From Mycobacterium sp. (GTDB taxonomy: Bacteria > Actinomycetota > Actinomycetes > Mycobacteriales > Mycobacteriaceae): a stretch of DNA of 64,000 nt. This document shows, one piece after another, positions 1-64,000 of this stretch. Made by a program: the position numbers and the translations under genes. Below the pieces are notes generated by a model. The model was not told the origin of the DNA and made no database searches. It saw nothing but the letters and a program-made list of their open reading frames with translations. The stretch is from positions 1,309-65,308 of the forward strand of contig DATBFF010000222.1 in NCBI GenBank assembly GCA_036558625.1. The letters are read 5' to 3'. Each line of letters starts with the position of its first letter. Within the stretch, counting starts at the first letter, position 1.

Positions 1-482
1 CTGTTCAGCACGAGGCCGGTGACGCCGGATGACCTGGCCTCCCGCCGCATCCGGTCCAGCCACAGCGTCACGATCAGCCCGCCGGCCGAGTGCCCGTAGA
101 CCAAAAGGCTCGCGCCGCCGGTCTCGTCAGCGATCAGCGCTGCCGCGCGCTGCAGTTCGACGTCGTAGCAGGCCAGGTCCGTGGTGAAGTGCGGCGTTTG
201 GCCTTCCCGCCAGGACCGACCACACTTGCGAAGGTCGATGGCGTAGAACGCGAAGCCGCGCCCGGTGAAATAGTCGGCGACTTCGGCGTTGAAGAAATAG
301 TCCGTGTAGCCGTGCACCGCAACCACGGCGCGATGGGCCGTCGCCGGATCTTTCTTGCGGATCACGGTCGCGACGATCTCACCCTCGCCGTCGGGATCCA
401 GGCCGAGCGAAAGCGTGCGCTTCGCGTAGCCCGTGAGCACGTCGGGCTCCCAGACGCTCTGGTCTTCGCGCGCTCGGCTCAT
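1..482 (-). CDS. Alpha/beta hydrolase (lysophospholipase-like, Rv2854-like); 3' end runs off the window
   Basis: Manual translation: [39 protein letters not shown]...[10 protein letters not shown]...YGHSAGG (GxSxG nucleophile). Divergent from mqo, as Rv2854 is. Confidence 0.8.
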
Positions 483-514
483 CCGACGCTCTGGTCTTCG
501 CGCGCGCGGCTCAT
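453..514 (-). repeat. Two tandem copies (period 32 bp) of the GATGAGC..GCGAAGA interspersed element at the hydrolase 5' end
   Basis: Minus-strand units atgagccgcgcgcgcgaagaccagagcgtc (514-485) and atgagccgagcgcgcgaagaccagagcgtc (482-453). Confidence 0.9.
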
Positions 515-557
515 CCCCGGCATCGTCACATTAGCCACCTTAGATAACCTGGGGCCC

Positions 558-2051
558 GTGCCAGCCGCGAAAGCCACCGCAAGAACCGACGTCGTGCTCG
601 TCGGCGCCGGCATCATGAGCGCCACGCTCTGCGCGTTGCTGCGGCTGGTCGAACCGAGCTGGTCGATCACCGTGGTAGAACGCCTCGACGGCGCGGCGGC
701 CGAGAGCAGCGACCCGTGGAACAACGCCGGAACCGGGCACTCGGCGCTGTGCGAGCTGAACTACACCCCAGAGCAGCCCGACGGGTCGATCAACATCAGC
801 AAGGCCGTCAAGGTCAACGAGGAATTCCAGATCTCGCGGCAGTTCTGGGCGTACGCGGCGGAGAACGGCGTGCTGACCGATGTGCGCAGCTTCCTCAACC
901 CGATTCCGCACGCCAGCTGGGTGCAAGGCGAAGGGCAAGTGGATTTCATGCGCCGCCGCCGCGAGGCGCTGGCGCGCAACCCGTTGTTCGCTGACGTCGA
1001 GCTGGTCGAAGAGCCCGACGAATTCGCCCGCCGGTTGCCACTCATGGCGAACGGCCGCGACTTCTCGGAGCCGGTCGCGCTCAACTGGGCTCCGGACGGC
1101 ACCGACGTCGACTTCGGTTCGCTGACAAAGCAACTCATCGCCTACGGCGTGCGCACCGGTACCGAAGTGTTGTTCGGCCAGGAGGTTCGCGACCTGCGTC
1201 GTGCTTCCGACGGCTCCTGGACGGTCGAGATCCGCAACAACCGGACCGGCGAAAAGCATTCCGTCAACACGAAATTCGTGTTCGTCGGCGCAGGCGGCGC
1301 CGCCCTACCTCTGCTGCAGAAGTCGGGTATCACCGAGGTGAGGGGGTACGGCGGGTTCCCGGTGGGCGGCAAGTTCCTGCGCACCGCCAACGCGGAGCTC
1401 GCTGCTCGGCATCAGGCGAAGGTCTACGGATTCCCCGCCGTGGGTGCCCCGCCGATGTCCGCACCGCACCTCGACGCGCGGATCATCAACGGCAAGACGT
1501 GGCTGTTGTTCGGGCCGTTCGCCGGATGGTCGCCGAAGTTCCTCAAACGCGGCCACCTCACCGACCTGCCGCGCTCCGTCCGGCCGAACAACCTGAGCGC
1601 GCTGGTCAGCGTCGGAGCAACCGAGATGAGCCTGGTGCGCTATCTGGTCGGCCAGCTCATGCTGTCGGACACCGACCGCGTCGACGCGTTGCGTAACTTC
1701 GTCCCCACCGCAGACACCGCGGATTGGCAGACCACCGTCGCCGGCCAGCGGGTTCAGGTGATCCGTCCCGAAAACCGCAAGGGCGTGCTGGCCTTCGACA
1801 CCACGGTGGTCGGTTCGGCCGACGGCAGCATCGCCGGTCTGATGGGTGCGTCGCCGGGCGCGTCGACGGCCGTCCACGACATGCTCCTTGTGCTCGAGCG
1901 CTGTTTCCCCGACCGCTACCAGTCGTGGCTGGGAAAGCTCAAGGAGATGGTGCCGTCCCTGGGTACGAAATTGTCCGACGAGCCGGCGCTGTTCTCCGAG
2001 GTCTGGGACTGGGGAACCCGCGCGCTCGGTCTGGATCGGGGTGGCACGTGA
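558..2051 (+). CDS. mqo: Malate:quinone oxidoreductase
   Basis: [17 protein letters not shown] motif, [34 protein letters not shown] start 7 nt after TAACCT (-10-like). Confidence 0.95.
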
Positions 2052-2503
2052 CTGTGACGTTGCATCGGTCGTGGGCAAAGGATCTCGCCACAACGACGCT
2101 GTATGAGCTGCTGAAGCTGCGTGTGGAGGTGTTCGTCGTCGAGCAGGCTTGCGCGTACCCCGAACTCGACGGACGGGACCTGCTGCCGGAAACCCGCCAC
2201 TTCTGGCTCGAGGACCCGCGCGGCGAGGTGATCTGCACGCTGCGGCTGATGGAGGAGCACGCCGGCGGGAAGAAGGCGTTTCGTCTCGGCCGGTTGTGCA
2301 CCCGGCGCGCTGCCCGCGGGCATGGCCACACCACAAGGTTGTTGACTGCGGCGCTGGCTGAAGTCGGAGATTACCCGTGCCGCATCGACGCGCAGACCTA
2401 CCTTGAGGAGATGTACACACAGCACGGGTTCGCCAGGGCCGGCGAGGAGTTCCTCGATGACGGCGTGCCGCACGTGCCGATGGTGAAGCGCGGCAGCGGA
2501 TGA
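2048..2503 (+). CDS. GNAT N-acetyltransferase, ElaA family (Rv2851c-like)
   Basis: [27 protein letters not shown]...AQTYLEEMY...F...[15 protein letters not shown] overlap with mqo stop. Confidence 0.9.
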
Positions 2504-4302
2504 CGATCTACCCGTTCAGTGCGATCGTCGGCCATGAGCTGCTTCGGCTCGCGCTGGTGCTCTGCGCCGTGCGCCCGGAAGTCGGCGGAGTGCTGATCCG
2601 TGGTGAGAAGGGCACTGCGAAATCCACTGCGGTGCGGGGACTTTCGGCGGTCTTGGCCGAGGCTGGATTCTCCCGTCTGGTGGAGTTGCCGATCGGCGCC
2701 ACCGAGGACCGGGTCATCGGCTCGCTGGATCTGCAGCGGGTGTTGCGCGACGGCGAGCACGCGTTCACGCCCGGACTGCTGGCCGAGGCGCATGGCGGAG
2801 TGTTGTACGTCGACGAAGTGAATCTTCTCGGCGATCACCTCGTTGATGTGCTGCTCGACGCCGCCGCGATGGGTCGGGTGCACATCGAGCGTGACGGTAT
2901 TTCGCACAGCCACGAGGCGAAGTTCATGCTGGTCGGCACGATGAACCCGGAAGAGGGCGAGCTGCGGCCCCAGCTACTGGACCGGTTCGGCCTGACCGTC
3001 GACGTGCGGGCGTCGCGCGACGTCGACGAGCGCGCTCAGGTGATCAGGCAGCGGATGGCATTCGAGGCGAATCCGGACGCGTTCGCGCGCTCTTACGCCG
3101 ACGCCGACGCCGAGCTGGCGCGACGGATCGCCGCGGCGCGGGTCGCCGTCGGCGACGTGAAGCTGCCGGATCGCGAGTTGGTGCGCATCGCGTCGTTGTG
3201 CGCGGCGTTCGGTGTCGACGGGATGCGAGCCGACCTGGTGGTGGCGCGCACCGCGGTGGCGCATGCGGCGTGGCGGGGTGCGGACACCGTCGGTGAGGAA
3301 GACATCCGGGTAGCGGCGCAACTGGCGCTGCCGCACCGCCGCCGTCGCGACCCGTTCGACGAGCCGGGCCTCGACCCGCAGGCACTCGACGACGCGCTGG
3401 CCCACGCAGGCGACCCCGAACCCGACCCTGATCCACCGGGCGGCGGCGTGTCGTCGGAAACTCAAGAGGCGCCGGGTGATTCGGTCGCACCGCCAGCGCC
3501 GCCGCGTCCCAGCGCGCCGCCGTCCGCACCGTTTCGGACCCGGTTGCTCACTGTGCCCGGCGTCGGTGACGGCGCACCCGGCCGCCGCTCTCGGGCACGC
3601 AACCGCTGCGGCGCCGTGGTGTCCGCGGATGAGACCGAGGGTTTCGGCGTGCATTTGTTCGGCACGGTGCTGGCCGCGGCGCGGCGCACGAACGCAGCCG
3701 GACCGCTGTGCGTCGCCCCGGAGGATCTGCGCCGGGCGGTTCGTGACGGCCGCGAATCCAACCTGGTGATCTTCGTCGTCGACGCGTCGGGGTCGATGGC
3801 GGCACGCGACCGGATGGCGGTGGTCAGCGGTGCCACGCTGTCGCTGCTGCGGGATGCTTACCAGCGTCGTGACAAGGTCGCGGTCATCACGTTCCGGGGC
3901 GACGCCGCGGAGGTGTTGCTGCCGCCGACGTCTTCGGTGCACATCGCGTCGCTGCGACTCGCGCGGTTCGACACCGGCGGCAGAACACCACTGGCGCAAG
4001 GGCTTTTGACCGCTCGCAGCATGGTGGCCCGTGAACACGTGCGCGATCCGGCCCGCCGCAGCCTGGTCGTCGTGCTTACCGACGGACGTGCGACCGGCGG
4101 AGTCGACCCGGTGGGTCGGGCCGAAGCCGCGGCGGCGCTGTTGGTCAACGAGGGAGCGTCCGCGGTCGTCGTCGACTGCGAGACATCTTTCGTGCGTTTG
4201 GGTTTGGCGCAGCAATTGGCCGCCCACCTGGCTGCGCCGACAGTGCGGCTGTCGCAACTGCGGGCCGACGGCCTCACCGAGGTCGTGCGCGGCGCCGCCT
4301 GA
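2500..4302 (+). CDS. Magnesium/cobalt chelatase subunit (ChlI-type AAA+ plus VWA; Rv2850c-like)
   Basis: GEKGTAKST Walker [29 protein letters not shown]-terminal VWA DASGSM and LTDGR. Confidence 0.92.
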
Positions 4303-4316
4303 GAAGGAGACTCACG

Positions 4317-4931
4317 ATGCCGCAGGGCCGGCCGAGCACCGTACCCGCCGACGGGCTGACCACCCGGGTGCGCCGGCACGCTCCTCTGCTCGCCGTACAC
4401 ACCGGCGCGGGCAAGGGCAAGTCGACCGCGGCATTCGGAATGGCACTACGGGCGTGGAACGCCGGGTTTGACATCGCGGTGTTCCAGTTTGTCAAGAGCG
4501 CCAAGTGGAAAGTGGGGGAGGAGAACGCGTTTCGCGAGCTGGGCCGGCTGCACGACGAGCGCGGAGTCGGCGGGTCTGTGGAGTGGCACAAGATGGGGGC
4601 GGGCTGGTCTTGGGCGCGCAAGTCGGGCAGCACCGACGACCACGCAGGCGCGGCAGCCGATGGCTGGGCCGAGATCGCCCATCGGCTGGCCGAGCAGCGG
4701 CACGATTTCTATCTGCTCGACGAATTCACCTATCCGTTGAAGTGGGGCTGGGTGGACGTCGACGAAGTGGTCACGACGCTCGTCGAACGCCCCGGCACGC
4801 AGCATGTCGTGATCACCGGGCGCGACGCCCCGCAGCGGTTGCTCGACGCGGCCGATCTCGTGACGGAGATGACCAAGCTCAAGCACCCGATGGACGCCGG
4901 GCGCAAGGGCCAGAAGGGCATCGAATGGTGA
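4317..4931 (+). CDS. cobO: Cob(I)yrinic acid a,c-diamide adenosyltransferase
   Basis: HTGAGKGKSTAAFGMALRA, LLDEFTY, HVVITGR, KHPMDAGRKGQKGIEW. Confidence 0.95.
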   Translation: MPQGRPSTVPADGLTTRVRRHAPLLAVHTGAGKGKSTAAFGMALRAWNAGFDIAVFQFVKSAKWKVGEENAFRELGRLHDERGVGGSVEWHKMGAGWSWARKSGSTDDHAGAAADGWAEIAHRLAEQRHDFYLLDEFTYPLKWGWVDVDEVVTTLVERPGTQHVVITGRDAPQRLLDAADLVTEMTKLKHPMDAGRKGQKGIEW

Positions 4932-6352
4932 GCACCCCCGCGGTCGTGATCGCCGCACCCGCGTCGGGCAGCGGCAAGACCACGGTGGCCACCGGCCTGA
5001 TCGGGGCGCTGAGGCGAGCGGGCCGCTCTGTCGCGCCGTTCAAGGTCGGCCCCGACTACATCGACCCCGGCTACCACACGCTGGCCGCGGGCCGGCCCGG
5101 CCGCAACCTGGACCCGGTCCTGGTGGGGGAGCATCTCGTCGGTCCCCTGTTCCGCCATGGTTGTGCCGGTACCGATATCGCCGTTGTCGAGGGCGTCATG
5201 GGACTGTTCGACGGGCGGATCGAGCAGGCGGGCGGAGCCGCACGCGGGTCGACTGCGCACGTCGCGGCGCTACTGGGCGCTCCGGTGTTGCTGGTGGTCG
5301 ATGCGCGAGGGCAGAGCCACAGCATCGCGGCATTGCTGCACGGGTTTGCGACGTTCGACTCCGCGATGCGGATCGGGGGAGTGATCCTCAACCGCGTGGG
5401 CTCGGAGCGCCACGGCAAGGTGCTCCGCCAAGGCTGCGCGCAGGCGGGTGTGCGCGTGCTCGGGTCAATCCCGCGGCATGCCGAATTATCTGTTCCGTCA
5501 AGGTATCTGGGTTTGGTGCCCGCCGCAGAGCAAGGTCGCATGGCCTGCCAGGCGGTCGACGCGATGGCAGACCTCGTTGCCGATCACGTTGACATTGCCG
5601 AAGTCGCGGCTCTCGCCGCCAGTACGGTCACCGCGGCGCCGTGGGAGCCGCCGTTCGAGCGCCCCGTCGCTTCAGCGACTGTCGCCATAGCCGCGGGCAA
5701 GGCGTTCACATTCGGCTATGCCGAGCACGTCGAGCTGCTGCAGGCCGCTGGGGCCGATGTGGTCGGCTTCGACCCGCTCACCGATCCTTTGCCGCAAAAT
5801 GCCGACGCCCTGGTGATCCCCGGTGGTTTCCCAGAGCAGTTCACCGCCGAGCTGTCGGCGAATGACGTTGCGCGCCAGCAGATCCGGGAGCTAGCTGCCA
5901 GCGGTGCACCGATACACGCAGAGTGCGCCGGGCTCACCTACCTGGTGTCAGAACTCGAAGGGCATCCGATGTGCGGCGTGCTATCCGGGTCGGCGCGGTT
6001 CACCGACGGTCTGACGTTGGCCTACCGCGACGCCGTGGCCGTCGCAGACTCTTCGATCCATACCACCGGTGATCGCGTGGTCGGCCACGAATTCCACCGC
6101 ACCACTGTGGAATTCGCCGACGCGTATCCACCGGCATGGGTCTACCAGGGCGAGAAGGCGCCGGTTCGGGACGGCGCGGTCCGGGGCGGCGTGCATGCGT
6201 CGTATCTGCACACGCATCCCGTCGCGGTTCCGCAAGCGGTGGCGCGCTTCGTCGCACAGGCGGCCGCCTCTAGGCTCGGCCCGATGAGCCGCTTGCGCGA
6301 AGAGAATCCAACACCGATGAGCCGCTTGCGCGAAGAGAATTCAATCCAGTGA
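4928..6352 (+). CDS. cobB: Cobyrinate a,c-diamide synthase with repeat-derived C-terminal extension
   Basis: SGSGKTT, FKVGPDYIDP, EGVMGLFDG, AECAGL, GHEFH, ASYLHTH. Ends PMSRLREENPTPMSRLREENSIQ. Confidence 0.95.
   Translation: MSTPAVVIAAPASGSGKTTVATGLIGALRRAGRSVAPFKVGPDYIDPGYHTLAAGRPGRNLDPVLVGEHLVGPLFRHGCAGTDIAVVEGVMGLFDGRIEQAGGAARGSTAHVAALLGAPVLLVVDARGQSHSIAALLHGFATFDSAMRIGGVILNRVGSERHGKVLRQGCAQAGVRVLGSIPRHAELSVPSRYLGLVPAAEQGRMACQAVDAMADLVADHVDIAEVAALAASTVTAAPWEPPFERPVASATVAIAAGKAFTFGYAEHVELLQAAGADVVGFDPLTDPLPQNADALVIPGGFPEQFTAELSANDVARQQIRELAASGAPIHAECAGLTYLVSELEGHPMCGVLSGSARFTDGLTLAYRDAVAVADSSIHTTGDRVVGHEFHRTTVEFADAYPPAWVYQGEKAPVRDGAVRGGVHASYLHTHPVAVPQAVARFVAQAAASRLGPMSRLREENPTPMSRLREENSIQ
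6281..6346 (+). repeat. Two tandem 33-bp copies of the GATGAGC..GCGAAGA element at the cobB/cysG junction
   Basis: ccgatgagccgcttgcgcgaagagaatccaaca followed by ccgatgagccgcttgcgcgaagagaattcaatc. Confidence 0.92.
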
Positions 6353-7554
6353 CGGAGAACCCGTACCTGGTCGGACTGCGGCTGGGCGGCAGGAAGGTCG
6401 TCGTGGTCGGTGGCGGCAGCGTCGCGCAGCGCCGGCTTCCGCTGCTGATCGCCAGCGGCGCCGACGTGCACGTCGTCACCCGCTCGGCCACTCCGGCGGT
6501 CGAGGCGATGACCGGAATTTCGTTGGAGCTCAGGGATTACCGCGACGGCGATCTCGACGGCGCGTGGTATGCGATCGCCGCGACCGACGACCCGGGCGTC
6601 AACGCGGCGGTCGTCGCCGCGGCCGAAGCGCGCCACATTTTCTGCGTTCGCGCCGACATCGCGCGCGACGGAACTGCCGTCACGCCCGCGTCTTTCGAAT
6701 ATGAAGGCCTTGCCGTCGGTGTGCTGGCGGGTGGCGAGCACCGGCGGTCCGCCGCGATCCGCTCAGCGATCCACGAGGCGATGCAGCAGGGCGTCATCTC
6801 TGACGCGCCGGAGACCGGCCATACCGGGGTCGCGCTCGTCGGCGGCGGCCCGGGCGACCCCGAGCTGATCACGGTTCGTGGCCGTCGTCTGCTCGCGCAG
6901 GCGGACGTGGTCGTCGCCGACCGGCTGGCGCCACCCGAGCTGCTCGCAGAACTGGCGCCCCACGTCGAAGTGATCGACGCCGCCAAGATCCCCTACGGGC
7001 GGGCGATGGCTCAGGACGCAATCAACACCGTGCTCGTCGACCGCGCGAAACAAGGCAAGTTCGTCGTCCGGCTCAAAGGCGGCGACCCCTTCGTGTTCGC
7101 CCGAGGGTACGAGGAGGTGCTCGCCTGCGCCGACGCGGGCATTCCGGTAATGGTCGTGCCGGGTGTGACAAGCGCCATAGCTGTACCCGCATTGGCCGGC
7201 GTTCCGGTCACCCACCGGTCGGTCACGCACGAGTTTGTGGTGGTCAGCGGCCATGTTCCACCGGGGCACCCGGAATCGTTAGTGAATTGGGACGCGCTGG
7301 CGGCGATGTCGGGGACGATCGTGTTGATGATGGCGGTCGAGCGGATCGAGCAGTTCGCCGACGCCTTGCTCGCGGGCGGCCGACCTGCGGGAACTCCGGT
7401 TTTGGTGATTCAGCAGGGCACTACCGCGGCCGAACGCACTGTGCTCACATCACTTGCTGACGCGCCGAAACGGATTCGCGAAGAGGGTATTCGACCTCCG
7501 GCGATCATCGTCATCGGGCCGGTCGCAGGATTCGCGGAATTAAAGAATCCCTAA
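6349..7554 (+). CDS. cysG: Precorrin-2 dehydrogenase / uroporphyrinogen-III C-methyltransferase (siroheme synthase, Rv2847c-like)
   Basis: VVVVGGGSVAQRR NAD motif, VALVGGGPGDPELIT, RLKGGDPFVFARG. Confidence 0.93.
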   Translation: MTENPYLVGLRLGGRKVVVVGGGSVAQRRLPLLIASGADVHVVTRSATPAVEAMTGISLELRDYRDGDLDGAWYAIAATDDPGVNAAVVAAAEARHIFCVRADIARDGTAVTPASFEYEGLAVGVLAGGEHRRSAAIRSAIHEAMQQGVISDAPETGHTGVALVGGGPGDPELITVRGRRLLAQADVVVADRLAPPELLAELAPHVEVIDAAKIPYGRAMAQDAINTVLVDRAKQGKFVVRLKGGDPFVFARGYEEVLACADAGIPVMVVPGVTSAIAVPALAGVPVTHRSVTHEFVVVSGHVPPGHPESLVNWDALAAMSGTIVLMMAVERIEQFADALLAGGRPAGTPVLVIQQGTTAAERTVLTSLADAPKRIREEGIRPPAIIVIGPVAGFAELKNP

Positions 7555-7576
7555 GAGTACTGTAAGGTAACTTCGC

Positions 7577-9157
7577 ATGACGGCTCTCAGTGATGCGGAG
7601 CGCGCGACGGTGGTTTCGCGCCGCGAAAGGACTGCTGTCGATCGCGCCAATCAGGCCGCTTTGCAGGCCTCGCAGCGCACTTCCCGGGCTCGTCCCGCGT
7701 GGCTGCCGTCGCGTCGGTTTGTCGCCGCGGTGGTTGCCATCGGAGGCATGCAGCTGCTCGCCACGATGGACAGCACCGTCGCGATCGTCGCGTTGCCGAA
7801 GATCCAGGACGAGCTGAATCTGTCCGACGCCGGTCGCAGCTGGGTGATCACCGCCTACGTGTTGACGTTCGGCGGGCTGATGCTGCTCGGCGGCCGGCTC
7901 GGCGATGCGATCGGCCGCAAGCGCACGTTCATCGCCGGTGTCGCGATGTTCACGATCGCGTCGATCCTCTGCGGCCTGGCGTGGAATGAGCCGACGATGG
8001 TCACCGCGCGGCTGCTGCAGGGCGTCGGCGCTGCTATCGCGTCGCCCACGGCCCTTGCGCTGATCGCGACCACCTTCCCCAAGGGCCCGGCCCGCAACAT
8101 GGCGACCGCAATCTTCGCGGCGATGACGGGCATCGGCTCGGTTATGGGCCTGATCGTCGGCGGCGCCCTGACCGAGGTGTCGTGGCGGTGGGCATTTTTG
8201 ATCAACGTGCCGATCGGGTTGTTGATGGTCTATTTGGCCTACACCACGCTCGTCGAAACGCATCGCGAGCCAATGAAACTCGATGCCACCGGCGCGATCC
8301 TGGCCACGCTGGGCTGCACAGCAGCGGTGTTCGGCTTCTCGATGGGACCGGAGGCGGGCTGGCTGTCACCACTGACGGTCGGCTCCGGCATCGCGGCGCT
8401 GGTGTTCCTCGGCATGTTCGCGATGACGGAACGCACCGCCGAGAACCCGCTGGTACCGCTCGACCTGTTCCGCGACCGCAACCGGGTGGCGACGTTCGCG
8501 GCGATCTTCCTCGCCGGTGGTGTGATGTTCACCCTGACCGTGCTGATCGGCCTGTACGTCCAGGACATCATGGGCTACAGCGCGCTGCGTGCGGGCGTCG
8601 GCTTCATCCCGTTCGTGATCGCGCTGGGCATCGGGCTGGGGATGTCGTCACATCTGGTGTCACAGTTCCCGCCGCGGGTCCTGGTTATCGCAGGCGGCGT
8701 GTTCGTGCTTGGCGCGATGATCTACGGCTCGACGCTCAACGGCGGCATCCCGTACTTCCCCAACCTGGTGCTGCCGATCACGGTCGGTGGGTTCGGCATC
8801 GGCATGATCGTGGTCCCGCTGACTGTGTCCGCGATCGCGGGCGTCGGCTTCGACCGGATCGGACCGGTGTCGGCGATCGCGCTGATGCTGCAGAATCTCG
8901 GCGGCCCGGTGATCCTGGCGATTGTGCAGGCCGTCATCACGTCGCGCACGCTGTACCTCGGCGGTACAACCGGTCCGGTGAAGAACATGAATGCGGCGCA
9001 GTTGCACGCACTCGACCACGGCTACACCTACGGGCTGCTGTGGGTGGCGGGCGTCGCGATCATCGTTGGGGGGGCGGCGTTGTTCATCGGCTACACCTCC
9101 AAAGAGGTGGCGCACGCGCAGGAAGTCAAGGACGCGCTGGACGCCGGAGAGCTTTAG
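7577..9157 (+). CDS. efpA: DHA2/MFS efflux pump EfpA
   Basis: GGMQLLATMDSTVAIVALPKIQ, GGRLGDAIGRKR, multiple TM segments; syntenic between cysG and proS. Confidence 0.9.
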   Translation: MTALSDAERATVVSRRERTAVDRANQAALQASQRTSRARPAWLPSRRFVAAVVAIGGMQLLATMDSTVAIVALPKIQDELNLSDAGRSWVITAYVLTFGGLMLLGGRLGDAIGRKRTFIAGVAMFTIASILCGLAWNEPTMVTARLLQGVGAAIASPTALALIATTFPKGPARNMATAIFAAMTGIGSVMGLIVGGALTEVSWRWAFLINVPIGLLMVYLAYTTLVETHREPMKLDATGAILATLGCTAAVFGFSMGPEAGWLSPLTVGSGIAALVFLGMFAMTERTAENPLVPLDLFRDRNRVATFAAIFLAGGVMFTLTVLIGLYVQDIMGYSALRAGVGFIPFVIALGIGLGMSSHLVSQFPPRVLVIAGGVFVLGAMIYGSTLNGGIPYFPNLVLPITVGGFGIGMIVVPLTVSAIAGVGFDRIGPVSAIALMLQNLGGPVILAIVQAVITSRTLYLGGTTGPVKNMNAAQLHALDHGYTYGLLWVAGVAIIVGGAALFIGYTSKEVAHAQEVKDALDAGEL

Positions 9158-9219
9158 CTCGACATTTGGCGCCGGAGAGCTTTAGCTCGACATTGGGCTC
9201 CGGAGAGCTTTAGCTCGAC
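9143..9219 (+). repeat. 28-bp tandem repeat (~2.75 copies) spanning the efpA stop codon
   Basis: gccggagagctttagctcgacatttggc / gccggagagctttagctcgacattgggc / tccggagagctttagctcgac. Confidence 0.92.
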
Positions 9220-9243
9220 GCCCCCCTCGGTAGGGTAGCCGCC

Positions 9244-10707
9244 ATGTTCGCGGCGCGACGTAGCCAACGGACGCCGCTGGCCGCCAGCGTCGTCGGAATC
9301 GCGATCATCGCGATCACCGGCATGCAGCTGATGTCGACGCTCGACGGCACGATCGTCATCGTCGCGCTGCCCCGCATGCAGATCGACCTGAACATGTCGG
9401 ACGCCGCGAAGAGCTGGGTGATCACCGCCTATGTGCTGACGTTCGGCGGCTTGCTACTGCTCGGCGGCAGGGTCGGTGATGCCGTCGGCCACAAACGCGC
9501 GTTCATCGGCGGGGTCGCCGTGTTCACGGCGGCATCGCTGGTGTGCGGCCTGGCATACGACCCGGCCATGCTGATCGTCGCCCGCGCAGTGCAGGGCACG
9601 GGCGCCGCCGTGGCCGCACCCACCGGACTGGCGCTGATCGCGTCGACGTATGCGGTCGGCCACGCCCGGAACCAGGCGATGGCGGTGTCGGCCGCGATGC
9701 AGGGCGTCGGCTCGGTGCTCGGCCTGGTGCTCGGCGGCGCGTTCACCGTGATCTCGTGGCGGCTGGCGTTTTTGATCAACGTGCCGATTGGGATCGTCAT
9801 CATCTACATCGCGATGACGCGGTTGCGGGAGACGCACCGCGAAAGGCTGCGACTCGACGCGCTCGGTGCCTTCTTGGCGACACTGGCCTGCACGATGGCC
9901 GTGCTGGTGTTCACGCAAGGCCCCCCGCTGGGGTGGGCCAGCCCGTGGGTGGTCGGCGCCGGCGTGGCCACGGTGCTGCTGCTGGGCGCGTTTTTGCTGG
10001 TCGAACGCACCGCCGAGCACCCGCTTGTGCCGCTGTCGTTGTTCACCCATCGCAACCGGGTGATGACGTTCGTGTCGCTGTTCATGGCGGGCGGCGTGTT
10101 GCTGACGCTGACGGTGATGATCGGCCTCTACGTGCAGGTCGTGCTCGGGTACTCGGCGCTGCGGGCGGGCATCTGCTTCATCCCGTTCGCTGTCGCGCTG
10201 GGTCTCGGCAACGTGTCCGCGGCACGGGTGGCGCCGCTGATCGCGCCGCGCTGGCTGATTCTCGGCGGCGGCTTGTTCGTGTTGGGCGCGATGCTGTACG
10301 GCTCGACGCTGAACCGCTCGCTGTCCTACTTCCCGGAGCTGTTCGTGCCGATCGTCGTCGGCGGCTTCGGGATCGGCGTGATCTCGGTGATCCTGCCGCT
10401 GTGCGCCCTCGCCGAGGTCGGGCCACGCGAGATCGGCCCGGTCGCCGCGATCACGCTGATGGTGCAGAACCTCGGCGGGCCGCTCGTGCTCGTCGTGATT
10501 CAGGCCGTGCAGGTGTCGCGCACCCTGTACTTGGAGAAGACCACCACCCCCGCTTACGCACTGGACCATGGCTACACGTACTCGCTGCTGTGGGTCGCCG
10601 CCATCGCGGTGCTGGTGGGCATCAGCGCGTTCTGGATCGGGTTCTCGGCCCGGCAGATCGCGGCCGCGCAGTACACCCGCGAGGCCGTCGAGGCGGGCGA
10701 ACTGTAG
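9244..10707 (+). CDS. Second EfpA-like MFS efflux pump (tandem paralogue)
   Basis: [31 protein letters not shown], same EAGEL-type C-terminus. ATG 7 nt after TAGGGT. Confidence 0.9.
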
Positions 10708-10713
10708 TCCTCG

Positions 10714-10775
10714 CGCCGAGAACACACTTGATGACGGATTCCGGCCCGATTTCGTCAACAACTGTGTTCTCGGCG
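10714..10775. repeat. REP-like palindromic element / possible terminator
   Basis: Arms cgccgagaacac and gtgttctcggcg; homologous in inverted orientation to 46201-46263. Confidence 0.75.
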
Positions 10776-10786
10776 AAGATGGGCCT

Positions 10787-12529
10787 GTGATCACCCGTAT
10801 GTCCGAGCTGTTCCTGCGCACGCTGCGCGAGGACCCGGCCGATGCCGAGGTGGCCAGCCACAAGCTGCTGATCCGCGCCGGCTACATTCGGCCCGTCGGC
10901 CCAGGCTTGTACACATGGCTGCCGCTGGGCCTGCGGGTGCTGCGCAACATCGAGCGAATCATCCGCGACGAGATGAATGCGATTGGCGGCCAAGAGATCC
11001 TGTTTCCGGCGCTGCTGCCGCGGGCCCCGTACGAGACGACGAACCGTTGGACGGAGTACGGTGACGCGGTTTTCCGGCTGCGCGACCGCCGCGACAACGA
11101 CTATCTGCTCGGCCCCACCCACGAGGAGCTGTTCACGCTCACGGTGAAGGGAGAGTACAGCTCCTACAAGGATTTTCCGCTTCTGCTGTACCAAATCCAG
11201 ACGAAATACCGCGACGAGGCACGGCCCCGCGCAGGCATTCTGCGTGGCCGCGAATTCGTGATGAAAGACTCCTATTCGTTCGACGTCGACGAAGCCGGGC
11301 TGAAGGACCACTACCACGCGCACCGCGAGGCGTACCAACGGATCTTCGACCGGATGGGTGTGCGATACGTGATCGTGTCCGCGGTGTCTGGAGCGATGGG
11401 CGGCAGCGCGTCAGAGGAGTTCCTCGCCGAAAGCCCTATCGGGGAAGACACTTTCGTGCGGTGCTTGCAGTCGGGTTATGCGGCCAACGTTGAGGCCGTG
11501 CTCACCGCGCGTCCCGATCCGCGACCCTTCGACGGGCTGCCTGAGCCTGTCGTGCACGACACTCCGGACACACCGACGATTGCCACGCTCGTCGACTGGG
11601 CCAACAGCGCATTGGACCGATCCGTCACTGCAGCAGACACGCTGAAGAACGTCGTGATCAAGTTCCGTCGGCCCGGCGGTGAGTGGGAGTTGTTGGCCGT
11701 CGGTGTGCCGGGTGACCGCGAGATCGACGACAAGCGGTTGGGCGCTGCGTTGGAGCCCGCTGAGTATGCGCTTCTGGGTGACGAGGACTTCGCCAAGTAT
11801 CCATTCTTGGCGAAGGGGTATATCGGACCGAAGGCATTGACCGAGAACAACGTTCGCTATCTCGTCGATCCGCGTATCGTCGACGGGACCAGTTGGATCA
11901 CTGGTGCGGACGAGCCGGGCCGCCACGTCGTCGGGTTGGTGGCCGGACGAGATTTCGTGGCCGACGGCACCATCGAGGCCGCGGAAGTGCGCGACGGCGA
12001 CATGTCGCCGGACGGCGCGGGTCCGCTGGTATCGGCGCGGGGCATCGAGATTGGCCACATCTTTCAGCTCGGCCGAAAGTACACCGACGCTTTTTCGGTC
12101 GACGTGCTCGGCGAAGACGGCAAGCCTGTGCGACTCATCATGGGCTCCTACGGGATTGGAGTCTCACGGCTGGTCGCTGTGATCGCCGAGCAGCACCACG
12201 ACGACATCGGGCTGCGGTGGCCGACGTCGGTGTCGCCGTTCGGCGTTCACCTGGTGATCGCGAACAAAGACGCGGCCGCTCGCGACGGTGCGACCGAACT
12301 GGCCCGCGAGCTGGACCGGCTAGGCGCCGACGTGCTGCTCGATGACCGCCAGGCGTCACCCGGCGTGAAATTCAAGGACGCAGAGTTGGTGGGCGTGCCG
12401 TGGATCGTGGTGGTCGGCCGCGGCTGGGCCGACGGGATCGTCGAATTGCGCAACCGGTTCAGCGGCGAAACGCAGGAAGTTCGCGTTGACGTCGCGGCCA
12501 CCGAGATCGCCGCTGCGATCACGCGCTGA
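10787..12529 (+). CDS. proS: Proline--tRNA ligase
   Basis: [42 protein letters not shown]-type motif 2 ([17 protein letters not shown]), GSYGIGVSR. Confidence 0.97.
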
Positions 12530-12532
12530 CGG

Positions 12533-13003
12533 CTACTCGGCGCCGCCGGGAAACGGCCGTGTCATCGGCCACTCGCCCAGCACATGGCGCCATCGGGCTG
12601 CCCAGGTCGCGCATTGGGTCAAAGAGGTAATCGCGGAGGACCGATCCGTCGGCGAATCTGCCTGCTCCAGCACCGCACGCCAGGCCACGGCGTCGTCGTC
12701 TTCCATCCGGACGGCAAGCGTCGCGGCGTCGTGGACGTTGTTGACCGCGATCGGCAGCTGGTAGGCGACCGCGGCGGTCGGCGCAGCCACTCCGCGCGAC
12801 GACAGTGTTTGGATGGCCGCGTCCCGGCGGGCGCGGTGCTGCGCGAGGGCGTCCGACACCAAGTCGTTGAGGTCCGGTGTGGAGTGCGCCGAGACGAAGC
12901 CGTAGCCGTAGATCGTGGCGTGCTCGGCGGCGATCGCATCCGCCAGCGCTTTGTCGGCGGCCGACTTTGGCTGCTTCGTGTCAGTGGGGTGAGGCGACGT
13001 CAC
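12533..13003 (-). CDS. Ferritin-like domain protein (DUF4439, Rv2844-like)
   Basis: ALADAIAAEHATIYGYG...AYQLP...AVRMEDDDAVAWRAVLE; GTGA-coupled to the upstream gene. Confidence 0.8.
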   Translation of the reverse strand: MTSPHPTDTKQPKSAADKALADAIAAEHATIYGYGFVSAHSTPDLNDLVSDALAQHRARRDAAIQTLSSRGVAAPTAAVAYQLPIAVNNVHDAATLAVRMEDDDAVAWRAVLEQADSPTDRSSAITSLTQCATWAARWRHVLGEWPMTRPFPGGAE

Positions 13004-13530
13004 TGCGCGGGCTCCTTCAGCGCCAACGGGACCACGGCCGACGTAGCGCACGACGCGGCGATGGAGCCGAGCAGGCCGGCGCGGTATCCGGACACGTTCG
13101 CGGCGAGTTTGGCTGCGCTGTCGGCAGACTCGCGCAGCGCGGCGATGACGTCGCCGCGCGACGGCGGCGGTGACGCAGCAGAGGTGGCCGTGGGAGCCGA
13201 CGGCGGCGGGGTAGTGGCCCCGGCGACGCGGGAGATCTCCTTGGACAGTGCTTTGGCGTGCGCGTCGCGCTCGTTGGCGACCACGTTGAGTAGCGGGGCA
13301 TAGAACACGCCCGCGGCACCCGCTGCCGCACGGGCCATTTGGCTGTCGCGATGAGCCATGTCGAGCTGCGTCATCAGCTCCTCGTCGTGCTGCGTCTCTT
13401 GCGAGCCGCAGCCGGACCCGGTCGCGGCGGCAGCGGTCAGCACGGCTGCACCCACGAGCACGCGGCGCCGGCTGATGCGACGTGCGGCTTCCGACGAGCG
13501 CTCGCGCGGCGAGAAAACAGCCCGAGGCAT
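13000..13530 (-). CDS. Tat-signal lipoprotein-like protein (Rv2843-like)
   Basis: ISRRRVLVGAAVLTAAAATGSGC signal, Ala-rich body, C-terminal AGLLGSIAASC. Confidence 0.72.
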   Translation of the reverse strand: MPRAVFSPRERSSEAARRISRRRVLVGAAVLTAAAATGSGCGSQETQHDEELMTQLDMAHRDSQMARAAAGAAGVFYAPLLNVVANERDAHAKALSKEISRVAGATTPPPSAPTATSAASPPPSRGDVIAALRESADSAAKLAANVSGYRAGLLGSIAASCATSAVVPLALKEPAQ

Positions 13531-13683
13531 GAAACGACATATTGCCATCCGCACTCGATCGCGGACGAGCAGCCGCGATGCTCCCTGCTCGATAGCCGTG
13601 TCAAAAGCCGCTCCTGGCGTATCGTTGTTGCTGGTTCCGCCTAGCGGAGCTCGAGCCGAACAACTCAAGATGAGGAGCTCGCC

Positions 13684-14199
13684 GTGGCCACCGGGCTGCC
13701 GTCGCAAGAACAGGTGATCGAGCTACTCGATAACGAGTTCGTGCGCGCAGGCTATGAGATCGAGGACGTGGTCGTCGACGCGAGGGCTCGTCCGCCCCGC
13801 ATCACCGTGATCGCCGACGGCGACGCACCGCTGGACCTCGACACCATCGCGACGTTGTCACGGCGCGCGTCGGCACTGCTCGACGACTTGGACGACACGG
13901 TCGCCGGCCGCTATCTGCTCGAGGTCAGCTCCCCCGGTGTCGACCGACCGTTGACCACCGACAAGCACTTTCGTCGGGCGCACGGCCGCAAGGCGGAACT
14001 GACGCTGGCCGACGGGTCGTCGGTCACCGGGCGCATCGGCGACATCCACGACGCCCGGTTGCGCCTGGTAATCCGCGCCGACAGCCGCGACTGGGCGGTG
14101 CGTGAAATTCCGCTCGACAACATCGTGAAAGCCGTTGTGCAGGTGGAGTTTTCGGCCCCGAATCCGCGGGAGCTCGAACTCGCGGGGGTCCGCCCATGA
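13684..14199 (+). CDS. rimP: Ribosome maturation factor RimP
   Basis: [14 protein letters not shown] motif; precedes nusA. Confidence 0.93.
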
Positions 14200-15206
14200 A
14201 CATCGACATGGCGGCCCTGCACGCGATCGAAGTCGACCGCGGGATGTCCGTCGGCGAACTGCTCGAAACCATCAAGTCGGCGCTGCTCACCGCATACCGC
14301 CACACCCAGGGCCACCAGCCCGACGCCCGCATCGAAATCGACCGCAAGACCGGAGAGGTCACGGTCATTGCCCGCGAAGTCGACGAAGACGGCAACGTCA
14401 TCAGCGAATGGGATGACACCCCAGAGGGGTTCGGCCGCGTCGCGGCCACCACCGCCCGCCAGGTCATGCTGCAACGCCTTCGCGACGCCGAAAACGAGAA
14501 GACCTACGGAGAGTTCTCCGCACGCGAGGGCGACATCGTCGCCGGAGTCATCCAGCGCGACGCTCGTGCGAACGCCCGCGGACTCGTGGTCGTGCGGATG
14601 GGCAGTGAGACGAAGGGATCCGAGGGAGTGATCCCGACGGCCGAGCAGGTACCCGGCGAACGCTACGAACACGGCGACCGGCTGCGCTGCTACGTCGTCG
14701 GGGTCAGCCGCGGCTCCCGTGAACCGCTGATCACGCTGTCGCGCACCCATCCGAACCTGGTGCGCAAGCTGTTCTCTCTGGAAGTGCCCGAGATCGCCGA
14801 CGCCTCGGTGGAGATCGTCGCGGTCGCCCGTGAGGCCGGGCACCGCTCCAAGATCGCGGTGCGCTCACGAATTCCCGGGCTGAATGCGAAGGGCGCCTGC
14901 ATCGGGCCGATGGGGCAGCGGGTACGCAACGTGATGAGCGAACTCTCCGGCGAAAAGATCGACATCATCGACTACGACGAAGACCCGGCACGATTCGTCG
15001 CCAACGCGCTCTCGCCCGCTAAGGTGGTGTCGGTGTCGGTCGTCGATGCCAACGCGCGCGCCGCACGCGTCGTCGTCCCTGACTTCCAGCTGTCGCTCGC
15101 GATCGGCAAGGAAGGACAAAACGCCAGGTTGGCGGCTCGTTTGACCGGCTGGCGCATCGACATCCGCAGCGACAACGAGGCTCCGCAGAGCCAGCCTGCG
15201 CCTTAG
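14196..15206 (+). CDS. nusA: Transcription termination factor NusA
   Basis: [60 protein letters not shown]. Confidence 0.97.
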
Positions 15207-15218
15207 GTAGACTGACGC

Positions 15219-15569
15219 GTGATCCAGCGCGAGACTTCGGCTCCCGGGACGGGGCCGGTGCGGACCTGTATCGGGTGCCGAAGACGAGAGCTGGCCGACG
15301 GACTGCTTCGCGTGGTTGCTGTGTCGATAGGGAATGGCGAGTTCGCCGCGACCGTTGATACCGCAGGCAAATTGCCGGGGCGGGGTGCCTGGTTGCACCC
15401 CAACCAGCAGTGTCTTCGCGCAGCTATCCGGCGGCGAGTTTTCGGCCGAGCGTTGCGCATCACCGGTTCACCGGACACATCCGCGGCCGTCGAGCACATC
15501 AGGAGGCTCGAGGCCGCGGCCAGAGAACAGGCAACAGAACAGGTAGCGAAGAACATGAGCACACCGTGA
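15219..15569 (+). CDS. ylxR: YlxR family RNA-binding protein (Rv2840c-like)
   Basis: PVRTCIGCR and GRGAWL motifs; lies between nusA and infB. Confidence 0.85.
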   Translation: MIQRETSAPGTGPVRTCIGCRRRELADGLLRVVAVSIGNGEFAATVDTAGKLPGRGAWLHPNQQCLRAAIRRRVFGRALRITGSPDTSAAVEHIRRLEAAAREQATEQVAKNMSTP

Positions 15570-15644
15570 AGTCCCGATGACCATGTGTCATAGCTAAACC
15601 CGGGGCGCCGGCCTACCACCGTCGCCTCGAGAGATGGAGAGGTA

Positions 15645-18293
15645 GTGGCAGGTAAGGCCCGTGTGCACGAGTTGGCCAAGGAACTCGGTGTCACCAGTAA
15701 AGAAGTCCTCGCCCGGCTGAGCGAGCAGGGCGAATTCGTCAAGTCGGCCTCGTCGACCGTGGAGGCCCCGGTCGCGAGGCGGCTACGGGAATCCTTCGGC
15801 GGCGGCAAGTCCGTGCAGGCCCCGGCAGGCAATGGCAAGGCGGCGAAATCCGACGGCGCCGCGCCGGCGAAGGCTGCGAAGGCGGCCGCCGCGCCGGCTC
15901 CTGCCGCACCTGCTGCGCCAGCCCCCGCGCCCGCAGCCCAGGCCCCGGCCCCTGCCGCGAGTGCGCCCCCCGCACCGAGCCCGGCGCCGCCCGCCCCGGC
16001 TGGCCCGCGTCCGGGGCCACGGCCCGGACCGCGCACCCCGCGCGTCGGCAACAACCCGTTCTCCACGGCGCAACCGATCGACCGCCCGATTCCGCGCCCA
16101 CAGGCGCCGCGGCCCGGAATGCCGCGGCCCGGTGCGCGGCCAGGCGCGTCACCCGGCAACATGCCGCCTCGTCCCGCCGGCGGTGTCGGCGGACGGCCCG
16201 GCGGCCCGCGTCCCGGTCCCGGTGGCCGTGGCGCCGGTGCCCCGGCGGGCGGCCGCGGAGGCCCCGGCGGCGGCAACTATCGCGGCGGCGGACCCGGCGG
16301 TGGCGGCCCTGGCGGCGGCGGCGGCGGGTTCCGAGGTCGTCCCGGCGGCGGCGGTCGCCCCGGCCAGCGAGGCGGAGCGGCCGGCGCGTTCGGCCGTCCC
16401 GGCGGCGCACCACGGCGCGGCCGCAAGTCCAAGCGGCAGAAGCGCCAGGAATACGACTCGATGCAGGCACCGGTTGTCGGCGGTGTGCGGTTGCCGCATG
16501 GCAACGGCGAGACCATCCGGCTGGCTCGCGGAGCTTCTTTGAGCGACTTCGCCGAGAAGATCGACGCAAACCCGGCCGCCCTGGTGCAGGCACTGTTCAA
16601 CCTCGGCGAGATGGTGACGGCCACCCAGTCCGTCGGCGACGACACGCTCGAACTGCTGGGCGGCGAGATGAACTACAAGGTCCAAGTCGTCTCCCCAGAG
16701 GACGAGGACCGCGAGCTGCTGGAGTCTTTCGACCTGACCTACGGCGAGGACGAAGGCGGCGAGGAGGATCTCCAGACCCGCCCGCCGGTGGTGACCGTGA
16801 TGGGTCACGTCGACCACGGCAAGACGCGACTGCTGGACACGATCCGCCAGGCCAACGTCCGGGAGGAAGAGGCCGGCGGGATCACCCAGCACATCGGCGC
16901 CTACCAGGTCGGCGTCGACCTCGACGGCACCGAACGGCTGATCACGTTCATCGACACCCCGGGCCACGAAGCGTTCACCGCGATGCGTGCCCGTGGTGCG
17001 AAGGCCACCGACATCGCCATCCTGGTGGTGGCCGCCGACGACGGTGTGATGCCGCAGACGGTCGAGGCCGTCAACCATGCGCAGGCGGCGGATGTGCCAA
17101 TTGTGGTGGCGGTCAACAAGATCGATAAGGAAGGCGCCGACCCGGCCAAGATCCGCGGGCAGCTGACCGAATACGGTTTGGTGCCCGAGGAGTTCGGCGG
17201 CGACACGATGGTCGTCGACATCTCGGCCAAGCAGGGGACCAACATCGAGTCGCTGCTCGAAGCCGTTGTGTTGACCGCGGACGCCGCGCTGGACCTGCGG
17301 GCGAACCCCGACATGGAGGCCCAGGGTGTGGCGATCGAGGCGCATTTGGACCGCGGCCGCGGTCCGGTGGCCACCGTGCTGATTCAGCGCGGCTCGCTGC
17401 ACGTCGGCGACTCCGTGGTGGCCGGCGACGCGTATGGCCGGGTGCGCCGCATGGTCGACGAGCACGGCGAGGACGTCGACGCGGCGCTTCCGTCGCGCCC
17501 GGTGCAGGTCATCGGATTCACGTCGGTGCCGGGCGCCGGTGACAACTTCCTCGTCGTCGACGAGGACCGCATCGCGCGTCAGATCGCCGACCGGCGCAGC
17601 GCGCGCAAACGCAACGCGATGGCGGCCCGCACCCGCAAGCGGATCAGCCTGGAGGATCTGGATTCGGCGCTGAAGGAAACCAGCCAGCTGAACCTGATCC
17701 TCAAGGGCGACAACGCCGGCACCGTCGAGGCGCTGGAAGAGGCGCTGCTCGGCATCCAGATCGACGACGAGGTGGAGCTGCGCGTCATCGACCGCGGGGT
17801 CGGCGGCATCACGGAGACCAACGTCAACCTGGCGTCGGCGTCGGACGCGATCATCATCGGGTTCAACGTCCGTGCCGAGGGCAAGGCGACCGAGCTGGCC
17901 AACCGCGACGGCGTCGAGATCCGCTACTACTCGGTGATCTACCAGGCCATCGACGACATCGAGAGCGCGCTGAAGGGCATGCTCAAGCCGGTCTACGAGG
18001 AACGCGAGCTGGGCCGCGCCGAGGTGCGCGCACTGTTCCGCTCGTCGAAGGTCGGCCTCATCGCCGGCTGCCTGGTCACTTCCGGGGTCATCCGGCGCAA
18101 TGCGAAGGCCCGGTTGTTGCGCGACTCCGTGGTGGTCTCGGAGAACATGACCGTGCAGTCGCTGCGCCGGGAGAAGGACGACGTCACCGAGGTCCGCGAC
18201 GGGTTCGAGTGCGGCTTGACGCTGTCCTACAACGACCTCAAGGAAGGCGACGTCATCGAGACCTACGAGCTGGTCGAGAAGGAACGGACGTAG
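15645..18293 (+). CDS. infB: Translation initiation factor IF-2
   Basis: [35 protein letters not shown]; Pro/Gly-rich linker typical of actinobacterial IF-2. Confidence 0.98.
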
Positions 18294-18324
18294 TGGCCGA
18301 TGAGCGCTCGCGCGAAGAGCAGAC

Positions 18325-18328
<4 letters not shown>
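18293..18328 (+). repeat. GATGAGC..GCGAAGA element forming the 11-codon mini-[14 protein letters not shown] between infB and rbfA
   Basis: GTG shares a base with the infB TAG; its TGA (18326-18328) overlaps the rbfA ATG (18325). Confidence 0.8.
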
Positions 18329-19759
<1,431 letters not shown>

Positions 19760-19987
19760 GCCGGGCTTGCTGCCCGAATGTGCGGTTTCATACGAGACAC
19801 CCCGTGGCGGCCGTATGAATCCGCGCTCGCAGGGCATATGCCGTCCATTTCGAAACGGTGCTGCCGCGGTGGCCGCGTCCTGTCGCATGGCATGACTAGC
19901 AACTCACGGCCCCTACCATCAGTGCCGCAGGACAGTGCCGTTCGGGGTGAGCAAAGCGGAAGTCCAAGATCGCAACTGCCCGTGACG

Positions 19988-20038
19988 AAGTAGTACTGCT
20001 CGCAAACCGGGCGAAATTGCAGTAGTGCGCTACTGAGT
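19988..20038. promoter_or_regulatory. Candidate operator: AAGTAGTACTGC...TTGCAGTAGTGCGCTACTGAGT upstream of the lipase
   Basis: Inverted repeat CAGTAG-N4-CTACTG at 20020-20035; near-identical copy at 22201-22251. Confidence 0.7.
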
Positions 20039-20131
20039 TTGTTCCGCCACACCGAAGCGACGATCTCATCGTGGCCTCGACACCGGACGTCTTGGCCATC
20101 GTTTCACTAGGGAATGGATGGAGAAACGACG

Positions 20132-22081
20132 ATGAACAACGCAAAGTACATCGGTCGGGTCGGGGCATTGGCGGTCGCGTTAGGGGTGGGGATCGCTGTC
20201 GTCAGTACGCCTGCAGTGGCATCGGCCGAGCCGTCGGATTCCGGCACGAGTTCGTCGTCTAGTTCGTCGTCTAGTTCCGGCTCGACGTCTTCTGATTCGT
20301 CGTCAACGACGTCGTCGACGTCAGCGGGTGACCTCCGCGGTCGCCATCGGACTTCCCTGAAACCGCCCGGTTCGATGGCGGTAAGCGGTTCCGGCGCCGC
20401 AACGAGCTCGTCGACGGCCGCGTCTGATCGGCAGTCCAGGCGGAGGGGTGCAAACGTGCCCGGAGTGACAGTCGAAACTGGCGGACTGCAAACCAGCTCA
20501 CCGACAGTGCCGTCTCCGTCGGCGCCGCGACCTGTGGGGGCCGATGCCGGTCCGAGGTCGCGAACAACAGCTGCCATGAGGCCAGCACGGCTCAGCACGG
20601 CCTCACCGGCGTCTGACTATTCGGCGGCGGAGGCTACCCCGGCCCGGACCGCAGTGAACGCACCCGCTGCCGACACCACGGCGCGGGCCAATAGTTTGGA
20701 CGCCCGCGTCTTTGCGGACGTGGTGCAACCATCGGCGTTAACGACTGCGCCGGTTGCGTCGACCCTCGGCGCTGCTACACCAACGGCGATATCAGTCCCC
20801 GACTCCGCATCGGTGGTGCAGCAGCCCGCGAACGCGGTCCGTGCTCCGGCATCCGCCAATATCGTGTCGACCCTTGTCAGCGCGGTGCTCTCGCCGTTTG
20901 CCAATAACGCGCCGTCGATGCCTGCGCAGCCGCCGACAGTGTGGACGCTGCTGGCCTTCGCGCGCCGCGAATTTGAGCAGGCATTATCCGTCCCATCGCC
21001 GATCGTCAAACCGCTCGCCGGTCAAATCTCCGGCGGGCTCGTCTCCGAAACCCCCACGCTCGACGGCCAGTCGATCGACACGGCAATCACCGGCAACATC
21101 GGTGCGTCCACCGCGGCCCTAGCGGACCTGACGGTAAACGCACAGCCTGCCGCCAGCGTGGCGCCGGCCACATTCACCGGTGAACCATCGGTCGTATCCC
21201 ATGTCTTCACCGGGGTCTTCCGGGTTGTGCACGCAGCCGGCGACTTCTTGGGTGTAGATCTACGAATCCCGCTACTAAAGCTGCTGTCGAGTGAGCGGCC
21301 GCCGTGGTTTACGACGCTGGGACTAAACGTGCAACGCGGCGAGTTCGAGGGGATGCCCGTCTGGACACTGCAGTCCCGCGGAGCGACGTCGGAAGAGACA
21401 GTCGTGGCCATTCACGGGGGCGCGTTCATTGTGCAGCCCACCATCTTTCATTGGCTCGATTACGCTGCCATCGCTCGCGACACCGGCGCCACGTTGATCG
21501 TGCCGCTGTACCCACTGGTGCCACAGGGAGGCACCGCCGGCACGGTCGTGCCCGCGATCGCGGACTTGATCTCCTCGCAGATTGACCAACGCGGGGCCGA
21601 GAACGTCAGTGTGTTCGGCGATTCCGCTGGCGGCAATATGGCGCTGGCGGCGGTGCAGGAATTGGTGCGCCGCGGTGGCCCCGCGCCGTCGCACATGGTG
21701 TTGATTTCACCGCCGGTCGACGCCACCCTGAGCAACCCGGCCATTCAATTTGTAGACGACCCCCTCTTTTCGGGTCTCCTCCCGACTCTCCACAATATCG
21801 CCCAACAATGGGCCGGCGACCTCGACATAACCGATCCGCTGGTCAGTCCCCTCTTCGGGTCACTGGCGGGGCTTCCGCCGACCGCGGTCTACTTCGGAAG
21901 CCTGGAAATCCTCGCGCCCGATGGGCTTGTCCTCCAAGAAAAGGCCTTAGCGACGCCGGGCGCCGATTTCACCTTCATCCTGCGCAAGGGTGAAATACAC
22001 GACTGGGCGAGCGTCACTCTTTTGCCCGAGACGCGAGCTGTTCTCCCAGACATTTACCGACAGCTAGGCATCTCTGCGTGA
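20132..22081 (+). CDS. Secreted HSL-family lipase/esterase with a long Ser/Ala/Pro-rich N-terminal region
   Basis: Signal MNNAKYIGRVGALAVALGVG..ASA; catalytic domain IHGGAF, FGDSAGG, GEIHDW. Alternative ATG at 20114. Confidence 0.85.
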   Translation: MNNAKYIGRVGALAVALGVGIAVVSTPAVASAEPSDSGTSSSSSSSSSSGSTSSDSSSTTSSTSAGDLRGRHRTSLKPPGSMAVSGSGAATSSSTAASDRQSRRRGANVPGVTVETGGLQTSSPTVPSPSAPRPVGADAGPRSRTTAAMRPARLSTASPASDYSAAEATPARTAVNAPAADTTARANSLDARVFADVVQPSALTTAPVASTLGAATPTAISVPDSASVVQQPANAVRAPASANIVSTLVSAVLSPFANNAPSMPAQPPTVWTLLAFARREFEQALSVPSPIVKPLAGQISGGLVSETPTLDGQSIDTAITGNIGASTAALADLTVNAQPAASVAPATFTGEPSVVSHVFTGVFRVVHAAGDFLGVDLRIPLLKLLSSERPPWFTTLGLNVQRGEFEGMPVWTLQSRGATSEETVVAIHGGAFIVQPTIFHWLDYAAIARDTGATLIVPLYPLVPQGGTAGTVVPAIADLISSQIDQRGAENVSVFGDSAGGNMALAAVQELVRRGGPAPSHMVLISPPVDATLSNPAIQFVDDPLFSGLLPTLHNIAQQWAGDLDITDPLVSPLFGSLAGLPPTAVYFGSLEILAPDGLVLQEKALATPGADFTFILRKGEIHDWASVTLLPETRAVLPDIYRQLGISA

Positions 22082-22154
22082 GTGAGTCGCGCACCGCACT
22101 CGCTACAGAACCTGCCCGTCGAACTGCACTGCGCGCCGCAAAAGCCACAGATCA
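22082..22154 (-). pseudogene. 5' remnant (zinc ribbon) of a third cyclase-ATPase gene
   Basis: Closely matches 27051-27123; translates as ICGFCGAQCSSTGRFCSECGARLT; no in-frame start and no cyclase domain follows. Confidence 0.8.
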
Positions 22155-22200
22155 CAAGCGTCCCATTTCGAAACGGTGCTCTCACCGTCGCCGCGCGACT

Positions 22201-22251
22201 AAGTAGTACTGCGCGGGAATCGGGCGAGGTTGCAGTAGTGCACTACTGAGT
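22201..22251. promoter_or_regulatory. Second copy of the candidate operator, upstream of the PE-PPE gene
   Basis: Perfect 16-bp palindrome CAGTAGTGCACTACTG at 22233-22248, preceded by AAGTAGTACTGC. Confidence 0.7.
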
Positions 22252-22344
22252 GTGCCGCACCGCCCGGCGGCGAGGATTCCGATAGCGGAAGGCCTAACCC
22301 ACGGTGGGCTTGTGTTCGCCGGGACGGAGAGACGGAGGCCGGCG

Positions 22345-23949
22345 ATGAGAAGCGGGAAGCATGTTCGTCGCATCACCACACGGATGACGGTGGCGATCGC
22401 AACCGTGGTGCTGGTGGCGACGGCCACGGCCCTGTCGGGACTGCCGTCGAGGGTGTCGCCGCTTATTCAATTGTCCGCCGACTCGACCGCCTTGATCATG
22501 GGTGGGACCAGTGTCTCGACGCCCGACAACGCCTACATCGGAATTGTCATGAACCACTTCATCGCCCCGACGCATGCGGGCCAGACCATCACGCCGGTGG
22601 CGGTGACCACGCCCGAAGAGTTTTGGCCTGTCACCGGGATCGTCCGCCTCGGCGGAAGCGTGTTCGGCTCTCCGGGCATCTGGGGCCCCGGTAGCTCAGC
22701 GTGGCCGGATGAGCCGTGGTGGAAACTCTCGGGGCTCTTCGACCTCACCATAGATCGGTCAGTCCGGGCTGGGGTCGCCGATCTGGAGCAGGCGATGGCC
22801 AAGAACGCCAACGACGATCTGGTGATCTACGGCTACTCGCAAGGCGCGGTCATCGCTAACGCGGAGAAGCGCAAGCTCGCCGAACAGTACCCGGCAGGAA
22901 CCACCGCGCCCGACATCGACTTCGTGCTGAGCGGTGACCTCAATGTGCCTAACGGCGGTCTTCATGCCCGATTCCCGGGCCTTTACCTTCCGATCCTCAA
23001 TTGGACTTTCAACGGCCCCGAGCCGACCGATACCCAGTTCCACAGCGACGTCATCACTCGCCAGTACGACGGCTTGGCCGATTTCCCGTTGTATCCGCTC
23101 AACCTCGTCGCCGACCTGAACGCGCTTCTGGGCATCTTCTATGTGCACTTGAACGACTTCGACGTCAGCTTGGCTCCGGTTGCGTCGAAGTCGGCGGCGT
23201 TTCAGGGCACCCACGGCGATACAAGCTATTACTTCTTTCCGACTCAGGACTTACCGCTATTCGCACCGCTGCGCGCCCTGGGGGTGCCTGAGTCGGTGAT
23301 CGACGTGGTGGAGCCGTTCCTCCGGGTGCTCGTAGAACTGGGCTATGACCGCAGCATCCGGCCGTGGGTACCCACAGCTGCACGGCTGATCCCGAGGCTC
23401 GACCCGGCGAAGGTGATCACCGATCTCGTCAAGGCAATCGGCGAGGGCATCGACAACGCTCGAGCCCTCTTCGGGTTGCCCGCTCGGGTGAGCAAGTCCG
23501 CTCCGGCCACACTTGCGGCACCGGCCGAGGAAGCCGCGAGCACCGACATTTCGCGCCAGGTGACGTTGACGGACATCACGCCGCCGAACCTCCGGCGGAC
23601 TCAAACCGAACAGATGGGTTCGACGAAACGCGCGACCGGAAATGCGCCTGCGTCGGCGCTGACGGCACCTCGTGTTCCTTCGGCTTTGGCCCTCGCCTCG
23701 ACCACCGAGCGGGTGAAGCCGGCTTTGCGGCCAGTGACGCCTCGGCACATGGTGCGGGATTCGCTCGGCGCGACCGAGCAGCCACGCGGTTTTCCGCGCC
23801 GTCGCAATGGCCCGGCCACCTCGACCACCGGGACCACGGCTGCCGACCGAGTGACGTCAGCTGGATCGTCGTCAGCTTCTTCGCCGTTGGCTGGCAGAAC
23901 TTCCTCGGCCGGCGCTTCATCTGGCGGCGACGGCGGCGGTTCCAATTGA
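22345..23949 (+). CDS. PE-PPE domain serine hydrolase (signal peptide, no PE/PPE N-terminus)
   Basis: TALIMGGT, YGYSQGA, YDGLADFPLYPLNLVADLNALLGIFYVH, LVELGYDR; GGAGG before the ATG. Confidence 0.88.
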   Translation: MRSGKHVRRITTRMTVAIATVVLVATATALSGLPSRVSPLIQLSADSTALIMGGTSVSTPDNAYIGIVMNHFIAPTHAGQTITPVAVTTPEEFWPVTGIVRLGGSVFGSPGIWGPGSSAWPDEPWWKLSGLFDLTIDRSVRAGVADLEQAMAKNANDDLVIYGYSQGAVIANAEKRKLAEQYPAGTTAPDIDFVLSGDLNVPNGGLHARFPGLYLPILNWTFNGPEPTDTQFHSDVITRQYDGLADFPLYPLNLVADLNALLGIFYVHLNDFDVSLAPVASKSAAFQGTHGDTSYYFFPTQDLPLFAPLRALGVPESVIDVVEPFLRVLVELGYDRSIRPWVPTAARLIPRLDPAKVITDLVKAIGEGIDNARALFGLPARVSKSAPATLAAPAEEAASTDISRQVTLTDITPPNLRRTQTEQMGSTKRATGNAPASALTAPRVPSALALASTTERVKPALRPVTPRHMVRDSLGATEQPRGFPRRRNGPATSTTGTTAADRVTSAGSSSASSPLAGRTSSAGASSGGDGGGSN

Positions 23950-23950
23950 T

Positions 23951-26900
23951 TTAAGGGCGACCGTCGACCATCGCCTCGGCCCATTCGATGTGTCCTTCGA
24001 AGCCAAGCGATTTCGCCATGGCGCGGTAGCGATCCCGGTAATCCCGGTAGTCCATCTCATCGCCGCGGGCACGGGCTAGCAGGGCATGCAGCCGCAGCAG
24101 CCAGATGTCGCGCACAACTGACCCGTCGTCTGCTGGCGCGGCCGCTAGCCGCTCGATAGCGGCCTCGGCTTCGGCCACATCCGCCCCGGCGCCGCGTTCG
24201 AGCAGCGTCTCCACCAGGACACCCGTCGCAGGGATTCCCCACGAGAGCAGCTGGCCCTCGCGAACCAGGTCGTCGATGGCCGCGCGCATGAGCGCTATCG
24301 CCTCCTCGCGATCTCCACGCCGAGCCAACTCACGCCCCAAGTACGTGTTGACGGACCGTAACTCGCTCAGGTTGTGTCCCCGTCGTTCGAACATGTCGCT
24401 GATCTCCGCCAGCAGCTGCTGTCCGCGGTCTCGCTCGGCGTCCGTGTGGCGGTGCACTAGCGCAAGGGCCAGAATCGCCCGGTCGAAGGCCACCGCCATA
24501 TCATCACCGGATCGTTCGGCAATCCGTAGCGCATCCTCGATCTCGCGCAGGGCCGCATCATCAACAGCCAGTACGCCAAACGGTATTCCCGGGAAGTAGA
24601 CATAGGCGACAACCGTGGCATACGAAAACGGGTCGACGCTGCGGGCCATGGCCAGGCCGTGCCGCACGTCGTCGCGCCATCCGGGACGACCCAGGCAATA
24701 CCGGCCGATAGCCCTCGTCGTACAGGCGAGAGCTAGCGGAGACCCGATCATCAGGTTCCCTTTAGAAGGATCGCCGTCGGCGAGGTCGATGGCCCGCTGC
24801 GACCACCGCAGCACGTCGCACCACTCACCGCTGTGAGCCTTGGCGTAGATCACCGGGAAGGACAGCCCCACCGTCAGAGTCGCATCGCCGAGCGACTCGA
24901 CGAGCGCCCACGCTTCCGATGCCAGCTGCGACGCCTCGCGGTTCCGGCCTTGGAATCCTCGGTCTATCACCAGCCCTGCCATGCCGATGGCCAGTGAAGC
25001 CTTGTCCTCGGCGGCGGCGCACAACTCCCGCAATTCATCAATCCGATTGCCTGCCACGTTTGCGTGGAGTCTCCAGGCGATCCCGCACAGCATCGTCCGG
25101 GGTGCGACGCGCATCGCTGTCCGGTTCGCGTCTTCGGTTGGCAGCGTGTCGGCGATCGCTTGGGCGCGCTCCCAACTTTGTCGCGCCGCGGCGATGTCGC
25201 GGTATGTCGCCCACGTGGCGGCGCGCATATGCCACTGATACGCGGCGTGCAGATCCTCGGCGGCCTCCAGATGTTCGGCAATCAAAGCCGCGTTCTCCTC
25301 TGCCGCCGCGGGGTCACGTGATTCGATTGCGACCGCGACGCGTCGGTGGAGTTCGGCACGATCGGATTTGAGCTGGGATTCGTAGGCCACGGCGCGAATC
25401 AGCGGGTGCCTGAAGGCATATTCGGCGTGCGGGGTGAACCGCACCTGATCGATCAGTTCCGCGTCCAGCAATTCGTCAACCGCTGCGTCGACGCCCACCG
25501 CGGCGAGCAGCCGCGTGTCGAAGCGGGCCCCGATCACCGATGCCGCGTTCAATGTTCGCTTGGCCGGGGCGGTCAGCCGGTCGATGCGGGCCTCGATGGC
25601 CGCCTGCACCGTTTCCGGCACGGTCAGCTCGGCGACGTCGGCGCGACAAACGTAGTCGCCGTGCTCACCGGTCAGCACGCCGCGTTGTACCAATTCGCGC
25701 ACCATCTCCTCGGCGAAGAACGGATTGCCGGCGGCACGTTCGGCGATGATTGTCATAAGCTCGCCGACCGAGGGATCCGAACCCAGCAGCGCCGAGAGCA
25801 GGGCAGCGGTGTCCGAATCACCCAGTGGGGCAAGCGCGATCGTCTGACCGCCGTGCACCCGGGTCAGCGCGCCTTCATATTCGGGACGGTAAGTGATCAG
25901 CACCATCGACGGCGTACGCGGAATCACGGTGAGCAAGTCGGCCACCATCGACTCGCTGACCTCGTCGATCCAGTGGGTGTCCTCGATGATGTAGAGCACC
26001 GGTTCGGTGCGTGCCAGCGTCACCGAGTTCAGCAGCGCGGTTAACCGCCGCCGCCGCGCATCGGGGTCGATCTGGGGCAGCGCCACATCCGGATCGGCGA
26101 TGCCCAGCAGATCATCGAGCAGCAGCAGATCCTGCGGGTCGGCGTCGGGGACCTGTTCGTGGGCGCGAGCGCGGGCAGCTTGGTCATCGAGGTCGACGAC
26201 GCCGCTAGCCGTGCGCAGCAGCCGCGTGACCACGTCGAAGGCAATGTCGCTGGCGTGGGATTCGCAGTAGGTCCAATACACCTCGGCGCCGCGAGCCGCC
26301 GCCAATGCTGCGGCCTCGCGGGCCACCCGAGACTTGCCGATACCGGGCGGTCCCACCACATTCACCACGCCACCGTTACCGCCGGTCGTGGCGCCCACCA
26401 AAGCTTCGAGGGCGGCCATCTCCCAGCGCCGGCCGACCAGGCTGGCCTCGGTGCGCCCAATCAGCGCACGCCGCGGGCCGATGGCCACCAGCCGGCGAGC
26501 CCGCACCGGCTCATCGGAGCCCTTGATGCGCACCCACTGCGGGTCAGAGAGCACGACGCTGTCTTCGACCAGCCGGGCGGTCGACTCCGAGAGCATCACC
26601 GCGCCTGCGGGCGCTACCGATTCCATCCGCTGCGCGAACCCGACGTGCCGCCCGGTCGCTGCGTAGCCCAAGGATCCCGAGCCGATATCGCCGGCGATCA
26701 CGCGGCCCGAATTCAGCCCGACCCGTACTTGCAGCGCCACCTCGTCACGCCGCTGTATTTCGGTGGCCAACTGCTTCATCTCGTCCTGGATGGCCAAAGC
26801 GGCCACACATGCCCGAAAAGCGTGGTCCTCCAAGGCCGTTGGGGCGCCGAATAGCGCCATCACCCCATCGCCGGTGTACTCGACGCGCCCGCCGCCGTAG

Positions 26901-27220
26901 CGCTCGACCACTGCCGCCGACCGCTCCACGAGTTCGCCCATGATTTCGCGGTACCGCTCCGAATCGAGGATTGCCGCGAGGTCCATGGAGCGCACCACAT
27001 CGGCGAAAAGCACTGTCACCTGTTTGTACTCAGCCGAACGGCTCGCCTGTGTGAGTCGCGCACCGCACTCGCTACAGTACTTGCCCGTCGAACTTGAACG
27101 TGCGCCGCAGGAACCACAGATCAGCCGCGTCGCGGCCAGTCCATCGCCACCATCCCGGCTGGCACCCACGGCACCTATCGTTTCACCGCTGATCAGCGAT
27201 GTCTGCCGTATCGCCGCCAT
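23951..27220 (-). CDS. Zinc ribbon - class III nucleotide cyclase - AAA ATPase - helical/TPR-like protein (copy A)
   Basis: CGSC..CSEC, VTVLFADV, EYTGDG, RVGLNSG, VGFAQRMES, GPPGIGKS, IIEDTHWID. ORF track extends to 27229. Confidence 0.9.
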   Translation of the reverse strand: MAAIRQTSLISGETIGAVGASRDGGDGLAATRLICGSCGARSSSTGKYCSECGARLTQASRSAEYKQVTVLFADVVRSMDLAAILDSERYREIMGELVERSAAVVERYGGGRVEYTGDGVMALFGAPTALEDHAFRACVAALAIQDEMKQLATEIQRRDEVALQVRVGLNSGRVIAGDIGSGSLGYAATGRHVGFAQRMESVAPAGAVMLSESTARLVEDSVVLSDPQWVRIKGSDEPVRARRLVAIGPRRALIGRTEASLVGRRWEMAALEALVGATTGGNGGVVNVVGPPGIGKSRVAREAAALAAARGAEVYWTYCESHASDIAFDVVTRLLRTASGVVDLDDQAARARAHEQVPDADPQDLLLLDDLLGIADPDVALPQIDPDARRRRLTALLNSVTLARTEPVLYIIEDTHWIDEVSESMVADLLTVIPRTPSMVLITYRPEYEGALTRVHGGQTIALAPLGDSDTAALLSALLGSDPSVGELMTIIAERAAGNPFFAEEMVRELVQRGVLTGEHGDYVCRADVAELTVPETVQAAIEARIDRLTAPAKRTLNAASVIGARFDTRLLAAVGVDAAVDELLDAELIDQVRFTPHAEYAFRHPLIRAVAYESQLKSDRAELHRRVAVAIESRDPAAAEENAALIAEHLEAAEDLHAAYQWHMRAATWATYRDIAAARQSWERAQAIADTLPTEDANRTAMRVAPRTMLCGIAWRLHANVAGNRIDELRELCAAAEDKASLAIGMAGLVIDRGFQGRNREASQLASEAWALVESLGDATLTVGLSFPVIYAKAHSGEWCDVLRWSQRAIDLADGDPSKGNLMIGSPLALACTTRAIGRYCLGRPGWRDDVRHGLAMARSVDPFSYATVVAYVYFPGIPFGVLAVDDAALREIEDALRIAERSGDDMAVAFDRAILALALVHRHTDAERDRGQQLLAEISDMFERRGHNLSELRSVNTYLGRELARRGDREEAIALMRAAIDDLVREGQLLSWGIPATGVLVETLLERGAGADVAEAEAAIERLAAAPADDGSVVRDIWLLRLHALLARARGDEMDYRDYRDRYRAMAKSLGFEGHIEWAEAMVDGRP

Positions 27221-27462
27221 TCGACACAAACTTTCGAGGCTCTCATGCCGGGGTGCACCCGGACTTCCTCTCGCGCCGGGGCGCTTGCGGCAAAGAAGCT
27301 GCTGACCGCTGCAGCGAGGCGCTCCAGATGACCCTCGAGTGGAGATGTCAAGGTGCCAAAGCCTGCGGATCGGCAGGCAACCGCTCAGAGCGGTCCGCCA
27401 GCCGAGTCACGATGCGGCTCTGCATCACCGATAGCCGATCCGCTAAACCGGTGATGCCCCGA

Positions 27463-30400
27463 CTATTTACCGCCCTCGGTCATGTTTTCGGCCCAGTCGA
27501 TGTGTCCTTCGAAGCCGAGCGATTTCGCCATCGCGCGGTAGCGATCCCGGTAATCCCGGTAATTCATCTCATCGCCACGAGCCCGAGAGAGCAGCGCGCG
27601 CAGCCGCAGCAAGGTTATTGCGAGCACCGCCGAATCATGCTCTGCGGCAACGTTCGCCATCCAGTCGATCGCCTCTTGAGCTTCGGTCAGATCGCCTTCG
27701 GCGGCGCGGTCCAGCAGCGTCTCCATCAAGACACCGGTGGCCCACACGCCATAGAAGGGGTATCCCTGGCGCAGCTCGTCGACGGCTTGACGCATCGCCG
27801 CTATGGCAGCATCGTGGTCGCCGCGCCTGGCCGTTTCGCGGGCGGCCCACACGTCGGTGACCGGTAGGAGGAAGAAGATCTGCCTGCGCAGCCATAGCTC
27901 GCGGGTCTGCATCATCAGTTCAAGCCCGCGGTGACGGTCGGCCGCGTCGTCCTGACTCAGTAGGCTGACAGCCAACGTGTAACCGGCCAAGCCCAGCGCT
28001 CGATCGCTACTGGCTCTTTGGGCGGTCTGCACCGCATCCTCGCTGGCGCGCAGCAGCGAGTCATCAGCCCGAAGCACCCCGTATTGCATCGCGAAACCGT
28101 AGGTCCAGGCGATGGCCCCGGAGAGGGTTTCCGCGTTGCTGCGTCGGGCCATCGCGACGGCGTCGTGGAGGTCTTCACGCCATCCGGCACGGCCCAGACA
28201 CCACCGAGCGGTGCCGCGCCATCCCAACGCGATCGCGAGCGGTGATGCCACGCCGTAGCCGGCGCCCTTGACGGGGTCACCGGCTGCCAGGTCGACCATG
28301 GTCTGCGACCACCGCAAGACTTCGCCGAATTCCAGGACACCGTGCCAGCTGCAGAAGGTTACGGCCGCCAACCCCATGGTCGGGGTGGGATCGCCGATCG
28401 ACTCGAGTAGCGCCATCTGTTGGGATGACAACTGCGCGGCCTCACGCGCGCGCCCCGCGTACATGAGCTCGGTGGCGGGCCCGCTCATGCCGATGGCCAG
28501 CGAGACCTTGTCCCCAGCCGCAATGCACAACTCCTGCAGCTCCGCGAACCGGCCCCGGCTCTCGTGGATCGCTCGCGCTTGAAAGTCGGTGGCACACAGC
28601 ATGGTGCGGGGAGCGATCCGCATCGACAGTTGGTCGGGGTCGTCGGCAGGCAGCAGATCGGCGATCCGGAGTGCACGCTCCCAGCTGCTCCGGGCGGCGT
28701 TCAGATCGCGGTTGGTGGACCACGCACCGGCACGCATATGCCAGCCATACGCCGCGTGCAGTTCACCCGCAGCCTGCAGATGTTCGGCGATCAGCGCAGC
28801 GTTCTCCTCGACTGACCCCGGCGCACGCTCTTGAATTGCGGCGGCCAGACGTCGGTGCCACTCGGCGCGATCGGAATTCAGCTGTGATTCGTAGGCCACC
28901 GCGCGGATCAGCGGGTGCCGGAACGCGTACTCGGCACTTGCGGTGAAGCGCACCTGCTCGATCAGCTCCGCGTCGAGCAGCTCATCGAACATCGCATCGC
29001 TGCCCAACGCGGACAGCAGCTCCGCCGCGAATCGGACTCCAATCACCGACGCCGCGTTCAACGTCCGTCTGGCAGGGGCGCTCAGCCGGTCGATGCGCGC
29101 GTCAATGGCCGCCGCCACAGTGGCGGGCACGCTCACCTCGGCGACATCCTCGCGACAGGTGTGGCCGCCGCGTTCACCGGCGAGTACGCCGCGCTGGACC
29201 ATCTCGCGCACCATCTCCTCGGCGAAAAACGGGTTCCCGGCGGCCCGCTCGGCGATGACCGCCACGAGTTCGCGAACCGAGGGATCCGACCCCAGCAGTT
29301 CACCGAGCAGCGCGTTGATGTCCGTATCGCCCAGTGGGCCAAGCGCTATCGTCTGCGCACCATGCACCCGCAGCAGCGCGCCCTCGTACTCGGGGCGGGA
29401 GGTGATCAACACCATCGACGCCGTGTGCGGGATCACGGCCAGGAAGTCGGCCAGCATTGACTCGCTGACCGCATCGATCCAGTGTGCATCCTCGATGATG
29501 AACAGCGCCGGTTTGCTTCGGGCCAGCGCGCGCGTGTTGATCAGTGCGGTCAACCTGCGCCGTCGGACGTCCGGGTCCATCTGGGGCAGAGACACATTCG
29601 GGTCGGCGATGCCCAGCAGGTCATCGAACAGGAGCAGATCTTGCGGATCGGCATCCGGAATCTGCTGTCGCACTCTTGCGCGGGCGGCTTGGTCGTCGAG
29701 GTCGGTCAAATCGTTGCCTGCGCGCAGCAGCCTGGTGACGGCATGGAATGGAATGTCGCGAGCATGCGATTCGCAGAACCCCCAGAACACCTCCGCCCCA
29801 CGACTGGCAGCCAAGGCGGCGGACTCCCGGGCCAATCGGCTTTTGCCGATGCCCGGCGGTCCCACCACATTCACCACACCACCACGCCGACCAATCGCGC
29901 GCTCCAGCATCGCGTCGAGAGCCGCCATTTCCCAATGCCGACCGACCAGGCTCGCCTCGGTGCGTCTGACCAAACCATCGCGCGGGTTGATCGACAGCAG
30001 CCGTTGCGCGCGAATCGGCCCGTCGGCGCCTTTGATATGCACCCATTCCGGTTCAGCCAAAATGACGGTGTGCTCGACCAGCTGCGCGGTCGCCTCCGAA
30101 AGCATCACCCCAGCCGGCGGCGCCGCAGACTCCATCCGCTGTGCAAACCCGACCGTCTCGCCCGTCGCGGCGTACCTGGGCGATCCCGTACCGACCTGAC
30201 CGACGATCACCCGACCCGAATTCAGGCCGACTCGCAACTCCAGGGCCACGCCATCGGTGCACTGAACCTTCTTAGCCAAACCATCTGCTTCTTCCTGGAT
30301 AGCCAGGGCGGCCAGGCATGCCCGGAAAGCATGATCCTCCAAGGCAATCGGGGCGCCGAACAACACCATCAATCCGTCGCCGGTGAACTCCACGGTCCCG

Positions 30401-30729
30401 CCGCCGTAGCGGCGCGCCACCGCGGCCGAGCGCTCCACCAGCTCAGTGATGACCTCCCGCAGCCGCTCGATATCCAGGACGGCTGCAAGGTCCATCGAAC
30501 GCACCACATCGGCGAACAACACCGTCACCTGCTTGTACTCCGACGAACGGGTTGCCTGTGTGAGTTGCGAACCGCACTCGCTACAGAACTTGCCCGTCGA
30601 ACTCGAATGCGCGCCGCAGGAACCGCAGATCAGCCCTGTCGCGGCGAGTCCTTCGCCGCCATCCCGGCTGGCACCCACGGCACTTATCGTTTCACCGCTG
30701 GACAGTGATATCTGGCGTATCGCCGCCAT
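27463..30729 (-). CDS. Zinc ribbon - class III nucleotide cyclase - AAA ATPase - helical/TPR-like protein (copy B)
   Basis: Same architecture: VTVLFADV, EFTGDG, VGFAQRMES, GPPGIGKS, IIEDAHWID; shared C-terminus YRDYRDRYRAMAKSLGFEGHI. ORF track extends to 30738. Confidence 0.9.
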   Translation of the reverse strand: MAAIRQISLSSGETISAVGASRDGGEGLAATGLICGSCGAHSSSTGKFCSECGSQLTQATRSSEYKQVTVLFADVVRSMDLAAVLDIERLREVITELVERSAAVARRYGGGTVEFTGDGLMVLFGAPIALEDHAFRACLAALAIQEEADGLAKKVQCTDGVALELRVGLNSGRVIVGQVGTGSPRYAATGETVGFAQRMESAAPPAGVMLSEATAQLVEHTVILAEPEWVHIKGADGPIRAQRLLSINPRDGLVRRTEASLVGRHWEMAALDAMLERAIGRRGGVVNVVGPPGIGKSRLARESAALAASRGAEVFWGFCESHARDIPFHAVTRLLRAGNDLTDLDDQAARARVRQQIPDADPQDLLLFDDLLGIADPNVSLPQMDPDVRRRRLTALINTRALARSKPALFIIEDAHWIDAVSESMLADFLAVIPHTASMVLITSRPEYEGALLRVHGAQTIALGPLGDTDINALLGELLGSDPSVRELVAVIAERAAGNPFFAEEMVREMVQRGVLAGERGGHTCREDVAEVSVPATVAAAIDARIDRLSAPARRTLNAASVIGVRFAAELLSALGSDAMFDELLDAELIEQVRFTASAEYAFRHPLIRAVAYESQLNSDRAEWHRRLAAAIQERAPGSVEENAALIAEHLQAAGELHAAYGWHMRAGAWSTNRDLNAARSSWERALRIADLLPADDPDQLSMRIAPRTMLCATDFQARAIHESRGRFAELQELCIAAGDKVSLAIGMSGPATELMYAGRAREAAQLSSQQMALLESIGDPTPTMGLAAVTFCSWHGVLEFGEVLRWSQTMVDLAAGDPVKGAGYGVASPLAIALGWRGTARWCLGRAGWREDLHDAVAMARRSNAETLSGAIAWTYGFAMQYGVLRADDSLLRASEDAVQTAQRASSDRALGLAGYTLAVSLLSQDDAADRHRGLELMMQTRELWLRRQIFFLLPVTDVWAARETARRGDHDAAIAAMRQAVDELRQGYPFYGVWATGVLMETLLDRAAEGDLTEAQEAIDWMANVAAEHDSAVLAITLLRLRALLSRARGDEMNYRDYRDRYRAMAKSLGFEGHIDWAENMTEGGK

Positions 30730-30831
30730 CTTCGACACGAACTTTCCAGATTCTCGTAAGTGGTCTGAATCGAGACCGATCGTTTCGAGTGTTCAGATCG
30801 ATCGGCCGATCCGGACACGGTGCCAGCTGCC

Positions 30832-32286
30832 TCAGCCCGCTGATAGCTTCAGCACCCGATGATTGTGGTTGTCGGCTATATACACGTTGCCTGCACCATC
30901 TACTGCTAAGCCGATGGGACGGTTGAGTCCGGCGATGGGCAGGTCCCTCTGAGGTGCCGTCCCGCCGCGCAATATCAGCATCCGACTCGGTAAGGAATTG
31001 CTGTTGTCGTACGTACCCACGCCGTCGGCCACGTAGACGTTTCCGGAGTCATCTACGGCCACACCCGTCGGTTTGTGAAGTCCGGTGAAGGGAAGTTCGA
31101 TCTGCGGAGCCCTTCCACGTGACAACATCAACACCCGTGAATGGCGTTCGTCGCTGACGTATACGTCGCCCCTACTGGTCAGAGCTATCCAGGACGGCCA
31201 ATCCAGGCCGGTGAACGGTAGTTCGTCCTGCGGGCCTTTTCCCGCAGTTAATTTGAGTACGCGGTTGTTGCCCACGTCGACGACGAAAATATCGCCGGCA
31301 TCATCGAGGGCGATCCCGGCGGGATAGTTGAGCCCCGCGAACGGCAGTTCGATCTGCGGGCCTGATCCGCCCGGCAACTCGAGAACACGGTTGTTGTTGC
31401 AATCGGTGACATACACATTGCCCGCGTCATCCACCGCCACGCCATTTGGGTTGCTGAGTCCCGTGAACGCGAGCTCGGTCTGTGGTCCTGAGCCGCCAGC
31501 CAACTTCAACACCCGCTTGCTTGCAAAGTCTGTCACGTAGATGTTGCCTGCCCGATCCACGGCGACTCCGACGGGGTCAGTCAGGCCAGTGATCGGCAGC
31601 TCGGTAACCTTCGGCTCAGATAACTTGTTGTTGGACGGCTCTTTTCGTGCGGTACTGACGACCGCCACGACTGATACAGCGATGATGAGTAGAACGATTG
31701 CCGAAGCTGCCGCCAATGCGCTGCGACGACGCCACCATGGGCGCGTCGGGACCGAAGGACCCGAATGGTCTGCTTGCCCAGAAGCTGGGACTGGTGGCGC
31801 CGCACGATCTGCCGATCCGCCGGATTTGGCTCGCTCAACATCGGTGCGCGGGATGTTTTCAGAACCGGTGCCGGCTGACGGACGAGAGCCGACGAAGGTC
31901 TTGACCGCAGTCGCAAGTCGCTCGAGATGGCTTTCAAGTGGCGGAGTCATCGCATCAAGCCAGTGGGGTGTCCCGAGGAAGTACTCCAGGCCGCGCTCGG
32001 GGGCAACATCTTCGATGCGGAACGGGATCAGCACAGTTTCAGCGTTCACTGCTCGTTCGACCTCACGTTTGATCTGGGGCGAAGCGTTGGCGTGCTGACT
32101 GAACACAAGCACCATGACGCGGGACGAACGGATCGCATCGACGATGGCCTCTCCCCAGTCTTGGCCAGGTACGACGTCGCGCGGCGCGATCCAGCAGCGA
32201 ATGCCGTCGGCTTCCAAAGTGGCGCATACCGCATCGGCTGCCGGCTTGTCGTGGTGCGAGTAGCTGATGAACACGTCATGTGCCAC
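30832..32286 (-). CDS. TIR domain - transmembrane helix - six NHL-repeat beta-propeller protein
   Basis: TIR: DVFISYSHHD..CWIAPRDVVPGQDW..IKREV; TM ALAAASAIVLLIIAVSVVAVV after RPWWRRR; six LPFTGL..P.GVAVD..GNVYV.D..N.RVLKL repeats. Confidence 0.9.
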   Translation of the reverse strand: MAHDVFISYSHHDKPAADAVCATLEADGIRCWIAPRDVVPGQDWGEAIVDAIRSSRVMVLVFSQHANASPQIKREVERAVNAETVLIPFRIEDVAPERGLEYFLGTPHWLDAMTPPLESHLERLATAVKTFVGSRPSAGTGSENIPRTDVERAKSGGSADRAAPPVPASGQADHSGPSVPTRPWWRRRSALAAASAIVLLIIAVSVVAVVSTARKEPSNNKLSEPKVTELPITGLTDPVGVAVDRAGNIYVTDFASKRVLKLAGGSGPQTELAFTGLSNPNGVAVDDAGNVYVTDCNNNRVLELPGGSGPQIELPFAGLNYPAGIALDDAGDIFVVDVGNNRVLKLTAGKGPQDELPFTGLDWPSWIALTSRGDVYVSDERHSRVLMLSRGRAPQIELPFTGLHKPTGVAVDDSGNVYVADGVGTYDNSNSLPSRMLILRGGTAPQRDLPIAGLNRPIGLAVDGAGNVYIADNHNHRVLKLSAG

Positions 32287-32514
32287 GGCTGAATCCCCCG
32301 TTTGTAGCTTCGCCTCACACTTGTCGCGACCACACAGCGGTCACTCAGGAAGCTAACGCATAGGGGCCGCTACCGGCGCGAAACTTGACGATCATTCCGA
32401 TCAGGCGAGACGGCTGCGAAAGCCTCAGATCGTCGTTATCGTTCTGTCCTCTACGACGAGAGCACGGGCGCGGGCCGCGAGCTCTGGGCGACATGGAATG
32501 TGATCAGGAGTGAC

Positions 32515-33213
32515 ATGGGAAACGATCTAGGTCGCATTCGGCTACACGACCCCAAGAGTCGTGAGTTTGAATTCCCGGCGCGCAAGGCCACCGCCGGTCT
32601 GAGCGTGCGACATCGACTTGACGCGCGGCACGTCGATCAGTTTTTTCTCTCGGGCTGTGTGGGCTATTCGGGCACGAACATGCTCAACACACGACCGGCG
32701 CGCTCCAGCCGCCAGAAGTTCAACTCGATCGCCCACCAGAAGGTCACAACTCGCTACCTGAAGAACAGCGATGGCACCTACAATTACAGTGCCGCAACGA
32801 AGTTCGACCCCTTCGACTGGACATATCCGCCAACCGACGAGGGTTCTAGTGCCCTGGGACTGATGAAGTTCTGGCAGAAATCCGGCGTTATCTCCGGCTA
32901 CGACTGGACTTTCACGTTCGATCAATTCCTGGCCGCACTGCAACGACAGCCTGTGCTCGTAGGAACCATGTGGTACGACGACATGATGTCCACCGACTCG
33001 GCCGGCGTCATCCATTCATCGGCGTCAGGCAAAGGCGGTGGGCACGAGTATCTGGCCAACGCGATCCTGTGGGGTAAGCGGCTGATCGGCTATGAGCAGT
33101 CATGGGGCGAGCATCCCCGTGGGTTTTCACCCACGTTCTACATGTCTTTCGATCTTGCTGAGGAACTGATCATCCATCAGAAAGGTGACGTAGCAGTTCC
33201 AAGGTTTCAGTGA
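32515..33213 (+). CDS. Papain-like (C1-type) cysteine peptidase, putative
   Basis: DQFFLSGCVG (Gln/Cys), GGGHEY (His), QSWG in place of NSWG; AGGAG before the ATG; no signal peptide. Alternative GTG at 32500. Confidence 0.72.
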   Translation: MGNDLGRIRLHDPKSREFEFPARKATAGLSVRHRLDARHVDQFFLSGCVGYSGTNMLNTRPARSSRQKFNSIAHQKVTTRYLKNSDGTYNYSAATKFDPFDWTYPPTDEGSSALGLMKFWQKSGVISGYDWTFTFDQFLAALQRQPVLVGTMWYDDMMSTDSAGVIHSSASGKGGGHEYLANAILWGKRLIGYEQSWGEHPRGFSPTFYMSFDLAEELIIHQKGDVAVPRFQ

Positions 33214-33220
33214 ACTGGCA

Positions 33221-34543
33221 GTGACTGCGTCGGGGGACTCAACCGCAAGCGCCGGCCGGATCGCTGCGCTCGCGTTCCCGGCTCTCGGTGTGCTGGCTGC
33301 CGAACCTTTGTATCTACTCTTCGACACCGCCATCGTCGGGCGCCTCGGTGCACTGGCGCTCGCCGGTCTGGCGATCGGCGGCCTGATCGTCAACATGGTC
33401 GGGTCCGGTCTGGTCTTCCTGTCGTACGGCACGACCGCGCGCTCGGCGCGACAATACGGAGCGGGCGACCGCGCGTCGGCCGTTGGTGAAGGCGTGCAGG
33501 CCACCTGGCTAGCCCTAGCGCTCGGCGTGCTGTTCGTCATCGTCATCCAGCTGGCGGCGGTGCCCATCGTGTCGGCGATCGCCTCGCAGGCCGACATAGC
33601 CGGCGAGGCATTGTCGTGGCTGCGGATAGCCGTGTTCGGCGCCCCGGCGATGCTGATGTCGCTGGCGGGCAACGGCTGGATGCGCGGCGTGCAGGACACC
33701 GTGCGGCCGCTTTGGTATGTGGTCATCGGATTCACGGTGTCAGCGGTGCTGTGCCCGCTGCTGGTCTACGGGTGGCTTGGGCTGCCGCGCTGGGAATTGG
33801 CCGGTTCCGCGGTGGCGAACCTGGTAGGTCAGTGGGTCGCCGCGCTACTGTTCGCCTGGGCGCTGATACGCGAGCGGGCTCCGCTCGGCGTCGACGTGCA
33901 GGTGTTGCGCGGTCAGGTCGTCATGGGCCGCGACCTGTTCGTGCGCACGCTCGCCTTCCAAGCGTGCTACCTGTCCGCGGCGGCCGTCGCCGCCAGGTTC
34001 GGTGCGGCAGCTGTGGCCGCACACCAAATAGCACTGCAGTTGTGGAATTTCCTTGCGCTCGTGCTGGATTCGCTTGCGATCGCCGCCCAGGCGCTCGTCG
34101 GTGCCGCGCTCGGCGCCAGGCTTGCCGAGCACGCGAAGTCTGTGGCGTGGCGGGTGACCGCCTACTCCGCTGCCGCGGCCGCGGTCCTCGCGGCGCTGCT
34201 AGCCGCCGGCGCGTCGGTGTTTCCGCACTTGTTCACCGACGACCGCTCCGTGCTCCACGCGGTCGACGTGCCGTGGTGGTTCCTCGTCGCCCAATTGCCA
34301 GTCGCAGGAGTGGTTTTCGGTCTCGACGGCGTGCTGTTGGGCGCCGGGGACGCAAAGTTCATGCGCAACGCGACGGTGATCAGCGCGCTGATCGGTTTTC
34401 TGCCGCTGATCTGGCTGTCACTGGTGTTCGGATGGGGGTTGGCAGGCATCTGGTCGGGTCTCTCGACGTTCATCGCGCTGCGGTTGGTGTTCGTCGGGTG
34501 GCGTGCGCTGTCGGGCCGCTGGACCGTGCTGGGCACCGGCTAG
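33221..34543 (+). CDS. dinF: MATE family efflux protein DinF (Rv2836c-like)
   Basis: LAFPALGVLAAEPLYLLFDTAIVGRLG, GNGWMRGVQDT, AAHQIALQLW. Confidence 0.92.
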   Translation: MTASGDSTASAGRIAALAFPALGVLAAEPLYLLFDTAIVGRLGALALAGLAIGGLIVNMVGSGLVFLSYGTTARSARQYGAGDRASAVGEGVQATWLALALGVLFVIVIQLAAVPIVSAIASQADIAGEALSWLRIAVFGAPAMLMSLAGNGWMRGVQDTVRPLWYVVIGFTVSAVLCPLLVYGWLGLPRWELAGSAVANLVGQWVAALLFAWALIRERAPLGVDVQVLRGQVVMGRDLFVRTLAFQACYLSAAAVAARFGAAAVAAHQIALQLWNFLALVLDSLAIAAQALVGAALGARLAEHAKSVAWRVTAYSAAAAAVLAALLAAGASVFPHLFTDDRSVLHAVDVPWWFLVAQLPVAGVVFGLDGVLLGAGDAKFMRNATVISALIGFLPLIWLSLVFGWGLAGIWSGLSTFIALRLVFVGWRALSGRWTVLGTG

Positions 34544-34607
34544 CGCCGGAACGGTAGTCCACGCGGTCCGTACTCGCACTTTCCCGCGTGGACTACCGTT
34601 CCGGCGC
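34543..34607. terminator. Perfect 24-bp inverted repeat between convergent genes
   Basis: gcgccggaacggtagtccacgcgg - 17 nt - ccgcgtggactaccgttccggcgc. Confidence 0.75.
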
Positions 34608-34614
34608 AAGAAGA

Positions 34615-36132
34615 CTAGGGCCAGCGCTTGGTGCAGCTTGCCTGGTCGCCGAGTACCCCGGTGCGGTACGCGTCGATGCGCGCGAATCCCGACGGCGCGA
34701 ACTCGCCGTTGACGTTGCCCGCGATCATCCCGTTGGTCAGCACTCCGGACACCGCCTCGTCGAGGTCGCCGCCGTAGAGCTTGATGGTGTTGCCGTTAGG
34801 TAGCGTGACGCCCTTGGCTAGCTTCGTGGTGGCCACCCCGGTCAGGCACGCAGTGCGCAGCCCGGCGTCGGTGTTGTCCAGCGACTGGTTGTGCTCTTTT
34901 TGGATGGCCAGCATGAATCGCGACGCCAACACTGAGTACGCGGTGTAATCGCCGAAAACCGAATTCGCCCGCGAGTCGAACGGACTGCCGCGAGAAAGGC
35001 TGGTGCCCAACAGAATCAGTCGGTTCATGTCGACGGCAATGGTGTTGGTCGACGGACAGTACGACGCGGATGGGGTCGGCTTGGCATCGGAGCACGACGG
35101 CGGGTCGAAGCTGAGCTTGGGCGGATTGGCCGGAGAGAACACCTTGGTCAGCGTCTCGATCATCGTCTTCACTGCGTTCTGCGTGACGGGATATTCGCCG
35201 GTTTGGCCCTCCTCGAGGAACTCTTTGGGCAGAGCGGCGCGACGCTGCAACACTTCCTTGGCATCGATGCCGGCACACGCCGCCGTGCCCTCGGTGAACC
35301 CGAACTGAAATGCCGTCACCCGCTCGAAAGCGGATCCGTGGATGAGTTCGTCGCCTCGGACCAGCGGACTGGACTGCGCCAGCAGGGGATCGCGCACCGC
35401 GATCCGCGTGGCCATCACGTTGCTCAACGCGTCGCCAGTGCTCAGCGTGAAGCGGGGCGACTTCCCGTCGACCACCCAGCGCATGTACACCCCACCGAAG
35501 CAGTCGGCCTGCTGTTCGGCCGCCAATCCATCGGCGGCGGTGTCGCCCTGGATGAGGTCGGCCATCGTGTACTGGATCGCGTGCCCGTACTCGTGGGCGA
35601 GCGTCATCGCCACGCCCATGTCGCCGAACCCCGCTCGCCGCTCGGTGAGATAGGGGCCGCGGTCCCAGCCGATCGTGTTCTTCGACGACGTGCACGCGGC
35701 GGAGTCGGACGACGGGCAGTTTTGCCGGGCCGACCCGCACCAGGCGGCGTTCTGGTCGTTCGCGGTTTCGCCCCCGCAGAACCTGCCGTGCTTGTAGCGC
35801 GAATCCCACGAGAACAACGCCTTCACCGGGGCGAACTTGCCTTTCAGCGGCGCTCCGTACGCGCCGGCCCAGAACTGCTCGATGTCGGCCACCGCCATCG
35901 CTGCCAGATGGTCGATGTCGCCGCCGTCGCCGCCTTCGACGGGCCTTACGGGGCCCGGTGCGTTGGGTCGCAGCCCCGACGGATCCTCGGTGACCGGCTT
36001 GCCCGCGACCTGCGTCGGGTCCGCCCCGATCGAGATCGGTTTGCCGTCAAGGGTTTTGGCGCATCCGGCAACAACCATTACCGTTGCGGCCGCACAGGCC
36101 AGGCCGCCGAAGAACCTCTTTCTTACGGCCAC
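34615..36132 (-). CDS. Lipoprotein neutral zinc metallopeptidase (LpqM-like), copy A
   Basis: Lipobox VVAGC, LAHEYGHAIQ (HExxH), EQQADCF, HGSAFERV. Start uncertain (36132-36144). Confidence 0.85.
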   Translation of the reverse strand: MAVRKRFFGGLACAAATVMVVAGCAKTLDGKPISIGADPTQVAGKPVTEDPSGLRPNAPGPVRPVEGGDGGDIDHLAAMAVADIEQFWAGAYGAPLKGKFAPVKALFSWDSRYKHGRFCGGETANDQNAAWCGSARQNCPSSDSAACTSSKNTIGWDRGPYLTERRAGFGDMGVAMTLAHEYGHAIQYTMADLIQGDTAADGLAAEQQADCFGGVYMRWVVDGKSPRFTLSTGDALSNVMATRIAVRDPLLAQSSPLVRGDELIHGSAFERVTAFQFGFTEGTAACAGIDAKEVLQRRAALPKEFLEEGQTGEYPVTQNAVKTMIETLTKVFSPANPPKLSFDPPSCSDAKPTPSASYCPSTNTIAVDMNRLILLGTSLSRGSPFDSRANSVFGDYTAYSVLASRFMLAIQKEHNQSLDNTDAGLRTACLTGVATTKLAKGVTLPNGNTIKLYGGDLDEAVSGVLTNGMIAGNVNGEFAPSGFARIDAYRTGVLGDQASCTKRWP

Positions 36133-37640
36133 TGCTTGAGGCAAGCGTCCTCGTCACCCCCGACCCCGGTGCGAAAGGCGTCGACTCGGGCGAATGACGA
36201 GGGTGCGGATTTGCCGTTGACGTCGCCGGCGACGACGCCGTTCGTCAGCACCCCGGACACCGCCTCGTCGAGGTCGCCGCCCGTCAGCCTGACCGTATGG
36301 CCGTTGGCCAGCGGCACACCGCCGGCTAGTTTGGTGGTCGCTACTCCGGTCAGGCACGCGGTACGCAGACCGGCGTTGGTGTTGTCCAAAGCCAGCCCGC
36401 CGTGTTCCTTTTGCACGGCAAGCATGTACCGCGAGACCACTGTGGAGAACGCGGTGTAGTCACCGAACGGCGTCGGCGTCGAATTCCCAACCGGCGAACC
36501 GCGACTCAGCCGCGTGCCCATCACGATCAGCGGGTTGAGGTCCACGTTGATGGTGTTGCTGGACGGGCAGTACGACGCAGGGGAGCTGGCCTTGGCGTCG
36601 GGGCAGGGCGCGTTGTCGAAGCTGATCTTTGGTGCGGCCTTCGGTGAAAACACCTTGTTGAGCGCCGCGATGGCATCGTTCACCGTGTCTTGGTTGATCG
36701 GCACTTCACCGGTGTCACCTTGCTGCAGAAGGTCTTTCGGGTAACCGGCGCGGCGTTGCTCGATCTCCTTCGGATCGATCTTCGCGCAGGCGCCGCCACC
36801 GCCGTCGAAGCCCATCTGAAATGCCGTCACCCGTTCGAATGCCGAGCCGTGCACGAGCTCGCGTTGGCCGGGATCGGATTGGGCCAGCAGCGGGTCGCGC
36901 AACATGATCATCGCCAGCATGACCTTGGTCAGGCCCTCGCCGTTGTTGAGGGTGAATCGCGGCGACTTGCCGTCCACCACCCAGCGCATATAGGTGCCGG
37001 CGAAGCAGTCGGCCTGTTGTTCGCCCGTCAGACCCCACTCGAGCGAGTCGCCGTGAATGAGGTCAGCCATGGTGTATTGGATCGCGTGGCCGTACTCATG
37101 TGACAGCACAAGCGGTATCCCCAAATCGCCTGCTGTCTCGCGCATGTCGGGCATCAGGCCGCCGCGATCCCAGCCGATGGTGTTGTTCGACGGCGAACAT
37201 TGCGGCGGCTCCACCGACGTGCAGTTCTGAATTCGCGTTCCGTTGGAGCCGCACCACATGGCGTTGTACGTGCGATACGTGTCTTCACCGCAGAACTTGC
37301 CGTGCTTGTACCGCTCGTCCCACGAGAAGAGAGCATTGACGGGATTGAACTTGCCCTTGAGCGGCGATCCGTAGTTTTCGGTCCAGAATTGCTCGATGTC
37401 GGCGACCGACAACCCGGAGAGGTGGTCGATGTCGCCGTTGTCGCCGTTTTCGATCGGCCGGATCGGGCCGGGCGGGTTGGGCCGCAGCCCCGACGGCGTT
37501 TCGGCCACCGGCTTGCCGGCCACGGTCGTGGGGTTGGGCGGCGGCGGCGGTGGTGGCTTCGCTTCCTCGTGTTTCGGGCAGCCGGACACCAGGAGCGCGA
37601 CGGCGGTCGCGGCGATCGCGCCGTGCAGGAGTCGTTTCAC
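36123..37640 (-). CDS. Lipoprotein neutral zinc metallopeptidase (LpqM-like), copy B
   Basis: Lipobox LVSGC, LSHEYGHAIQ, EQQADCF, HGSAFERV. Confidence 0.85.
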   Translation of the reverse strand: MKRLLHGAIAATAVALLVSGCPKHEEAKPPPPPPPNPTTVAGKPVAETPSGLRPNPPGPIRPIENGDNGDIDHLSGLSVADIEQFWTENYGSPLKGKFNPVNALFSWDERYKHGKFCGEDTYRTYNAMWCGSNGTRIQNCTSVEPPQCSPSNNTIGWDRGGLMPDMRETAGDLGIPLVLSHEYGHAIQYTMADLIHGDSLEWGLTGEQQADCFAGTYMRWVVDGKSPRFTLNNGEGLTKVMLAMIMLRDPLLAQSDPGQRELVHGSAFERVTAFQMGFDGGGGACAKIDPKEIEQRRAGYPKDLLQQGDTGEVPINQDTVNDAIAALNKVFSPKAAPKISFDNAPCPDAKASSPASYCPSSNTINVDLNPLIVMGTRLSRGSPVGNSTPTPFGDYTAFSTVVSRYMLAVQKEHGGLALDNTNAGLRTACLTGVATTKLAGGVPLANGHTVRLTGGDLDEAVSGVLTNGVVAGDVNGKSAPSSFARVDAFRTGVGGDEDACLKQWP

Positions 37641-37643
37641 GCG

Positions 37644-38114
37644 TCAGCCCTTCTTGGCGATTCCGGCCAGGATGGTGTCCGCGCTCGCCAAATGTTGTTC
37701 TCCGGCTTGGAGATACGACATCACGTCCTTGAGGTCGGACTTTTGTGTGGAGCCGCGGCCTTTGACGGCCGAGCTGCACGAGTCGGCGGCGCTTTCGAAA
37801 TCGTCGACCGCTTGCTGCACTTCGGCAGTCAGCTTGGGGTCCGGGCTCGGAAGCTGACCCTGGAGGGCGGTTTTCGCATCTTTCAGCTGCCCGCAGGCCG
37901 GCTCGAGTTTGTCGATGGCCGGTGGCTTCGCAAAGACGGCCGCCAGCACCGTGCCCTCGGTTTGGTGGATGTTGGAAACGGGTCCGTACGCTTTGGTCAG
38001 CCAACCGGCAATCTGGTCCACCTGTGCGTTGGCGACCGGCATCGGCGAGCTGATCAAGGCCCCGATCGCCACCGCGGCGACGGCAGCGGCTGTGATTCGT
38101 CGGTGAGTTACCAA
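37644..38114 (-). CDS. Small secreted protein of unknown function
   Basis: Signal peptide HRRITAAAVAAVAIGALISSPMPVANA, two Cys, stop 3 nt from the peptidase B start. Start uncertain (ORF track 38159). Confidence 0.7.
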   Translation of the reverse strand: MVTHRRITAAAVAAVAIGALISSPMPVANAQVDQIAGWLTKAYGPVSNIHQTEGTVLAAVFAKPPAIDKLEPACGQLKDAKTALQGQLPSPDPKLTAEVQQAVDDFESAADSCSSAVKGRGSTQKSDLKDVMSYLQAGEQHLASADTILAGIAKKG

Positions 38115-38200
38115 TTCCGCCCTCGACTTCCCGCGGGCCAACCCGCTTGAGAGAGTCACGTTAGCTGAGAGGATTTCGGCAGTAACCCTGAATGATCAGA

Positions 38201-39013
38201 TCACTCGTGAATCTGCGACCGTCCCCGCTTGATCACGGCGTCGCGATTGGCGGCGATCGCATCGCTGCGCGCGTGGCTGCGGAGCCATTCGGCGGCAGAG
38301 ATTTGCTCGATCCGAAAACTCGCGTGGGTCTGTGCGTCGTCAATGCGGTGGTACGACGCGAGCAGGGCCCGCACCGCGGCGCGGTTGTTGTCGACGATCG
38401 AGGCGGCGACGGCCTTTGCGGCGTCGAGCAGGTCGTCGTGCAGCACCACCTCGGTGACCAGTCCGACGCGCAGCGCGTCGTAGGCGCCGAGGTAGTCGCC
38501 GGTGAGGCTCATTCGATGAGCCAGCCCACGGCCGACGGCCTGCGGCAACCGCACCGACATTCCCCAGCTCGGCAGCAGCCCCACGCGGGCATGAGTGTCG
38601 GCGAACCGGGCGTTCTCCGAGGCGATCAGAATGTCGCAGCACAGGGCCAACTCGAAGCCGCCGGTGACCGCGACCCCGTTGATGGCACCGATCACCGGTT
38701 TGGTCATCGGCGGCCATGCCGGAGACAGGTCGGGGATACCGCCCCCACCTTTGAGGCCTGGACCGATCTCTTTCAGGTCGATGCCGGCGCAGAAGGCGGG
38801 ATCGGTTCCGGTCAGGATCACCACGTCGACGTCGTCGTCTTCGTCGGCATCGCGTAGGGCGGGAAACAGCTTGTCCCGCAACCCCGTCGACAGCGCGTTG
38901 CGCACATCGGGGCGGTTGACGGTCAGCGTCCGGACCCGGTCGGCGGTTTCGATCAGCAGCACGTCGTCATCGTCTGTCTGCTCTTCGCGCGAGCGCTCAT
39001 CGTCATCAGCCAC
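38201..39013 (-). CDS. Enoyl-CoA hydratase/isomerase family protein (EchA16-like)
   Basis: LTVNRPDVRNAL, AFCAGIDLK, GAINGVAVTGGFELALCCD. Confidence 0.9.
   Translation of the reverse strand: MADDDERSREEQTDDDDVLLIETADRVRTLTVNRPDVRNALSTGLRDKLFPALRDADEDDDVDVVILTGTDPAFCAGIDLKEIGPGLKGGGGIPDLSPAWPPMTKPVIGAINGVAVTGGFELALCCDILIASENARFADTHARVGLLPSWGMSVRLPQAVGRGLAHRMSLTGDYLGAYDALRVGLVTEVVLHDDLLDAAKAVAASIVDNNRAAVRALLASYHRIDDAQTHASFRIEQISAAEWLRSHARSDAIAANRDAVIKRGRSQIHE
38978..39001 (-). repeat. GATGAGC..GCGAAGA element in frame within the echA 5' end (DERSREEQT)
   Basis: Minus strand gatgagcgctcgcgcgaagagcag, identical to the cores at 18299 and 59337. Confidence 0.9.
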
Positions 39014-39036
39014 CGCCTGAGCTTATCGTCGTAGGT

Positions 39037-39300
39037 ATGTGCCGAAACATCACCGAGCTGCGCGGGCTGCAACCCGCCGCCACCGACGAGGAGATCGAGG
39101 CCGCTGCCCGCCAGTACGTGCGCAAGGTCAGCGGCGTCACCCGGCCGTCGGCAGCCAACGTCGACGTGTTCGAGGCAGCCGTCGCCGAGGTCACCGCCAC
39201 CACCACGCGCCTGTTGTCGCAGTTGCCGCCACGCAAACAACCCCCCAAGACGGTGCCGCCGCTGCGCCGACCCGAAGTGCGAGCCCGGCTGCAGGCATGA
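39037..39300 (+). CDS. DUF2277 family protein (Rv2828A-like)
   Basis: MCRNITELRGLQPAAT.EEIEAAARQYVRKVSG. Confidence 0.85.
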   Translation: MCRNITELRGLQPAATDEEIEAAARQYVRKVSGVTRPSAANVDVFEAAVAEVTATTTRLLSQLPPRKQPPKTVPPLRRPEVRARLQA

Positions 39301-39857
39301 CCGTCACTGCGACGTACCCCGCGCTCAAGGAGTGGAGCGCGGCGGTGCACGCACTGCTCGACGGCCGCCAGTGCGTGCTGCTGCGCAAGGGCGGCATCGG
39401 TGAAAAGCGCTTCGATGTGGCCGCGGAGCGGTTTCTGCTGTTCCCGACAGTCGCGCACAGTCACGGCGAGCGCGTGCGCCCCGAGCACCGCGGACTGTTG
39501 GCGCCCGCTGCGGCCGACAGTGACGCCGACTCTGTGACGCTGCGCGCTGGTGCGAATGTCATTGCCGCGGTAGAGGTTTGCCGTCCGGAGAGGTTGGCCC
39601 ACATCGAATCGCTGCACATCTGGACCGACCAGTCCGTGCGGGAGGACCGGCTTGACTTTCGCCCCAAACACCGGCTGACCGTGATGGTGGTACAGGCATG
39701 TCCCTTGACGGCGCCGCTGCGGCTCGCGCGTACCGCTGACTACGCAGGCTGCACCAGCTGGGTTGAGGTTCCGGTGTCGCCGCAGTGGGGCCCGCCCGTG
39801 CATGAGCGTGCGACGCTGGAGCGCGTCGCCGCCCGGGTGCATCGCGCGGTCGGTTGA
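39297..39857 (+). CDS. DUF1802 family protein (Rv2828c-like)
   Basis: ALKEWSAAVHALLDGRQ.VLLRKGGI.E, Y.GC.SW; ATGA-coupled. Confidence 0.85.
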   Translation: MTVTATYPALKEWSAAVHALLDGRQCVLLRKGGIGEKRFDVAAERFLLFPTVAHSHGERVRPEHRGLLAPAAADSDADSVTLRAGANVIAAVEVCRPERLAHIESLHIWTDQSVREDRLDFRPKHRLTVMVVQACPLTAPLRLARTADYAGCTSWVEVPVSPQWGPPVHERATLERVAARVHRAVG

Positions 39858-40019
39858 GCGGACTGCGCCCACTTCTGCACGACGGTGACCGTGTAGCGCG
39901 AAGGCGACAACGAACGCGTCGTGCGAAAGCACTGAGGCTCAGCCTGTAACGCGCGAGACGGTCGAGGCGATGATCACCGCAGCGGCCTCGTGGTGGCCGA
40001 GGAGGGTTGGGGTTTTCAC

Positions 40020-40850
40020 TTGCGACGTACGTTTGCCTTGGCGTTTGCCGCCGTCATCTCCGGAGCAGCGTTTATCGGACTCGCGGCAGGCACAGCCTCC
40101 GCAGACACCACCTGTCCCGACCTGCATTGGATCGGAGCTGCCGGCTCCGGTGAACGGATAGATCCGACCGCCTATGACGGGATGGGCCAGGTGGTCTTCC
40201 AATCGTTTCGCACGGTCCAGCAGAAGCTGCAGCACGCTGGCCGCACGATGACCGCTGAAGCCGTCCAATATCCCGCAACGGCAGTTCCCCCCGACGGCGA
40301 CCTTTTGGGCTGGACGGGATTCATGAGCAGTGTCGATGCCGGGACCGCGGCGCTTGGCCAGCAGTACGCGACGTTTGTGCAGCGGTGCCCGACCACTGAG
40401 GTGGTGTTGGCCGGCTATTCACAGGGCGCGATGGTGGTGCATCGAAATCTGTATGGGCTCGCCGGCAGTCCCAACCTGGCTGCGACGCTGTTGATTGCCG
40501 ACGGTGACCGCATCCCTGACGACAACACGATCAGCTTGGGGTCGGTGACCTCGGTGCCTGGCGCGGGGCTCGGCGCCGCGCAGGAGCACTACATCTTGGC
40601 GCACACAAATACGAACAAGCTGCCTGCAGCTCTCGGGAGCCGCACGATCAGTGTGTGCGATCTCGGTGACCCGGTCTGCGACTACGACCCGGATTCCGAA
40701 GCGACGACGCCTGCGCAGCTCGCCATCCACACCGGTTACGCCGTGGCGTCGCGCGACGGGCAAGCCTGGACATCGCGGCTGTATCAACTTCTTTCGCCGT
40801 CATCGGCCGACGGGGCCCGGTCAGCGGTCGTGTCAACCGCCGGGGCCTGA
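40020..40850 (+). CDS. Secreted cutinase-like protein
   Basis: Signal peptide, CP..GSGE, AVQYPA, LAGYSQGA, CDLGDPVC, IHTGY. Confidence 0.88.
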   Translation: MRRTFALAFAAVISGAAFIGLAAGTASADTTCPDLHWIGAAGSGERIDPTAYDGMGQVVFQSFRTVQQKLQHAGRTMTAEAVQYPATAVPPDGDLLGWTGFMSSVDAGTAALGQQYATFVQRCPTTEVVLAGYSQGAMVVHRNLYGLAGSPNLAATLLIADGDRIPDDNTISLGSVTSVPGAGLGAAQEHYILAHTNTNKLPAALGSRTISVCDLGDPVCDYDPDSEATTPAQLAIHTGYAVASRDGQAWTSRLYQLLSPSSADGARSAVVSTAGA

Positions 40851-40857
40851 GCGGGGG

Positions 40858-41442
40858 TCAGAACACGTAGTACGGGGCCAATTGCTGGGCCCGCATTATG
40901 TTCTCGGCCGGACAGTCGACGTCGGGGTTGGAGTAGACCGGTGAGTAGAACAGCGACTGCTGGATCACGCCGTAACTGGTCTTGAACGTCACCATGCACG
41001 AGAACCACCACTTGTTGTTCCAGTCGGTGGGCTTCATCACCCAGAACCAGGCCGCCCTGTGCCCGTCGATGTTGGTCTCGATGGCGTCCGGTGGAAGGCT
41101 CTCCTCGTAGGTGCGCCAGACGATCGGCTCGATCGCCATCTGGTAGTTCGCGGAGTCGTAATGGCAGCGCAGCTGTTCCTCGTGCTCGGGCGGGGTGGCC
41201 CCCAGGCCGAGGCGCTGGATCACGTCGATCGGGATGTCCTCGCACGGATCGAACGGCCGCGGGTCGGTGGTCGCGATGACGGGCCACTTGATCGTCGTCG
41301 TCGGCTCGTCCATCGGCGCGGCGGTGGACCGCAGTTGGACGTTGCGGGTCATGGTCAGGTCGGCGGGAGAGGACTGCCACACCACGACCACCGCAGCGAC
41401 GAGGGCGGACAACACCGCGAACAGCCGCAACCTGGTGGCCAT
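40858..41442 (-). CDS. DUF3558-like membrane-anchored protein (Rv2799-like)
   Basis: N-terminal TM, TTIKWPVI.TTDPRPFDPC.DIP, CMVTFKTSYGVIQQSL. Confidence 0.75.
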   Translation of the reverse strand: MATRLRLFAVLSALVAAVVVVWQSSPADLTMTRNVQLRSTAAPMDEPTTTIKWPVIATTDPRPFDPCEDIPIDVIQRLGLGATPPEHEEQLRCHYDSANYQMAIEPIVWRTYEESLPPDAIETNIDGHRAAWFWVMKPTDWNNKWWFSCMVTFKTSYGVIQQSLFYSPVYSNPDVDCPAENIMRAQQLAPYYVF

Positions 41443-41607
41443 TGGCATCCCCTCCGTCGGCATCACTGCTCTTTGCGGCGCCTTCGGGGGAGTGTAGCCG
41501 CGTGCCACCGCCGGCACGGCGGGAAAGCAGAACATGTTCTAGTTCGGGATGGCCCGGGGTGAGGCGACGTTCTGAGGCGGCGTGCATCTTCCGTAATCTG
41601 ATTGGTT

Positions 41608-42540
41608 GTGGCGACTCTTTGGGCTGTCAGTGACCTGCACACGGGTCATACCGGCAACAAGCCGGTCACCGAGTCGCTCTACCCCTCCTCGCCCGACGAC
41701 TGGCTGATCGTCGCCGGCGACGTCGCCGAGCGCACCGACGACATCCGCTGGTCATTGGATCTGCTGCGACGGCGGTTCGCGAAGGTGATCTGGGTGCCCG
41801 GCAACCACGAGCTGTGGACGACGGGCAAAGATCCCGCGCAGGTGTTCGGCCGGTCCCGCTACGACTACCTCGTCACCATGTGCGACGAGATGGGGGTGCT
41901 GACCCCGGAGCATCCGTATCCGCTGTGGACCGATCAGGGCGGCCCCGCGACGATCGTGCCGATGTTCTTGCTGTACGACTACACGTTCTTGCCGGCCGGT
42001 GCGGCGACGAAAGCGGAGGGCCTGGCGATCGCCCGCGAGCGCAACGTGGTGGCCAGCGACGAATTCGTGCTGTCGCACGAGCCCTACGCGACCAAGGAAG
42101 CATGGTGTCGCGATCGGCTGGCCTACACGCGCGACCGCCTCGAGCAGCTCGACTGGATGACACCGACGGTGTTGGTGAACCATTTTCCGCTGGTGCGCGA
42201 GCCCTGCGATGCGCTGTTCTTTCCCGAGTTCTCGCTGTGGTGCGGCTCCACCGCGACCGCCGACTGGCACACCCGCTACAACGCCGTCTGTTCGGTGTAC
42301 GGGCACCTGCACATTCCGCGGACCACGTGGTACGACGACGTGCGGTTCGAAGAGGTGTCGGTCGGATATCCGCGAGAGTGGCGGCGCCGCAAGCCGTATC
42401 GATGGCTGCGGCAGGTGCTGCCCGACCCGCAATACGCACCCGGGTACCTCAACGAGTTCGGTGGCCACTTCGTGATCACTCCGGAAATGCGCGCGAACGC
42501 CGAGCGGGTCCGGGAGCGGATCCAAAGCAGAAGGCAATGA
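41608..42540 (+). CDS. pptH: Metallophosphoesterase, phosphopantetheinyl carrier-protein hydrolase (Rv2795c-like)
   Basis: AVSDLH, AGDV, PGNHE, YGHLHIP; directly upstream of pptT. Confidence 0.88.
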   Translation: MATLWAVSDLHTGHTGNKPVTESLYPSSPDDWLIVAGDVAERTDDIRWSLDLLRRRFAKVIWVPGNHELWTTGKDPAQVFGRSRYDYLVTMCDEMGVLTPEHPYPLWTDQGGPATIVPMFLLYDYTFLPAGAATKAEGLAIARERNVVASDEFVLSHEPYATKEAWCRDRLAYTRDRLEQLDWMTPTVLVNHFPLVREPCDALFFPEFSLWCGSTATADWHTRYNAVCSVYGHLHIPRTTWYDDVRFEEVSVGYPREWRRRKPYRWLRQVLPDPQYAPGYLNEFGGHFVITPEMRANAERVRERIQSRRQ

Positions 42541-43196
42541 CGCTCGTTTCGGTTGTGCTGCCAGATTCCGTTGCAGCCGCGGAACTCTACTCCGATCCGC
42601 CCGATCTGGCGCCGTTGCCTGAAGAGGAGCCGCTGATCGCACGCTCTGTCGCGAAGCGGCGCAACGAGTTCATCACGGCGCGGCACTGCGCGAGAGTGGC
42701 ATTGGGCGAGCTCGGCTTTCCGCCCGCGCCGATTCTCAAGGGGGACAAGGGCGAACCCTGCTGGCCCGATGGTGTGGTGGGCAGCCTCACGCACTGCGAA
42801 GGGTACCGGGGCGCGGTCGTGGGCCGCGCGGCCAGTGTGCGCTCGGTGGGCATCGACGCCGAGCCGCACGCAGTGCTGCCCGACGGCGTGCTCGACGCGG
42901 TGAGTCTGCCGGCGGAGCGTCGTGAACTGGCCGAGTCGCCCGTGGAGCTGCACTGGGATCGGATCCTGTTCTGCGCCAAGGAAGCAACCTACAAGGCGTG
43001 GTATCCGCTCACCCGCCGGTGGCTGGGGTTCGAGGATGCTCACATCGCGTTCGATGTCGATTCCACCGGTATCGCAGGCGAATTCGTCTCGCGGATCTTG
43101 ATCGACCCGGCCGCGCTCTCCGGGCCGCCGCTCACGTCGTTGCGCGGGCGGTGGACGGTACGTGACGGATTGGTGTTGACGGCGATCGTGTTGTGA
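42537..43196 (+). CDS. pptT: 4'-phosphopantetheinyl transferase (Rv2794c-like)
   Basis: [33 protein letters not shown]. Confidence 0.93.
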
Positions 43197-44071
43197 CGGC
43201 CGGGTTGGTGATCGTCGACAAGCCGTCGGGCATGACGAGCCACGACGTGGTCAGCCGGTGCCGACGAATCTTCGCCACCCGCAAGGTCGGTCACGCCGGC
43301 ACGCTGGACCCGATGGCCACCGGCGTCTTGGTGATCGGCATCGAAAGGGCGACGAAGATTCTCGGCCTGCTGATGACCGAGACGAAGTCGTACACGGCGA
43401 CGATCCGACTCGGCCAGAGCACCACCACCGACGACGCTGATGGCGACCTCGTCAGCACCGCGTCCGCGCAGGCGGTCACGGACGGTCAGATCGAGGCCGC
43501 CATCGTGGTGCTGCGCGGCGAGATCCGCCAGGTGCCTTCCGCGGTCAGCGCCGTCAAGGTCGGCGGCCAGCGTGCGTACCGACTGTCCCGTGAGGGCCAC
43601 ACCGTCGACCTGGTCGCGCGCACCGTGCGGATCGACCGGTTCGACGTATTGGAAGTGCGACGCGACGCGCACGTCGTCGACGTGGACGTCGAGGTCGACT
43701 GTTCGTCGGGCACCTACATCCGCGCGTTGGCCCGCGACGTCGGCGTGGCGCTGGGCGTAGGCGGACACTTGACCGCGCTGCGACGCACTCGGGTCGGGCG
43801 GTTCGGGCTCGACGAGGCACAGACCCTCGACACGCTGGCCGAACGCCCCTCGCTCGGTTACTCACTCGACCAGGCATGCCTGCTGGCGTTCCCGCGCCGC
43901 GACCTCACTGCCGACGAGGCGCAGGCGACGTCGCACGGCCGCGCGCTGTCCGCGTCAGGCATACCTGGCCTCTATGCGGCGACGGCGCCGGACGGCCGCG
44001 TCATCGCGCTGCTGCGCGACGTGGGTGCCCGCACCAAGTCGGTGGTGGTGCTGCGCCCGGCAAACCTCTAA
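43193..44071 (+). CDS. truB: tRNA pseudouridine(55) synthase
   Basis: [33 protein letters not shown]. Confidence 0.96.
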
Positions 44072-44090
44072 TGCCACCGCGAGAAGGCGA

Positions 44091-44774
44091 CTAGCAGGGG
44101 ACGACCCAGATCGATTCTGCCGCAGGACTTCCCAACTCGACGGTGCGCTCGGCGTCGTCATGGGTCTCGCCGACCGCCACCGACACCGTGCCCGCGAAGT
44201 CGCGCCGCGTCAACACCGTCAAGTGCGAATCCAGGGCGATGCCGACCGAGTCGAAGTAGCGCAACATCTCGGGGTCGGCGTCGGAGATGCGCGCTACCGA
44301 GCCGTGCTCGCCGTCGACGCACGTCGAGAGTTGGCGAGCCGGCGGCGTGGGCACCGTGCCGTCGAGGGTCGGGATCGGGTCGCCGTGCGGGTCGCGCCGC
44401 GGATATCCCAGCTTGGCGTCGATACGCGACATCATCAGATCGCTCACCGCGTGCTCGAGGATTTCGGCTTCGTCGTGCACCTCGTCCCACCCGTAGCCGA
44501 GTTCCTGAACCAGGAACGTCTCGAGCAGCCGATGCCGGCGAACCACCGACACCGCCGCTTGCCTGCCGCTCTCGGTGAGCGTCACCGCGCCGTACTTCTC
44601 GTGCTCGACGAGGCCTTGGTCGGCCAGCTTCCGGATCGACTCGGACACCGTGCTGGCCGACACCGACAACCGTTCGGCCAGCATCTTGGTGCTGACCTTG
44701 TCACCGGACCACTCCTGCGCGTTCCAGATCACCTTGAGATAGTCCTGGGCAACCGACGTCAACCCGTCACTCAC
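44091..44774 (-). CDS. sirR: DtxR-family metal-dependent regulator (SirR/MntR, Rv2788-like)
   Basis: QDYLKVIW, VRRHRLLETFL, HDEAEILEH, DPHGDPIP; FeoA-like C-terminus. Confidence 0.9.
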   Translation of the reverse strand: MSDGLTSVAQDYLKVIWNAQEWSGDKVSTKMLAERLSVSASTVSESIRKLADQGLVEHEKYGAVTLTESGRQAAVSVVRRHRLLETFLVQELGYGWDEVHDEAEILEHAVSDLMMSRIDAKLGYPRRDPHGDPIPTLDGTVPTPPARQLSTCVDGEHGSVARISDADPEMLRYFDSVGIALDSHLTVLTRRDFAGTVSVAVGETHDDAERTVELGSPAAESIWVVPC

Positions 44775-44839
44775 ACCTGAAGAGTTTAGGCAATCCTTGG
44801 GCAAATCCGTTGCCTTGCCTGTCCCGTAGGCTTGCCGCT

Positions 44840-45814
44840 GTGCAGCGCTGGCGCGGCCAGGACGAGATCCCGACGGACTGGGGCCGATGTGTTCTGACCA
44901 TCGGTGTTTTCGACGGGGTGCACCGGGGGCATCAGGAGTTGATCGCGGCGGCGGTCAAGGCCGGCCGCTCGCGCGGGGTTCCGACCGTGTTGATGACGTT
45001 CGACCCGCATCCGATGGAGGTCGTTCATCCGGGCAATCACCCGGCCCAGCTGACCACGCTGACGCGGCGGGCCGAACTGGCCGAAGAACTCGGTGTGGAC
45101 GTCTTTTTGGTGATCCCGTTCACGCCCGAGTTCATGAAGCTCACCCCCGATCGCTACATCCACGAACTGCTTGTCGAGCATCTGCATGTCGTCGAGGTCG
45201 TCGTCGGCGAGAACTTCACGTTCGGCAAGAAGGCAGCGGGTGATGTCGGACTGCTGCGCCAAGCCGGTGACCGGTTCGGGTTCGCGGTGCAGACCATGTC
45301 GCTGGTGGCCGAGCACCACGACGACGAGACGGTGACGTTCTCGTCCACATATATCCGCTCCTGCGTCGACGCGGGCGACGTGGTGGCCGCCGCGGAGGCG
45401 CTGGGCCGTCCGCACCGGGTCGAGGGCGTGGTGGTGCGCGGCGACGGGCGCGGCAAGGTGCTCGGCTTCCCGACTGCCAACATTGCCCCGCCGATGTACT
45501 CGGCGATCCCGGCCGACGGCGTGTACGCGGCATGGTTCACGGTGCTCGGGCACGCGCCCGTCGTCGGCACCGTGGTGCCGGGCGAGCGTTACCAGGCGGC
45601 GGTGTCCGTCGGCACCAATCCGACTTTTCACGGCCGCACTCGCACCGTCGAGGCGTACGTGCTCGACACCTCCGCCGACATGTACGGCCAGCACGTCGCC
45701 GTCGACTTCGTCGCCCGCATCCGCGGTCAACGCAAGTTCGCCGAGGTCGCCGACTTGATCGCCGAGATGGAGACCGACACCGAGCGTTCCCGCACGATTC
45801 TGCGGGCACAATGA
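44840..45814 (+). CDS. ribF: Bifunctional riboflavin kinase / FAD synthetase
   Basis: [46 protein letters not shown] 7 nt after TAGGCT. Confidence 0.96.
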
Positions 45815-45829
45815 GCTGCTGCTAGACTC

Positions 45830-45914
45830 GCCGCCGACCTGGCGACGTGCTGCTGTCCGCGGTGGCCGCGCCATAACCACTCAAGATCGCGGACCGAAGT
45901 ATGGAGTTAATTTC
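45830..45914 (+). promoter_or_regulatory. rpsO 5' leader (likely S15 autoregulatory RNA)
   Basis: Follows the -10-like TAGACT (45823-45828). S15 autogenous control via the rpsO 5'UTR is described in mycobacteria. Structure not folded here. Confidence 0.55.
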
Positions 45915-46184
45915 GTGGCGCTCACTGCCGAACAGAAGAAAGAAATCCTGGGCTCCTACGGCCTGCACGACACCGACACCGGTTCGCCGGAAGCGCAGAT
46001 CGCGCTGCTGACCAGGCGGATCAACGACCTCACCGAGCACCTCAAGGTGCACAAGCACGACCACCACTCGCGTCGTGGACTGCTGCTGCTTGTGGGCCGG
46101 CGTCGTCGGCTGGGCAAGTACCTCTCGGAGATCGACGTCGAGCGCTACCGCTCGCTGATCGATCGCCTCGGCATGCGCCGCTGA
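45915..46184 (+). CDS. rpsO: 30S ribosomal protein S15
   Basis: [25 protein letters not shown]. Confidence 0.98.
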
Positions 46185-46200
46185 CGCGACGATTTTTGAG

Positions 46201-46263
46201 CGCCGAGAACACAGTTGTTGACGGTTTTCGGCCGATTTCCATCATCAACTGTGCTCTCGTCGC
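46201..46263. repeat. REP-like palindromic element after rpsO
   Basis: cgccgagaacacagttgttgacgg...catcatcaactgtgctctcgtcgc; homologue of 10714-10775. Confidence 0.75.
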
Positions 46264-46476
46264 GAATATGGCTCGCCACCAGCGCCGGTGTAGAGTGATG
46301 GCGATCTGAGCCGTCCGGCTCGGGTTCGCATGTCATGACAGTGGCCAGCCTGCGAATCGGGCGGTCTTCGGTAGTGGCTGCCGGATCATCCCGGCCGCTT
46401 CGATCGACGGCCGTATGCCGTTCAGGTTGCTCGCCACTGCCCCGCATCGCGACGACAACTTCAACAAGGGCTTGTT

Positions 46477-48744
46477 ATGTCTGTAGCTGAAATCGACGAG
46501 GGCGTGTACGAATCCACCGCCACGATCGACAACGGGAGCTTCGGCACCCGCACCATCCGTTTTGAGGCCGGCCGCCTCGCCCAGCAGGCGGCCGGCGCCG
46601 TGGTCGCCTACCTCGACGAGGAGACCATGCTGCTTTCGGCCACCACCGCGAGCAAGGCACCCAAGGAGCACTTCGACTTCTTCCCGCTGACCGTGGACGT
46701 GGAAGAGCGCATGTACGCCGCCGGGCGCATCCCCGGCTCGTTCTTCCGCCGGGAGGGCCGCCCGTCCACCGACGCGATCCTGACCTGCCGGCTCATCGAC
46801 CGCCCGCTGCGCCCGTCGTTCGTGGACGGCCTGCGCAACGAGATCCAGGTGGTCGTGACGATCCTGTCTCTTGATCCCGACGAGCTCTACGACGTGCTGG
46901 CCATCAACGCCGCGTCGGCGTCCACCCAGCTGGCGGGCCTTCCGTTCTCCGGCCCCGTCGGTGGCGTCCGGGTCGCACTGATCGACGGCACGTGGGTGGC
47001 GTTCCCCACCGTCGCGCAACTCGAGCGGGCCGTGTTCGACATGGTCGTGGCCGGCCGGCTGGTCGGCGACTCCGCCGACGGAGATATAGCGATCATGATG
47101 GTCGAGGCGGAGGCCACCGAGAACGTCGTCGCACTGCTCGACGGGGGTGCCCAGGCACCCACCGAGCCCGTGGTGGCCGAAGGCCTTGAGGCCGCCAAGC
47201 CGTACATCCGCAGTCTCTGCGAGGCCCAGCAGGAGTTGGCTCGGCAGGCCGCCAAGGAGACCGCCGAGTACCCGATCTTCCCCGAGTACGGCGACGACGT
47301 GTTCTATGCGGTCTCGTCGGTGGCCACCGACGACCTGACGCAGGCATTGACGATCGCGGGCAAGGCCGAACGCAACGAGCGCACCGACGAGATCAAAGCC
47401 GATGTCATCGCCCGGCTGGCCGAGACCTACGAAGGCCGCGAGAAGGAGATCAGCGCGGCCTTCCGCTCGCTGACCAAAAAGCTTGTGCGGCAACGGATTC
47501 TGACCGACCACTTCCGCATCGACGGTCGCGGCATCACCGACATCAGGGCGTTGAGCGCCGAGGTGTCCGTCGTGCCCCGCGCGCACGGCAGCGCGCTGTT
47601 CCAGCGTGGCGAGACCCAGATCCTCGGTGTCACCACCCTGGACATGATCAAGATGGCCCAGCAGATCGACTCGCTGGGGCCGGAGACCTCCAAGCGCTAC
47701 ATGCACCACTACAACTTCCCGCCGTTCTCCACCGGTGAGACGGGACGGGTCGGGTCTCCGAAGCGTCGCGAGATCGGCCACGGCGCACTGGCCGAGCGCG
47801 CGCTGGTGCCGGTGCTGCCCAGTGTCGAGGAGTTCCCGTACGCGATCCGGCAGGTGTCGGAAGCGCTCGGCTCCAACGGGTCGACGTCGATGGGCTCGGT
47901 GTGCGCGTCGACGCTGGCACTGCTGAATGCCGGTGTGCCGCTGAAGGCTCCGGTCGCAGGCATCGCGATGGGCCTCGTCTCCGACGATGTGGAGTTGGAC
48001 GACGGCGGGACCGAGCGCCGGTTCGTCGCGCTGACCGACATCCTCGGCGCCGAGGATGCGTTCGGCGACATGGACTTCAAGGTGGCCGGCACCAGGGACT
48101 TCGTCACCGCGCTGCAGCTCGACACCAAACTCGACGGCATCCCTTCGAAGGTGCTCGCCGGCGCGTTGTCGCAGGCAAAGGATGCGCGCCTGACCATCCT
48201 CGAGGTGATGGCCGAGGCCATTGATGCGCCGGACGAGATGAGTCCGTACGCACCGAGGGTCACCACGATCAAGGTGCCGGTCGACAAGATCGGTGAGGTG
48301 ATCGGCCCCAAGGGCAAGATGATCAACTCGATCACCGAGGAGACCGGCGCGCAGATCTCGATCGAGGACGACGGCACCGTGTTCGTCGGCGCCACCGACG
48401 GTCTGTCGGCGCAGGCCGCGATCGACAAGATCAACGCGATCGCCAACCCGCAGCTGCCCAAGATCGGCGAACGCTTCCTCGGCACCGTCGTCAAGACCAC
48501 CGACTTCGGAGCGTTCGTGTCGCTTCTGCCCGGACGCGACGGCTTGGTGCACATCTCCAAGCTCGGTCGGGGGAAGCGCATCGCGCGCGTCGAAGATGTC
48601 GTCAAGGTCGGCGACAAGTTGCGTGTCGAGATCGCCGACATCGACAACCGCGGCAAGATCTCGCTGATCCTCGTTGCCGAAGAGGAGTCTGCTGAGCCAC
48701 CCGCATCGCCCGCACCTGCGGATGCCGCGCACACCGGCCCGTAA
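46477..48744 (+). CDS. pnp: Polyribonucleotide nucleotidyltransferase (PNPase/GpsI)
   Basis: [46 protein letters not shown] and S1 domains. Confidence 0.98.
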
Positions 48745-50137
48745 GGCAGCCCTCGGGGGTCGTCGCGAAGCGACCGGGGGGACGGCGGACCTCGGGGGTC
48801 GTCGCGAAGCGACCGGGGGGACGGCGAAGCTGCGGCGAGGTTCACGCGGCAGCGAGACTGCAATCGCGCTGCGCCGCACCACGCTTCCGGGCGGCCTGCG
48901 CGTAGTCACCGAATGCGTGCCGCACGTGCGCTCGGCTTCGGTAGGTGTGTGGGTCGGCGTGGGTTCGCGCGACGAAGGCCCCAGCGTCGCCGGCGCGGCG
49001 CATTTCCTTGAGCACCTGCTGTTCAAGGCGACGCCGACGCGCACCGCGGTCCAGATCGCCCAGGCCGTCGACGCGGTTGGCGGTGAGCTGAACGCGTTCA
49101 CCGCCAAGGAGCACACCTGTTACTACGCGCACGTGCTTGACAGCGACCTCGAGCTGGCGGTGGATTTGGTTTCCGACGTGGTGCTCAACGGAATCTGCGC
49201 GCCAGACGACGTCGAACTCGAACGCGACGTTGTCCTCGAGGAAATCGCGATGCGCGACGACGATCCCGAGGATGCGATCGGTGACGTGTTCCTCGCGGCT
49301 CTCTTCGGCGGGCATCCCGTCGGCCGCCCGGTCGTCGGCACCGTCGACTCCGTGTCGGCGATGACACGCCGCCAGCTGCACTCGTTTCATCTGCGCCGCT
49401 ACACCCCCGAGCGGATGGTGGTCGCGGTCGCGGGCAACGTCGACCACGACCAGGTGGTGTCGTTGGTGCGCCGCTACTTCGGTGCGCGATTGCGGCCCGG
49501 CACCGGCGCCGCTGCACCCCGCAAGGGTTCCGGCCGAGTGGCGGGCCACCCGACGCTGATGTTGGGCAACCGTGACGCCGAGCAGACTCACATGACGCTG
49601 GGGGTGCGCGCGCCCGGCCGGCACTGGCAGAACCGCTGGGCGCTGGCGGTGCTGAACACCGCGATCGGTGGCGGCCTCAGTTCTCGGCTGTTCCAACAGG
49701 TCCGGGAAGAGCGCGGTCTGGCCTACACCGTGTACTCCAGCGTCGACACGTTCGCCGAAACCGGTGCGCTGTCGGTGTACACCGCGTGTCTGCCGGAGCG
49801 GTTCGACGACGTCGTCACCGTCACCACCGACGTGCTCGAAAGGGTGGCGCGCGACGGCATCACCGACCACGAATGCCACATCGCAAAGGGTTCGATGCGC
49901 GGGGGACTGGTTCTGGGACTGGAGGATTCCGCCTCGCGGATGAACCGCATCGGCCGCAACGAAATGAATTATGGCGAACATCGCAGCATTGAAGACACAC
50001 TCGCCAAGATCGAGGATGTGTCACTCGACGAGGTGAACGCCGTCGCCCGCCGAGTGCTGGACGGCCCCTACGGTGCAGCAGTGCTAGGGCCGTATCGATC
50101 CGAACGTCAGCTGCCGCAACGACTTCGAAGGCTTTAG
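48722..50137 (+). CDS. pepR: M16 family zinc peptidase (PepR, Rv2782c-like) with repeat-extended N-terminus
   Basis: GSRDE, AHFLEH (HxxEH), LNAFT; ATG overlaps the pnp 3' end. Confidence 0.9.
48751..48828 (+). repeat. 39-bp tandem repeat (2 copies), in frame in the pepR 5' end
   Basis: cctcgggggtcgtcgcgaagcgaccggggggacggcg(g/a)a twice; encodes [12 protein letters not shown](D/K). Confidence 0.92.
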
Positions 50138-50944
50138 GTGGAGATCCACGGTAAAGTCGCGGTCGTCACCGGCGCGGGTTCGGGGATCGGGCGGGCACTG
50201 GCCATCGCCCTCGGCGGGGCGGGTGCGCGGGTCGTCGTCGGCGACATCGACGGTGGCGCGGCGCAGCGGACTGCCGCCGAGATCTCCGGTGGCGCGATTT
50301 CGCTACAGGCCGACGTCAGCGCCGACGCCGACATCGCAGCGCTCATCGAGGCCGCTGCAACGGAATTCGGTCCGGTGGACATCTACGTTGCCAATGCGGG
50401 CATCGGCGGGCCACCGGGACTGGTTGCCGCTGAACGCGAGTGGGACCGAGTGCTCAACGTGAACCTGCGGGCTCACATCCGGGCGGCGACGCAGTTGGTG
50501 CCTGGGTGGGTGGACCGCGGTGGCGGTTACTTCGTCTCGGTGGCCTCGGCGGCAGGTCTGCTGACCCAGCTCGGCGCGGCCGCCTATTCGGTGAGCAAGC
50601 ACGCCGCCGTCGGCTTCGCCGAATGGCTCGCCGTCGCGTACGGCGACCTGGGGGTGGGCGTGAGTTGCGTGTGCCCGATGGGTGTGGATACTGCGCTGCT
50701 GACCGAACTGCGGGAGTCACCGGAGCCTGATGGGCGGCTGGCGGTGGAGTCGGTCGTGGCGGCCGGGCAGGTGCTCGACCCAGCCCAAGTGGCCGAGTCG
50801 ACGCTGGATGCCGTGCGCGAGAACAGGTTTCTGGTGTTGCCGCACCCGCAAGTGCTCGACATGTACCGGCAGAAAGGTGCGGACTACGACGCGTGGATCG
50901 CCGGGATGCGACGTTACCGGGCCCGGCTGGCCGCCGATGGGTGA
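50138..50944 (+). CDS. Short-chain dehydrogenase/reductase
   Basis: [17 protein letters not shown]. Confidence 0.92.
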
Positions 50945-51815
50945 GGTCTCGCGGCGGCGTGCGCTGGTGGTAGGTGCCGCGCTGCTCGGTGCGGCCTGCG
51001 CGTCCCGGCCCGCCGCTCCGGCCAAGCCGACCGTTGAAGCGCAGATTTCAGAACTGCAGCGTCGACACGATGCGCGAGTCGGGTTGATTGCGGCCGATCT
51101 GGGTTCGGGGCGCACCATCGACTATCAAGCCGACGACGTGTTCGCGATGTGCTCCACGTTCAAGGCCTACGCCGCCGCGAGCGTACTCAAGCGCTGCGAG
51201 CGCGGCGAGCTGCACTTGGACGACGCGGTATTCGTGAATCCCTCGAAGATCCTTCCCAACTCGCCGGTGACACAGCAGCATGCCGGCCACGCGATGATGC
51301 TTTCCGAACTGTGCGCGGCGGCGCTGCAGCACAGCGACAACTGCGCGGCGAACCTGCTGTTGACGGCAATCGGCGGGCCGCCGCAGATCACGGCTTTCGC
51401 CCGCAGCATTGGTGACGACAAGACGCGGCTGGACCGCTGGGAAACCGATTTGAACTCCGCGCTGCCGGGTGACCCGCGGGACACCAGCACGCCGCGGGCG
51501 CTGGCCGGTGGCTACCGTGCCCTTCTGACAGGTTCAGCACTTTCCGCGTCAAGTCGCCAGCAGCTGGATGCGTGGATGCGCGGCAACGTGACATCGAGCA
51601 TGCGTGCCGGGTTATCGCCCGGCTGGACGAGCGCCGACAAGACCGGCAGCGGCGACTACGGCAGCACCAACGACATCGGCATCGCCTACGGGCCGAACGG
51701 ACGCAAAGTTCTGCTGGGCATCATGACGCGCTCAGCTACCGACGACCCGAAGGCGGAGAACTCCCGCGCGCTGATCGGTGAGGTGACCAAACAGGTCATG
51801 GCGGCGCTTGATTGA
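50937..51815 (+). CDS. bla: Class A beta-lactamase, Tat-exported lipoprotein
   Basis: SRRRAL Tat motif, LGAAC lipobox, CSTFK (SxxK), [11 protein letters not shown] (Glu166), DKTG. Confidence 0.95.
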
Positions 51816-51878
51816 CGCCCAAACTGTAACTGGCGCGGGAAAGTTCGAGTGGCAACCACGGTAGTTGCAGTCTCGGCG
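51816..51878. terminator. Imperfect hairpin between the convergent bla and ald genes
   Basis: cgcccaaactgtaact ... agttgcagtctcggcg (complementary with G:U pairs). Confidence 0.55.
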
Positions 51879-51882
51879 AAAG

Positions 51883-52995
51883 CTAAGCGAGCACCGCCGC
51901 CGAAGTGAACGATAGCCCGAGGTCGTTTGCCACCTGTTCGTTGAGCAGCGCTCCATCGTGCGTCGAAAGCCCCTTCGCCAGTGCGGCATCCGCGCGGCAT
52001 GCGTCGTACCAGCCGTTGTCGGCCAGCGCGAGAACGTAGGGCATCGTCGCGTTGGTCAGCGCGAACGTCGACGTCCGGGGCACCGCACCGGGCATGTTCG
52101 CCACGCAGTAGAACACCGTGTCATGCACCCGGAACGTCGGCTGGTCGTGCGTGGTGGGTCTCGAGTCCTCGAAGCAACCACCCTGGTCGATCGCGATGTC
52201 GACGAGCACGGCCCCCGGCTTCATCTGGGAGACAAGCGAATTGGATACCAGCTTGGGTGTCCTGCCACCGGGAACCAGCACCGCACCGATCACAAGATCG
52301 GCTTGCGTGACGGCGCTTTCGAGCTCGAGTGCCGACGAGTACCGGGTGCTGAATCTCCCGGCAAACTCGGTGTCCAGTTCGCGCAGCCTGCCGATGTTCA
52401 CGTCGAGCACGGTCACGTGCGCGCCCATGCCACTGGCGACCCGTGCGGCGTTGTAGCCGGCCGTACCGCCGCCGATCACCACGACCCCAGCCGCGCCGAC
52501 CCCGGGCACCCCGCCCATCAACACGCCGCGGCCGCCGAGGGGTCTCATCAGGTGGTACGCGCCGACTTGCGCGGCGAGGCGCCCTGCGACTTCGCTCATC
52601 GGCGCCAGCAGGGGTAGTGCGCCGTCAGGGGTCTGCACCGTTTCATAGGCGATCGCGGTGACACCCGATCGCATCAGCGCCTCGGTGCACGTCTTCGATG
52701 CCGCCAGATGCAGATATGTGAAGAGTGTTTGTCCCTCGTGCATCAACGCGTACTCGGGTTCGATTGGCTCCTTCACCTTCAGCAGCAGCTCGGCCTGTTC
52801 CCAGACATGTTCGGCACCCGAGATGATCTCCGCGCCGGCGGATTTGAAATCGGCATCAGAAATCGAGGACCCGTCACCCGCACCGGCCTGGACGACGACG
52901 TCATGGCCGCGGTTGGCTAGTTCGGCGACACCTGCCGGGGTGATGGCGATCCGGTATTCGTGGTCCTTGATCTCCGTCGGAACGCCGATCCGCAT
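51883..52995 (-). CDS. ald: Alanine dehydrogenase
   Basis: MRIGVPTEIKDHEYR, LFTYLHLAA, VVIGGGTAG, DIAIDQGGC, YCVANMPG. Confidence 0.97.
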   Translation of the reverse strand: MRIGVPTEIKDHEYRIAITPAGVAELANRGHDVVVQAGAGDGSSISDADFKSAGAEIISGAEHVWEQAELLLKVKEPIEPEYALMHEGQTLFTYLHLAASKTCTEALMRSGVTAIAYETVQTPDGALPLLAPMSEVAGRLAAQVGAYHLMRPLGGRGVLMGGVPGVGAAGVVVIGGGTAGYNAARVASGMGAHVTVLDVNIGRLRELDTEFAGRFSTRYSSALELESAVTQADLVIGAVLVPGGRTPKLVSNSLVSQMKPGAVLVDIAIDQGGCFEDSRPTTHDQPTFRVHDTVFYCVANMPGAVPRTSTFALTNATMPYVLALADNGWYDACRADAALAKGLSTHDGALLNEQVANDLGLSFTSAAVLA

Positions 52996-53006
52996 GCATC
53001 CAGTGT

Positions 53007-53048
53007 GAATAACATTCGGCTTTACCGCAATTATGACGATGATCATTC
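53007..53048. promoter_or_regulatory. Two AldR-type operator sites
   Basis: GAATAACATTC (53007-53017) and GATGATCATTC (53038-53048) fit the described GA/T-N2-NWW/WWN-N2-A/TC consensus; 31-bp spacing. Confidence 0.65.
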
Positions 53049-53062
53049 GGTATGATGCCTCG

Positions 53063-53578
53063 GTGACTGAACGATCGCTCAAACAGTCCGGTGATGATGG
53101 GCGCTCTCCGAACGATCTTCGGCGTGCGGCGATCGACGACGTCGACCGACGGATCCTCAACGCCTTGCACGACGACGCGAGGATCCCCAACAGCGCGCTG
53201 GCGGACATCGTCGGCATCGCGGCGTCGACCTGTCATGTCCGGTTGCGCCGGTTGCAGGACCTCGGCATCATCCGCGGCTTCTACGCCGACGTCGACCCGG
53301 CAGCGATCGGTCGGCCGCTGCAGGCGATGATCTCGGTGAGCCTGCAAGCCGGCGCCCGCGGGCACATCCGCCACTTCATCTCCGAGATCCGCAAACTGCC
53401 GCAGGTGATCGACGTGTACTTCCTGGCCGGCCCCGACGACTTCATCCTTCACGTCGCCGCTCGCGACACCGACGACCTGCGGGCGTTCGTGGTGGAAAAC
53501 CTCAACGCCGACCCGGACGTCGCGGGCACCCAGACTTCGCTGATCTTCGAGCATCTGCGCGGCGGCGCCCCCCTCTAG
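53063..53578 (+). CDS. aldR: Lrp/AsnC-family regulator AldR (Rv2779c-like)
   Basis: DDVDRRIL..L..DARIPNSALA HTH, divergent from ald. GTG 6 nt after TATGAT; ORF track start 53033. Confidence 0.92.
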   Translation: MTERSLKQSGDDGRSPNDLRRAAIDDVDRRILNALHDDARIPNSALADIVGIAASTCHVRLRRLQDLGIIRGFYADVDPAAIGRPLQAMISVSLQAGARGHIRHFISEIRKLPQVIDVYFLAGPDDFILHVAARDTDDLRAFVVENLNADPDVAGTQTSLIFEHLRGGAPL

Positions 53579-53584
53579 CCCATT

Positions 53585-53650
53585 GCCGCGAGCGTGCGTG
53601 TCGGCACCCCGACACGCCGAGAAAACGCGGACAATGCGCACGCTCGCGGC
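53585..53650. repeat. REP-like hairpin downstream of aldR
   Basis: Perfect 14-bp arms gccgcgagcgtgcg / cgcacgctcgcggc. Confidence 0.7.
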
Positions 53651-53688
53651 GATGCGAACGTGCGCTTTCTCCGCAAAGCGAGCGCTAG

Positions 53689-54889
<1,201 letters not shown>

Positions 54890-54893
<4 letters not shown>

Positions 54894-55345
54894 CCAAGAC
54901 GCTGCTGATCGTGCACCACACCCCGTCGCCGCACTGCCAGGAGATGTTCGAGGCGACAGTGGCCGGGGCGACCGACCCAGAAATCGAGGGCGTCGAAGTC
55001 GTGCGCCGCCCGGCACTCACAGTCTCGCCGGTCGAGATGCTGGAAGCCGACGGCTATTTGCTCGGCACCCCCGCGAACCTCGGATACCTCAGCGGTGCGA
55101 TGAAGCACGCGTTCGACTGTGCCTACTATCAACTTCTCGACGCCGCCCGTGGGCGTCCGTTCGGTATCTACCTACACGGCAACGAAGGAACCGAGGGAGC
55201 CGAGCGCGGTCTGCGGGCCATCACCACAGGCCTCGGATGGGCACAGGCGGCGGAGACGGTCATCGTGATGGGCAAACCGAGCAAGGCCGATCTCGAGGCG
55301 TGCTGGAACCTCGGCGCGACAGTCGCCGCCGCACTGATGGAATAA
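54890..55345 (+). CDS. Flavodoxin family protein (Rv2771c-like)
   Basis: LLIVHHTPSP, LGTPANLGYLSGAMKHAFD, HGNEGTEGA. Confidence 0.85.
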
Positions 55346-55386
55346 GTCGCACGGCTGAACTCATATGCCCCTGGTTTGATGCACTC

Positions 55387-56364
55387 ATGCGAGGATCCCG
55401 CGTCAAACCCAGTCTGCGCAGCGAACTCGTCGCTGCGGTGGCATACCTGACTCTTCGACCGTGGTCCGCGTTCATCCCGGCAAACCGATTCGGAGTCGCT
55501 CTTGTCCGGATCAACCTGCGGATGGCCTGTCTACTCAGCCGCCCAGTTCACGGCAGCCGCGTAAAGCAGGTGCGCGAATCGATAGGTGGTGAATGGGTGC
55601 GCGCCCCAGGCGCTGACGAGGATGCCGGGGTGGTGATGCTGTTGCACGGAAGCGGCTATATCGGCTGCTCGCCGAAAACGCATCGCGGTTTCGCTTCACA
55701 CATCTCGCGGTATTCGGGGTTGCCGGTGTTCGTGCCGCGCTACCGCCTGGCACCAGAACACCCGTTCCCCGCTGCCGCCGACGACGCCTACCTCGCCTAC
55801 CGGTGGTTGCTTGGCCGGGGATACGACGCCGCCAAGGTCACGCTGGTGGGCGATTCGGCGGGCGGTCATCTGGCCATCGCGCTGGCCGCCCAGGCGCGCG
55901 CCGAGGATCTTCCCCTGCCGTCGGCACTCGTCCTGTTCGGCCCGCTCATCGACCCGTCGTTCAAGATTGCGATGGCCGATTCCCGAACCCAATACAATCC
56001 GATCGACCCGAGCGTTGGACGCCGGTTCCTCGATCTCTATGTCGGTAGCCACGACATCGACGATCCTCGGTTATCGCTGCTTCGCGTAGCGGCGGCCGGA
56101 CTGCCGCCGATTGAACTGCACTACGGGACCCTCGAAGTCATGCGCGCCGAGGCAGAACTGTTCGCATCTCGCGTCAAGCAGGCGGGTGGATCCTGCGACC
56201 AGTACGTCTGGCCGAACCTGGTGCACGGGTACTGGCTATTCCCACGCCTCGTTCCAGAGGCGATGGAAAGCGTTCGCACTGCCGGGCAATTCCTCCACGA
56301 CGCCGTCCGATCGCCGGCTCCCGGTCGAGAAGCCGATCCGCACCTCGCGGGCGGGAATCGTTGA
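55387..56364 (+). CDS. HSL-family esterase/lipase
   Basis: LHGSGY, YRLAPEHPFPAA, GDSAGG, LVHGY. Start uncertain. Confidence 0.88.
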   Translation: MRGSRVKPSLRSELVAAVAYLTLRPWSAFIPANRFGVALVRINLRMACLLSRPVHGSRVKQVRESIGGEWVRAPGADEDAGVVMLLHGSGYIGCSPKTHRGFASHISRYSGLPVFVPRYRLAPEHPFPAAADDAYLAYRWLLGRGYDAAKVTLVGDSAGGHLAIALAAQARAEDLPLPSALVLFGPLIDPSFKIAMADSRTQYNPIDPSVGRRFLDLYVGSHDIDDPRLSLLRVAAAGLPPIELHYGTLEVMRAEAELFASRVKQAGGSCDQYVWPNLVHGYWLFPRLVPEAMESVRTAGQFLHDAVRSPAPGREADPHLAGGNR

Positions 56365-56415
56365 GCTGCGACCGGTTTGGAGGTGTTCATCGTGCTGACC
56401 GTTGAAAGGATTAGG

Positions 56416-56619
56416 TCAAGTGGAATCCGCCTCCTGCGGCGGGGCAAGAAGGGCAACCGCGATGTTCAGCGGGCCGAGCATGAGCAACGCCAAAACGAAG
56501 AACACCGCGCGGTTGTACTTCTTTTGTGCCGCAAGCGAAGCGGCCACACTGGCGCATGTCAGCTGATAGACCGCGGTCACCAGCACGCCGAGAACGATGA
56601 GCATCACAACGACATTCAT
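56416..56619 (-). CDS. Possible small two-TM membrane protein
   Basis: MNVVVMLIVLGVLVTAVY...KKYNRAVFFVLALLMLGPLNIAVALL; hydrophobic pattern only. Confidence 0.5.
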   Translation of the reverse strand: MNVVVMLIVLGVLVTAVYQLTCASVAASLAAQKKYNRAVFFVLALLMLGPLNIAVALLAPPQEADST

Positions 56620-56770
56620 GGCCCATGATTGCATCCGGGCACCCACGCATCGCCCATATGCCGCACGTGTCCGGGGCCTGAGACCTGGTGATTCGAACGA
56701 CCACGCTAAGCGGGTACGAACCAGGGGGCTACGTTGGCCGCGGTGCTGATGGCGTGATAGGGAAGCACGT

Positions 56771-57220
56771 ATGCCAGGAATCGCCGAACTCGCACTGGGC
56801 GCAGCGCCTATCTTCGGGGGCGCGCTGCTCGGCGCCGTGGCGGGCCAAGTCAAAGGGCCCGACTTCCGCGGTCAGATCAAAACCGATCTCGACCTGCTCG
56901 ATCGGCTGCCAGCGGAGGAGACCGAACGCCGTGCCGCGCTGCAGCGCACAATCGACCAGCGCATAGACGACCTCGTTGCGGCCAGCGACCGCAGTAGGGA
57001 GCTGCGGTCGCTGGCCAGCTCCTACGAGGGCAACTGGCGTGACATCGTGTTGTTTCTGTCCGCTGTCCTGTTCACGGTCGTGTGGTGGAACGTCGAGCAC
57101 TCCCGCAACTACTGGATCTTCATGTTCGTGGTGATGATCATCGTGTCGGTGGTCAGCGGCATCTATGCGCTTCGCGGGTTCCGGCGCAGCATCGCGGTGC
57201 TGCTGCACCGGGGCGGCTAG
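56771..57220 (+). CDS. Hypothetical membrane protein
   Basis: N-terminal hydrophobic stretch, coiled region, two C-terminal TM segments; GGAAG upstream. Confidence 0.7.
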
Positions 57221-57951
57221 AGCGCCGAATCGAACAGCGCCTTGAGCGCGAGCCAGTGCCGCTCGGCAGCCTCTTCGTCATACGGCGCATTGTCGGGCAC
57301 CGCGAACCCGTGCCCGGCGTGATACGTCTCGATCGTGTGCGTAACCCCTGCGGCGTCCAATGCCTTAGCGAGGGTCTCGGCCTGGCTGCGCGTGAACGAG
57401 CCGTCGTTCTCGGCGGCTCCGACGTAGATCGTCGCCTGCATCCGGTCGGCCTGCAGATGCGGGCTGTCGGCGGTGTCGGTTACCAGCCCGCCGCCGTGGA
57501 TCGAGCCCGCGGCGGCGACGCGCTCGGGTTGGCGGCCGGCCACGATCAGCGACGCGCGTCCGCCCATGCAGTAGCCGCAGACGCCGAACCGCTCGCCGGC
57601 CACCTCGGGTCGCTGCGCCAGGAAGTCGAAGAACGCCGCCGCGTCGGCAGACCACATGTCGGCGGTCACGCTGCCGATCATCTTGAACAGCCGGGCACGC
57701 TCCTTCGGGTCGGTGAACGCGGTCTCCATCGAGAACGGCTGCCATTCGCCGTGGCGGTAGTACACGTCCGGCAGCAGCACCGCATAGCCGAAGCCGGCCA
57801 TCGTGTCGGCCATCTCATGGAAGGTTGCGCGCACGCCGCCGGCGTCGGGATACATCACCACCCCCGGCCACGGACCCGTGCCGTTGGGCGTGTGCAGGGT
57901 GACGGGGCAGGAGCCGTCGGATGTGGTGACGTTCGCGGAGACACTCGGCAT
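57217..57951 (-). CDS. Dienelactone hydrolase family protein (Rv2765-like)
   Basis: YPDAGG, GYCMGG (Cys nucleophile), HGG, GHGFAV. Confidence 0.92.
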
Positions 57952-57993
57952 GGTGTAGTTCTACTCGCCGGGCTCGGACGTAAGCTGACCGAC

Positions 57994-58794
57994 GTGCCCA
58001 TAGCCATGCCGTATGAGGATCTGCTACGTCTCGCGCTGCAGGCGGGTACGGCGAAATCCGACCGCACCGGCACCGGCACCCGAAGCCTGTTCGGCCAGCA
58101 GATCCGATTCGACCTCTCCGCGGGCTTCCCACTGATCACCACCAAGAAGGTGCACATCAAGTCGGTCGTCTACGAGTTGCTGTGGTTTCTGCGTGGTGAC
58201 AGCAACGTCGGGTGGCTACAGGAGCACGGTGTCACCATTTGGGACGAATGGGCTTCGGAAACAGGCGATCTCGGGCCGATCTATGGGGTGCAGTGGCGGT
58301 CGTGGCCGACGCCGTCCGGCGAGCACATCGACCAGATCAGTGCCGCCCTGCACCTACTGCGCACCGACCCGGACTCGCGGCGGATCATCGTCTCCGCGTG
58401 GAACGTCGCGCAGATCCCGCAGATGGCGCTGGCGCCGTGCCATGCGCTGTTCCAGTTCTATGTCGCCGACGGAAGGCTGAGCTGCCAGCTGTATCAGCGC
58501 AGTGCAGACCTGTTCCTGGGCGTGCCGTTCAACATCGCCAGCTATGCATTGCTGACACACATGATGGCCGCACAAGCCGGCCTCGGCGTCGGCGAATTCG
58601 TCTGGACCGGCGGTGACTGCCACATCTACGACAACCACGTCGAACAGGTCACTGAGCAACTCAGCCGAGAGCCACGGCCCTACCCGGAACTCATGCTCGC
58701 AGAACGTGATTCGCTGTTCGACTACACGTACGACGACGTCACGATCCTCAACTACGACCCGCACCCGGCGATCAAGGCGCCTGTGGCCGTATGA
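57994..58794 (+). CDS. thyA: Thymidylate synthase
   Basis: [44 protein letters not shown]. Start GTG 57994 or ATG 58006. Confidence 0.97.
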
Positions 58795-58823
58795 GGCCTG
58801 CTCGCAGGGCCGAACATCGATGA
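58791..58823 (+). other. Coupled mini-[13 protein letters not shown] bridging thyA and dfrA
   Basis: ATGA overlaps at both ends (58791-58794 and 58820-58823). Confidence 0.6.
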
Positions 58824-59341
58824 AGAGTTCAGTGAGCCTGATCTGGGCTCAGTCGATCTCGGGCGTGATCGGCCGTTCCGGCGACATCCCGTGGCGCCTG
58901 CCCGAGGACATGTCCCGATTCAAGGATCTGACGATGGGTCACACGGTGGTGATGGGCCGGCGCACATGGGAGTCGTTGCCCGACCGGTTCCGGCCGCTGC
59001 CGGGTCGCCGGAATGTCGTACTGACGCGGCAAACCGACTACGCGGCAGAAGGGGCCGAGGTCGTCACGTCGTTCCAGGACGCACTCGCCCTCGACGATGC
59101 TCTTCGCCCGAGAGGCTCATCGGAAGACGACGTGTGGGTGATCGGCGGCGCGGAGATCTACGCGCTCGGTCTGCCACACGCCGCCCGCTGCGAAGTCACC
59201 GAGGTGGACATCCACATGCCTCGCCAGGACGACGACGCCGTCGCACCGGTGCTCGACGAGAGCTGGGTGGCGCACGACGGAGAGTGGCAGGTCAGTCGCA
59301 CCGGCCTGCGCTACCGGTTCAGTAGCTACCGGCGGCGATGA
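58820..59341 (+). CDS. dfrA: Dihydrofolate reductase with an internal loop insertion
   Basis: [47 protein letters not shown]. Confidence 0.96.
59096..59121 (-). repeat. Reverse-orientation GATGAGC..GCGAAGA element inside dfrA
   Basis: Reverse complement gatgagcctctcgggcgaagagcatc; encodes DALRPRGSS in DfrA. Confidence 0.75.
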
Positions 59342-59364
59342 GCGCTCGCGCGAAGAGCAGATGA
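59338..59364 (+). repeat. GATGAGC..GCGAAGA element forming the mini-[11 protein letters not shown] between dfrA and the next gene
   Basis: ATG overlaps the dfrA TGA; its TGA overlaps the ATG at 59361. Confidence 0.85.
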
Positions 59365-60581
59365 GTCGGCTGACGACCCTGACGGCCGACCAGGCGCGCC
59401 GGGTCGGGGTCGCGGCTCAAGGCTTCGCTGAAGTCAAACTCCGCGGGCCTCTCACCAGGGCTCATCTGCGCCGTTTGATTTCGAGAATCCAAGTGCTCCA
59501 ACTTGATTCGGTATCGGTTGCGGTGCGTGCGCACTACGCGCCGGTATTCAGCCGACTCGGCCCATACGACCGCGACGTTGTGGACCGCGCGGCTTGGAGC
59601 CACAGTGCCCGCTCGCCGCGGCTGCTGGTCGAGTACTGGGCACACGAGGCCGCGCTGATGTCCGTCGACGACTGGCCGCTTCTGCGCTGGCGGATGCGCG
59701 AGCTGCGCCACGGACGGTGGGGCACGCACATCGTCAAGGCCAACCCGCGGCTAGCCGACGAGATCGTCGCTGCGGTCGCCGAACTCGGCCCCTGCACGGC
59801 CGGCCAGATCGAGGCTTATCTGGCCGCCGAGCCGCGCTCCCGCAAGGGCCCGTGGTGGGACCGCAGCGAGACCAAATGGGTGGCCGAAGCTCTTTTCGCC
59901 GCGGGCGTGCTGACGACGGCGACGCGGGTGGGCTTCGCGCGGCATTACGACCTGTCCGAACGGGTATTGCCGGCCGATGTATTGACGCGGGAGGTCCCCG
60001 ACGACGAGGCGCTCAGGCAGTTGACGTTGCGCGGCGCCACCGCCCTGGGCGTCGGGACCGAGGCGGACATTCGCGACTACTTCCGCCTGTCGGCGCAACA
60101 AGTGAAGCCGGTGCTGGCGGAGCTGGTGGCATCGGGGGAGCTGGAGCGCGTCGAAGTCAAGGGTTGGACGGCGCCGGCGTATCTGCGGACAGGCGCCACC
60201 GTGCCCCGTGTCGACCGGGGTACGGCGCTGCTGTGCCCGTTTGACCCGCTGGTCTTCTTCCGGCCGAGGGTGCAGCGGCTGTTCGGCTTTCACTACCGCA
60301 TCGAGATCTACACGCCCGCCGCCAGACGGCAGTACGGCTACTACGTGTGGCCGTTTTTGCTCGACGGCCGGCTCGTCGCCCGGGTGGACCTCAAGGCCGA
60401 CCGGTCCGACGACGCGCTGCAGGTGCTCGGCGCGTTCGTCGAGCCTGGGCAGTCACCGGCACGGGTGGCGTCCGCACTGGCGACCGAGCTGGAATCGATG
60501 GCGTCGTGGCTTTCGCTGGGCAAGGTCCGCGTCGGCGACCGCGGCGATCTGGCGGCCGTCCTTCGCCGAGTGTGGGCCTAA
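59361..60581 (+). CDS. HTH_42 / YcaQ-like crosslink-repair DNA glycosylase family protein
   Basis: IQVLQLDSVSV (QxD), EYWAHEA, LLCPFDPLV..R.R..RLFGFHYRIEIYTP...RQYGYY. Confidence 0.85.
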   Translation: MSRLTTLTADQARRVGVAAQGFAEVKLRGPLTRAHLRRLISRIQVLQLDSVSVAVRAHYAPVFSRLGPYDRDVVDRAAWSHSARSPRLLVEYWAHEAALMSVDDWPLLRWRMRELRHGRWGTHIVKANPRLADEIVAAVAELGPCTAGQIEAYLAAEPRSRKGPWWDRSETKWVAEALFAAGVLTTATRVGFARHYDLSERVLPADVLTREVPDDEALRQLTLRGATALGVGTEADIRDYFRLSAQQVKPVLAELVASGELERVEVKGWTAPAYLRTGATVPRVDRGTALLCPFDPLVFFRPRVQRLFGFHYRIEIYTPAARRQYGYYVWPFLLDGRLVARVDLKADRSDDALQVLGAFVEPGQSPARVASALATELESMASWLSLGKVRVGDRGDLAAVLRRVWA

Positions 60582-60656
60582 TGGACGAAAATCCGCCGGT
60601 ATCCATCCATAACGCCCACGCTCGACGCCGAGCCCGGCCGGATAGGCTTGCCAACC

Positions 60657-64000
<3,344 letters not shown>

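Follow-up and report, generated by a model that had tools for sequence, protein, structure and literature searches.

MIRUs have been strain-typing markers for tuberculosis for 25 years and are usually treated as a feature of slow-growing pathogens. To our knowledge there is as yet no explanation of how they move or why they are placed at start codons. Rickettsia palindromic elements are ~100–150 bp long, palindromic and not known to be tied to start/stop junctions, and REP/BIME elements are hairpins found mostly downstream of genes, in inverted pairs, with a RAYT gene alongside. Reviews report that MIRUs insert at start codons, where they show −4 coupling and direct repeats of four nucleotides (Supply et al. 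1997, Mol Microbiol 26:991, as recounted in PMC12548453 and PMC3184786), and Delihas has considered them possibly MITE-like (PMC3184786).

Here we analysed a stretch of mycobacterial DNA of 64,000 nucleotides (the window) and a short repeat within it. With a probability of about 0.8, we take this mini-repeat to be a MIRU-like interspersed element of a separate and smaller sequence family, that is, non-coding, non-autonomous DNA copied to ~180 sites in this genome and present in many rapidly growing mycobacteria. Full-text literature searches on the core sequence and on MIRU-like repeats found no description of it. The original prediction had pointed to a GATGAGC..GCGAAGA element at six loci of the window; all six were recovered in place, and the reading frames it gave for the copies are correct. 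The 25-nt core, GATGAGCGCTCGCGCGAAGAGCAGA, has three exact copies in the 64-kb window, at 18299–18323 (+), 38977–39001 (−) and 59337–59361 (+), whereas 100 dinucleotide shuffles predict none. Copies of the family as a whole, GATGAGC(C)GCTYGCGCGAAGAG, number ~250 at ~180 loci in the 4.46-Mb Mycobacterium/Mycolicibacterium MAG (249 copies at 181 loci by nhmmer over the whole MAG, E ≤ 1). A strict pattern matched 158 times genome-wide and the same pattern reversed matched 0 times, so that the motif is indeed above expectation, as had been predicted. Chance or GC composition is rejected as a cause, with 0 matches in the shuffles and 0 matches to the reversed pattern in 69 genomes. The host of the MAG is a soil mycobacterium. 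The core is conserved over many species, and the slow grower M. simulans had 0 strict and 2 weak matches.

The conserved part of a unit spans ~24–27 bases, (C)GATGAGC(C)GCTYGCGCGAAGAGCAGA, and is followed by a locus-specific tail of 5–9 bases. Single inserts are 23–36 nt long, and other copies form arrays of 2–5 units with a period of 33 nt (n = 36) or 32 nt (n = 21). There are two subtypes, with 101 and 120 units, that differ by a 1-nt indel, a C inserted right after ATGAGC. This indel shifts the frame so that the encoded peptides (MSACAKSR... and MSRLREEQ...) are unrelated, whereas the DNA stays conserved. An internal palindrome, TCGCGCGA, had also been predicted; it is present in the GCTCGCGCG variant only and is absent from the common GCTTGCGCG (T) variant. 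RNA folding of single units and of a 3-unit array, on both strands, gave z scores of 0.0 to +0.9 relative to shuffles and no stable hairpin. A hairpin in RNA or DNA is thus rejected as a conserved feature, since folding equals that of shuffles and the palindrome has no place in the common variant. Rfam covariance models at the gathering threshold gave no match to the mini-repeat in the window, where the sole match was Actino-pnp (46360–46415). The element is probably kept by copying and not through a peptide or an RNA fold.

Two loci of the window carry pairs of units. At 453..516 on the minus strand, two 32-nt units of a divergent variant, GGATGAGCCGAGCGCGCGAAGACCAGAGCGTC, were assigned by eye (~24 of 28 core positions; nhmmer was silent at E ≤ 10) and lie shortly before the conserved W(E/Q)PD motif in the ORF (3..482, minus) of an alpha/beta hydrolase (Pfam Hydrolase_4). 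This hydrolase probably now starts at the in-frame ATG of the proximal unit (A at 482). The distal unit has an ORF of its own (ATG, A at 514), and the TGA that closes it forms an ATGA overlap with the proximal ATG. The orthologous site in G485 (L188) has neither unit and reads GTG ACT GTT GTG TCC GCG GTC TGG. At 6283..6348 on the plus strand, sequence and Pfam place two 33-nt units in the reading frame of cobB (4925..6352), where the gene ends. These extend the C-terminus by 22 residues (MSRLREENPTP MSRLREENSIQ), with the stop TGA (6350–6352) still overlapping the GTG start (6349) of a cysG/cobA-like gene. The cobB–cysG junction is empty (GGTGA) in G485, G012, G051 and G005, and is filled by one unit in G484 (+32 nt, a separate mini-ORF) and by three in G041 (+99 nt).

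A single unit (18296..18324, plus) occupies the gap between infB (stop TAG, 18291–18293) and rbfA (ATG, 18325); its mini-ORF, with the ATG at 18300, enters rbfA out of frame and is not neatly coupled. Across 79 Mycobacterium genomes this junction is mostly empty (TAGATG, TGATG or TAGTG) and is filled in ~14 by 1, 2 or ~8 units that come in several lengths and with several kinds of tail. No fewer than four or five distinct insertion alleles occur among the 79 genomes, compared with none at the other junctions of the same loci (~500 kb), and genomes labelled M. peregrinum include both empty and filled states.

At 38963..39001 (minus), the gene for an enoyl-CoA hydratase (38201..39013, minus; Pfam ECH_1) has gained 36 nt in frame behind its fifth codon. 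The insert adds 12 amino acids between VADD and DVLLIE and is flanked by a 9-nt direct repeat, GAYGACGAY. The orthologue in the closest relative, G012 (L126, 90% amino acid identity), reads VADDDVLLIE without interruption, as do 20 other orthologues. A divergent reverse copy at 59096..59122 (minus; nhmmer E 1.5), of a variant, GATGAGCCTCTCGGGCGAAGAG, that was found again elsewhere in the genome, lies in frame inside DHFR (58832..59341; Pfam DHFR_1) as a ~10-residue insert in the surface loop immediately before the VWVIGG strand. When 23 orthologous DHFRs were aligned, RPRGSS was present in G000 and G012 only, and the rest were 9–17 residues shorter there. At the end of the same gene, core identity and junction comparison define one short unit with a 23-nt insert (59337..59364, plus) that separates folA from the gene of an AlkZ-like glycosylase. 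The unit's own ATGA provides the TGA with which folA stops (59339–59341), and the terminal TGA of the mini-ORF (59362–59364) overlaps the ATG (59361) of the AlkZ-like gene; in eight relatives that have both genes the two simply overlap as ATGA, for example gcATGAcc. One further stretch, GACGAGCGCTCGCGCGGCGAG, at 13491..13508 (plus; nhmmer E 0.8) may be a degenerate copy; it is weak and was excluded from membership.

If the element is mobile, empty sites were predicted in relatives, and these were found at all six named loci and at 18 further loci. In the latter, compared in five relatives, the distance between flanking alignments was 27–31 nt when empty, 60/61 with one unit, 92 with two, 120–127 with three and ~160 with four. 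Unit number at one site ranged from 0 to 4 across six related genomes. The sequence comparison points to insertion as the derived state at the compared sites, and once inserted the element expands and contracts locally as a 32/33-nt minisatellite. Presence patterns were incongruent across relatives and fit repeated insertion and precise loss alike, which are inseparable here.

Short direct repeats border filled sites; the one at the hydratase is 9 nt long (GAYGACGAY), folA has (G)ATGA(G) and locus C178 has CTGA. Boundaries are fuzzy, with an ambiguity of mostly 0–4 nt and only sometimes 7–10, and a fixed target-site duplication was rejected; because the perfect direct repeats often reach only 0–4 nt, a strict target-site duplication is not established. 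The sequence flanking the 5' side and the 3' tail one period on are more alike than in locus-permuted controls (z 5–6, weak at each locus). Microhomology of the target to the ATGAGC of the element found no support, being present at 7 of 39 sites (18%) compared with a background of 24% (p 0.56).

In general, copies face the start of a co-oriented gene. Downstream of the loci the flank is co-oriented coding sequence in 112 cases, and at 48 loci this orientation holds on both sides; about a quarter fall outside the junction picture, 25 before a gene on the opposite strand and 28 beside non-coding flanks. The stop of the co-oriented upstream gene is the unit's internal TGA in 31 of 60 cases (ATGA in 19, TGATG in 12). 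At the other end, the stop of the last mini-ORF overlaps the downstream start codon at 47 loci, a further 12 have the start 3–12 nt beyond it, and at 19 the downstream gene shares the frame of the unit ATG. Coupling or frame continuity at both ends was counted at 19 loci. In-frame N-terminal arrays have the 33-nt period in all cases. Genes were called with a home-made codon-bias caller, which leaves start codons, and with them the coupling counts, approximate.

About 15 of 157 loci (~10% of copies) are spanned by a single coding frame, in either orientation, and between them these intragenic copies use three frames and both strands. Comparison of orthologues confirms in-frame insertion for DHFR, enoyl-CoA hydratase and several others, and the carriers also include what we take from its sequence to be a NadE-like protein. 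Inserts within coding sequence are 24, 27, 30, 33 (seven times), 36 and 96 nt long, all multiples of 3, and those between genes are 23, 25, 29, 32, 34, 36 and 64 nt, mostly not multiples of 3, with 32 the commonest. A 32-nt intergenic insert restores the NTGA overlap. These lengths agree with the original prediction that the element is tolerated where it preserves coupling or reading frame. The accompanying claim that it remodels termini and loops is borne out by the CobB extension, the new hydrolase N-terminus, the longer hydratase and the DHFR loop.

Judged by their sequences, persisting copies would let translation continue, in one of three ways. The GATGA of a unit can give the upstream gene a stop that overlaps the unit's own ATG, from which an ORF of 8–12 codons leads to an NTGA or TGATG at the next gene; a 33-nt unit can extend a protein in frame at its N- or C-terminus; and a unit with a length that is a multiple of 3 can form a hydrophilic loop within a protein, in either orientation. 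In the first case, ribosomes would terminate and then reinitiate through the mini-ORFs, keeping the downstream gene translationally coupled. The purine-rich GAAGAG(G/C)AGA, ~7–11 nt before the next start, may give weak Shine–Dalgarno help; because the spacing from GAAGAG to the next start ranges over 1–14 nt, such a role cannot be general. Whatever makes new copies would leave behind short direct repeats and inserts that vary in length (23–36 nt). Given these two features, templated copy-paste from existing copies, or a trans-acting enzyme, would fit better than a classical transposon with fixed ends.

A bolder version of the MIRU-like reading, which we consider tentative, is that the mini-repeat is the trace of an active copy-paste process that is not a usual transposon, seeks out stop/start junctions, hits the same junctions repeatedly and writes modules of 8–12 residues into essential proteins such as DHFR. 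It draws on the lack of terminal repeats, of a hairpin, of a fixed length and of a recognisable enzyme. If it were true, MIRUs and the mini-repeat would both belong to a wider class of elements for which translation is tolerable or even required.

It is improbable that the unit is instead a regulatory module selected by the host (a portable translational coupler, a ribosome-binding cassette or an upstream ORF) and kept for its function, not merely tolerated. The strong bias to co-oriented gene starts, the purine-rich GAAGAG(G)AGA ahead of the next start and the conservation of the core across many species would all suit such a module, as would the folding results, since a unit with no more structure than shuffles, and slightly less if anything, would favour initiation. 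However, a needed regulator is expected to be stable, and the presence and copy number of units vary between close relatives at essential junctions (0–3 units at cobB–cysG; infB–rbfA). Also against it are the copies within coding sequence in either orientation, the lack of a shared function among the neighbouring genes and a peptide that is not conserved.

Still less probable is a REP/BIME- or MITE-like element moved by a dedicated transposase, either a RAYT/IS200-IS605-type Y1 enzyme or a DDE enzyme acting on terminal inverted repeats. The mini-repeat is short, dispersed and present in many copies, its boundaries bear short direct repeats, and MIRUs themselves have been linked to MITEs, as noted above. 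However, it has neither a hairpin nor terminal inverted repeats, and a transposon with fixed ends would differ from inserts of 23–36 nt with direct repeats of 0–10 nt. REPs, moreover, lie mostly at the 3' ends of genes and lack the orientation rule of the mini-repeat. RAYT/IS200-type mobilisation was rejected in that a search for Y1_Tnp (RAYT, PF01797) in G000 (158 copies) and G012 (100 copies), the genomes richest in the mini-repeat in our sample, found none in assemblies that are 93% and 84% complete. Finally, that the amino acid sequence is the functional unit, as a conserved leader peptide or a repeated protein motif, is scarcely credible: each unit does begin with an ATG that opens a short frame, and the 33-nt arrays give (MSRLREEQKAA)n, but the single-base difference between the two equally common subtypes means that the peptide is not conserved, intragenic copies use three frames and both strands, and mini-ORF lengths vary.

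We return to the MIRU-like reading and to its relation to MIRUs themselves. Classical MIRUs were found in slow growers as ATGA...ATGA at the senX3–regX3 junction (L124) and before the hydratase orthologue (L137). They were recovered through the senX3–regX3 junction with an M. tuberculosis RegX3 sequence as the query; the best RegX3 match (G332, 100% identical) did not contribute a copy. Local alignment of the mini-repeat to two of these slow-grower MIRUs (53 nt and ~100 nt) was not significant (p 0.05–0.6), with 26 to 386 of 500 dinucleotide shuffles scoring equal or better. Homology to classical MIRUs has no support from these scores, a verdict limited to the two copies recovered here, which are not the published consensus.

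The MIRU design occurs in a far more abundant and much smaller form, in harmless, fast-growing, culturable hosts such as M. vaccae, M. iranicum, M. peregrinum and M. neoaurum. With unit numbers that differ between related genomes, mobility, reinitiation through relays of mini-ORFs and tolerance of 11-residue inserts in essential enzymes become testable, and the sites are ready-made VNTR markers for environmental mycobacteria. They also carry a warning for annotation: what looks there like a start codon, a C-terminus or a small ORF derives from the repeat.

Among known systems, the mini-repeat resembles Rickettsia palindromic elements in being tolerated in frame within coding genes, where it adds a surface peptide segment (DHFR, enoyl-CoA hydratase), but its 33-nt unit has no palindrome or hairpin and its in-frame copies are a minority. 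Like REP/BIME elements it is very short (20–40 nt), high-copy, interspersed and sometimes clustered, but hairpin, inverted pairs, 3' bias and RAYT gene are all lacking. It shares with minisatellites and VNTRs the head-to-tail arrays and a unit number that varies between related genomes (0–4 at one site), whereas an ordinary VNTR is a local duplication and this core is common to ~180 unrelated loci and to many species. Compared with MIRUs (46–101 nt; 40–100 bp as a defining unit size), it is at most half the size, with its 32/33-nt period and 23–36-nt inserts, lacks the GC-rich internal inverted repeat, occupies three to four times as many loci (~180), has ~10% of its copies in frame within proteins and is hosted by rapidly growing environmental mycobacteria. 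The two have several features in common. Both are dispersed in Mycobacterium genomes, often in tandem and in variable number; both lie at stop/start junctions between co-oriented genes, in the orientation of those genes; both contain a small ORF that overlaps, at its two ends, the stop and start codons of the neighbours (ATGA, −4 spacing); and both show empty and filled orthologous sites with short direct repeats, tetranucleotide in MIRUs and ATGA, CTGA or GAYGACGAY here.

All six loci named in the original prediction carry the element as it had been described. The 25-mer GATGAGCGCTCGCGCGAAGAGCAGA occurs as three identical copies, at 18299-18323 and 59337-59361 on the forward strand and at 38977-39001 on the reverse, against none expected from 100 dinucleotide-preserving shuffles, and its frequency is thus above chance. 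The locus at 6283-6348 consists of two 33-nt units. On the reverse strand, a divergent variant forms a pair of 32-nt units at 453-516, and a further divergent copy lies at 59096-59122. The window corresponds to C222:1309-65308 of an assembly (G000; 4.46 Mb, 66% G+C, 264 contigs) that is assigned to Mycobacterium/Mycolicibacterium by RbfA and its neighbours. Across this assembly, a profile search at E ≤ 1 detected 249 copies at 181 loci, 136 of which hold a single unit and 45 an array of 2-5 units. Units within arrays repeat every 33 nt (36 times) or 32 nt (21 times), and of the 205 tandem arrays in this genome whose period is at least 18 nt, 41 belong to the family.

By information content, the conserved part of the unit is C-GATGAGC-(C)-GCTYGCGC-GAAGAGCAGA, followed on its 3' side by a weaker cGGCa and then by a G one period past the first G. 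Two nearly equal subtypes (101 and 120 units) differ by one C after GATGAGC, so that the unit ORF begins with MSA(C/R)AKSR or with MSRLREEQ, depending on the subtype. Because this indel shifts the frame between subtypes, what is conserved, judged from the sequences of the units, is DNA rather than peptide. The palindrome TCGCGCGA, which had been attributed to the unit, is present in the C variant but is confined to it. We found no folding beyond shuffled controls on either strand, for single units or for a three-unit array (z 0.0 to +0.9), and an Rfam search gave no match for the family.

The proposal of a mini-element is borne out by orthologous empty sites at all six loci of the window. The folA/alkZ-like junction is a plain ATGA overlap in eight relatives and reads ATGA-GCGCTCGCGCGAAGAGCAG-ATGA in G000, and in the DHFR loop preceding the VWVIGG strand, RPRGSS is found only in G000 and one relative (G012). 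The enoyl-CoA hydratase of G012 starts GTG GCC GAC GAC GAT GTG CTG, without an insert, and that of G000 has 36 additional bases with GAYGACGAY on both sides. The cobB-cysG junction is without a unit in four genomes (G485, G012, G051 and G005), where it reads as the overlap GGTGA. In G484 a single 32-nt unit intervenes there: cobB terminates within its ATGA, and a separate mini-ORF follows, with its end in GTGA. The two 33-nt units of G000 form a 22-residue C-terminal extension of CobB, and G041 has three units; the final GTGA overlap is retained in all genomes compared. Both units at the hydrolase start are absent from G485. In G000 the ancestral start is now that of a short ORF, which terminates in the ATGA of the unit that would restart the gene.

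The infB-rbfA junction was compared in 79 genomes, over about 500 kb of orthologous loci. Most of them lack the element and read TAGATG, TAAATG, TGATG or TAGTG, and about 14 of the 79 are filled. The filled sites have one insert (of 25, 32, 34 or 36 nt), two units (L026 and L027) or, in M. xanthum (L066, about 2736-3000), about eight units (264 nt). Two genomes labelled M. peregrinum disagree, one being empty and the other filled. The tails at this junction are of several unrelated types, which argues for more than one insertion event, and no copies were found at any other junction in these loci. In the M. xanthum array the unit variants GCGCTTGCGCGACGA and GCGCGTGCGCGACGAACC alternate, which implies a 66-nt higher-order period.

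We also combined the flanks of 18 further G000 loci in a single query and searched five related genomes with it. The gap between flanking alignments was 27-31 nt for empty sites, 60/61 nt for one unit, 92 nt for two, 120-127 nt for three and about 160 nt for four, and which loci are filled differs from genome to genome. This pattern may reflect repeated insertion or precise loss. Insert sizes, obtained by deleting the insert from the G000 sequence and comparing what is left with the empty orthologue, were 24, 27, 30, 33 (seven times), 36 and 96 nt within genes and 23, 25, 29, 32, 34, 36 and 64 nt between genes. The surviving intragenic inserts are thus exclusively multiples of three, whereas the intergenic lengths mostly are not, and the commonest intergenic single-unit length, 32 nt, recreates the -4 overlap.

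Genes were called with a codon-bias frame caller trained on G000, so that placements relative to genes are approximate, above all for start codons. At 165 loci, the flank 3' of the unit (in the orientation of its ATG) is co-oriented coding sequence in 112, coding sequence of opposite orientation in 25 and non-coding in 28; convergent contexts are nearly missing (2 loci). Sixty loci have a co-oriented upstream gene, which uses the TGA in the unit's ATGA as its stop at 19 of them and the TGA in TGATG at 12. An overlap between the last mini-ORF's stop and a coding ORF's start takes the form NTGA at 39 loci and TGATG at 8; at 12 others the start codon comes 3-12 nt past that stop, and at 19 loci the unit's own ATG is read in frame with the gene. 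Units spaced at 32 nt each have an ORF that terminates in the ATGA of the next unit, and units spaced at 33 nt are joined in an uninterrupted frame; the in-frame N-terminal arrays are all of the latter kind. One coding frame spans both sides at about 15 of 157 loci (11 sense, 4 antisense), and the peptides read at such intragenic loci include DERSREE, DEPLARR, ALRASGSS and similar.

Direct repeats border several inserts; that at the hydratase is 9 nt long, and those at folA and at loci C178 and C115 read (G)ATGA(G), CTGA and GATGAGC, respectively. Perfect repeats are frequently just 0-4 nt, and insert length is variable. Genome-wide, similarity between the 5' flank and the tail one period further downstream exceeds that in locus-permuted controls (z 5-6), and spacers are the same within one array but different between arrays. 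Together these features suggest that the unit period may be the sum of the core and a site-specific repeat, and that slippage between such repeats would enlarge the arrays. The family lacks terminal inverted repeats, and a search of the richest genomes for a Y1 transposase found none. Spread by templated copy-paste from existing copies and spread by a trans-acting enzyme are both possible. A test for targets sharing ATGAGC with the element was negative.

For counting across genomes we used the strict pattern GATGAGC(N0-1)GCTYGCGCGAAGA, and the same pattern read backwards, as a control, had zero matches in all genomes searched. With the strict pattern, G000 gave 158 matches and each of 24 further genomes of the genus 0-100; one genome of another family had 5, and most other families of the order had none. 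Carriers include M. peregrinum (20 and 40), M. septicum (14), M. vaccae (34), M. neoaurum (9), M. wolinskyi (19), M. canariasense (30), M. iranicum (51), M. litorale (26), M. xanthum (61) and M. deserti (44); M. simulans and one Rhodococcus have none.

Other short repeats were seen along the way. At infB-rbfA in other Mycobacterium genomes, a second short family of similar build, (C)TGATGAACGMAGTGAAGAAGGCA, sometimes repeated, lies near position 3000 of loci L022, L030, L034, L067, L076 and L077, and L005 and L036 carry TGATGAGCG(C/G)AGCGAAGAAGGCC, so that several start-codon-associated mini-repeat families are present in the genus. Directly past pnp (46477-48744) in the window is a 39-nt tandem repeat, CCTCGGGGGTCGTCGCGAAGCGACCGGGGGGACGGCGGA (48751-48826, C222:50059-50134; 1.9 copies, 100% identical), which may belong to another interspersed family; upstream of pnp is an ordinary, expected Actino-pnp RNA leader (46360-46415, forward strand; Rfam RF01688, 52.5 bits). 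Elsewhere in G000 there are short tandem families with a 26-27-nt unit containing CGCGSACGCGAGGAGCAA (C81:1324-1381, C150:50610-50710, C161:43415-43464) and with the 30-nt unit GACACCGGAGCAGGACGGCCGGCGACACAT (C114:6197-6264, C194:32340-32396, C113:26428-26484).

MIRUs have been reviewed as repeats that measure about 40-100 bp and occupy about 40-50 loci; they are co-transcribed with their operon, their ORFs overlap neighbouring genes, and their sites are found both empty and filled, with tetranucleotide direct repeats (PMC3184786). Their insertion at start codons with -4 coupling has been described (PMC12548453), and one paper restricts their occurrence to M. leprae and the M. tuberculosis complex (PMC4213456). 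We recovered two classical MIRU copies: an ATGA...ATGA insert of about 100 nt at the senX3-regX3 junction of a slow grower (G399, L124), where three other slow-grower genomes have the empty state cgATGAcc, and a 53-nt unit with ATGA on both sides upstream of the enoyl-CoA hydratase orthologue in the slow grower G019 (L137). Alignment of units of the present family to these two copies was not significant. Searches with the core sequence and for MIRU-like repeats found no published description of the family in the full-text literature, which included few subscription journals. The interpretation of the family as a duplicating mini-element that would preserve coupling or reading frame is supported, and the family is MIRU-like, with in-frame intragenic copies. 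Such coupling would involve translation of the mini-ORFs and reinitiation. It has the design of a MIRU but is at most half the size, unstructured, 3-4 times more numerous and partly intragenic; compared with Rickettsia palindromic elements, its in-frame intragenic copies are alike in effect but unlike in structure.

Follow-up and report, generated by a model that had tools for sequence, protein, structure and literature searches.

What connects the genes that separate nrnA from dinF in a soil Mycobacterium? The locus lies in a 64,000-nucleotide stretch of DNA (the window) from a 4.5-Mb MAG, and an initial annotation had read a TIR-TM-NHL gene, two cyclase-ATPase genes and a peptidase gene as one candidate signalling or defence system. 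All four ORFs were confirmed. We favour, with about even confidence, a recent lineage-specific mosaic island of self-contained, probably autonomous immune-receptor-like genes, not one dedicated four-gene system. A Toll-like membrane protein, predicted to carry a TIR domain of NAD-cleaving type inside and a propeller outside, here adjoins two NLR-like cyclases in one soil mycobacterium island.

A lineage-specific island between nrnA and dinF

The mosaic island (19760–33220, 13.4 kb, unstranded) contains a LipY-like lipase, a PE-PPE protein, a cyclase relic, cycA, cycB, the TIR-TM-NHL gene and the peptidase. In at least eight same-genus relatives nrnA and dinF abut, the nrnA end lying within ~30–80 bp of the dinF start, which confirms that the block interrupts the pair. 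We looked for a tRNA or integrase in the island and found none. GC3 is graded, from 0.79–0.87 in core genes through 0.77 in cycA and cycB, 0.72 in the lipase and 0.69 in the peptidase to 0.67 in the TIR-NHL gene. The nrnA/dinF block is a lineage-specific island that was assembled recently. Within it, a third cyclase gene persists as a relic (22081–22161, minus strand), truncated at the lipase stop, whose translation retains the Zn-ribbon codons alone (TLVICGFCGAQCSSTGRFCSECGARLT); an 87-nt repeat around it (22076–22162, family D4) has 80–83% DNA identity to the 5′ ends of cycA and cycB.

Could the MAG contig have been misjoined at the repeated Zn-ribbon segment, such that the TIR-NHL gene does not truly lie beside cycB? 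In other soil runs the unitig graph does branch once, at a 31-mer (30512–30542) common to another cyclase paralogue. On either branch, however, 30543–30738 still codes for the N-terminal 65 residues of a cyclase-family protein, including the start and the Zn-ribbon. An independent unitig shows this coding segment to be contiguous with the spacer and the TIR stop, reproducing the cycB start, the intergenic region and the TIR stop (30683–30833) with 0 differences. Unitigs of four other soil metagenome runs match pieces of the region with 0 differences, including the segment from the TIR 5′ end through the peptidase to dinF (31847–33697), and other junctions were recovered equally exactly. We consider a chimeric contig highly improbable.

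The peptidase belongs to a mycobacteriophage family

The peptidase gene (32500–33213, plus strand, 237 aa) is divergent from the TIR gene; its true start is likely the ATG at 32515, and its stop lies 7 bp ahead of dinF. A Pfam search of the protein gave no match; it matches phrog_16701, annotated as "peptidase," at E 5e-57, and its AlphaFold model (pLDDT 86) resembles papain-family enzymes, namely xylellain (3ois, E 1e-8) and cathepsins. The Gln, Cys, His and Trp of papain-family C1 enzymes are present as Gln47, Cys53 (codon 32656–32658), His182 (codon 33043–33045) and Trp202, all invariant in the family alignment. The initial call of a papain-like peptidase is correct. Unlike C1 peptidases, it has Gln200 at the usual Asn position (EQSWG), and Gln predominates there across the family alignment. 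Mycobacteriophage genes annotated as peptidase or cysteine protease (phrog_16701; DrLupo gp97 and Barnyard gp94) encode proteins 38–50% identical to it, with about 50% for those of DrLupo and Barnyard. The island protein differs from phage and C1 peptidases in being chromosomal and stand-alone, without a prodomain or signal peptide. Its homologues are located in phage or unrelated contexts, which speaks against its place in the proposed system, and recurrence with TIR or cyclase genes was never found at other loci. The peptidase is a mycobacteriophage-family gene that landed beside dinF, outside the TIR/cyclase module.

cycA and cycB are NLR-like cyclase-STAND proteins

As assigned with Pfam, cycA (23951–27229, minus strand, 1092 aa) carries a Zn-ribbon (27062–27118), a class III cyclase (26516–27037), a STAND NTPase of AAA_16 type (25898–26440) and a TPR-like solenoid (about 23972–25372). 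For cycB (27463–30738, minus strand, 1091 aa), Pfam, an AF2 model and Foldseek give a Zn-ribbon (30571–30627), a class III cyclase (30025–30546) and a STAND NTPase (29407–29949), with a C-terminal part made of a winged helix and then an all-alpha TPR-like solenoid (27481–28881). Both proteins match Pfam Guanylate_cyc (E 2e-24 and 4e-23) and AAA_16 (E 2e-23 and 3e-23). Residues 620–1086 of cycB form helical hairpins in the AF2 model (pLDDT 85–95), and its best Foldseek matches are the STAND-TPR protein 6mfv, Avs3 (8dgc), CED-4, Apaf-1 and MalT (PDB entries matched: 6mfv, 8dgc, 4m9s, 3shf and 8bob). The C-terminus of the cyclase proteins is all-alpha, with none of the SLOG, CNB or Rossmann domains for which it was checked; a LuxR/GerE HTH was likewise not found there, by Pfam or in the model. 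The "cyclase-ATPases" are NLR-like proteins in which a Zn-ribbon and a class III cyclase precede the STAND NTPase and an all-helical TPR solenoid. Neither they nor the TIR protein possess a domain suited to detecting what the other makes. Since a nucleotide-signal-reading domain is absent from the cyclase proteins and from the TIR protein alike, the suggestion that the cyclase-ATPases respond to a nucleotide signal is structurally baseless.

The cyclase pocket of both proteins is, as aligned, non-canonical (Glu/Ala; Asn to Gly), in agreement with the initial annotation. In cycB the metal residues Asp77 and Asp121 are retained, as is Arg201; in the alignment Glu117 corresponds to the guanylyl-cyclase Glu, Ala190 occupies the Asp/Cys site, and the catalytic Asn has given way to Gly197. 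The pocket residues of cycA are the same.

This genome carries 10 members of the cyclase-STAND family, which reaches up to about 24 matches elsewhere and includes tandem arrays and pseudogene pieces. cycA and cycB share 64–65% identity, less than cycB shares with a member located on a different contig (71%); they therefore do not stem from a recent duplication in place. The N-terminal class III cyclase is the most conserved part (0.76–0.82), followed by the NTPase (0.55–0.73) and the distal solenoid (0.44–0.52). The expansion of the family, its tandem arrays and pseudogenes, the pairing of a variable sensor with a conserved output, and the Avs/NLR-like folds all fit immune-type evolution.

The TIR-TM-NHL protein

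The TIR-TM-NHL gene (30832–32286, minus strand, 484 aa) matches Pfam TIR_2 (E 8e-25) and NHL (E 5e-43, five matched stretches); the domains first assigned to this protein and to the cyclase-ATPases are right. A cytoplasmic TIR domain (31912–32286) is followed by a linker, a single TM helix (31657–31719; residues ~189–211, with RPWWRRR just before it) and an extracytoplasmic PknD-type NHL propeller (30835–31611), six-bladed by homology to PknD (1rwi). TIR residues including Glu75 (codon 32062–32064) are invariant in the five family members compared. Among full-length homologues the TIR domain is 81–88% conserved and the NHL part 37–58%; by this comparison the ectodomain is fast-evolving and the TIR domain highly conserved. 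The genome holds 13 TIR genes and 10 cyclase genes. A second TIR-TM-NHL, of a different TIR clade, is isolated on contig C101, with no cyclase and no large STAND-sized ORF in its vicinity, and several TIR ORFs of ~1,370–1,540 aa match in size the TIR-nSTAND1-WD40 giants confirmed at related loci.

Linkage of TIR and cyclase-STAND genes

It is possible that TIR-TM-NHL, cycB and cycA constitute an operon-like unit, with an outside cue read by the NHL part converging on a cytosolic cue read by the TPR part and the outputs acting jointly by protein contact (for example, TIR with Zn-ribbon or cyclase), as in fused TIR-cyclase-STAND proteins. The three genes do lie on one strand, and the gaps, given initially as ~100 and ~240 bp, measure 93 bp from the TIR-TM-NHL stop to the cycB start (30739–30831, minus strand) and 233 bp between cycB and cycA (27230–27462, minus strand). 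A scan of the 93-bp spacer for terminator-like sites found none; co-transcription of the TIR-NHL gene and cycB is compatible with this arrangement and would favour coupling. The 233-bp spacer holds one weak terminator-like hairpin (27315–27298), which is not decisive since the count of such sites across the region does not exceed shuffle expectation. At other loci, coupling is favoured by TIR-cyclase-AAA_16 (STAND) fusion proteins, which form at least 17 clusters, and by a TIR-FHA gene in G019 situated between two cyclase genes, with a 4-bp overlap with the upstream one and a 45-bp gap to the other. The closest TIR relative in the genus (78%) is flanked by a short STAND and decayed cyclase genes, 67–74% identical to cycA, hinting that the linkage is ancestral, not accidental.

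Several observations argue against coupling, however. The neighbourhood search suggested in the initial annotation found no cyclase or peptidase at seven other TIR-TM-NHL loci (0/7; 45–61% identity where aligned full-length), no TIR gene adjoins the closest cycB orthologue (76%), and the fused and FHA-linked TIRs represent a different TIR clade (27–30% identity). cycA and cycB lack a TIR domain for homotypic contact as well as a nucleotide-sensor domain, and the GC3 of the TIR-NHL gene (0.67) versus the cyclases (0.77) implies separate acquisition. We regard coupling as a tentative reading. The four genes do not form a conserved system; a defined system of this kind is further disfavoured by the other cyclase clusters of the genome, which adjoin the housekeeping genes gcvP, valS and rne and have no common partner gene. 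Among the parts of the original proposal that are supported is the linkage of TIR to the cyclase-ATPase family, which extends to other loci.

Could these instead be chance neighbours in ordinary signalling, the cyclase-ATPases serving as cAMP/cGMP regulators like the Rv0386 group and TIR-NHL as a PknD-like envelope sensor, unlinked and without a conflict function? With 13 TIR and 10 cyclase genes in 4.5 Mb, some adjacency is expected; moreover, the cyclase clusters are dispersed among core genes, the NHL propeller is of the PknD sensor type and the locus fits no known defence-system model. However, only ~0.06 immediate TIR-cyclase neighbours are expected within this genome alone. Among the matches listed for 30 genomes, 4 immediate neighbours or fusions were observed versus 0.44 expected (without this genome, 3 versus 0.375, P~0.007), in a post hoc statistic that assumes random gene order; this excess also speaks for coupling. 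The missing LuxR HTH, the immune-type evolution of the family and the giant-sized TIR ORFs count against ordinary signalling as well. Chance co-location within an expanded cyclase family, the caveat of the initial annotation itself, is a live possibility, and the full account of unlinked genes without a conflict function seems to us unlikely. Some STAND NTPase, of four different types, lies within ~4 kb at 6/9 TIR-TM-X loci. The affinity between TIR and cyclase-STAND genes in the genus is loose but genuine.

A model of autonomous receptors

If the island is a mosaic of self-contained genes, as we favour, how might they act? Each protein here probably has its own sensor and output and works alone. 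cycA and cycB would be single-gene NLR-like sensors, with the TPR solenoid as variable sensor, the STAND NTPase as switch and the N-terminal cyclase as output. If they work like Avs, Apaf-1 and MalT-type STANDs, ligand binding would lead to nucleotide exchange and oligomerisation, which would pair the cyclase domains as catalytic dimers and yield a cyclic nucleotide. Given a Glu/Ala pocket with Gly in place of the catalytic Asn, the predicted product is probably not plain cAMP. TIR-TM-NHL would be a type-II single-pass receptor, its propeller facing outward and its TIR, with Glu at the catalytic position, inward; clustering outside would drive TIR assembly and NAD+ cleavage or signalling. Since TIR and cyclase-STAND modules have been joined repeatedly in the genus, both outputs probably serve one type of response, for which conflict with phages or other invaders is the likeliest candidate. 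As no PADLOC system model fits the locus, we infer this defence role from architecture only.

Comparison with known systems

Like Avs/AVAST and other NLR-like STANDs (Apaf-1/CED-4/MalT-type), cycA and cycB place an N-terminal output ahead of a STAND NTPase and a winged helix and end in a TPR-type solenoid, and, as with Avs, the family is multi-copy, its sensor variable and its output conserved. In contrast to Avs, a class III cyclase after a Zn-ribbon takes the place of a nuclease, protease or SIR2 as output, and the PADLOC match is faint (Avs1b alone, E 1.4e-3).

Rv0386, Rv1358 and Rv2488c of M. tuberculosis consist of a class III cyclase, then an AAA_16/NB-ARC-type ATPase and helical repeats, in about 1,100 aa. 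Proteins of the Rv0386 type have non-canonical substrate-defining residues and form a family expanded in mycobacteria; the M. tuberculosis relatives are known for cAMP signalling, not defence. cycA and cycB share their domain order, size and non-canonical residues but have an N-terminal Zn-ribbon and no C-terminal LuxR/GerE HTH, and the cycB pocket (Glu117/Ala190, Gly for the catalytic Asn) is distinct. A survey of these M. tuberculosis cyclase-ATPase-HTH proteins is available (PMC2447327).

The mismatch with Pycsar and Thoeris noted at the outset holds. As in Pycsar, a class III-type cyclase adjoins a TIR-containing membrane protein, and the cyclase domains match PycC models weakly (E 2.5e-14), covering the generic cyclase fold only; the TIR protein here, however, lacks a cyclic-nucleotide-binding domain, and its cyclase neighbour is one domain of a 1,091-aa STAND protein. 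As in Thoeris, a TIR with Glu at the catalytic position adjoins large proteins, but ThsB matches are sub-threshold (Pfam ThsB_TIR 20.1 bits versus a cut-off of 21.2; PADLOC ThsB E 8e-4), the neighbours lack SLOG, Macro or other cADPR-sensor domains, and this TIR is membrane-anchored with an ectodomain.

Finally, TIR-TM-NHL resembles M. tuberculosis PknD in its six-bladed NHL sensor propeller (1rwi, E 8e-68), single TM helix and cytoplasmic N-terminal signalling domain, which is a TIR domain where PknD has a Ser/Thr kinase. A kinase/TIR swap is also found at the N-terminus of the cyclase-STAND family.

A lineage-specific island between nrnA and dinF

The source genome is a soil metagenome assembly of 4.46 Mb in 264 contigs. 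All four ORFs named in the initial annotation are present as it described them. Three lie on the minus strand, encoding the cyclase-ATPases cycA (23951-27229, 1092 aa) and cycB (27463-30738, 1091 aa) and the membrane protein TIR-TM-NHL (30832-32286, 484 aa); the fourth, a peptidase gene (32500-33213, 237 aa), is divergent on the plus strand. The intergenic gaps, first put at about 100 and 240 bp, measure 93 bp between TIR-TM-NHL and cycB and 233 bp between cycB and cycA. A gene for a LipY-like lipase (20114-22081) and one for a PE-PPE protein (22252-23949) lie on one flank of the four ORFs, and on the other flank dinF starts 7 bp past the end of the peptidase ORF. As proposed, the block interrupts a conserved gene pair: since nrnA stands directly before dinF in at least eight genomes of the same genus, window positions ~19760-33220 represent a lineage-specific insertion of 13.4 kb. 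Neither a tRNA nor an integrase was found in this island.

The island is a mosaic that was built up stepwise. GC3 is 0.79-0.87 in core genes, 0.77 in cycA, cycB and the PE-PPE gene, 0.72 in the lipase gene, 0.69 in the peptidase gene and 0.67 in the TIR-TM-NHL gene. A third cyclase gene copy persists as a relic at 22081-22161(-); it breaks off at the lipase stop codon, and its Zn-ribbon codons (TLVICGFCGAQCSSTGRFCSECGARLT) alone remain. The 87-nt repeat around it is 80-83% identical in DNA sequence to the 5′ ends of cycA and cycB.

A TIR protein with a receptor-like topology

TIR-TM-NHL has the architecture originally assigned to it: an N-terminal TIR_2 domain, a Pro/Ser-rich linker, the sequence RPWWRRR, one TM helix (residues 189-211) and an NHL propeller of the six-bladed type, which matches the sensor domain of M. 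tuberculosis PknD (1rwi, E 8e-68). Since basic residues (RRR) precede the TM helix, the TIR domain is predicted to lie inside the cell and the propeller outside. The protein thus resembles PknD in having an extracytoplasmic propeller behind a single TM helix and differs in that TIR_2 replaces the cytoplasmic Ser/Thr kinase. Pfam, NCBIfam and PADLOC scans returned TIR and NHL alone, with no cyclic-nucleotide-binding domain and no Pkinase.

We found no full-length orthologue in 40 relatives, where the matches were to NHL domains of PknD-like kinases. In a large protein database, TIR and NHL occur together in roughly two dozen proteins, about ten of which align over their full length at 45-61% identity; in the full-length homologues of loci L013-L019, identity to the window's protein is 81-88% in the TIR domain and 37-58% in the NHL domain. 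In two relatives within the genus, a TIR domain (78% and 68% identical) and the TM helix are combined with unrelated ectodomains. These soil-metagenome and mycobacterial proteins make up a TIR-TM-variable-ectodomain family (TIR-TM-X), defined by a conserved TIR and TM helix and by differing ectodomains. Glu75, which occupies the position of the catalytic residue in TIR NADases, does not vary among five TIR-TM-X proteins and aligns with the Glu of a second TIR clade; by this conserved residue, TIR-TM-NHL is a putative NADase. Our literature search found no paper in which NHL repeats are joined to a TIR domain in bacteria or the TIR-TM-X family is described.

The same genome encodes a second TIR-TM-NHL protein of 595 aa (C101:11019-12806(-)). 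As its TIR belongs to a different clade, that of TIR-cyclase fusions, the architecture arose twice in one genome. The surroundings of this copy contain no large STAND-sized ORF and no cyclase.

Two side observations concern TIR abundance. With 13 TIR_2 matches (on C29, C58, C78, C79, C101, C109, C147, C166, C210, C238 and other contigs), the genome tops the 151 sampled from the genus, the majority of which have 0-2; several of these matches fall in open frames of ~1,370-1,540 aa, likened to TIR-STAND-WD40 proteins by size alone. On the soil metagenome contigs carrying L013-L019, TIR-TM-NHL genes repeatedly occur in tandem pairs and beside TIR-nSTAND1-WD40 giants.

Non-canonical cyclases on a STAND scaffold

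In both cycA and cycB, a CxxC...CxxC Zn-ribbon precedes a class III cyclase domain, which Pfam detects as Guanylate_cyc, and a STAND NTPase, detected as AAA_16; the long C-terminal region that follows gives no Pfam match. In the AlphaFold (AF2) model of cycB, the NTPase and a winged helix are followed by a confident all-helical hairpin solenoid (residues 620-1086), and Foldseek groups the model with the STAND-TPR protein 6mfv, Avs3 (8dgc, E 4.5e-8), CED-4, Apaf-1, MalT and plant NLRs. Searches of the cyclase proteins, including the cycB model, for a LuxR HTH, a Rossmann/SLOG fold or a cNMP-binding (CNB) domain found none. GerE, which is readily picked up in neighbouring AAA_16 proteins of other loci, had no match in the C-terminal 472 aa even at E<=10. 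Since a C-terminal LuxR/GerE HTH is absent, the two proteins fall outside the Rv0386-type cyclase-ATPase-LuxR group of M. tuberculosis, which they resemble in combining a class III cyclase with an AAA/NB-ARC ATPase.

Fungal rhodopsin-guanylyl cyclases give the best alignment to the cyclase domain, which is non-canonical, as had been suspected. In the alignment to 6ao9, the metal-binding residues Asp77 and Asp121 are retained, as is Arg201, but the substrate Lys is replaced by Glu117 (which aligns with the guanylyl-cyclase Glu), the Asp/Cys by Ala190 and the catalytic transition-state Asn by Gly197. Unlike a canonical class III adenylyl cyclase, cycB therefore retains neither the substrate Lys/Asp pair nor the transition-state Asn. 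The Asn-to-Gly and Asp-to-Ala/Thr changes occur in nearly all of 26 paralogues examined, and the Gly is invariant in a separate alignment of 30 sequences; Glu in place of Lys is found only in a subclade that includes cycA and cycB. Per-column identity is highest in the cyclase domain (0.76-0.82) and lowest in the distal solenoid (0.44-0.52).

The family is expanded, with 10 copies in the window's own genome (arrays of two and four, plus singles) and up to about 24 matches in other species, where there are tandem arrays and many broken copies. cycB is more similar to a copy on another contig (71% identity) than to cycA (64-65%). Because the copies elsewhere in the genome adjoin gcvP, valS and rne, the family lacks a constant partner gene. 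Recurrence with cyclase clusters was also considered for the lipase and PE-PPE genes and rejected, their paralogues being on other contigs.

Comparison with known systems

None of PADLOC, NCBIfam and Pfam assigned the genes to a known defence system, and a match to the NCBIfam model "TOMM kinase/cyclase fusion" (241 bits against a cut-off of 706) was dismissed as shared cyclase-STAND architecture only. The initial annotation had set the locus apart from Pycsar and Thoeris, and we agree. It is not Pycsar, because the TIR-TM-NHL effector has no cNMP-binding domain; PycC models, of a stand-alone pyrimidine cyclase, match the cyclase domains (E 2.5e-14 and 3.7e-12), which here are embedded in STAND proteins. 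It is not Thoeris, since ThsB matches are below the cut-off and no sensor-bearing effector is present, the neighbours having no SLOG, Macro or similar sensor domain.

With Avs/AVAST proteins, cycB shares a STAND NTPase, a C-terminal TPR-like solenoid and an N-terminal effector; what sets it apart is an unusual effector, the cyclase. Avs1b was the only Avs family model to match (E 1.4e-3), on one of the two cyclase proteins, and the locus is not a catalogued Avs type. Among the systems compared, its predicted mode of action comes closest to that of an Avs/NLR-type STAND with a cyclase output, placed beside a PknD-like receptor in which a TIR domain stands in for the kinase.

Do the four genes form one system?

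The initial annotation had joined the TIR protein, both cyclases and the peptidase into one candidate signalling or defence system, a proposal that the gene neighbourhoods argue against. Seven other TIR-TM-NHL loci have neither a cyclase nor a copy of this peptidase gene, and the closest orthologue of cycB (76%) has no TIR neighbour. When the best 30 TIR loci of the genus were searched with 1.5-kb flanks, a cyclase was present at the window's own locus only; the closest listed TIR among them (68%, in G158) is flanked by a sulfatase gene and tig-clpP. The further suggestion that the cyclases answer a nucleotide signal lacks structural support, as neither protein class has a domain that could sense the other's product. 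The best-supported interpretation is that the locus is an insertion hotspot that has gathered autonomous immune-receptor-like genes.

The peptidase itself was correctly called papain-like. Pfam gave no match to the 237-aa protein; its structural model (pLDDT 86) matches papain-family xylellain and cathepsins at a Foldseek probability of 1.0. Gln47, Cys53, His182 and Trp202 are shared by each of 30 homologues, and Gln200 occupies the Asn position of the papain constellation Gln...Cys...His...(Asn)-Ser-Trp. There is also a match to phrog_16701 (E 5e-57), and the protein shares 38-50% identity with the products of right-arm genes labelled "peptidase/cysteine protease" in DrLupo, Barnyard and other mycobacteriophages. 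Homologues occur in phage-like or unrelated bacterial contexts, a distant copy is found in just two of 40 relatives, and none of the seven other TIR-TM-NHL loci has one. The peptidase is thus outside any recurrent module.

For TIR and cyclase domains, associations of several kinds were found elsewhere. A genus relative encodes a 1309-aa TIR_2-cyclase-AAA_16 fusion (L090, G123:C1, 2800-6729(-)), a member of a ~1,300-aa family with at least 17 clusters in public data (P0244-P0259 and P0261; 69-84% identical), hosted by soil mycobacterial genomes and metagenomes; we found no description of these fusions in the literature. Parallel Ser/Thr kinase-cyclase-AAA_16 fusions of ~1,365 aa form at least 13 clusters and occur in tandem in G129:C16. 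(Several cyclase frames of 1,350-1,480 aa in relatives were discarded as spurious GC-rich upstream extensions, the G129 proteins being the only true kinase fusions.) At L041 (G019:C212, 4438-11965(-)), a 357-aa TIR-FHA protein, whose TIR is from the same clade as the fused TIRs, is encoded between two cyclase-STAND genes; its start overlaps the upstream cyclase stop by 4 bp (ATGA) and the next cyclase gene is 45 bp away, making this locus a candidate compact module.

Another relative, G076, has a probably frameshifted TIR-cyclase-STAND fusion and, at L092 (G076:C6, 243-15135), the TIR-TM-X protein closest to the window's in the genus (TIR 78%), with a different ectodomain. A 446-aa AAA_16/NB-ARC STAND gene follows it after 170 bp, a paralogous 465-aa STAND lies on the opposite side, and fragmented cyclase pseudogenes 67-74% identical to cycA flank both sides, so that L092 resembles a related island undergoing decay. 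This ancestral-looking association, together with the short same-strand spacer in the window, favours true coupling of TIR-TM-NHL, cycB and cycA as a three-gene unit, a possible arrangement that we nonetheless consider less likely than not.

A STAND NTPase lies within ~4 kb at six of nine TIR-TM-X loci, and these STANDs are of four types: cyclase-AAA_16, TIR-nSTAND1-WD40, AAA_16-TPR-GerE and short NB-ARC-like. Among the matches listed for 30 genomes, TIR and cyclase genes were immediate neighbours at least four times against 0.44 expected (at least three against 0.375, P~0.007, when the window's own genome is excluded) and showed a weak excess within 5 kb (at least six against 2.7), in a post hoc comparison that assumes random gene order and ignores clustering of accessory genes.

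How might such genes work?

If the hotspot has gathered autonomous receptors, each protein type would carry its own sensor and output. In the cyclase-STANDs, the TPR solenoid would be the sensor, the NTPase the switch and the cyclase the output, whereas TIR-TM-NHL would be Toll-like, sensing through the propeller and responding through the TIR domain. By analogy with related families, oligomerisation may drive cyclase dimerisation and clustering may drive TIR NADase activity; the identity of the nucleotide product would likewise be predicted from those families. TIR, Ser/Thr kinase and FHA domains appear to be interchangeable in two settings, the PknD-type receptor frame and the N terminus of cyclase-STANDs, in agreement with the domain syntax of STAND-based conflict systems (PMC7159879, PMC8195603). 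This swapping suggests a shared type of response and not a fixed operon.

The innate immune receptors of animals and plants are evolutionarily related to the TIR and NLR-like proteins of bacteria. To our knowledge, nearly all characterised bacterial examples detect infection from within the cell, and phage defence in mycobacteria has been little explored. The Toll-like topology, with a conserved TIR inside, a single membrane pass and a fast-diverging propeller outside, would mark the family as a candidate for bacterial surface sensing. It is conceivable, but we think improbable, that TIR-TM-X proteins are transmembrane pattern-recognition receptors that sense extracytoplasmic events such as phage adsorption or envelope attack and are partnered with cytosolic NLR-like STANDs (in this locus, cyclase-STANDs) in a two-tier immunity of surface and cytosol. 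Such a system would be analogous to animal TLRs plus NLRs and would combine NAD-derived and cyclic-nucleotide outputs. If instead the genes are independent, the locus still exemplifies the accumulation of immune-like genes in one insertion hotspot. The cyclase-STAND family, with its TIR- or kinase-fused variants, offers a testable example of second-messenger synthesis under the control of NLR-type switches in mycobacteria and bears on the role of many "orphan" mycobacterial cyclases.

Assembly and flanking sequences

Most junctions of the island were reproduced by unitigs from four other soil runs. Because an exact 31-mer at 30512-30542, in the segment coding for the Zn-ribbon, is common to another cyclase paralogue, the assembly graphs of other soil runs branch there, and short-read assemblies of the family may become chimeric at this point. 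Whichever branch is followed, the TIR gene still adjoins the 5′ end of a cyclase-family gene. A search for RNA evidence found the sequence in soil DNA runs only, and promoter and terminator scans gave counts at or below shuffle expectation and were uninformative. Finally, ~230 bp upstream of the lipase gene (19830-20064) resemble the sequence upstream of the PE-PPE gene (22148-22277) at 75-76% identity. The repeat contains the palindrome CAGTAGTGC(G/A)CTACTG, its second copy, on the PE-PPE side, abuts the cyclase relic, and the repeated stretch may be a shared regulatory region.

Follow-up and report, generated by a model that had tools for sequence, protein, structure and literature searches.

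Several class III nucleotidyl cyclases have been solved or mutated in ways that bear on their choice of purine. In the solved complexes of guanylyl cyclases with GTP, including RhGC-GTP, a Glu at the first base-specifying position is the main guanine determinant (PMC7384201), and those natural enzymes that conserve this Glu and have been assayed are guanylyl cyclases. The second position is Asp in adenylyl cyclases and Cys, Ser, Thr, His, Ala or Gly in guanylyl cyclases (PMC4215837). The single exchange E488K turns the guanylyl cyclase Cya2 into an adenylyl cyclase with good specificity (PMC5995499). Ma1120 mutants carrying K101E with D157G or D157T gain guanylyl cyclase activity and still favour ATP by kcat/Km (PMC4215837). 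In Rv1625c and CyaG, the outcome of a K-to-E or KD-to-EC exchange is simply a loss of adenylyl cyclase activity. The cyclase-ATPase relative Rv0386 carries a Gln/Asn pair and acts chiefly as an adenylyl cyclase, with guanylyl cyclase activity on the side. The Asn of the transition-state Asn-Arg pair is dispensable in some enzymes: Ma1120 is active with Ala in its place, and A164N abolishes activity (PMC4215837); XC_0250, a proven bacterial guanylyl cyclase devoid of adenylyl cyclase activity, combines Ala at the second specificity position with Leu for the Asn and Ala161 for the Arg (PMC3770947). In three substrate complexes the ribose is hydrogen-bonded by the Ser three residues further on (+3) and not by the Asn, and the phosphate contacts of the loop past the first metal Asp are made by the backbone (PMC7384201). 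No dedicated guanylyl cyclase is known from mycobacteria, and none was found in the literature searched.

Here we describe two tandem genes, A and B, in a 64,000-nucleotide stretch of DNA (the window) from a soil Mycobacterium. A sequence-only reading had assigned both a non-canonical substrate pocket and suggested that they may not make cAMP.

Architecture and surroundings of genes A and B

The two proteins are 64% identical and consist, from N- to C-terminus, of a zinc ribbon, a class III cyclase, a STAND ATPase and an alpha-solenoid:

23951..27229, minus strand: gene A, 1092 aa counted from TTG (ORF list, translation, Pfam)
27463..30738, minus strand: gene B, tandem paralogue of A, 1091 aa counted from GTG
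27059..27121, minus strand: A, zinc ribbon CxxC-x10-CxxC (C38, C41, C52, C55), from sequence
30568..30630, minus strand: B, zinc ribbon, from sequence
26480..27043, minus strand: A, PF00211 class III cyclase region (PF00211 2.4e-24; PDB alignments; AF2 and Foldseek)
29989..30552, minus strand: B, class III nucleotidyl cyclase domain (PF00211 4e-23; alignment)
26879..26881, minus strand: A, Glu117 codon GAG, Lys/Glu base-specifying position (alignments)
30388..30390, minus strand: B, Glu117 codon GAG (alignment)
26660..26662, minus strand: A, Ala190 codon, second base-specifying position (alignments)
30169..30171, minus strand: B, Ala190 codon (alignment)
26627..26641, minus strand: A, helix-4 motif G197-F-A-Q200-R201, canonically N-x-x-S-R (alignments)
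30136..30150, minus strand: B, helix-4 motif G197-F-A-Q200-R201 (alignment)
25898..26440, minus strand: A, STAND P-loop NTPase, AAA_16 (Pfam 1.6e-23)
29407..29949, minus strand: B, STAND P-loop NTPase (Pfam 3.4e-23)
23966..25303, minus strand: A, C-terminal all-helical TPR-like solenoid, presumed sensor (AF2 full-length model, Foldseek)
27478..28812, minus strand: B, C-terminal helical solenoid (A/B comparison)

The onset of nucleotide conservation between A and B places the likely starts at an ATG at 27220 for A (giving 1089 aa) and an ATG at 30729 for B; residue numbers follow the long ORFs and are the same in both. A promoter and terminator scan gave no more matches than expected by chance. 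Across 94 relatives, conservation of the four zinc-ribbon Cys reaches at least 90%, and precomputed PF13240 annotation on relatives supports the ribbon. Membership of class III follows from PF00211 scores of 86.4 and 82.4 bits (A and B; curated cut-off 21.9), the two metal Asp and the cyclase homology fold, which an AF2 model of residues 31-260 reproduces (pLDDT 84, pTM 0.76).

The NTPase region (AAA_16, 84 bits) has the Walker A motif GPPGIGKS and the Walker B motif IIED, with K299 and D417 in A; B adds a sub-threshold NACHT match. In an AF2 full-length model of A the cyclase domain is poorly defined, and about 24 helices form a solenoid (pLDDT above 90) that ends in a strongly conserved tail. 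A P-loop NTPase with both Walker motifs and a winged helix, followed by a repeat sensor, gives A and B the make-up of STAND NTPases. Foldseek matches the full-length model to the STAND proteins 6mfv, Avs3, MalT and CED-4 and to TPR and STAND-TPR proteins; by sequence, the STAND and solenoid part has no useful match in the PDB and none to any solved STAND protein. Since Pfam TPR models give only sub-threshold matches on the C-terminus, we call it TPR-like on its fold alone.

Three family assignments were rejected. The TOMM kinase/cyclase fusion profile TIGR03903 scores 241 and 243 bits against a cut-off of 705.75, and the match begins at profile position 278, so that A and B are without the kinase part. 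The LipJ NCBIfam equivalog scores far below its cut-off. A LAL or Rv0386-type cyclase-ATPase-LuxR regulator would end in a GerE helix-turn-helix, and searching the C-terminal 440 residues with an E-value limit as loose as 1 turned up none.

Among the six flanking genes, Pfam identifies a lipase, PE-PPE, TIR-NHL, MatE and Zn-peptidase-like proteins, one ORF being without family, and none of the six matches the cNMP-binding family PF00027. The TIR gene lies directly upstream of A/B. No TIR-NHL homologue was found in any of 80 related loci, where the genes that recur nearby encode SDR, P450, flavin monooxygenase, esterase and LuxR-AAA proteins; we therefore take the TIR adjacency as incidental and reject a TIR-NHL, cyclase and peptidase “system”. 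In one of these loci (L105) a TIR gene sits some 6 kb off, and it is unrelated. A Pycsar system is likewise improbable: the PADLOC PycC models seem to match generically only (best 2.5e-14, weaker than the generic PF00211 match), no effector is adjacent, and the neighbours that recur in the 80 loci are metabolic genes. The host genome encodes only five proteins with cNMP-binding domains, none on contigs with cyclase-STAND paralogues; cAMP receptors (a CRP-like protein and others) exist in the genome, and no cGMP receptor was identified.

Pocket residues and their distribution in the family

Residues were placed by phmmer and profile alignments to CyaB (3r5g), Cya2 (2w01) and rhodopsin-GC (6ao9/6sir) from the PDB and by aligning A and B in MAFFT with every cyclase that the host genome encodes; the placements agree with the eight-residue RhGC/Cya2 table (PMC6005667). 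A and B have both metal Asp (D77 in FADV, D121 in TGDG), the transition-state Arg (R201 in VGFAQR), the phosphate Arg R169 and the gamma-phosphate Lys K236. The position that holds Lys in adenylyl cyclases is E117 (VEYTGD / VEFTGD), the Asp/Cys/Thr position is A190 (YAATG), and the canonical Asn is G197. The earlier reading had assigned the Asp, Arg, Glu, Ala and Gly residues by eye, and HMM, profile and fold comparisons return the same residues in both genes. Its assignments hold because the AF2 cyclase model superposes on CyaB, CyaC, RhGC and Cya2 (Foldseek TM 0.84-0.88 by target), and this structure-based comparison does not move the canonical residues elsewhere. The Lys plus Asp/Thr pair of adenylyl cyclases is thus replaced by Glu117/Ala190, which falls within the guanylyl cyclase repertoire of Glu followed by Cys, Ser, Thr, His, Ala or Gly (PMC4215837). 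On helix 4, Arg201 of the Asn-Arg pair is accompanied by Gly197 and by Gln200 at +3. The loop past the first metal Asp reads V-V-R-S-M, where I-x-G-F-T is found elsewhere.

The mycobacterial family to which they belong comprises at least 7,800 database clusters, with thousands of members, and relatives of A/B usually stand in tandem arrays (of up to six); the 4.5 Mb host genome has 10 copies. Both A and B carry the substitutions, as had been pointed out, but these are not special to the two. The Gly occurs in all 10 paralogues of the host genome and in 246 of 277 relatives (~89%), including Lys/Thr (ATP-type) members, of which A/B's own genome has six. It forms part of a family motif VGxAQR with an invariant Gln three residues on, with which it covaries (G/Q in 227 sequences, N/A in 13), although neither this covariation nor the clade-specific differences are phylogenetically independent events. 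The Gly is a family hallmark and no sign of inactivation, and the weight that had been placed on the loss of the Asn was misplaced.

Glu117/Ala190, in turn, is the trait of a large sub-clade of the family and no peculiarity of A and B. In the tree, an Asn-type outgroup is followed by a Lys/Thr+Gly clade, inside which a nearly monophyletic Glu+Gly clade is nested. All 147 distinct sequences of this clade have Glu at the first base position, whereas the second is Ala, Thr, Arg, Lys, Gly or Ser, a variability that matches that of guanylyl cyclases (PMC4215837, PMC7384201). The positions that best separate the Glu from the Lys clade cluster at residues 114-118 and 190/192, that is, in the base pocket, and the strand segment T-V-D-K-F has become G-[T/S]-V-E-Y/F.

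Seven core residues (D, D, R, G, Q, R and K, including D77, D121, R169, R201 and K236) do not vary among 62 full-length relatives, and 93 of about 100 locus copies retain all four of D77, D121, R169 and K236. With the Glu fixed in its clade, the Gly at the frequency given above and the core invariant, chance or sequencing error does not account for the pocket. The cyclase domain is under purifying selection (A/B dN/dS 0.23, compared with 0.21 for the NTPase and 0.46 for the solenoid, the most diverged part of the pair at 28-52% identity). In relatives, an anti-sigma zf-HC2 domain replaces the cyclase on the same STAND chassis; the N-terminus therefore behaves as an exchangeable output module.

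Predicted product and alternative explanations

Altered purine selectivity is the best-supported reading of the A/B pocket, as judged from its residues; that part of the earlier proposal of changed specificity stands, while a PycC-like pyrimidine product is without support. Because Glu replaces Lys, A and B are predicted to make cGMP, or cGMP and cAMP, and not cAMP alone. We put at even chances the full interpretation that they are active STAND-coupled cyclases with a likely preference for GTP, yielding cGMP and maybe some cAMP, and that the Gly change is a separate, family-wide matter. That Gly-for-Asn is unrelated to the specificity switch is indicated by its presence in the Lys/Thr paralogues and its tie to the +3 Gln.

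The analysis itself establishes which residues are present and how conserved they are, how the clades are arranged, that purifying selection acts and what the fold is; activity, product and activation mechanism we infer as follows. The cyclase would be a catalytically competent output module of a STAND signalling ATPase. Binding of a ligand to the variable solenoid may trigger nucleotide-dependent oligomerisation of the STAND core. The cyclase domains at the N-terminus would thereby pair head to tail, as class III enzymes must in order to work, and a cyclic nucleotide would be made. In the Glu sub-clade a guanine-selecting Glu would have taken the place of the adenine-selecting Lys, the second position being small or variable (Ala in A/B), such that A and B most likely convert GTP to cGMP, possibly with cAMP as a side activity, and cAMP would come from the Lys/Thr paralogues that the genome also encodes. 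Exchange of Asn for Gly would represent an older, family-wide rewiring of helix 4 from N-x-x-S-R to G-x-x-Q-R; orienting the sugar would then plausibly fall to the invariant Gln at +3, where the ribose is contacted. Somewhat more tentatively, a large clade of guanylyl cyclases coupled to STAND ATPases may have gone unrecognised in environmental mycobacteria, forming a cGMP branch parallel to the cAMP made by Lys/Thr members, with the whole family using GxxQR and its Gln for the canonical Asn.

A and B could be adenylyl cyclases after all, tolerating a deviant pocket, with cAMP as main product and the Glu clade differing in kinetics or regulation only. Rv0386, Rv1900c and Ma1120 are mycobacterial precedents for activity with deviant residues, the K101E double mutants of Ma1120 keep their ATP preference, the best structure and sequence match is the adenylyl cyclase CyaB, and receptors for cAMP are at hand in the genome. 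We nevertheless consider this rather unlikely: natural enzymes with the conserved Glu have proved to be guanylyl cyclases when assayed, and a Glu retained in 147 of 147 clade members, within a strand segment exchanged whole, makes the base contact hard to regard as unimportant.

A regulatory pseudo-cyclase, which the sequence-only reading had also offered, would bind nucleotide or merely dimerise and make no cyclic nucleotide. The missing Asn and the V-V-R-S-M loop could be taken in this sense, but Ma1120 (Ala) and XC_0250 (Leu) are active without the Asn, and the loop's phosphate contacts come from the backbone. The catalytic residues except the Asn, namely both metal Asp, both Arg and the Lys, stay unchanged in hundreds of sequences, and this, together with the purifying selection on the domain, makes a pseudo-cyclase improbable. 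Least probable of all is a role in defence, be it through a Pycsar-like pyrimidine or otherwise unusual product or through joint action with the upstream TIR-NHL gene in a single immune system with NLR-like sensors: the PycC matches are such as any class III domain gives, no cNMP-binding effector is adjacent, the TIR-NHL gene is missing from 80 of 80 related loci, the recurrent neighbours are of the SDR-to-LuxR-AAA kind listed above, and, although A and B recall NLR/Avs families in their STAND architecture, tandem arrangement and rapidly evolving sensor, the anti-sigma domain on the same chassis makes gene regulation more likely than abortive infection.

Should the Glu clade, which we favour as GTP-preferring, make cGMP, it would constitute a second cyclic-nucleotide channel in a genus with a heavily studied cAMP network. 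It would also offer a natural and phylogenetically clean Lys-to-Glu switch series for class III purine choice, and GxxQR would represent a new way of positioning the ribose. Should cAMP turn out to be the product, Glu at this position would be shown not to predict GTP use, a point that would matter for annotation.

Comparison with known systems

Synechocystis Cya2 (2W01), a guanylyl cyclase with a Glu/Gly pair, resembles A/B in its homodimeric class III fold and in pairing a first-position Glu with a small second-position residue, and it ranks second among PDB matches to the family profile (3e-30; ~27% identity). Its residue at Asn+3 (Tyr) matters for guanylyl cyclase activity, and A/B have their Gln at this position. 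Unlike A/B, Cya2 keeps the Asn (VNLTYR), has a CHASE2 membrane sensor, and its product is measured where that of A/B is predicted. The proven guanylyl cyclases Xanthomonas campestris XC_0250 and R. centenum GC resemble A/B in having Ala at the second position and no Asn; XC_0250 differs in lacking the Arg (Ala161), in the Leu at the Asn position and in its linked cGMP receptor gene, XC_0249, a counterpart of which was not found beside A or B.

Within the genus, M. tuberculosis Rv0386, Rv1358 and Rv2488c likewise begin with a class III cyclase, to which a P-loop ATPase and helical repeats are fused, but they end in a LuxR helix-turn-helix that A/B are without, and the Gln/Asn pair of Rv0386, with its guanylyl cyclase side activity, is Glu/Ala in A/B. 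M. avium Ma1120 (4WP3, 5D15) also naturally lacks the Asn (Ala164); it is a stand-alone domain with a Lys/Asp pair, 21-22% identical to the model in Foldseek alignments. The class IIIb adenylyl cyclases P. aeruginosa CyaB and S. platensis CyaC are the best matches in sequence and fold. They have the Lys/Thr pair of A/B's sister paralogues and keep Asn-x-x-Ser-Arg, where A/B have Glu/Ala and Gly-x-x-Gln-Arg. Finally, the STAND-TPR ATPases (PH0952 6MFV, MalT, AfsR and Avs3) have in common with A/B a P-loop NTPase, a helical-repeat sensor and an exchangeable N-terminus; their output is DNA-binding or a nuclease, whereas in A/B this place is taken by a cyclase.

Architecture and ends of the tandem genes

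The neighbouring cyclase-STAND genes A and B occupy two long open reading frames, on which residues are numbered here:

23951-27229, minus strand: A, open reading frame of 1092 aa
27463-30738, minus strand: B, open reading frame of 1091 aa

The two proteins are 64% identical over their full length. In both, Pfam places a Guanylate_cyc domain at residues 66-238 (86 and 82 bits; cut-off 21.9), with an AAA_16 P-loop domain C-terminal to it and a CxxC-x10-CxxC zinc ribbon N-terminal to it, at the place where PF13240 is precomputed on relatives. A full-length AlphaFold2 model (pLDDT 81) comprises a P-loop alpha/beta core, a winged-helix region and a C-terminal solenoid of ~24 helices (pLDDT > 90); its Foldseek neighbours are the STAND-TPR protein 6MFV, Avs3, MalT, CED-4 and NOD2, and also TPR proteins. 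Pfam TPR models gave sub-threshold matches only, and the label "TPR-like" therefore rests on the fold. No LuxR or other DNA-binding domain was found in A or B.

The 5´ ends of the genes (27030-27245 and 30540-30755, minus strand) are ~90% identical in DNA, in a block that begins ~25 nt 5´ of an ATG (27220 in A, 30729 in B) and runs through the first 190 nt. In this block dS between A and B is 0.27 compared to ~0.9 elsewhere in the genes, and the high similarity suggests gene conversion or a constraint at the mRNA level. Because conservation of the DNA sets in there, this ATG (residue 4 of the long frames) is the likely start; database gene calls begin 20-30 codons downstream of it. The C-terminal tail, RARGDExxYRDYRDRYRAMAKSLGFEGHIxWAE (23954-24080 in A and 27466-27590 in B, minus strand), is near-invariant family-wide with a dN/dS of 0.20, against 0.46 for the solenoid before it. 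A terminator-like hairpin with a T-rich tail (27298-27315, minus strand) sits in the intergenic gap from B to A; the count of terminator-like sites in the region is no higher than chance.

Genomic setting and exchangeable N-termini

The genome (assembly of 4.46 Mb, 93% complete), the closest relatives of which are species of Mycolicibacterium and Mycobacterium together with many soil MAGs, encodes ~30 class III cyclase domains, ten of them in proteins of 1050-1150 aa with the A/B architecture. Apart from A and B, its cyclase-STAND genes lie on contig C67 (a tandem of four), on C4 (two), and on C24 and C182. Across 80 related loci, such genes are mostly organized in head-to-tail arrays of two to six, e.g. 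in database loci L033, L041 and L046. Just past the stop codon of a lipase gene (22082-22154, minus strand), a truncated zinc-ribbon coding relic, LVICGFCGAQCSSTGRFCSECGARLTHAEMPSCR followed by a stop, is almost identical to the N-terminal sequences of A and B and is left over from a third copy of a cyclase-STAND gene. Immediately upstream of B and in the same orientation is a further gene:

30832-32286, minus strand: TIR domain fused to NHL beta-propeller repeats

It was rejected as a partner of A and B because it has no counterpart in any of the 80 related loci. Neighbours that do recur in these loci are more divergent cyclase-STAND genes, short-chain dehydrogenases, P450s, flavin monooxygenase-esterase genes and LuxR-AAA regulators; no recurring cNMP-binding effector was found among them.

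In a set of relatives with 63-67% identity to A over residues 261-1087, an N-terminal anti-sigma zf-HC2 zinc finger replaces the zinc ribbon and cyclase (L091, L092, L094, L097, L098, L101, L102, L104 and L105, with the match at ~7500-10560 in most; zf-HC2 was checked with Pfam in L084, L091, L092 and L104). This swap shows that the N-terminus is an interchangeable output module mounted on a shared sensor chassis of STAND module and solenoid. That relatives bear an anti-sigma output on the same chassis points to a putative role of A and B in regulation rather than in abortive-infection defence. By analogy with STAND proteins, and given that class III cyclases are obligate dimers, activation is likely to follow a course in which the fast-evolving solenoid would recognise a ligand and trigger nucleotide-dependent oligomerisation, which would dimerise the cyclase domains and cause a burst of cyclic nucleotide.

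Catalytic residues and the V-G-x-A-Q-R motif

Active-site residues were mapped by searching PDB sequences with the cyclase domain (phmmer) and by a profile from 94 family members, both of which align unambiguously to P. aeruginosa CyaB, Synechocystis Cya2 and rhodopsin guanylyl cyclases (RhGC). Aligning the domain by MAFFT with every other cyclase in the genome gave the same placement. A domain-only AlphaFold2 model (pLDDT 84, pTM 0.76) superposes on CyaB, CyaC, RhGC and Cya2 with TM of 0.84-0.88 (normalised by target).

Residues of A and B at the eight positions listed for RhGC and Cya2 in PMC6005667
Role; RhGC; A and B
Metal Asp 1; Asp457; D77
Base position 1; Glu497; E117
Metal Asp 2; Asp501; D121
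Phosphate Arg; Arg545; R169
Base position 2; Cys566; A190
Transition-state Asn; Asn573; G197
Transition-state Arg; Arg577; R201
Gamma-phosphate Lys; Lys612; K236

Since alignments and superposition agree, the sequence-only reading had assigned these positions correctly by eye: both copies keep the two metal Asp (D77, D121) and the transition-state Arg (R201), and carry Glu in place of Lys (E117), Ala at the second specificity position (A190) and Gly in place of the canonical Asn (G197).

That the domains are regulatory pseudo-enzymes, as had been proposed, is unlikely. The catalytic core is invariant family-wide (columns D, D, R, G, Q, R and K among 62 full-length relatives), and the two metal Asp, two Arg and Lys are nearly invariant in 291 domains taken from the closest relatives in the database. 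The dN/dS between A and B is 0.23 in the cyclase, the same as in the NTPase (0.21), and 0.46 in the solenoid. The loop after the first Asp is unusual, with V-V-R-S-M in place of I-x-G-F-T; the change of side chains is tolerable because the corresponding loop in RhGC contacts the phosphates via backbone atoms (PMC7384201).

Gly at the Asn position, to which the sequence-only reading gave weight, is present but is not taken as a mark of a dead enzyme; it belongs to a family-wide GxxQR motif. It occurs in 10/10 paralogues of the same architecture in the genome and in 246/277 domains of the nearest database relatives, and is paired with Gln at +3 (G/Q, n=227; N/A, n=13; raw counts that ignore kinship), resulting in V-G-x-A-Q-R. 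In canonical enzymes, the +3 position is a Ser of helix 4. This Ser, and not the Asn, is the hydrogen-bonding partner of the ribose in structures of RhGC-GTP, converted RhGC-ATP-alpha-S and sGC-GMPCPP (PMC7384201), and a Tyr at +3 boosts guanylyl cyclase activity in Cya2 (PMC4215837, PMC6005667). M. avium Ma1120 is active with Ala at the Asn position and loses activity upon "repair" to Asn (PMC4215837), and the guanylyl cyclase XC_0250 has Leu there (PMC3770947). On these grounds we read Gly197 and Gln200 together as a change, shared by the whole family, in how the ribose is positioned, in which Gln200 may take over the canonical sugar-positioning role.

Purine choice and comparison with known cyclases

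Altered specificity, the other proposal, is likely, and the evidence for it is a clade-wide switch from Lys to Glu rather than the change from Asn to Gly. Four of the ten paralogues have Glu at base position 1, combined at position 2 with Ala (A and B) or Thr (the two on C4); the other six have Lys/Thr, the pair of class IIIb adenylyl cyclases. Among the nearest relatives, base pairs fall in discrete types: Glu/Ala (78), Lys/Thr (75), Glu/Lys (17), Glu/Thr (14), Gln/Thr (13) and Glu/Arg (12). An array either consists of Lys/Thr genes throughout or mixes Glu/Ala, Glu/Thr and Glu/Arg, now and then with a Lys/Ala. In a maximum-likelihood phylogeny built from 208 cyclase domains, Asn-containing domains are outermost, followed by a Lys/Thr clade with Gly, within which a Glu clade with Gly is nested. 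The latter is nearly monophyletic, broken by a single Lys/Ala reversal in this tree (the loci add a few), and has Glu in 147/147 distinct sequences. The clades are best separated by residues 114-118, the strand bearing the first base-reading residue (G-[T/S]-V-E-Y/F versus T-V-D-K-F), then by 190, the second base position, and 192.

Within the Glu clade the second position is Ala, Thr, Arg, Lys, Gly or Ser. It is likewise variable in guanylyl cyclases (C/S/T/H/A/G), providing shape complementarity and not a hydrogen bond (PMC4215837, PMC7384201, PMC6005667). Glu488Lys alone turns Cya2 from a specific guanylyl into a specific adenylyl cyclase (PMC5995499), and XC_0250, with Ala at the second position, uses GTP and not ATP (PMC3770947). 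With Glu throughout the clade, the best reading by analogy with these enzymes is that A and B would prefer GTP and that the Lys/Thr paralogues would use ATP. Glu does not suffice in all scaffolds: K101E/D157G or D157T mutants of Ma1120 gain guanylyl cyclase activity and still prefer ATP, and the corresponding substitutions in Rv1625c and CyaG lead to loss of activity (PMC4215837). No cGMP receptor was identified in the genome, where none of the five proteins with cNMP-binding domains is encoded on a cyclase-STAND contig.

A literature search found no paper on the product of the A/B family, nor on any mycobacterial guanylyl cyclase. In conclusion, A and B are of known kinds, class III cyclase and STAND ATPase, but represent an uncharacterised variant. 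Their cyclase-ATPase relative Rv0386, which is chiefly an adenylyl cyclase with guanylyl cyclase side activity, differs from them in having the pair Gln/Asn in place of Glu/Ala.

Follow-up and report, generated by a model that had tools for sequence, protein, structure and literature searches.

The window, a 64,000-nucleotide stretch of DNA from a soil mycobacterium, contains a gene whose product joins an N-terminal TIR domain, through one predicted membrane helix, to a six-bladed NHL propeller of the type found in PknD. Our preferred reading, to which we give a probability of roughly 55%, is that this TIR-NHL protein is a type II single-pass membrane receptor in which clustering of the propeller activates an NAD+-cleaving TIR domain; the activity and the clustering are both inferred, and there is no enzymatic evidence. 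The first-pass observation is confirmed throughout, and each element of its interpretation that could be checked in silico stood. The gene suggests that "outside-in" TIR receptors form a large, as yet untested family in bacteria.

Gene structure and integrity

The gene and the features of its product lie on the minus strand of the window as follows.

30832..32286 (-), TIR-NHL gene (TIR, linker, TM helix, NHL propeller), a complete open reading frame of 484 aa with a GTG start
32294..32299 (-), GGGGGA, Shine-Dalgarno-like, 7 nt 5' of the GTG, read directly from the upstream sequence
31888..32280 (-), TIR domain, residues 3-133, predicted cytoplasmic (Pfam TIR_2, AF2, Foldseek)
32062..32064 (-), codon of Glu75 (QIKREV), Glu at the catalytic position, where helix alpha-C begins, placed by alignment and conservation
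31744..31887 (-), disordered linker rich in Pro, Ser, Ala and Gly, residues 134-181, predicted cytoplasmic (pLDDT <50)
31723..31743 (-), RPWWRRR, juxtamembrane basic motif and positive-inside determinant, residues 182-188
31654..31722 (-), single TM helix, residues 189-211 (Kyte-Doolittle 2.92 over 19 residues; AF2 helix 189-210)
31609..31653 (-), short extracytoplasmic stalk, residues 212-226
30835..31608 (-), six-bladed PknD-type NHL beta-propeller, residues 227-484, predicted extracytoplasmic (pLDDT >90)
30832-30834 (-), stop codon

The source genome is a fragmented assembly (264 contigs, completeness 93%) and read depth in the soil runs is low (3-6x), which leaves room for the gene to be an assembly chimera or a decaying, functionless pseudogene. 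The 484-codon frame is unbroken, however, and an independent 1212-bp contig from another soil metagenome run matches positions 31147-32358 with 0 differences, covering the TIR, the linker, the TM helix and the first blades and so spanning the domain junctions. The same fusion is common to more than 20 other proteins in a homologue search, and across more than 20 full-length homologues the TIR is under strong purifying selection. We regard an artifact or a dead gene as scarcely credible.

The TIR domain and its conserved glutamate

Pfam TIR_2 (PF13676) matches residues 5-113 with an E-value of 7.6e-25 and 88.2 bits (cut-off 28), bearing out the TIR_2-like domain proposed in the first-pass annotation, and the ThsB_TIR match remains below threshold (20.1 bits against a cut-off of 21.2). 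An AF2 model of the TIR alone, built from 92 sequences, has the alternating beta-alpha, flavodoxin-like fold (pLDDT 89, pTM 0.86); the TIR part of the full-length AF2 model is poor (pLDDT ~50). Foldseek with the TIR model gave a probability of 1.0 to RPV1, RPS4, MyD88, SARM1, PdTIR and AbTir at TM-scores of 0.6-0.78, with MyD88 and MAL among the best structural matches, and this fold search did not tell enzymatic from scaffold TIRs. A profile from the full-length alignment (A2) run against the PDB yielded propeller noise only, so a TIR-only profile (A3) was used, for which the best sequence matches among solved structures were TIR-STING (6WT6) and PdTIR (3H16).

Glu75, already singled out within QIKREV by the first reading as standing at the catalytic position, corresponds in alignments to the alpha-C Glu in TIR-STING (SKFEM), PdTIR (PQKEL) and TLR6 (CHYEL). 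It is conserved in 100% of 113 family members and invariant in 112 cluster representatives, and the invariant polar residues of the cassette also include D13, K14, E25, R36, D37, S69, R74, R90, H108 and D111. As far as alignment can tell, the alpha-C Glu is a necessary but not a sufficient mark of NAD+-cleaving TIRs, TLR6 having the same residue. The TIR domains of Toll-like receptors are non-catalytic although they retain the catalytic-position Glu, and for this reason NADase activity and its activation by clustering stay inferences here.

Membrane topology

The linker is followed by the RPWWRRR motif and the sole hydrophobic segment of the protein, an order that agrees with the Pro/Ser linker, basic segment and one TM helix first described. 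Residues 134-181 cannot be aligned across homologues. No signal peptide is present in the TIR-NHL protein, and in 67 members of the TIR family K+R residues average 4.18 ahead of the TM helix and 1.51 behind it, a positive-inside bias that holds in 56 and is reversed in 5 (p=3e-10). An N-in/C-out topology is therefore supported at the level of sequence, the positive-inside rule placing the TIR in the cytoplasm, and the predicted arrangement of cytoplasmic TIR and extracellular propeller is upheld with one qualification. Alongside the TM-bearing members there is a TM-less TIR-NHL clade in which the propeller must be cytoplasmic, so that a TIR and NHL pair is able to work wholly inside the cell.

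Kinship of the propeller with PknD-like kinases

NHL repeats were found by profile search with an E-value of 4.7e-43, and AF2 arranges them in six blades, the number counted in the first-pass annotation. The propeller model has a TM-score of 0.95 to the six-bladed Pizza6 and of 0.91 to the PknD extracellular domain (1RWI), with 48% identity to the latter, and phmmer of the TIR-NHL protein against 1RWI gives an E-value of 7.7e-67, which confirms the PknD type. Blade 4 departs from the usual pattern (WPSWIALTSRGD), and in blade 5 there is an insert of ~10 aa (GVGTYDNSNSLPS).

The propellers most similar to that of the TIR-NHL protein, at 62% identity, are those of PknD-like kinases. With kinase P0025, BLASTP finds 54% identity from RPWWRR (residue 182 of the query, 306 of the subject) through to the C terminus, a homology that takes in the TM helix and all blades, including the atypical blade 4 and the blade-5 insert; homology to the kinases starts at, or just before, the C-terminal end of the linker. 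RPWWRR is also present in another TIR protein (P0002) and in kinase P0021. Pkinase has no match in the TIR-NHL protein, where TIR_2 stands in its place. A tree of 93 propellers intersperses the TIR-linked with the kinase-linked ones; it groups the propeller of the TIR-NHL protein with those of two kinases and a further TIR protein in a clade of four (98% support), and the TIR label requires at least two and up to eight changes. The tree rests on internally repetitive sequence, and only its starred branches are trustworthy.

These comparisons support a recent common ancestry of the TM-plus-propeller module with that of PknD-like kinases. Given that the homology extends down to blade-specific quirks, we conclude that the output domain, kinase or TIR, was exchanged in the cytoplasmic linker. 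The initial inference that a TIR had replaced the kinase thus gains support, also from a propeller phylogeny of the kind proposed with it. The TIR-NHL protein is a carrier of a PknD-type sensor, not a PknD.

PADLOC returned PD-T4-6 (PDLC04043), with only profile positions 306-432 of 452 matching, on the TM helix and NHL repeats, and the PD-T4-6 model also captures generic bacterial Ser/Thr kinases (PMC11514479). As a precedent in defense it was dropped as evidence for these two reasons.

A family of membrane-anchored TIR cassettes

The TIR is a strongly conserved cassette with 5142 cluster representatives at E<=1e-30, and most of the proteins bearing it are single-pass with ectodomains that vary. 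We define here an uncharacterized "HWLDA" TIR cassette family, whose membrane-anchored form has at its N terminus a TIR with at least ~65% identity to the cassette, then a juxtamembrane stretch of basic character, one TM helix and, C-terminally, an ectodomain of variable type. The TIR-NHL protein shows all of these features. A TM helix follows the TIR in 80 of 115 members and in 58 of 101 representatives. Ectodomains in the family comprise NHL, PknH_C, SBP_bac_3, Thioredoxin_4/DsbA, OmpA, DUF6777 and SH3_3; in M. tuberculosis, NHL, PknH_C and the DsbA-like fold serve as the sensors of PknD, PknH and PknE, respectively.

The design recurs within this genome, where a second TIR-TM-NHL protein has a TIR of another subtype. 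A search of 200 same-family genomes for the present subtype found the window's own copy only, indicating that the gene, abundant as it is in metagenomes, occurs only sporadically among sequenced representatives. The searchable literature yielded no account of a bacterial TIR-TM-NHL protein, of a TIR-for-kinase exchange or of the family of 5142 representatives.

Genomic context

19760..33220 (unstranded), genome-specific 13.5-kb insertion between nrnA and dinF, from comparison with same-genus genomes

Besides the TIR-NHL gene, the insertion contains genes for a lipase, a PE-PPE protein and a tandem pair of cyclase-ATPases, as well as an ORF of 237 aa; nrnA and dinF are 10-80 nt apart in all 8 of the 8 same-genus genomes where both were found. 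GC3 is 0.67 for the TIR-NHL gene and 0.69 for the 237-aa ORF, whereas the cyclases have 0.77 and core genes 0.79-0.87. Both cyclases, 1091-aa cyclase-AAA_16 ATPase proteins, are of a kind common in mycobacteria. A scan for a promoter and terminator around the TIR-NHL gene gave nothing informative. Four homologous loci showed no conserved effector or partner gene, and no NAD-signal effector (SLOG, Macro, SLATT and similar) adjoins the TIR-NHL gene in these loci or in the window.

Proposed mechanism and alternatives

In the receptor that we propose, the cytoplasmic N-terminal TIR is connected by the disordered linker and RPWWRRR to one TM helix, with the propeller turned toward the cell envelope. 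A ligand of unknown identity, or some change in the envelope, would alter the oligomeric state of the propeller and thereby draw the cytoplasmic TIR domains together; their self-association would build the active site, as happens in SARM1, plant TIR receptors and bacterial TIR filaments, and NAD+ would be cleaved. TIR NADases require self-association, and PknD is activated by dimerization. We suggest that kinase and TIR are interchangeable because induced proximity switches on both. With no partner gene conserved alongside, the output may be either NAD+ depletion, which would arrest growth or bring on an abortive response, or a signal derived from ADP-ribose for an unlinked effector.

The same architecture and topology might hold a TIR that is a non-catalytic scaffold, clustering of which recruits other TIR proteins, for example TIR-STAND NTPases, in a Toll/MyD88-like relay. 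The presence of the same Glu in non-catalytic Toll-like receptors and the structural matches to MyD88 and MAL are compatible with this, as are the at least five other TIR genes of the genome, one of them within a 1373-aa open frame, and the TIR-nSTAND1-WD40 giant that lies within 0.6-4 kb in two homologous loci (L007 and L008). Yet the TIRs of these neighbors are of a different subtype without the HWLDA motif, the proximity is not kept (L006, L009 and the window lack such a neighbor), and the many invariant polar residues of the cassette suit an enzyme better than an adaptor surface; we consider a scaffold unlikely, while keeping it in play. The propeller might instead serve as an anchor or localization module on an envelope component without being gated by a ligand, the TIR being a constitutively tethered NAD+-processing enzyme regulated otherwise, by expression or proteolysis. 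We know of no ligand for PknD-type propellers, even for PknD itself, and the OmpA and SH3_3 ectodomains of the family are classical cell-wall-binding modules. Against an anchor, receptor kinases are wired to the same sensor module, the SBP_bac_3 (solute-binding) and PknH_C ectodomains are ligand binders, and a constitutive NADase would be costly for the cell, all of which makes it distinctly improbable to us.

A further possibility is that the TIR-NHL protein acts as effector for the pair of cyclase-ATPases next to it, in the manner of Pycsar or a Pucsar-like system, perhaps also involving the divergent 237-aa peptidase-like gene. The gene is co-directional with cyclase B across a 93-nt gap, PADLOC PycC models weakly match the cyclase domains (E 3.7e-12), and Pucsar is described as coupling cGMP cyclases to TIR effectors (10.64898/2026.08.12.744502). 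But profile searches found no cyclic-nucleotide-binding domain in the TIR-NHL protein, tblastn and gene tables revealed no cyclase or peptidase homologue within 6 kb of it in four homologous loci, nor was there one within 6 kb in the one kinase locus examined, the GC3 of the gene is lower than that of the cyclases, and the cyclases arose as a local tandem duplication. A functional link to the cyclase-ATPases and the 237-aa ORF was rejected for want of co-occurrence at homologous loci and because codon composition differs. Standing as it does without conserved neighbors, the TIR-NHL gene is probably unrelated to the adjacent cyclase-ATPases, and we hold a role as their effector to be very unlikely.

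Implications and comparison with known systems

Soil Actinobacteria might possess a large family of outside-in TIR receptors, with thousands of distinct members, in which kinase-interchangeable extracytoplasmic sensors (NHL, PknH_C, DsbA-like, SBP) gate a cytoplasmic TIR NADase by induced proximity; this generalization, its NADase inferred, is possible and is put forward only tentatively. Were it true, it would supply a prokaryotic functional counterpart of Toll-like receptors and couple what happens at the envelope (phage contact, competitor molecules or wall damage, for instance) directly to the depletion of NAD+ or to second messengers derived from NAD. To our knowledge, the characterized bacterial TIR systems (Thoeris, TIR-STING, TIR-SAVED, SPARTA, Pycsar effectors) all sense intracellular events, and a TIR coupled to a sensor outside the cytoplasm would be the first in bacteria to signal across the membrane. 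The replacement of kinase by TIR on one sensor module offers a natural experiment with one ligand and two outputs, which would make it testable whether induced proximity is an activation logic common to receptor kinases and TIRs, what PknD-type propellers sense, and whether NAD+ metabolism in mycobacteria is under the control of the envelope.

Thoeris ThsB, AbTir, PdTIR, TIR-STING, TIR-SAVED and SPARTA TIR-APAZ share the canonical TIR fold and the alpha-C Glu, but they are cytoplasmic, respond to intracellular triggers and usually lie beside an effector or sensor partner gene, whereas the TIR-NHL protein has its TIR anchored to a sensor outside the cytoplasm, and its gene lacks conserved neighbors. 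ThsB models match it weakly, and no ThsA-type effector lies beside it in the window or in the four homologous loci. SARM1 and plant TIR-NLRs, structural matches at TM-scores of 0.63-0.78 whose TIR NADase is activated by oligomerization, differ in being soluble, multi-domain proteins with intracellular triggers. Pycsar and Pucsar also have a TIR gene beside class III cyclase-domain genes; here, unlike there, the protein lacks a cNMP-binding domain and the adjacency to cyclases is peculiar to this genome.

Animal Toll-like and IL-1 receptors have in common with the TIR-NHL protein a single TM helix, an outward repeat-based sensor and a cytoplasmic TIR. They signal via induced TIR proximity, and their TIRs are scaffolds. 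Toll-like receptors are type I, with an LRR ectodomain at the N terminus and a C-terminal TIR, in contrast to the type II arrangement and N-terminal TIR found here, and Toll-like and IL-1 receptor ectodomains are LRR or Ig rather than an NHL propeller; the likeness is one of convergent domain shuffling, an analogy only and not shared ancestry of the architecture. Close counterparts are M. tuberculosis PknD (Rv0931c; 1RWI/1RWL), likewise type II and single-pass with a cytoplasmic output domain, linker, TM helix and six-bladed NHL propeller, and the metagenomic PknD-like kinases, which share 54-62% identity over the TM-plus-propeller module together with RPWWRR and the blade quirks. PknD differs in having a kinase in the cytoplasm where the TIR-NHL protein has its TIR. 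No kinase-NHL gene was found in this genome, and PknD-type propellers occur in about half of same-genus genomes.

Domain Architecture of the TIR-NHL Protein

The TIR-NHL gene is preceded, 7 nt 5′ of its start codon, by a GGGGGA ribosome-binding-like site.

30832-32286, minus strand: TIR-NHL gene, GTG start, 484 aa

The TIR_2 domain recognized by Pfam spans residues 5-113 (E 7.6e-25; 88 bits, the cut-off being 28) and is followed by NHL repeats (E 4.7e-43). Only one segment is strongly hydrophobic, residues 189-211 (Kyte-Doolittle 2.92); it lies between RPWWRRR on its N-terminal side and a stalk of weak charge on its C-terminal side. In the full-length AlphaFold model, residues 189-210 are helical, the linker at 134-183 is disordered, and residues 227-484 form a propeller with pLDDT >90. 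This propeller superimposes on the six-bladed Pizza6 structure with a TM-score of 0.95 and on the extracellular domain of Mycobacterium tuberculosis PknD (1RWI) with a TM-score of 0.91 at 48% identity; the phmmer match to 1RWI has an E of 7.7e-67. The first-pass annotation had read from the sequence a TIR_2-like domain with a Glu at the usual catalytic position (QIKREV), a linker, RPWWRRR, a single TM helix, and six NHL repeats of PknD type, and each of these elements was recovered in its proposed place.

Modeled in isolation from a 92-sequence alignment, the TIR domain reached a pLDDT of 89 and a pTM of 0.86, and a structure search matched it with probability 1.0 to the plant proteins RPV1, RPS4, and RUN1, to MyD88, MAL, and SARM1, and to SPARTA TIR-APAZ, PdTIR, and AbTir. 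Among solved structures, it is closest in sequence to 6WT6, the TIR part of a TIR-STING fusion, and to 3H16, PdTIR. Glu75 aligns with the Glu of SKFEM, of PQKEL, and of CHYEL in TLR6, where SARM1 and the TIR NADases of plants and bacteria have their catalytic Glu. It is kept in 113 of 113 family members, and in an alignment of 112 cluster representatives just one other column is, like it, invariant. Because TLR6, a non-catalytic scaffold, has the same Glu, this residue is necessary but not sufficient evidence of catalysis.

Exchange of Kinase and TIR on One Sensor Module

The 120 best-matching homologues of the full protein include 24 TIR-NHL proteins and 57 PknD-like kinases, and the closest propeller in this set belongs to one of the kinases, P0025 (62% identity). 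The clearest evidence for an exchange of output domains is the BLASTP alignment with P0025 (54% identity), which starts precisely at RPWWRR (query 182, subject 306) and extends over the TM helix and all six blades. The two proteins have in common an atypical fourth blade (WPSWIALTSRGDVYVSDERHSRV in the TIR protein, HPSWLALTADGGVYVADEMHSRV in P0025) and a blade-5 insert (GVGTYDNSNSLPS and GAGTYETTSVNAS, respectively), and the same RPWWRR motif is found in a second kinase, P0021, and in another TIR protein, P0002. Homology that runs from RPWWRR through every blade, quirks included, thus marks the TM-plus-sensor module as common to the TIR protein and the kinases at near-orthologue level, and the disordered cytoplasmic linker as the place where the output domain was exchanged.

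In a maximum likelihood tree of 93 propellers, of which only the starred branches are considered trustworthy because propeller sequences are internally repetitive, the protein falls within a four-member clade (98% support) of two TIR proteins and two kinases. The TIR label must change a minimum of twice on this tree, and may change as often as eight times. The earlier proposal that a kinase had been replaced by a TIR is thus supported by the P0025 alignment, the mixed clade, and the shared blade features.

The TIR Cassette Family and Membrane Topology

With the TIR alone as query, E ≤ 1e-30 was reached by 5142 representatives of 50% identity clusters and E ≤ 1e-10 by 14446, the 150th match being still ~65% identical in the TIR. 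The cassette, marked by an HWLDA motif, stands N-terminal to very diverse C-termini: NHL, PknH_C, SBP_bac_3, Thioredoxin_4/DsbA-like, OmpA, DUF6777, SH3_3, FGE-sulfatase, WD40, TPR, and ankyrin, with many lacking a Pfam match. M. tuberculosis PknD, PknH, and PknE have NHL, PknH_C, and DsbA-like sensors, respectively, so that the TIR family would mirror the repertoire of receptor kinases. Proteins with three to five tandem related TIR copies in 600-880 aa (P0225, P0228, P0230, P0231, and P0235) are also among the top matches.

A TM helix follows the TIR in 80 of 115 family members and, in a separate set, in 58 of 101 independent representatives; there is mostly just one helix, after which the protein continues for a median of 215 residues. 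In the 67 single-pass members, the mean number of Lys plus Arg is 4.18 in the 15 residues before the helix versus 1.51 after it, and the more basic flank is the N-terminal one in 56 members and the C-terminal one in 5 (Wilcoxon p = 3e-10). Based on this charge bias, the lack of a signal peptide in the TIR-NHL protein, and the homology to PknD, the TIR is predicted to be cytoplasmic and the C-terminal domain outside, in line with the single-pass receptor originally envisaged.

Genomic Setting

The genome (4.46 Mb, 264 contigs, 93% complete) is present in soil metagenomes. The spacing between nrnA and dinF is 10-80 nt in all eight same-genus genomes where both were found, and 13.46 kb in the window.

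18668-19759: nrnA
19760-33220: genome-specific insertion between nrnA and dinF
23951-27229 and 27463-30738, minus strand: cyclase-ATPase genes, 1091-1092 aa, with zinc ribbon, class III cyclase domain, and AAA_16 ATPase
32500-33213, plus strand: 237-aa ORF of low GC (0.57), ending 7 nt before dinF
33221-34543: dinF

We saw neither an integrase nor a direct repeat flanking the insertion, which holds a lipase gene, a PE-PPE gene, the two cyclase-AAA_16 ATPase genes, the TIR-NHL gene, and the 237-aa ORF. The cyclase genes are tandem duplicates (70-79% nucleotide identity), and an 87-nt fragment at 22076-22162, 80-83% identical to their 5′ ends and abutting the lipase stop, resembles the remnant of a third copy. 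The 237-aa ORF has no Pfam, NCBIfam, or PADLOC match and a distant homologue (30-37% identity) in only 2 of 60 same-genus genomes. Because GC3 is lower in the TIR-NHL gene (0.67) and the 237-aa ORF (0.69) than in the cyclases (0.77) and core genes (0.79-0.87), a separate and more recent acquisition of these two genes is suggested. This TIR subtype was found in none of 200 other genomes searched in the same family; PknD-type propellers occur in roughly half of the genomes from the same genus. Upstream of the lipase and PE-PPE genes lie duplicated blocks of 84 nt (19981-20064 and 22194-22277) and 48 nt (19830-19877 and 22148-22195), which are 75-76% identical, include an inverted repeat (CAGTAG...CTACTG), and could represent a shared operator.

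Four homologous TIR-NHL loci have no neighbour in common with the window or with one another, and no cyclase or peptidase homologue; the gene thus behaves as a stand-alone receptor, like receptor kinases. In each of two metagenomic loci, a TIR_2-nSTAND1-WD40 giant (>1250 aa; L007:8190-12527 and L008:1-2107, both minus strand) is situated 0.6-4 kb away from the TIR-NHL homologue, and L007 additionally holds a TIR-FHA gene; the TIRs of these neighbours are of different subtypes.

Comparison with Known Systems and Proposed Mechanism

The protein has the sensor type of PknD but, without its kinase, is not a PknD. It cannot be assigned to any described bacterial TIR system, since no adjoining effector gene was found, its TIR matches ThsB of Thoeris only below cut-off, no cNMP-binding domain was found in the protein, and the match to PD-T4-6 is limited to the TM and NHL part. 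It resembles Toll-like receptors in topology, a convergent likeness in which the polarity is reversed. Neither TIR-TM-NHL proteins nor the exchange of a kinase for a TIR were described in the literature covered by full-text searching, or in a survey of TIRs, a TIR-system screen from 2025, and a paper on conflict systems.

Taken together, the analyses show a type II membrane protein whose TIR is cytoplasmic and whose PknD-type sensor is extracytoplasmic, its output domain exchanged with receptor kinases. Hanks kinases such as PknD and TIR NADases (SARM1, plant TIRs, and bacterial TIR filaments) are activated by induced proximity, from which we infer that an unknown ligand or envelope state would shift the oligomeric state of the propeller and draw the TIR domains together, and that the joined domains would form a composite active site and cleave NAD+, leading to either depletion or signal synthesis. 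Such a shared logic would explain why kinase and TIR outputs are interchangeable on one sensor. We assign the full chain, from architecture and exchange to ligand-driven clustering and NAD+ cleavage, a probability of roughly 0.55, the clustering and NADase activity being inferred.

The TIR could instead be a non-catalytic scaffold, for which the equivalent Glu of TLR6 offers a precedent, and we consider this unlikely but worth keeping in mind; an ectodomain that anchors rather than senses seems somewhat less probable again. The absence of cyclases and of shared neighbours in the four homologous loci argues against the TIR-NHL gene and the cyclases forming one system, and leaves a cyclase-linked effector improbable. 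We give practically no credence to the gene being an artefact, because an independently assembled 1212-bp contig from a different soil metagenome run spans 31147-32358 (TIR, linker, TM helix, and first blades) with zero differences, which rules out misassembly as the source of the fusion.

TM-less Homologues and a Second TIR-TM-NHL Protein

Eight of the 24 TIR-NHL proteins among the best 120 homologues have no TM helix, and the genome encodes a second membrane-spanning example.

P0011, P0015, P0024, P0026, P0012, P0016, P0020, P0022: TM-less TIR-NHL proteins, same TIR cassette
Contig C101, ~11019-12866 (L012:1501-3288), minus strand: second TIR_2-TM-NHL protein, 595-615 aa

The first four of these form a long-branch clade (100% support) of unusual amino-acid composition. 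Without a TM helix, the propeller of the eight proteins must be cytoplasmic, and a place in the membrane is therefore not inherent to the TIR-NHL pair. No kinase-NHL (PknD) gene was found in the 264-contig, 93% complete assembly. In the second TIR-TM-NHL protein, the TM helix (287-308) is preceded by PKRKQRKARF, and the TIR is of a different subtype (KVFVSYARVN...ACQREFDWA) that is not detected by the first TIR, so that the TIR-TM-NHL design arose at least two times.

Follow-up and report, generated by a model that had tools for sequence, protein, structure and literature searches.

The dihydrofolate reductase gene of the mycobacterium studied here carries, in antisense orientation and in frame, a 33-nt unit of a short repeat family that is dispersed across the genome. 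The best overall explanation of our data is very probably that this copy is a tolerated passenger at an unstable site. The gene, dfrA, lies in a stretch of 64 000 nt (the window) that belongs to a draft genome, G000, of 4.46 Mb in 264 contigs and 93 % completeness. The features at the dfrA locus are as follows.

58006-58794 (start approximate), + strand: thyA (thymidylate synthase), the upstream partner of dfrA, from its ORF.
58820-59341, + strand: dfrA (folA-type dihydrofolate reductase), 173 aa, directly after thyA, from its ORF and translation.
59093-59130, − strand: one 33-nt period with its flanking GACGA direct repeats (59093-59097 and 59126-59130), from the sequence and codon alignments with the genomes G145, G307 and G269.
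59098-59121, − strand: the 24-nt core of repeat subfamily C, GATGAGCCTCTCGGGCGAAGAGCA; on the + strand it spans the final two bases of the D93 codon and then A94-S101 (ALRPRGSS).

DfrA matches the Pfam family PF00186 from end to end (145.9 bits against a cut-off of 25, with residues 5-172 on profile positions 2-159), and matches dihydrofolate reductases of the PDB at E=1e-70. Residues I23, P24, W25, D30, F34, G109 and G110 are invariant in an alignment of 39 sequences including G000, V107 and I108 are nearly invariant in it (at least 90 %), and the active-site and cofactor motifs are present (the acidic residue of PEDxxxF, IPW and VIGG). A genome-wide profile search of the 93 %-complete draft found dfrA to be its sole PF00186 (DHFR_1) gene, and dN/dS values for dfrA fall between 0.08 and 0.29 whether or not the compared partner has the insert. 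Both results fit the prediction that DfrA is an NADPH-dependent dihydrofolate reductase, and the dN/dS range points to purifying selection on its gene. The neighbouring thyA shows tblastn identities of 85-91 % to relatives, and a PF00303 gene adjoins dfrA in homologous loci.

The first-pass annotation had taken the DNA encoding DALRPRGSS for the reverse complement of an interspersed element, and had marked 59096-59121, whose reverse complement is GATGAGCCTCTCGGGCGAAGAGCATC, as the insert. The segment is indeed a true member of the family, antisense and in frame, and identical to the subfamily C core at 24 of 24 nt; the marked stretch is element DNA, but its extent had to be revised, the unit being 33 nt rather than 26 nt long. 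Two substitutions and one indel separate the dfrA segment from subfamily A (GATGAGCGCTCGCGCGAAGAGCA); the indel is an extra base, which appears because subfamilies A and C differ at that point. The subfamily C core occurs in G000 at 12 places with up to one mismatch, at 20 with up to two (the dfrA copy included) and at 83 with up to three, while the reversed-pattern control for this core gave no match in the same genome. An exact match over 24 nt, together with the empty control, thus excludes a chance resemblance.

In comparison with its closest insert-free relatives, the G000 gene has gained exactly 33 nt, or 11 codons. The nearest of these relatives (G145, G307 and G269, with DfrA proteins 81-82 % identical) are 11-12 codons shorter, and the removal of any 33-nt window from the G000 gene leaves a loop as long as SVEDSLVGDDVW in G145 and SLDDALTDDEVW in G269. 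Against the solved mycobacterial enzymes, G000 DfrA is 7-10 residues longer, with the alignment gap exactly at the insert. Of 45 DfrA loops from the same genus, 41 lack the insert, including three of the six closest relatives, and four are long (G000, G012, G175 and G395), all of them with element DNA in the same orientation and frame. The presence of element DNA in every long-loop relative bears out the original reading of an element inserted into the DfrA loop, and no conserved long loop built from diverged, non-matching DNA occurs among them. Among mycobacterial DfrA proteins, the span from PLPGR to IGG varies from 38 to 53 residues, that is, by 15. Unrelated expansions occur elsewhere at the same loop, in a set comprising the L004 (G021) loop and the proteins P0075, P0117, P0119 and P0120: EDGGQERSDSGMDPD, (SSGA)n, NSEANSG (a duplicated NS-x, in P0117), (VSEA)n and TEP repeats.

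The number of units at the dfrA site is itself variable. A protein search found environmental (metagenomic) mycobacterial DfrA proteins with one, two, three or four units, and the proteins compared were as follows.

P0016: no unit; a close relative with an empty site.
P0009 and P0010: one unit each.
P0005: two units.
P0002: four units, (DDALRPSGSSA)n.
P0008 and P0011: one unit each.
P0014: three units.

At the DNA level, P0002 contains four perfect copies of GATGCTCTTCGCCCGAGTGGCTCATCGGCAGAC and P0014 three perfect copies of GTTGCTCTTCGCCCAAGAGGCTCATCGGCCGAT, and the reverse complements of these units, GATGAGCCACTCGGGCGAAGAGCA and GATGAGCCTCTTGGGCGAAGAGCA, are element variants that are also found between genes. 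From these sequences, the dfrA site behaves as an in-frame variable-number tandem repeat (VNTR) of 0-4 units in related mycobacteria. It resembles the intragenic VNTRs (coding minisatellites) of bacteria in its perfect units, which are arranged head to tail and are a multiple of three nt long, and in a copy number that differs between near-identical genes. Unlike those loci, its unit is a copy of a genome-wide dispersed element rather than a local sequence, and its host is a small essential enzyme rather than a surface protein. For enzymology, the proteins form a natural dihydrofolate reductase series with 0, 1, 2, 3 and 4 extra 11-residue units at one site, suited to asking how much length the helix-strand connection tolerates.

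With the subfamilies merged, the dispersed family amounts to 255 units at 189 loci in G000, 145 of them single units and the other 44 loci arrays of 2-5, and reversed-pattern controls gave no match in G000 for each of the three subfamilies. Subfamily A (core GATGAGCGCT[C/T]GCGCGAAGAGCA) was found at 102 places and subfamily B (core GATGAGCCGCTTGCGCGAAGAGCA) at 142, both at up to three mismatches, a threshold at which the counts for subfamilies B and C overlap. The unit measures 32-33 nt and contains a highly conserved core of 23-24 nt; within the G000 arrays, 39 intervals have a period of 33 nt and 20 a period of 32 nt. An array far exceeding any in G000 is present in a relative from the genus (G044:C95:2362-2977), where at least 19 units of GATGAGCCACTCGGGCGAAGAA stand in tandem with a period of 33 nt. 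The window itself holds the following further matches.

6282-6346, + strand: two tandem subfamily B units (GATGAGCCGCTTGCGCGAAGAG...), period 33 (nhmmer C222:7590-7621 and 7623-7654).
13492-13518: weak, diverged family match, E=1.4.
18298-18325, + strand: perfect subfamily A copy from the infB stop to the rbfA start (ATG 18325).
38975-39002, − strand: perfect subfamily A copy at the gene junction that precedes an enoyl-CoA hydratase-like ORF.
59336-59361, + strand: perfect intergenic subfamily A copy, overlapping the dfrA stop TGA (59339-59341) and ending at the ATG (59361) of an AlkZ-like gene.

The three perfect copies (18298, 38975 and 59336) share a sequence of 26-28 nt, CGATGAGCGCTCGCGCGAAGAGCAGA, and each lies just ahead of a start codon. 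This arrangement is common in the genome: most copies of the element stand at junctions of co-directional genes, GATGA often being the upstream stop codon. On the element's own strand, a long upstream ORF with high GC3 stops at the TGA within GATGAG at 28 loci and in cTGATGAG at 14, and at approximately 100 of 185 loci a same-strand gene starts no more than 40 nt downstream. The 3′ part of the element reads GAAGAG (often GAAGAGGAG), followed after a few bases by ATG, and this GAAGAG(GAG) end looks like a putative ribosome-binding site. The junction directly after dfrA forms a series of its own, with an empty site in G269 (cgATGAgccgactg, stop and start overlapping), one unit in G000 and three in G145; at the filled junction between dfrA and the alkZ-like gene, GATGAG is duplicated and stands on both sides. 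Recognition of the family would help annotation in two ways, by accounting for odd low-complexity loops in conserved proteins and by flagging junction copies that bring stop codons, ribosome-binding sites and start codons.

Several familiar classes of element were considered for the family and set aside. Folding energies of the unit compared with shuffled sequences gave z = +0.13, +0.15, −0.03 and −0.93, with no significant hairpin, and Rfam has no family near the dfrA insert site and none matching the element; the reading as an RNA element was dropped on these grounds. The single Rfam match within the window is an Actino-pnp RNA (RF01688) at 46360-46415 on the + strand (52.5 bits). A Y1 (IS200-like, RAYT) transposase, searched for as PF01797, gave no match in the 93 %-complete G000, and a REP/BIME model with RAYT was rejected for lack of both this transposase and a hairpin signal, although a mobilizing enzyme could sit in the missing part of the 264-contig draft. 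The element does not fit a MITE either: its only terminal feature, the GATG...CATC ends, is limited to the subset of copies that end in GAGCATC, and the repeats at its junctions have no fixed length (about 2 to 6 nt) and correspond to element sequence. The core strings were absent from the open-access literature that we searched, and an open-access search for mycobacterial junction repeats returned typing papers only; the family is apparently undescribed.

Insertion into coding sequence is not a peculiarity of dfrA. A frame scan of G000 gave approximately 21 loci with an open, high-GC3 frame running through the element, seven of which we checked against the five closest genomes. The clean cases are listed below.

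NadE: 33 nt specific to G000, adding GDEPLARREEL (+11 aa), with a native GAAGAG duplicated.
PepN: 33 nt specific to G000, adding DEPPARRPEGS (+11 aa), with a direct repeat of only about 2 nt.
RsmB: 33 nt, adding CADALRASGSS (+11 aa), antisense and in the same frame as in DfrA; in G012 the addition at this site amounts to 21 residues.
Alpha/beta hydrolase: 10 codons added.
Acyl-CoA ligase-like enzyme (C1:5885-5909): 10 codons added, with a perfect 23-nt core in G000.

By comparison with four to five relatives, at least five other enzymes of G000 contain clean in-frame copies. HelY was left out as ambiguous, its loop length varying across all relatives. For the copy in the ligase-like gene, G145 and G012 have strongly decayed counterparts at an identical codon position, and G307 and G175 have none; such a distribution suggests that an old site was filled anew or underwent gene conversion. 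The frames used, both in the checked genes and in the other candidates of the scan, are the hydrophilic ones.

Our data are consistent with a model in which a copy would most likely enter a new site by template switching or recombination at 2-6 nt of microhomology with an existing copy or array, a process in which no transposase would be needed and which we infer from a handful of junctions. These junctions carry direct repeats of 2-6 nt that match the element (GATGAG, GAAGAG, GACGA and GCATC). The added length is 33 nt, or one period, for four subfamily B/C copies and 30 nt for two subfamily A copies, and the unit can start in any phase. Since five of the six reading frames of the element core are open and 33 nt make 11 codons, insertion where a gene tolerates extra length does no more than lengthen the protein. 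Once present, units would probably be gained, lost and multiplied (0-4) through slippage at the short direct repeats of the junctions or recombination between them. Repeated insertion could renew the copies, as could gene conversion by copies elsewhere in the genome, which would also be the means of homogenization.

How often dfrA received the element is a separate question. In the metagenomic proteins, as in G012, G175 and G395, the native xDAL precedes the unit (DAL + RPRGSSxDDAL + ...VW), whereas in G000 the unit stands four codons downstream of that position (QDALALDD + 11 residues + VW), and in P0070, a more distant DfrA with 71 % identity, it is in a third phase. A tree of ThyA, DfrA and a neighbour does not unite the carriers, and groups G000 with the insert-free G307, with bootstraps of 62-98, support that is too weak for the tree to choose between one gain and several. 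Synonymous divergence between the compared dfrA genes is 0.5-1.9, and the third positions of the eight-codon core are identical at 7/8, 8/8 and 7/8 among G000, G012 and G175, against 0.5-0.6 at comparable codons elsewhere; this test involves only eight codons and non-independent pairs, with P between 0.003 and 0.1. The third base is A or T in half of the core codons, and the GC3 of G000 is near 0.8-0.9, which fits a recent non-coding origin. On these comparisons, the element has probably entered a favoured site in dfrA more than once, or been renewed there through gene conversion, rather than arriving in a single old event, and slippage would in addition have added and removed units. For the study of how repeats evolve, the recurrence or homogenization of copies at shared codon positions of sister species provides a way to follow their spread.

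A single ancient insertion in the ancestor of a small clade, followed by precise losses in G145, G307 and G269 and by later loop indels that produced the G000 arrangement, is a less likely alternative. It would account for the fact that G000, G012, G175 and G395 share subfamily, orientation and frame within 15 nt, flanking direct repeats of 5-12 nt would permit exact loss through slippage, and the core of G395, with only 4/8 identical third positions, has decayed at the background synonymous rate as an old copy should. One old insertion with several precise losses also needs about as many events as recurrent gain. Apart from the non-monophyly of the carriers in the tree, the difficulty lies in the detail of the sequences: two indels that offset each other would be required in G000 to bring DDAL from behind the core to a place ahead of it, whereas one 33-nt insertion four codons downstream gives exactly the native length, synonymous sites in the rest of dfrA are less similar than the cores shared by G000, G012 and G175, and a single event does not predict the further phase of the P0070 unit.

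At up to one mismatch, the B/C core is present in 79 of 151 sampled Mycobacterium genomes, and its copy number is high in a few of them (140 in G145, 133 in G000, 61 in G012 and 58 in G111). A 22-nt core, again at up to one mismatch, occurs in four other families of the order Mycobacteriales (genomes G025, G483, G035, G444, G526, G535, G430, G497 and G577), in low copy and small arrays and with no control matches. Such order-wide conservation is unexpectedly strong for a selfish repeat, and may point to some function or to a system dedicated to its recognition, neither of which forms part of the explanation favoured here. The boldest extrapolation, and a rather improbable one, would be an active, order-wide repeat whose new copies arise in any phase wherever microhomology is present and which, thanks to its 11-codon period and five open frames, routinely remodels the loops of essential enzymes. 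The 0-4-unit polymorphism of dihydrofolate reductase, close to the subdomain hinge, would then alter dynamics or antifolate sensitivity as a natural, reversible length switch in a drug target.

The effect of the insert on the enzyme can be viewed through an AlphaFold2 model of DfrA built with 39 homologues (pLDDT 90.2, pTM 0.85). The model contains a helix at 85-95, a loop at 96-103 (RPRGSSED; pLDDT of the block 78-84) and a strand at 104-108 that leads to IGG. Foldseek comparisons with the M. avium, M. ulcerans and M. tuberculosis enzymes gave TM scores of 0.92-0.94 normalized to the target and 0.85-0.88 normalized to the query, so that the model is confidently one of a dihydrofolate reductase fold. 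In the model, the insert would lengthen the helix by about two residues and supply the connecting loop ahead of the NADPH-binding IGG strand. The first-pass annotation had proposed a surface loop just before IGG, and the predicted position, at the C-terminal end of the helix and in the exposed loop, is in keeping with it. The corresponding connection in Escherichia coli dihydrofolate reductase, at approximately residues 86-89, is presumably remote from the active site, at the opposite end of the beta strand, and near one of two subdomain hinges; by analogy, the insert may affect the dynamics of the enzyme.

Comparison of mycobacterial sequences suggests that the helix-strand connection of dihydrofolate reductase is a general hot spot for length change, and because the DfrA loop already varies by 15 residues, near-neutral tolerance is the most likely state, with the insert probably a near-neutral passenger. 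Very unlikely, in our view, is an adaptive insert, whose copy number near the hinge would tune the dynamics, stability or antifolate sensitivity of the enzyme, or which would act as an antisense RNA or DNA signal. Several lineages have kept the insert in a gene that is essential, present once and subject to purifying selection, five of the six changes in the eight-codon core among carriers are synonymous, and 0 to 4 copies occur among near-identical backgrounds, all of which an adaptive role would explain. Passive tolerance, however, predicts what is found elsewhere in the genome, where at least five unrelated enzymes also contain the element, always in loops or linkers; close relatives do without the insert, and an RNA or signal function is at odds with a unit z of about 0 in folding, the lack of an Rfam match, and a minus strand that offers only an 18-codon frame beginning at the element's ATG.

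That the repeat sequence in dfrA reflects a chance resemblance, or an artefact of assembly or binning in a fragmented draft, is barely conceivable: a profile from subfamily A alone, our nhmmer yardstick until subfamily C was found, scored the site at E=2.8, which is marginal by itself given that the reversed genome yields 13 matches at E up to 10 with that profile, but the exact 24-nt identity to subfamily C with empty controls, the in-frame insertion of exactly one period, and the recurrence of the insert in independent assemblies and in metagenomes of several sources all speak against it.

The tolerated repeat unit that we favour has precedents in each of its separate behaviours. Mycobacterial interspersed repetitive units (MIRUs) lie at junctions of co-directional genes, where they overlap the upstream stop and precede the downstream start (Supply et al. 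1997; PMC3184786), and have units of 46-101 bp at 41 loci in M. tuberculosis H37Rv (PMC3914561). The element described here is found in the same genus and likewise consists of short dispersed junction units that combine stop overlap with a following start, form variable tandem arrays, and show both filled and vacant sites bordered by short direct repeats. At 42 loci the preceding gene stops within GATGAG or cTGATGAG, and copy number varies in arrays of 2-5 units at 44 loci, from 0 to 1 to 3 after dfrA and from 0 to 4 inside it. It differs from MIRUs in its unit size (periods of 32 and 33 nt rather than 46-101 bp), in its approximately 190 loci, in the many copies inside coding sequence in either orientation, and in the presence of its core in other families of the order; the likeness described here is one of arrangement. 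A MIRU-like mini-repeat of mycobacteria is therefore not limited to intergenic DNA, but enters essential enzymes in frame and then behaves, as the dfrA site suggests, as a VNTR.

In-frame insertion has its closest parallel in the Rickettsia palindromic elements (RPEs), palindromic sequences of approximately 100-150 bp that are found in frame in genes (Ogata et al. 2000; PMC10969869, PMC3184786). As with RPEs, one family occurs in frame in several unrelated housekeeping genes (those for DfrA, NadE, PepN, RsmB, the ligase-like enzyme and the hydrolase), adding a peptide at fold-tolerant sites and leaving the host protein intact. In contrast to RPEs, the unit is four times smaller at 33 nt, is not palindromic and lacks a significant hairpin, forms in-frame tandem arrays (0-4), and is mainly intergenic. 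In-frame small repeats and junction repeats that overlap stop and start codons are thus already known, from RPEs and the betaproteobacterial repeat element (BRE) and from MIRUs, respectively; what sets the present family apart is the combination of both behaviours in a much smaller, unstructured unit, together with in-frame tandem expansion in an essential enzyme. BRE and other small repeats have been described as fused to or inside ORFs (Hot et al. 2011; PMC3184786), and the present element shares with BRE the nature of a small, non-autonomous repeat that lies inside protein genes or extends their ends, while differing in phylum, sequence and size, and in having no terminal inverted repeats beyond the GATG...CATC of some copies. 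An example of an extended end is the subfamily C copy at C167:11693-11716, with which a large UvrD/AddA-like helicase ORF ends at its 3′ side, so that the product has a C-terminal tail with the same peptide as in DfrA, DALRPRGSS.
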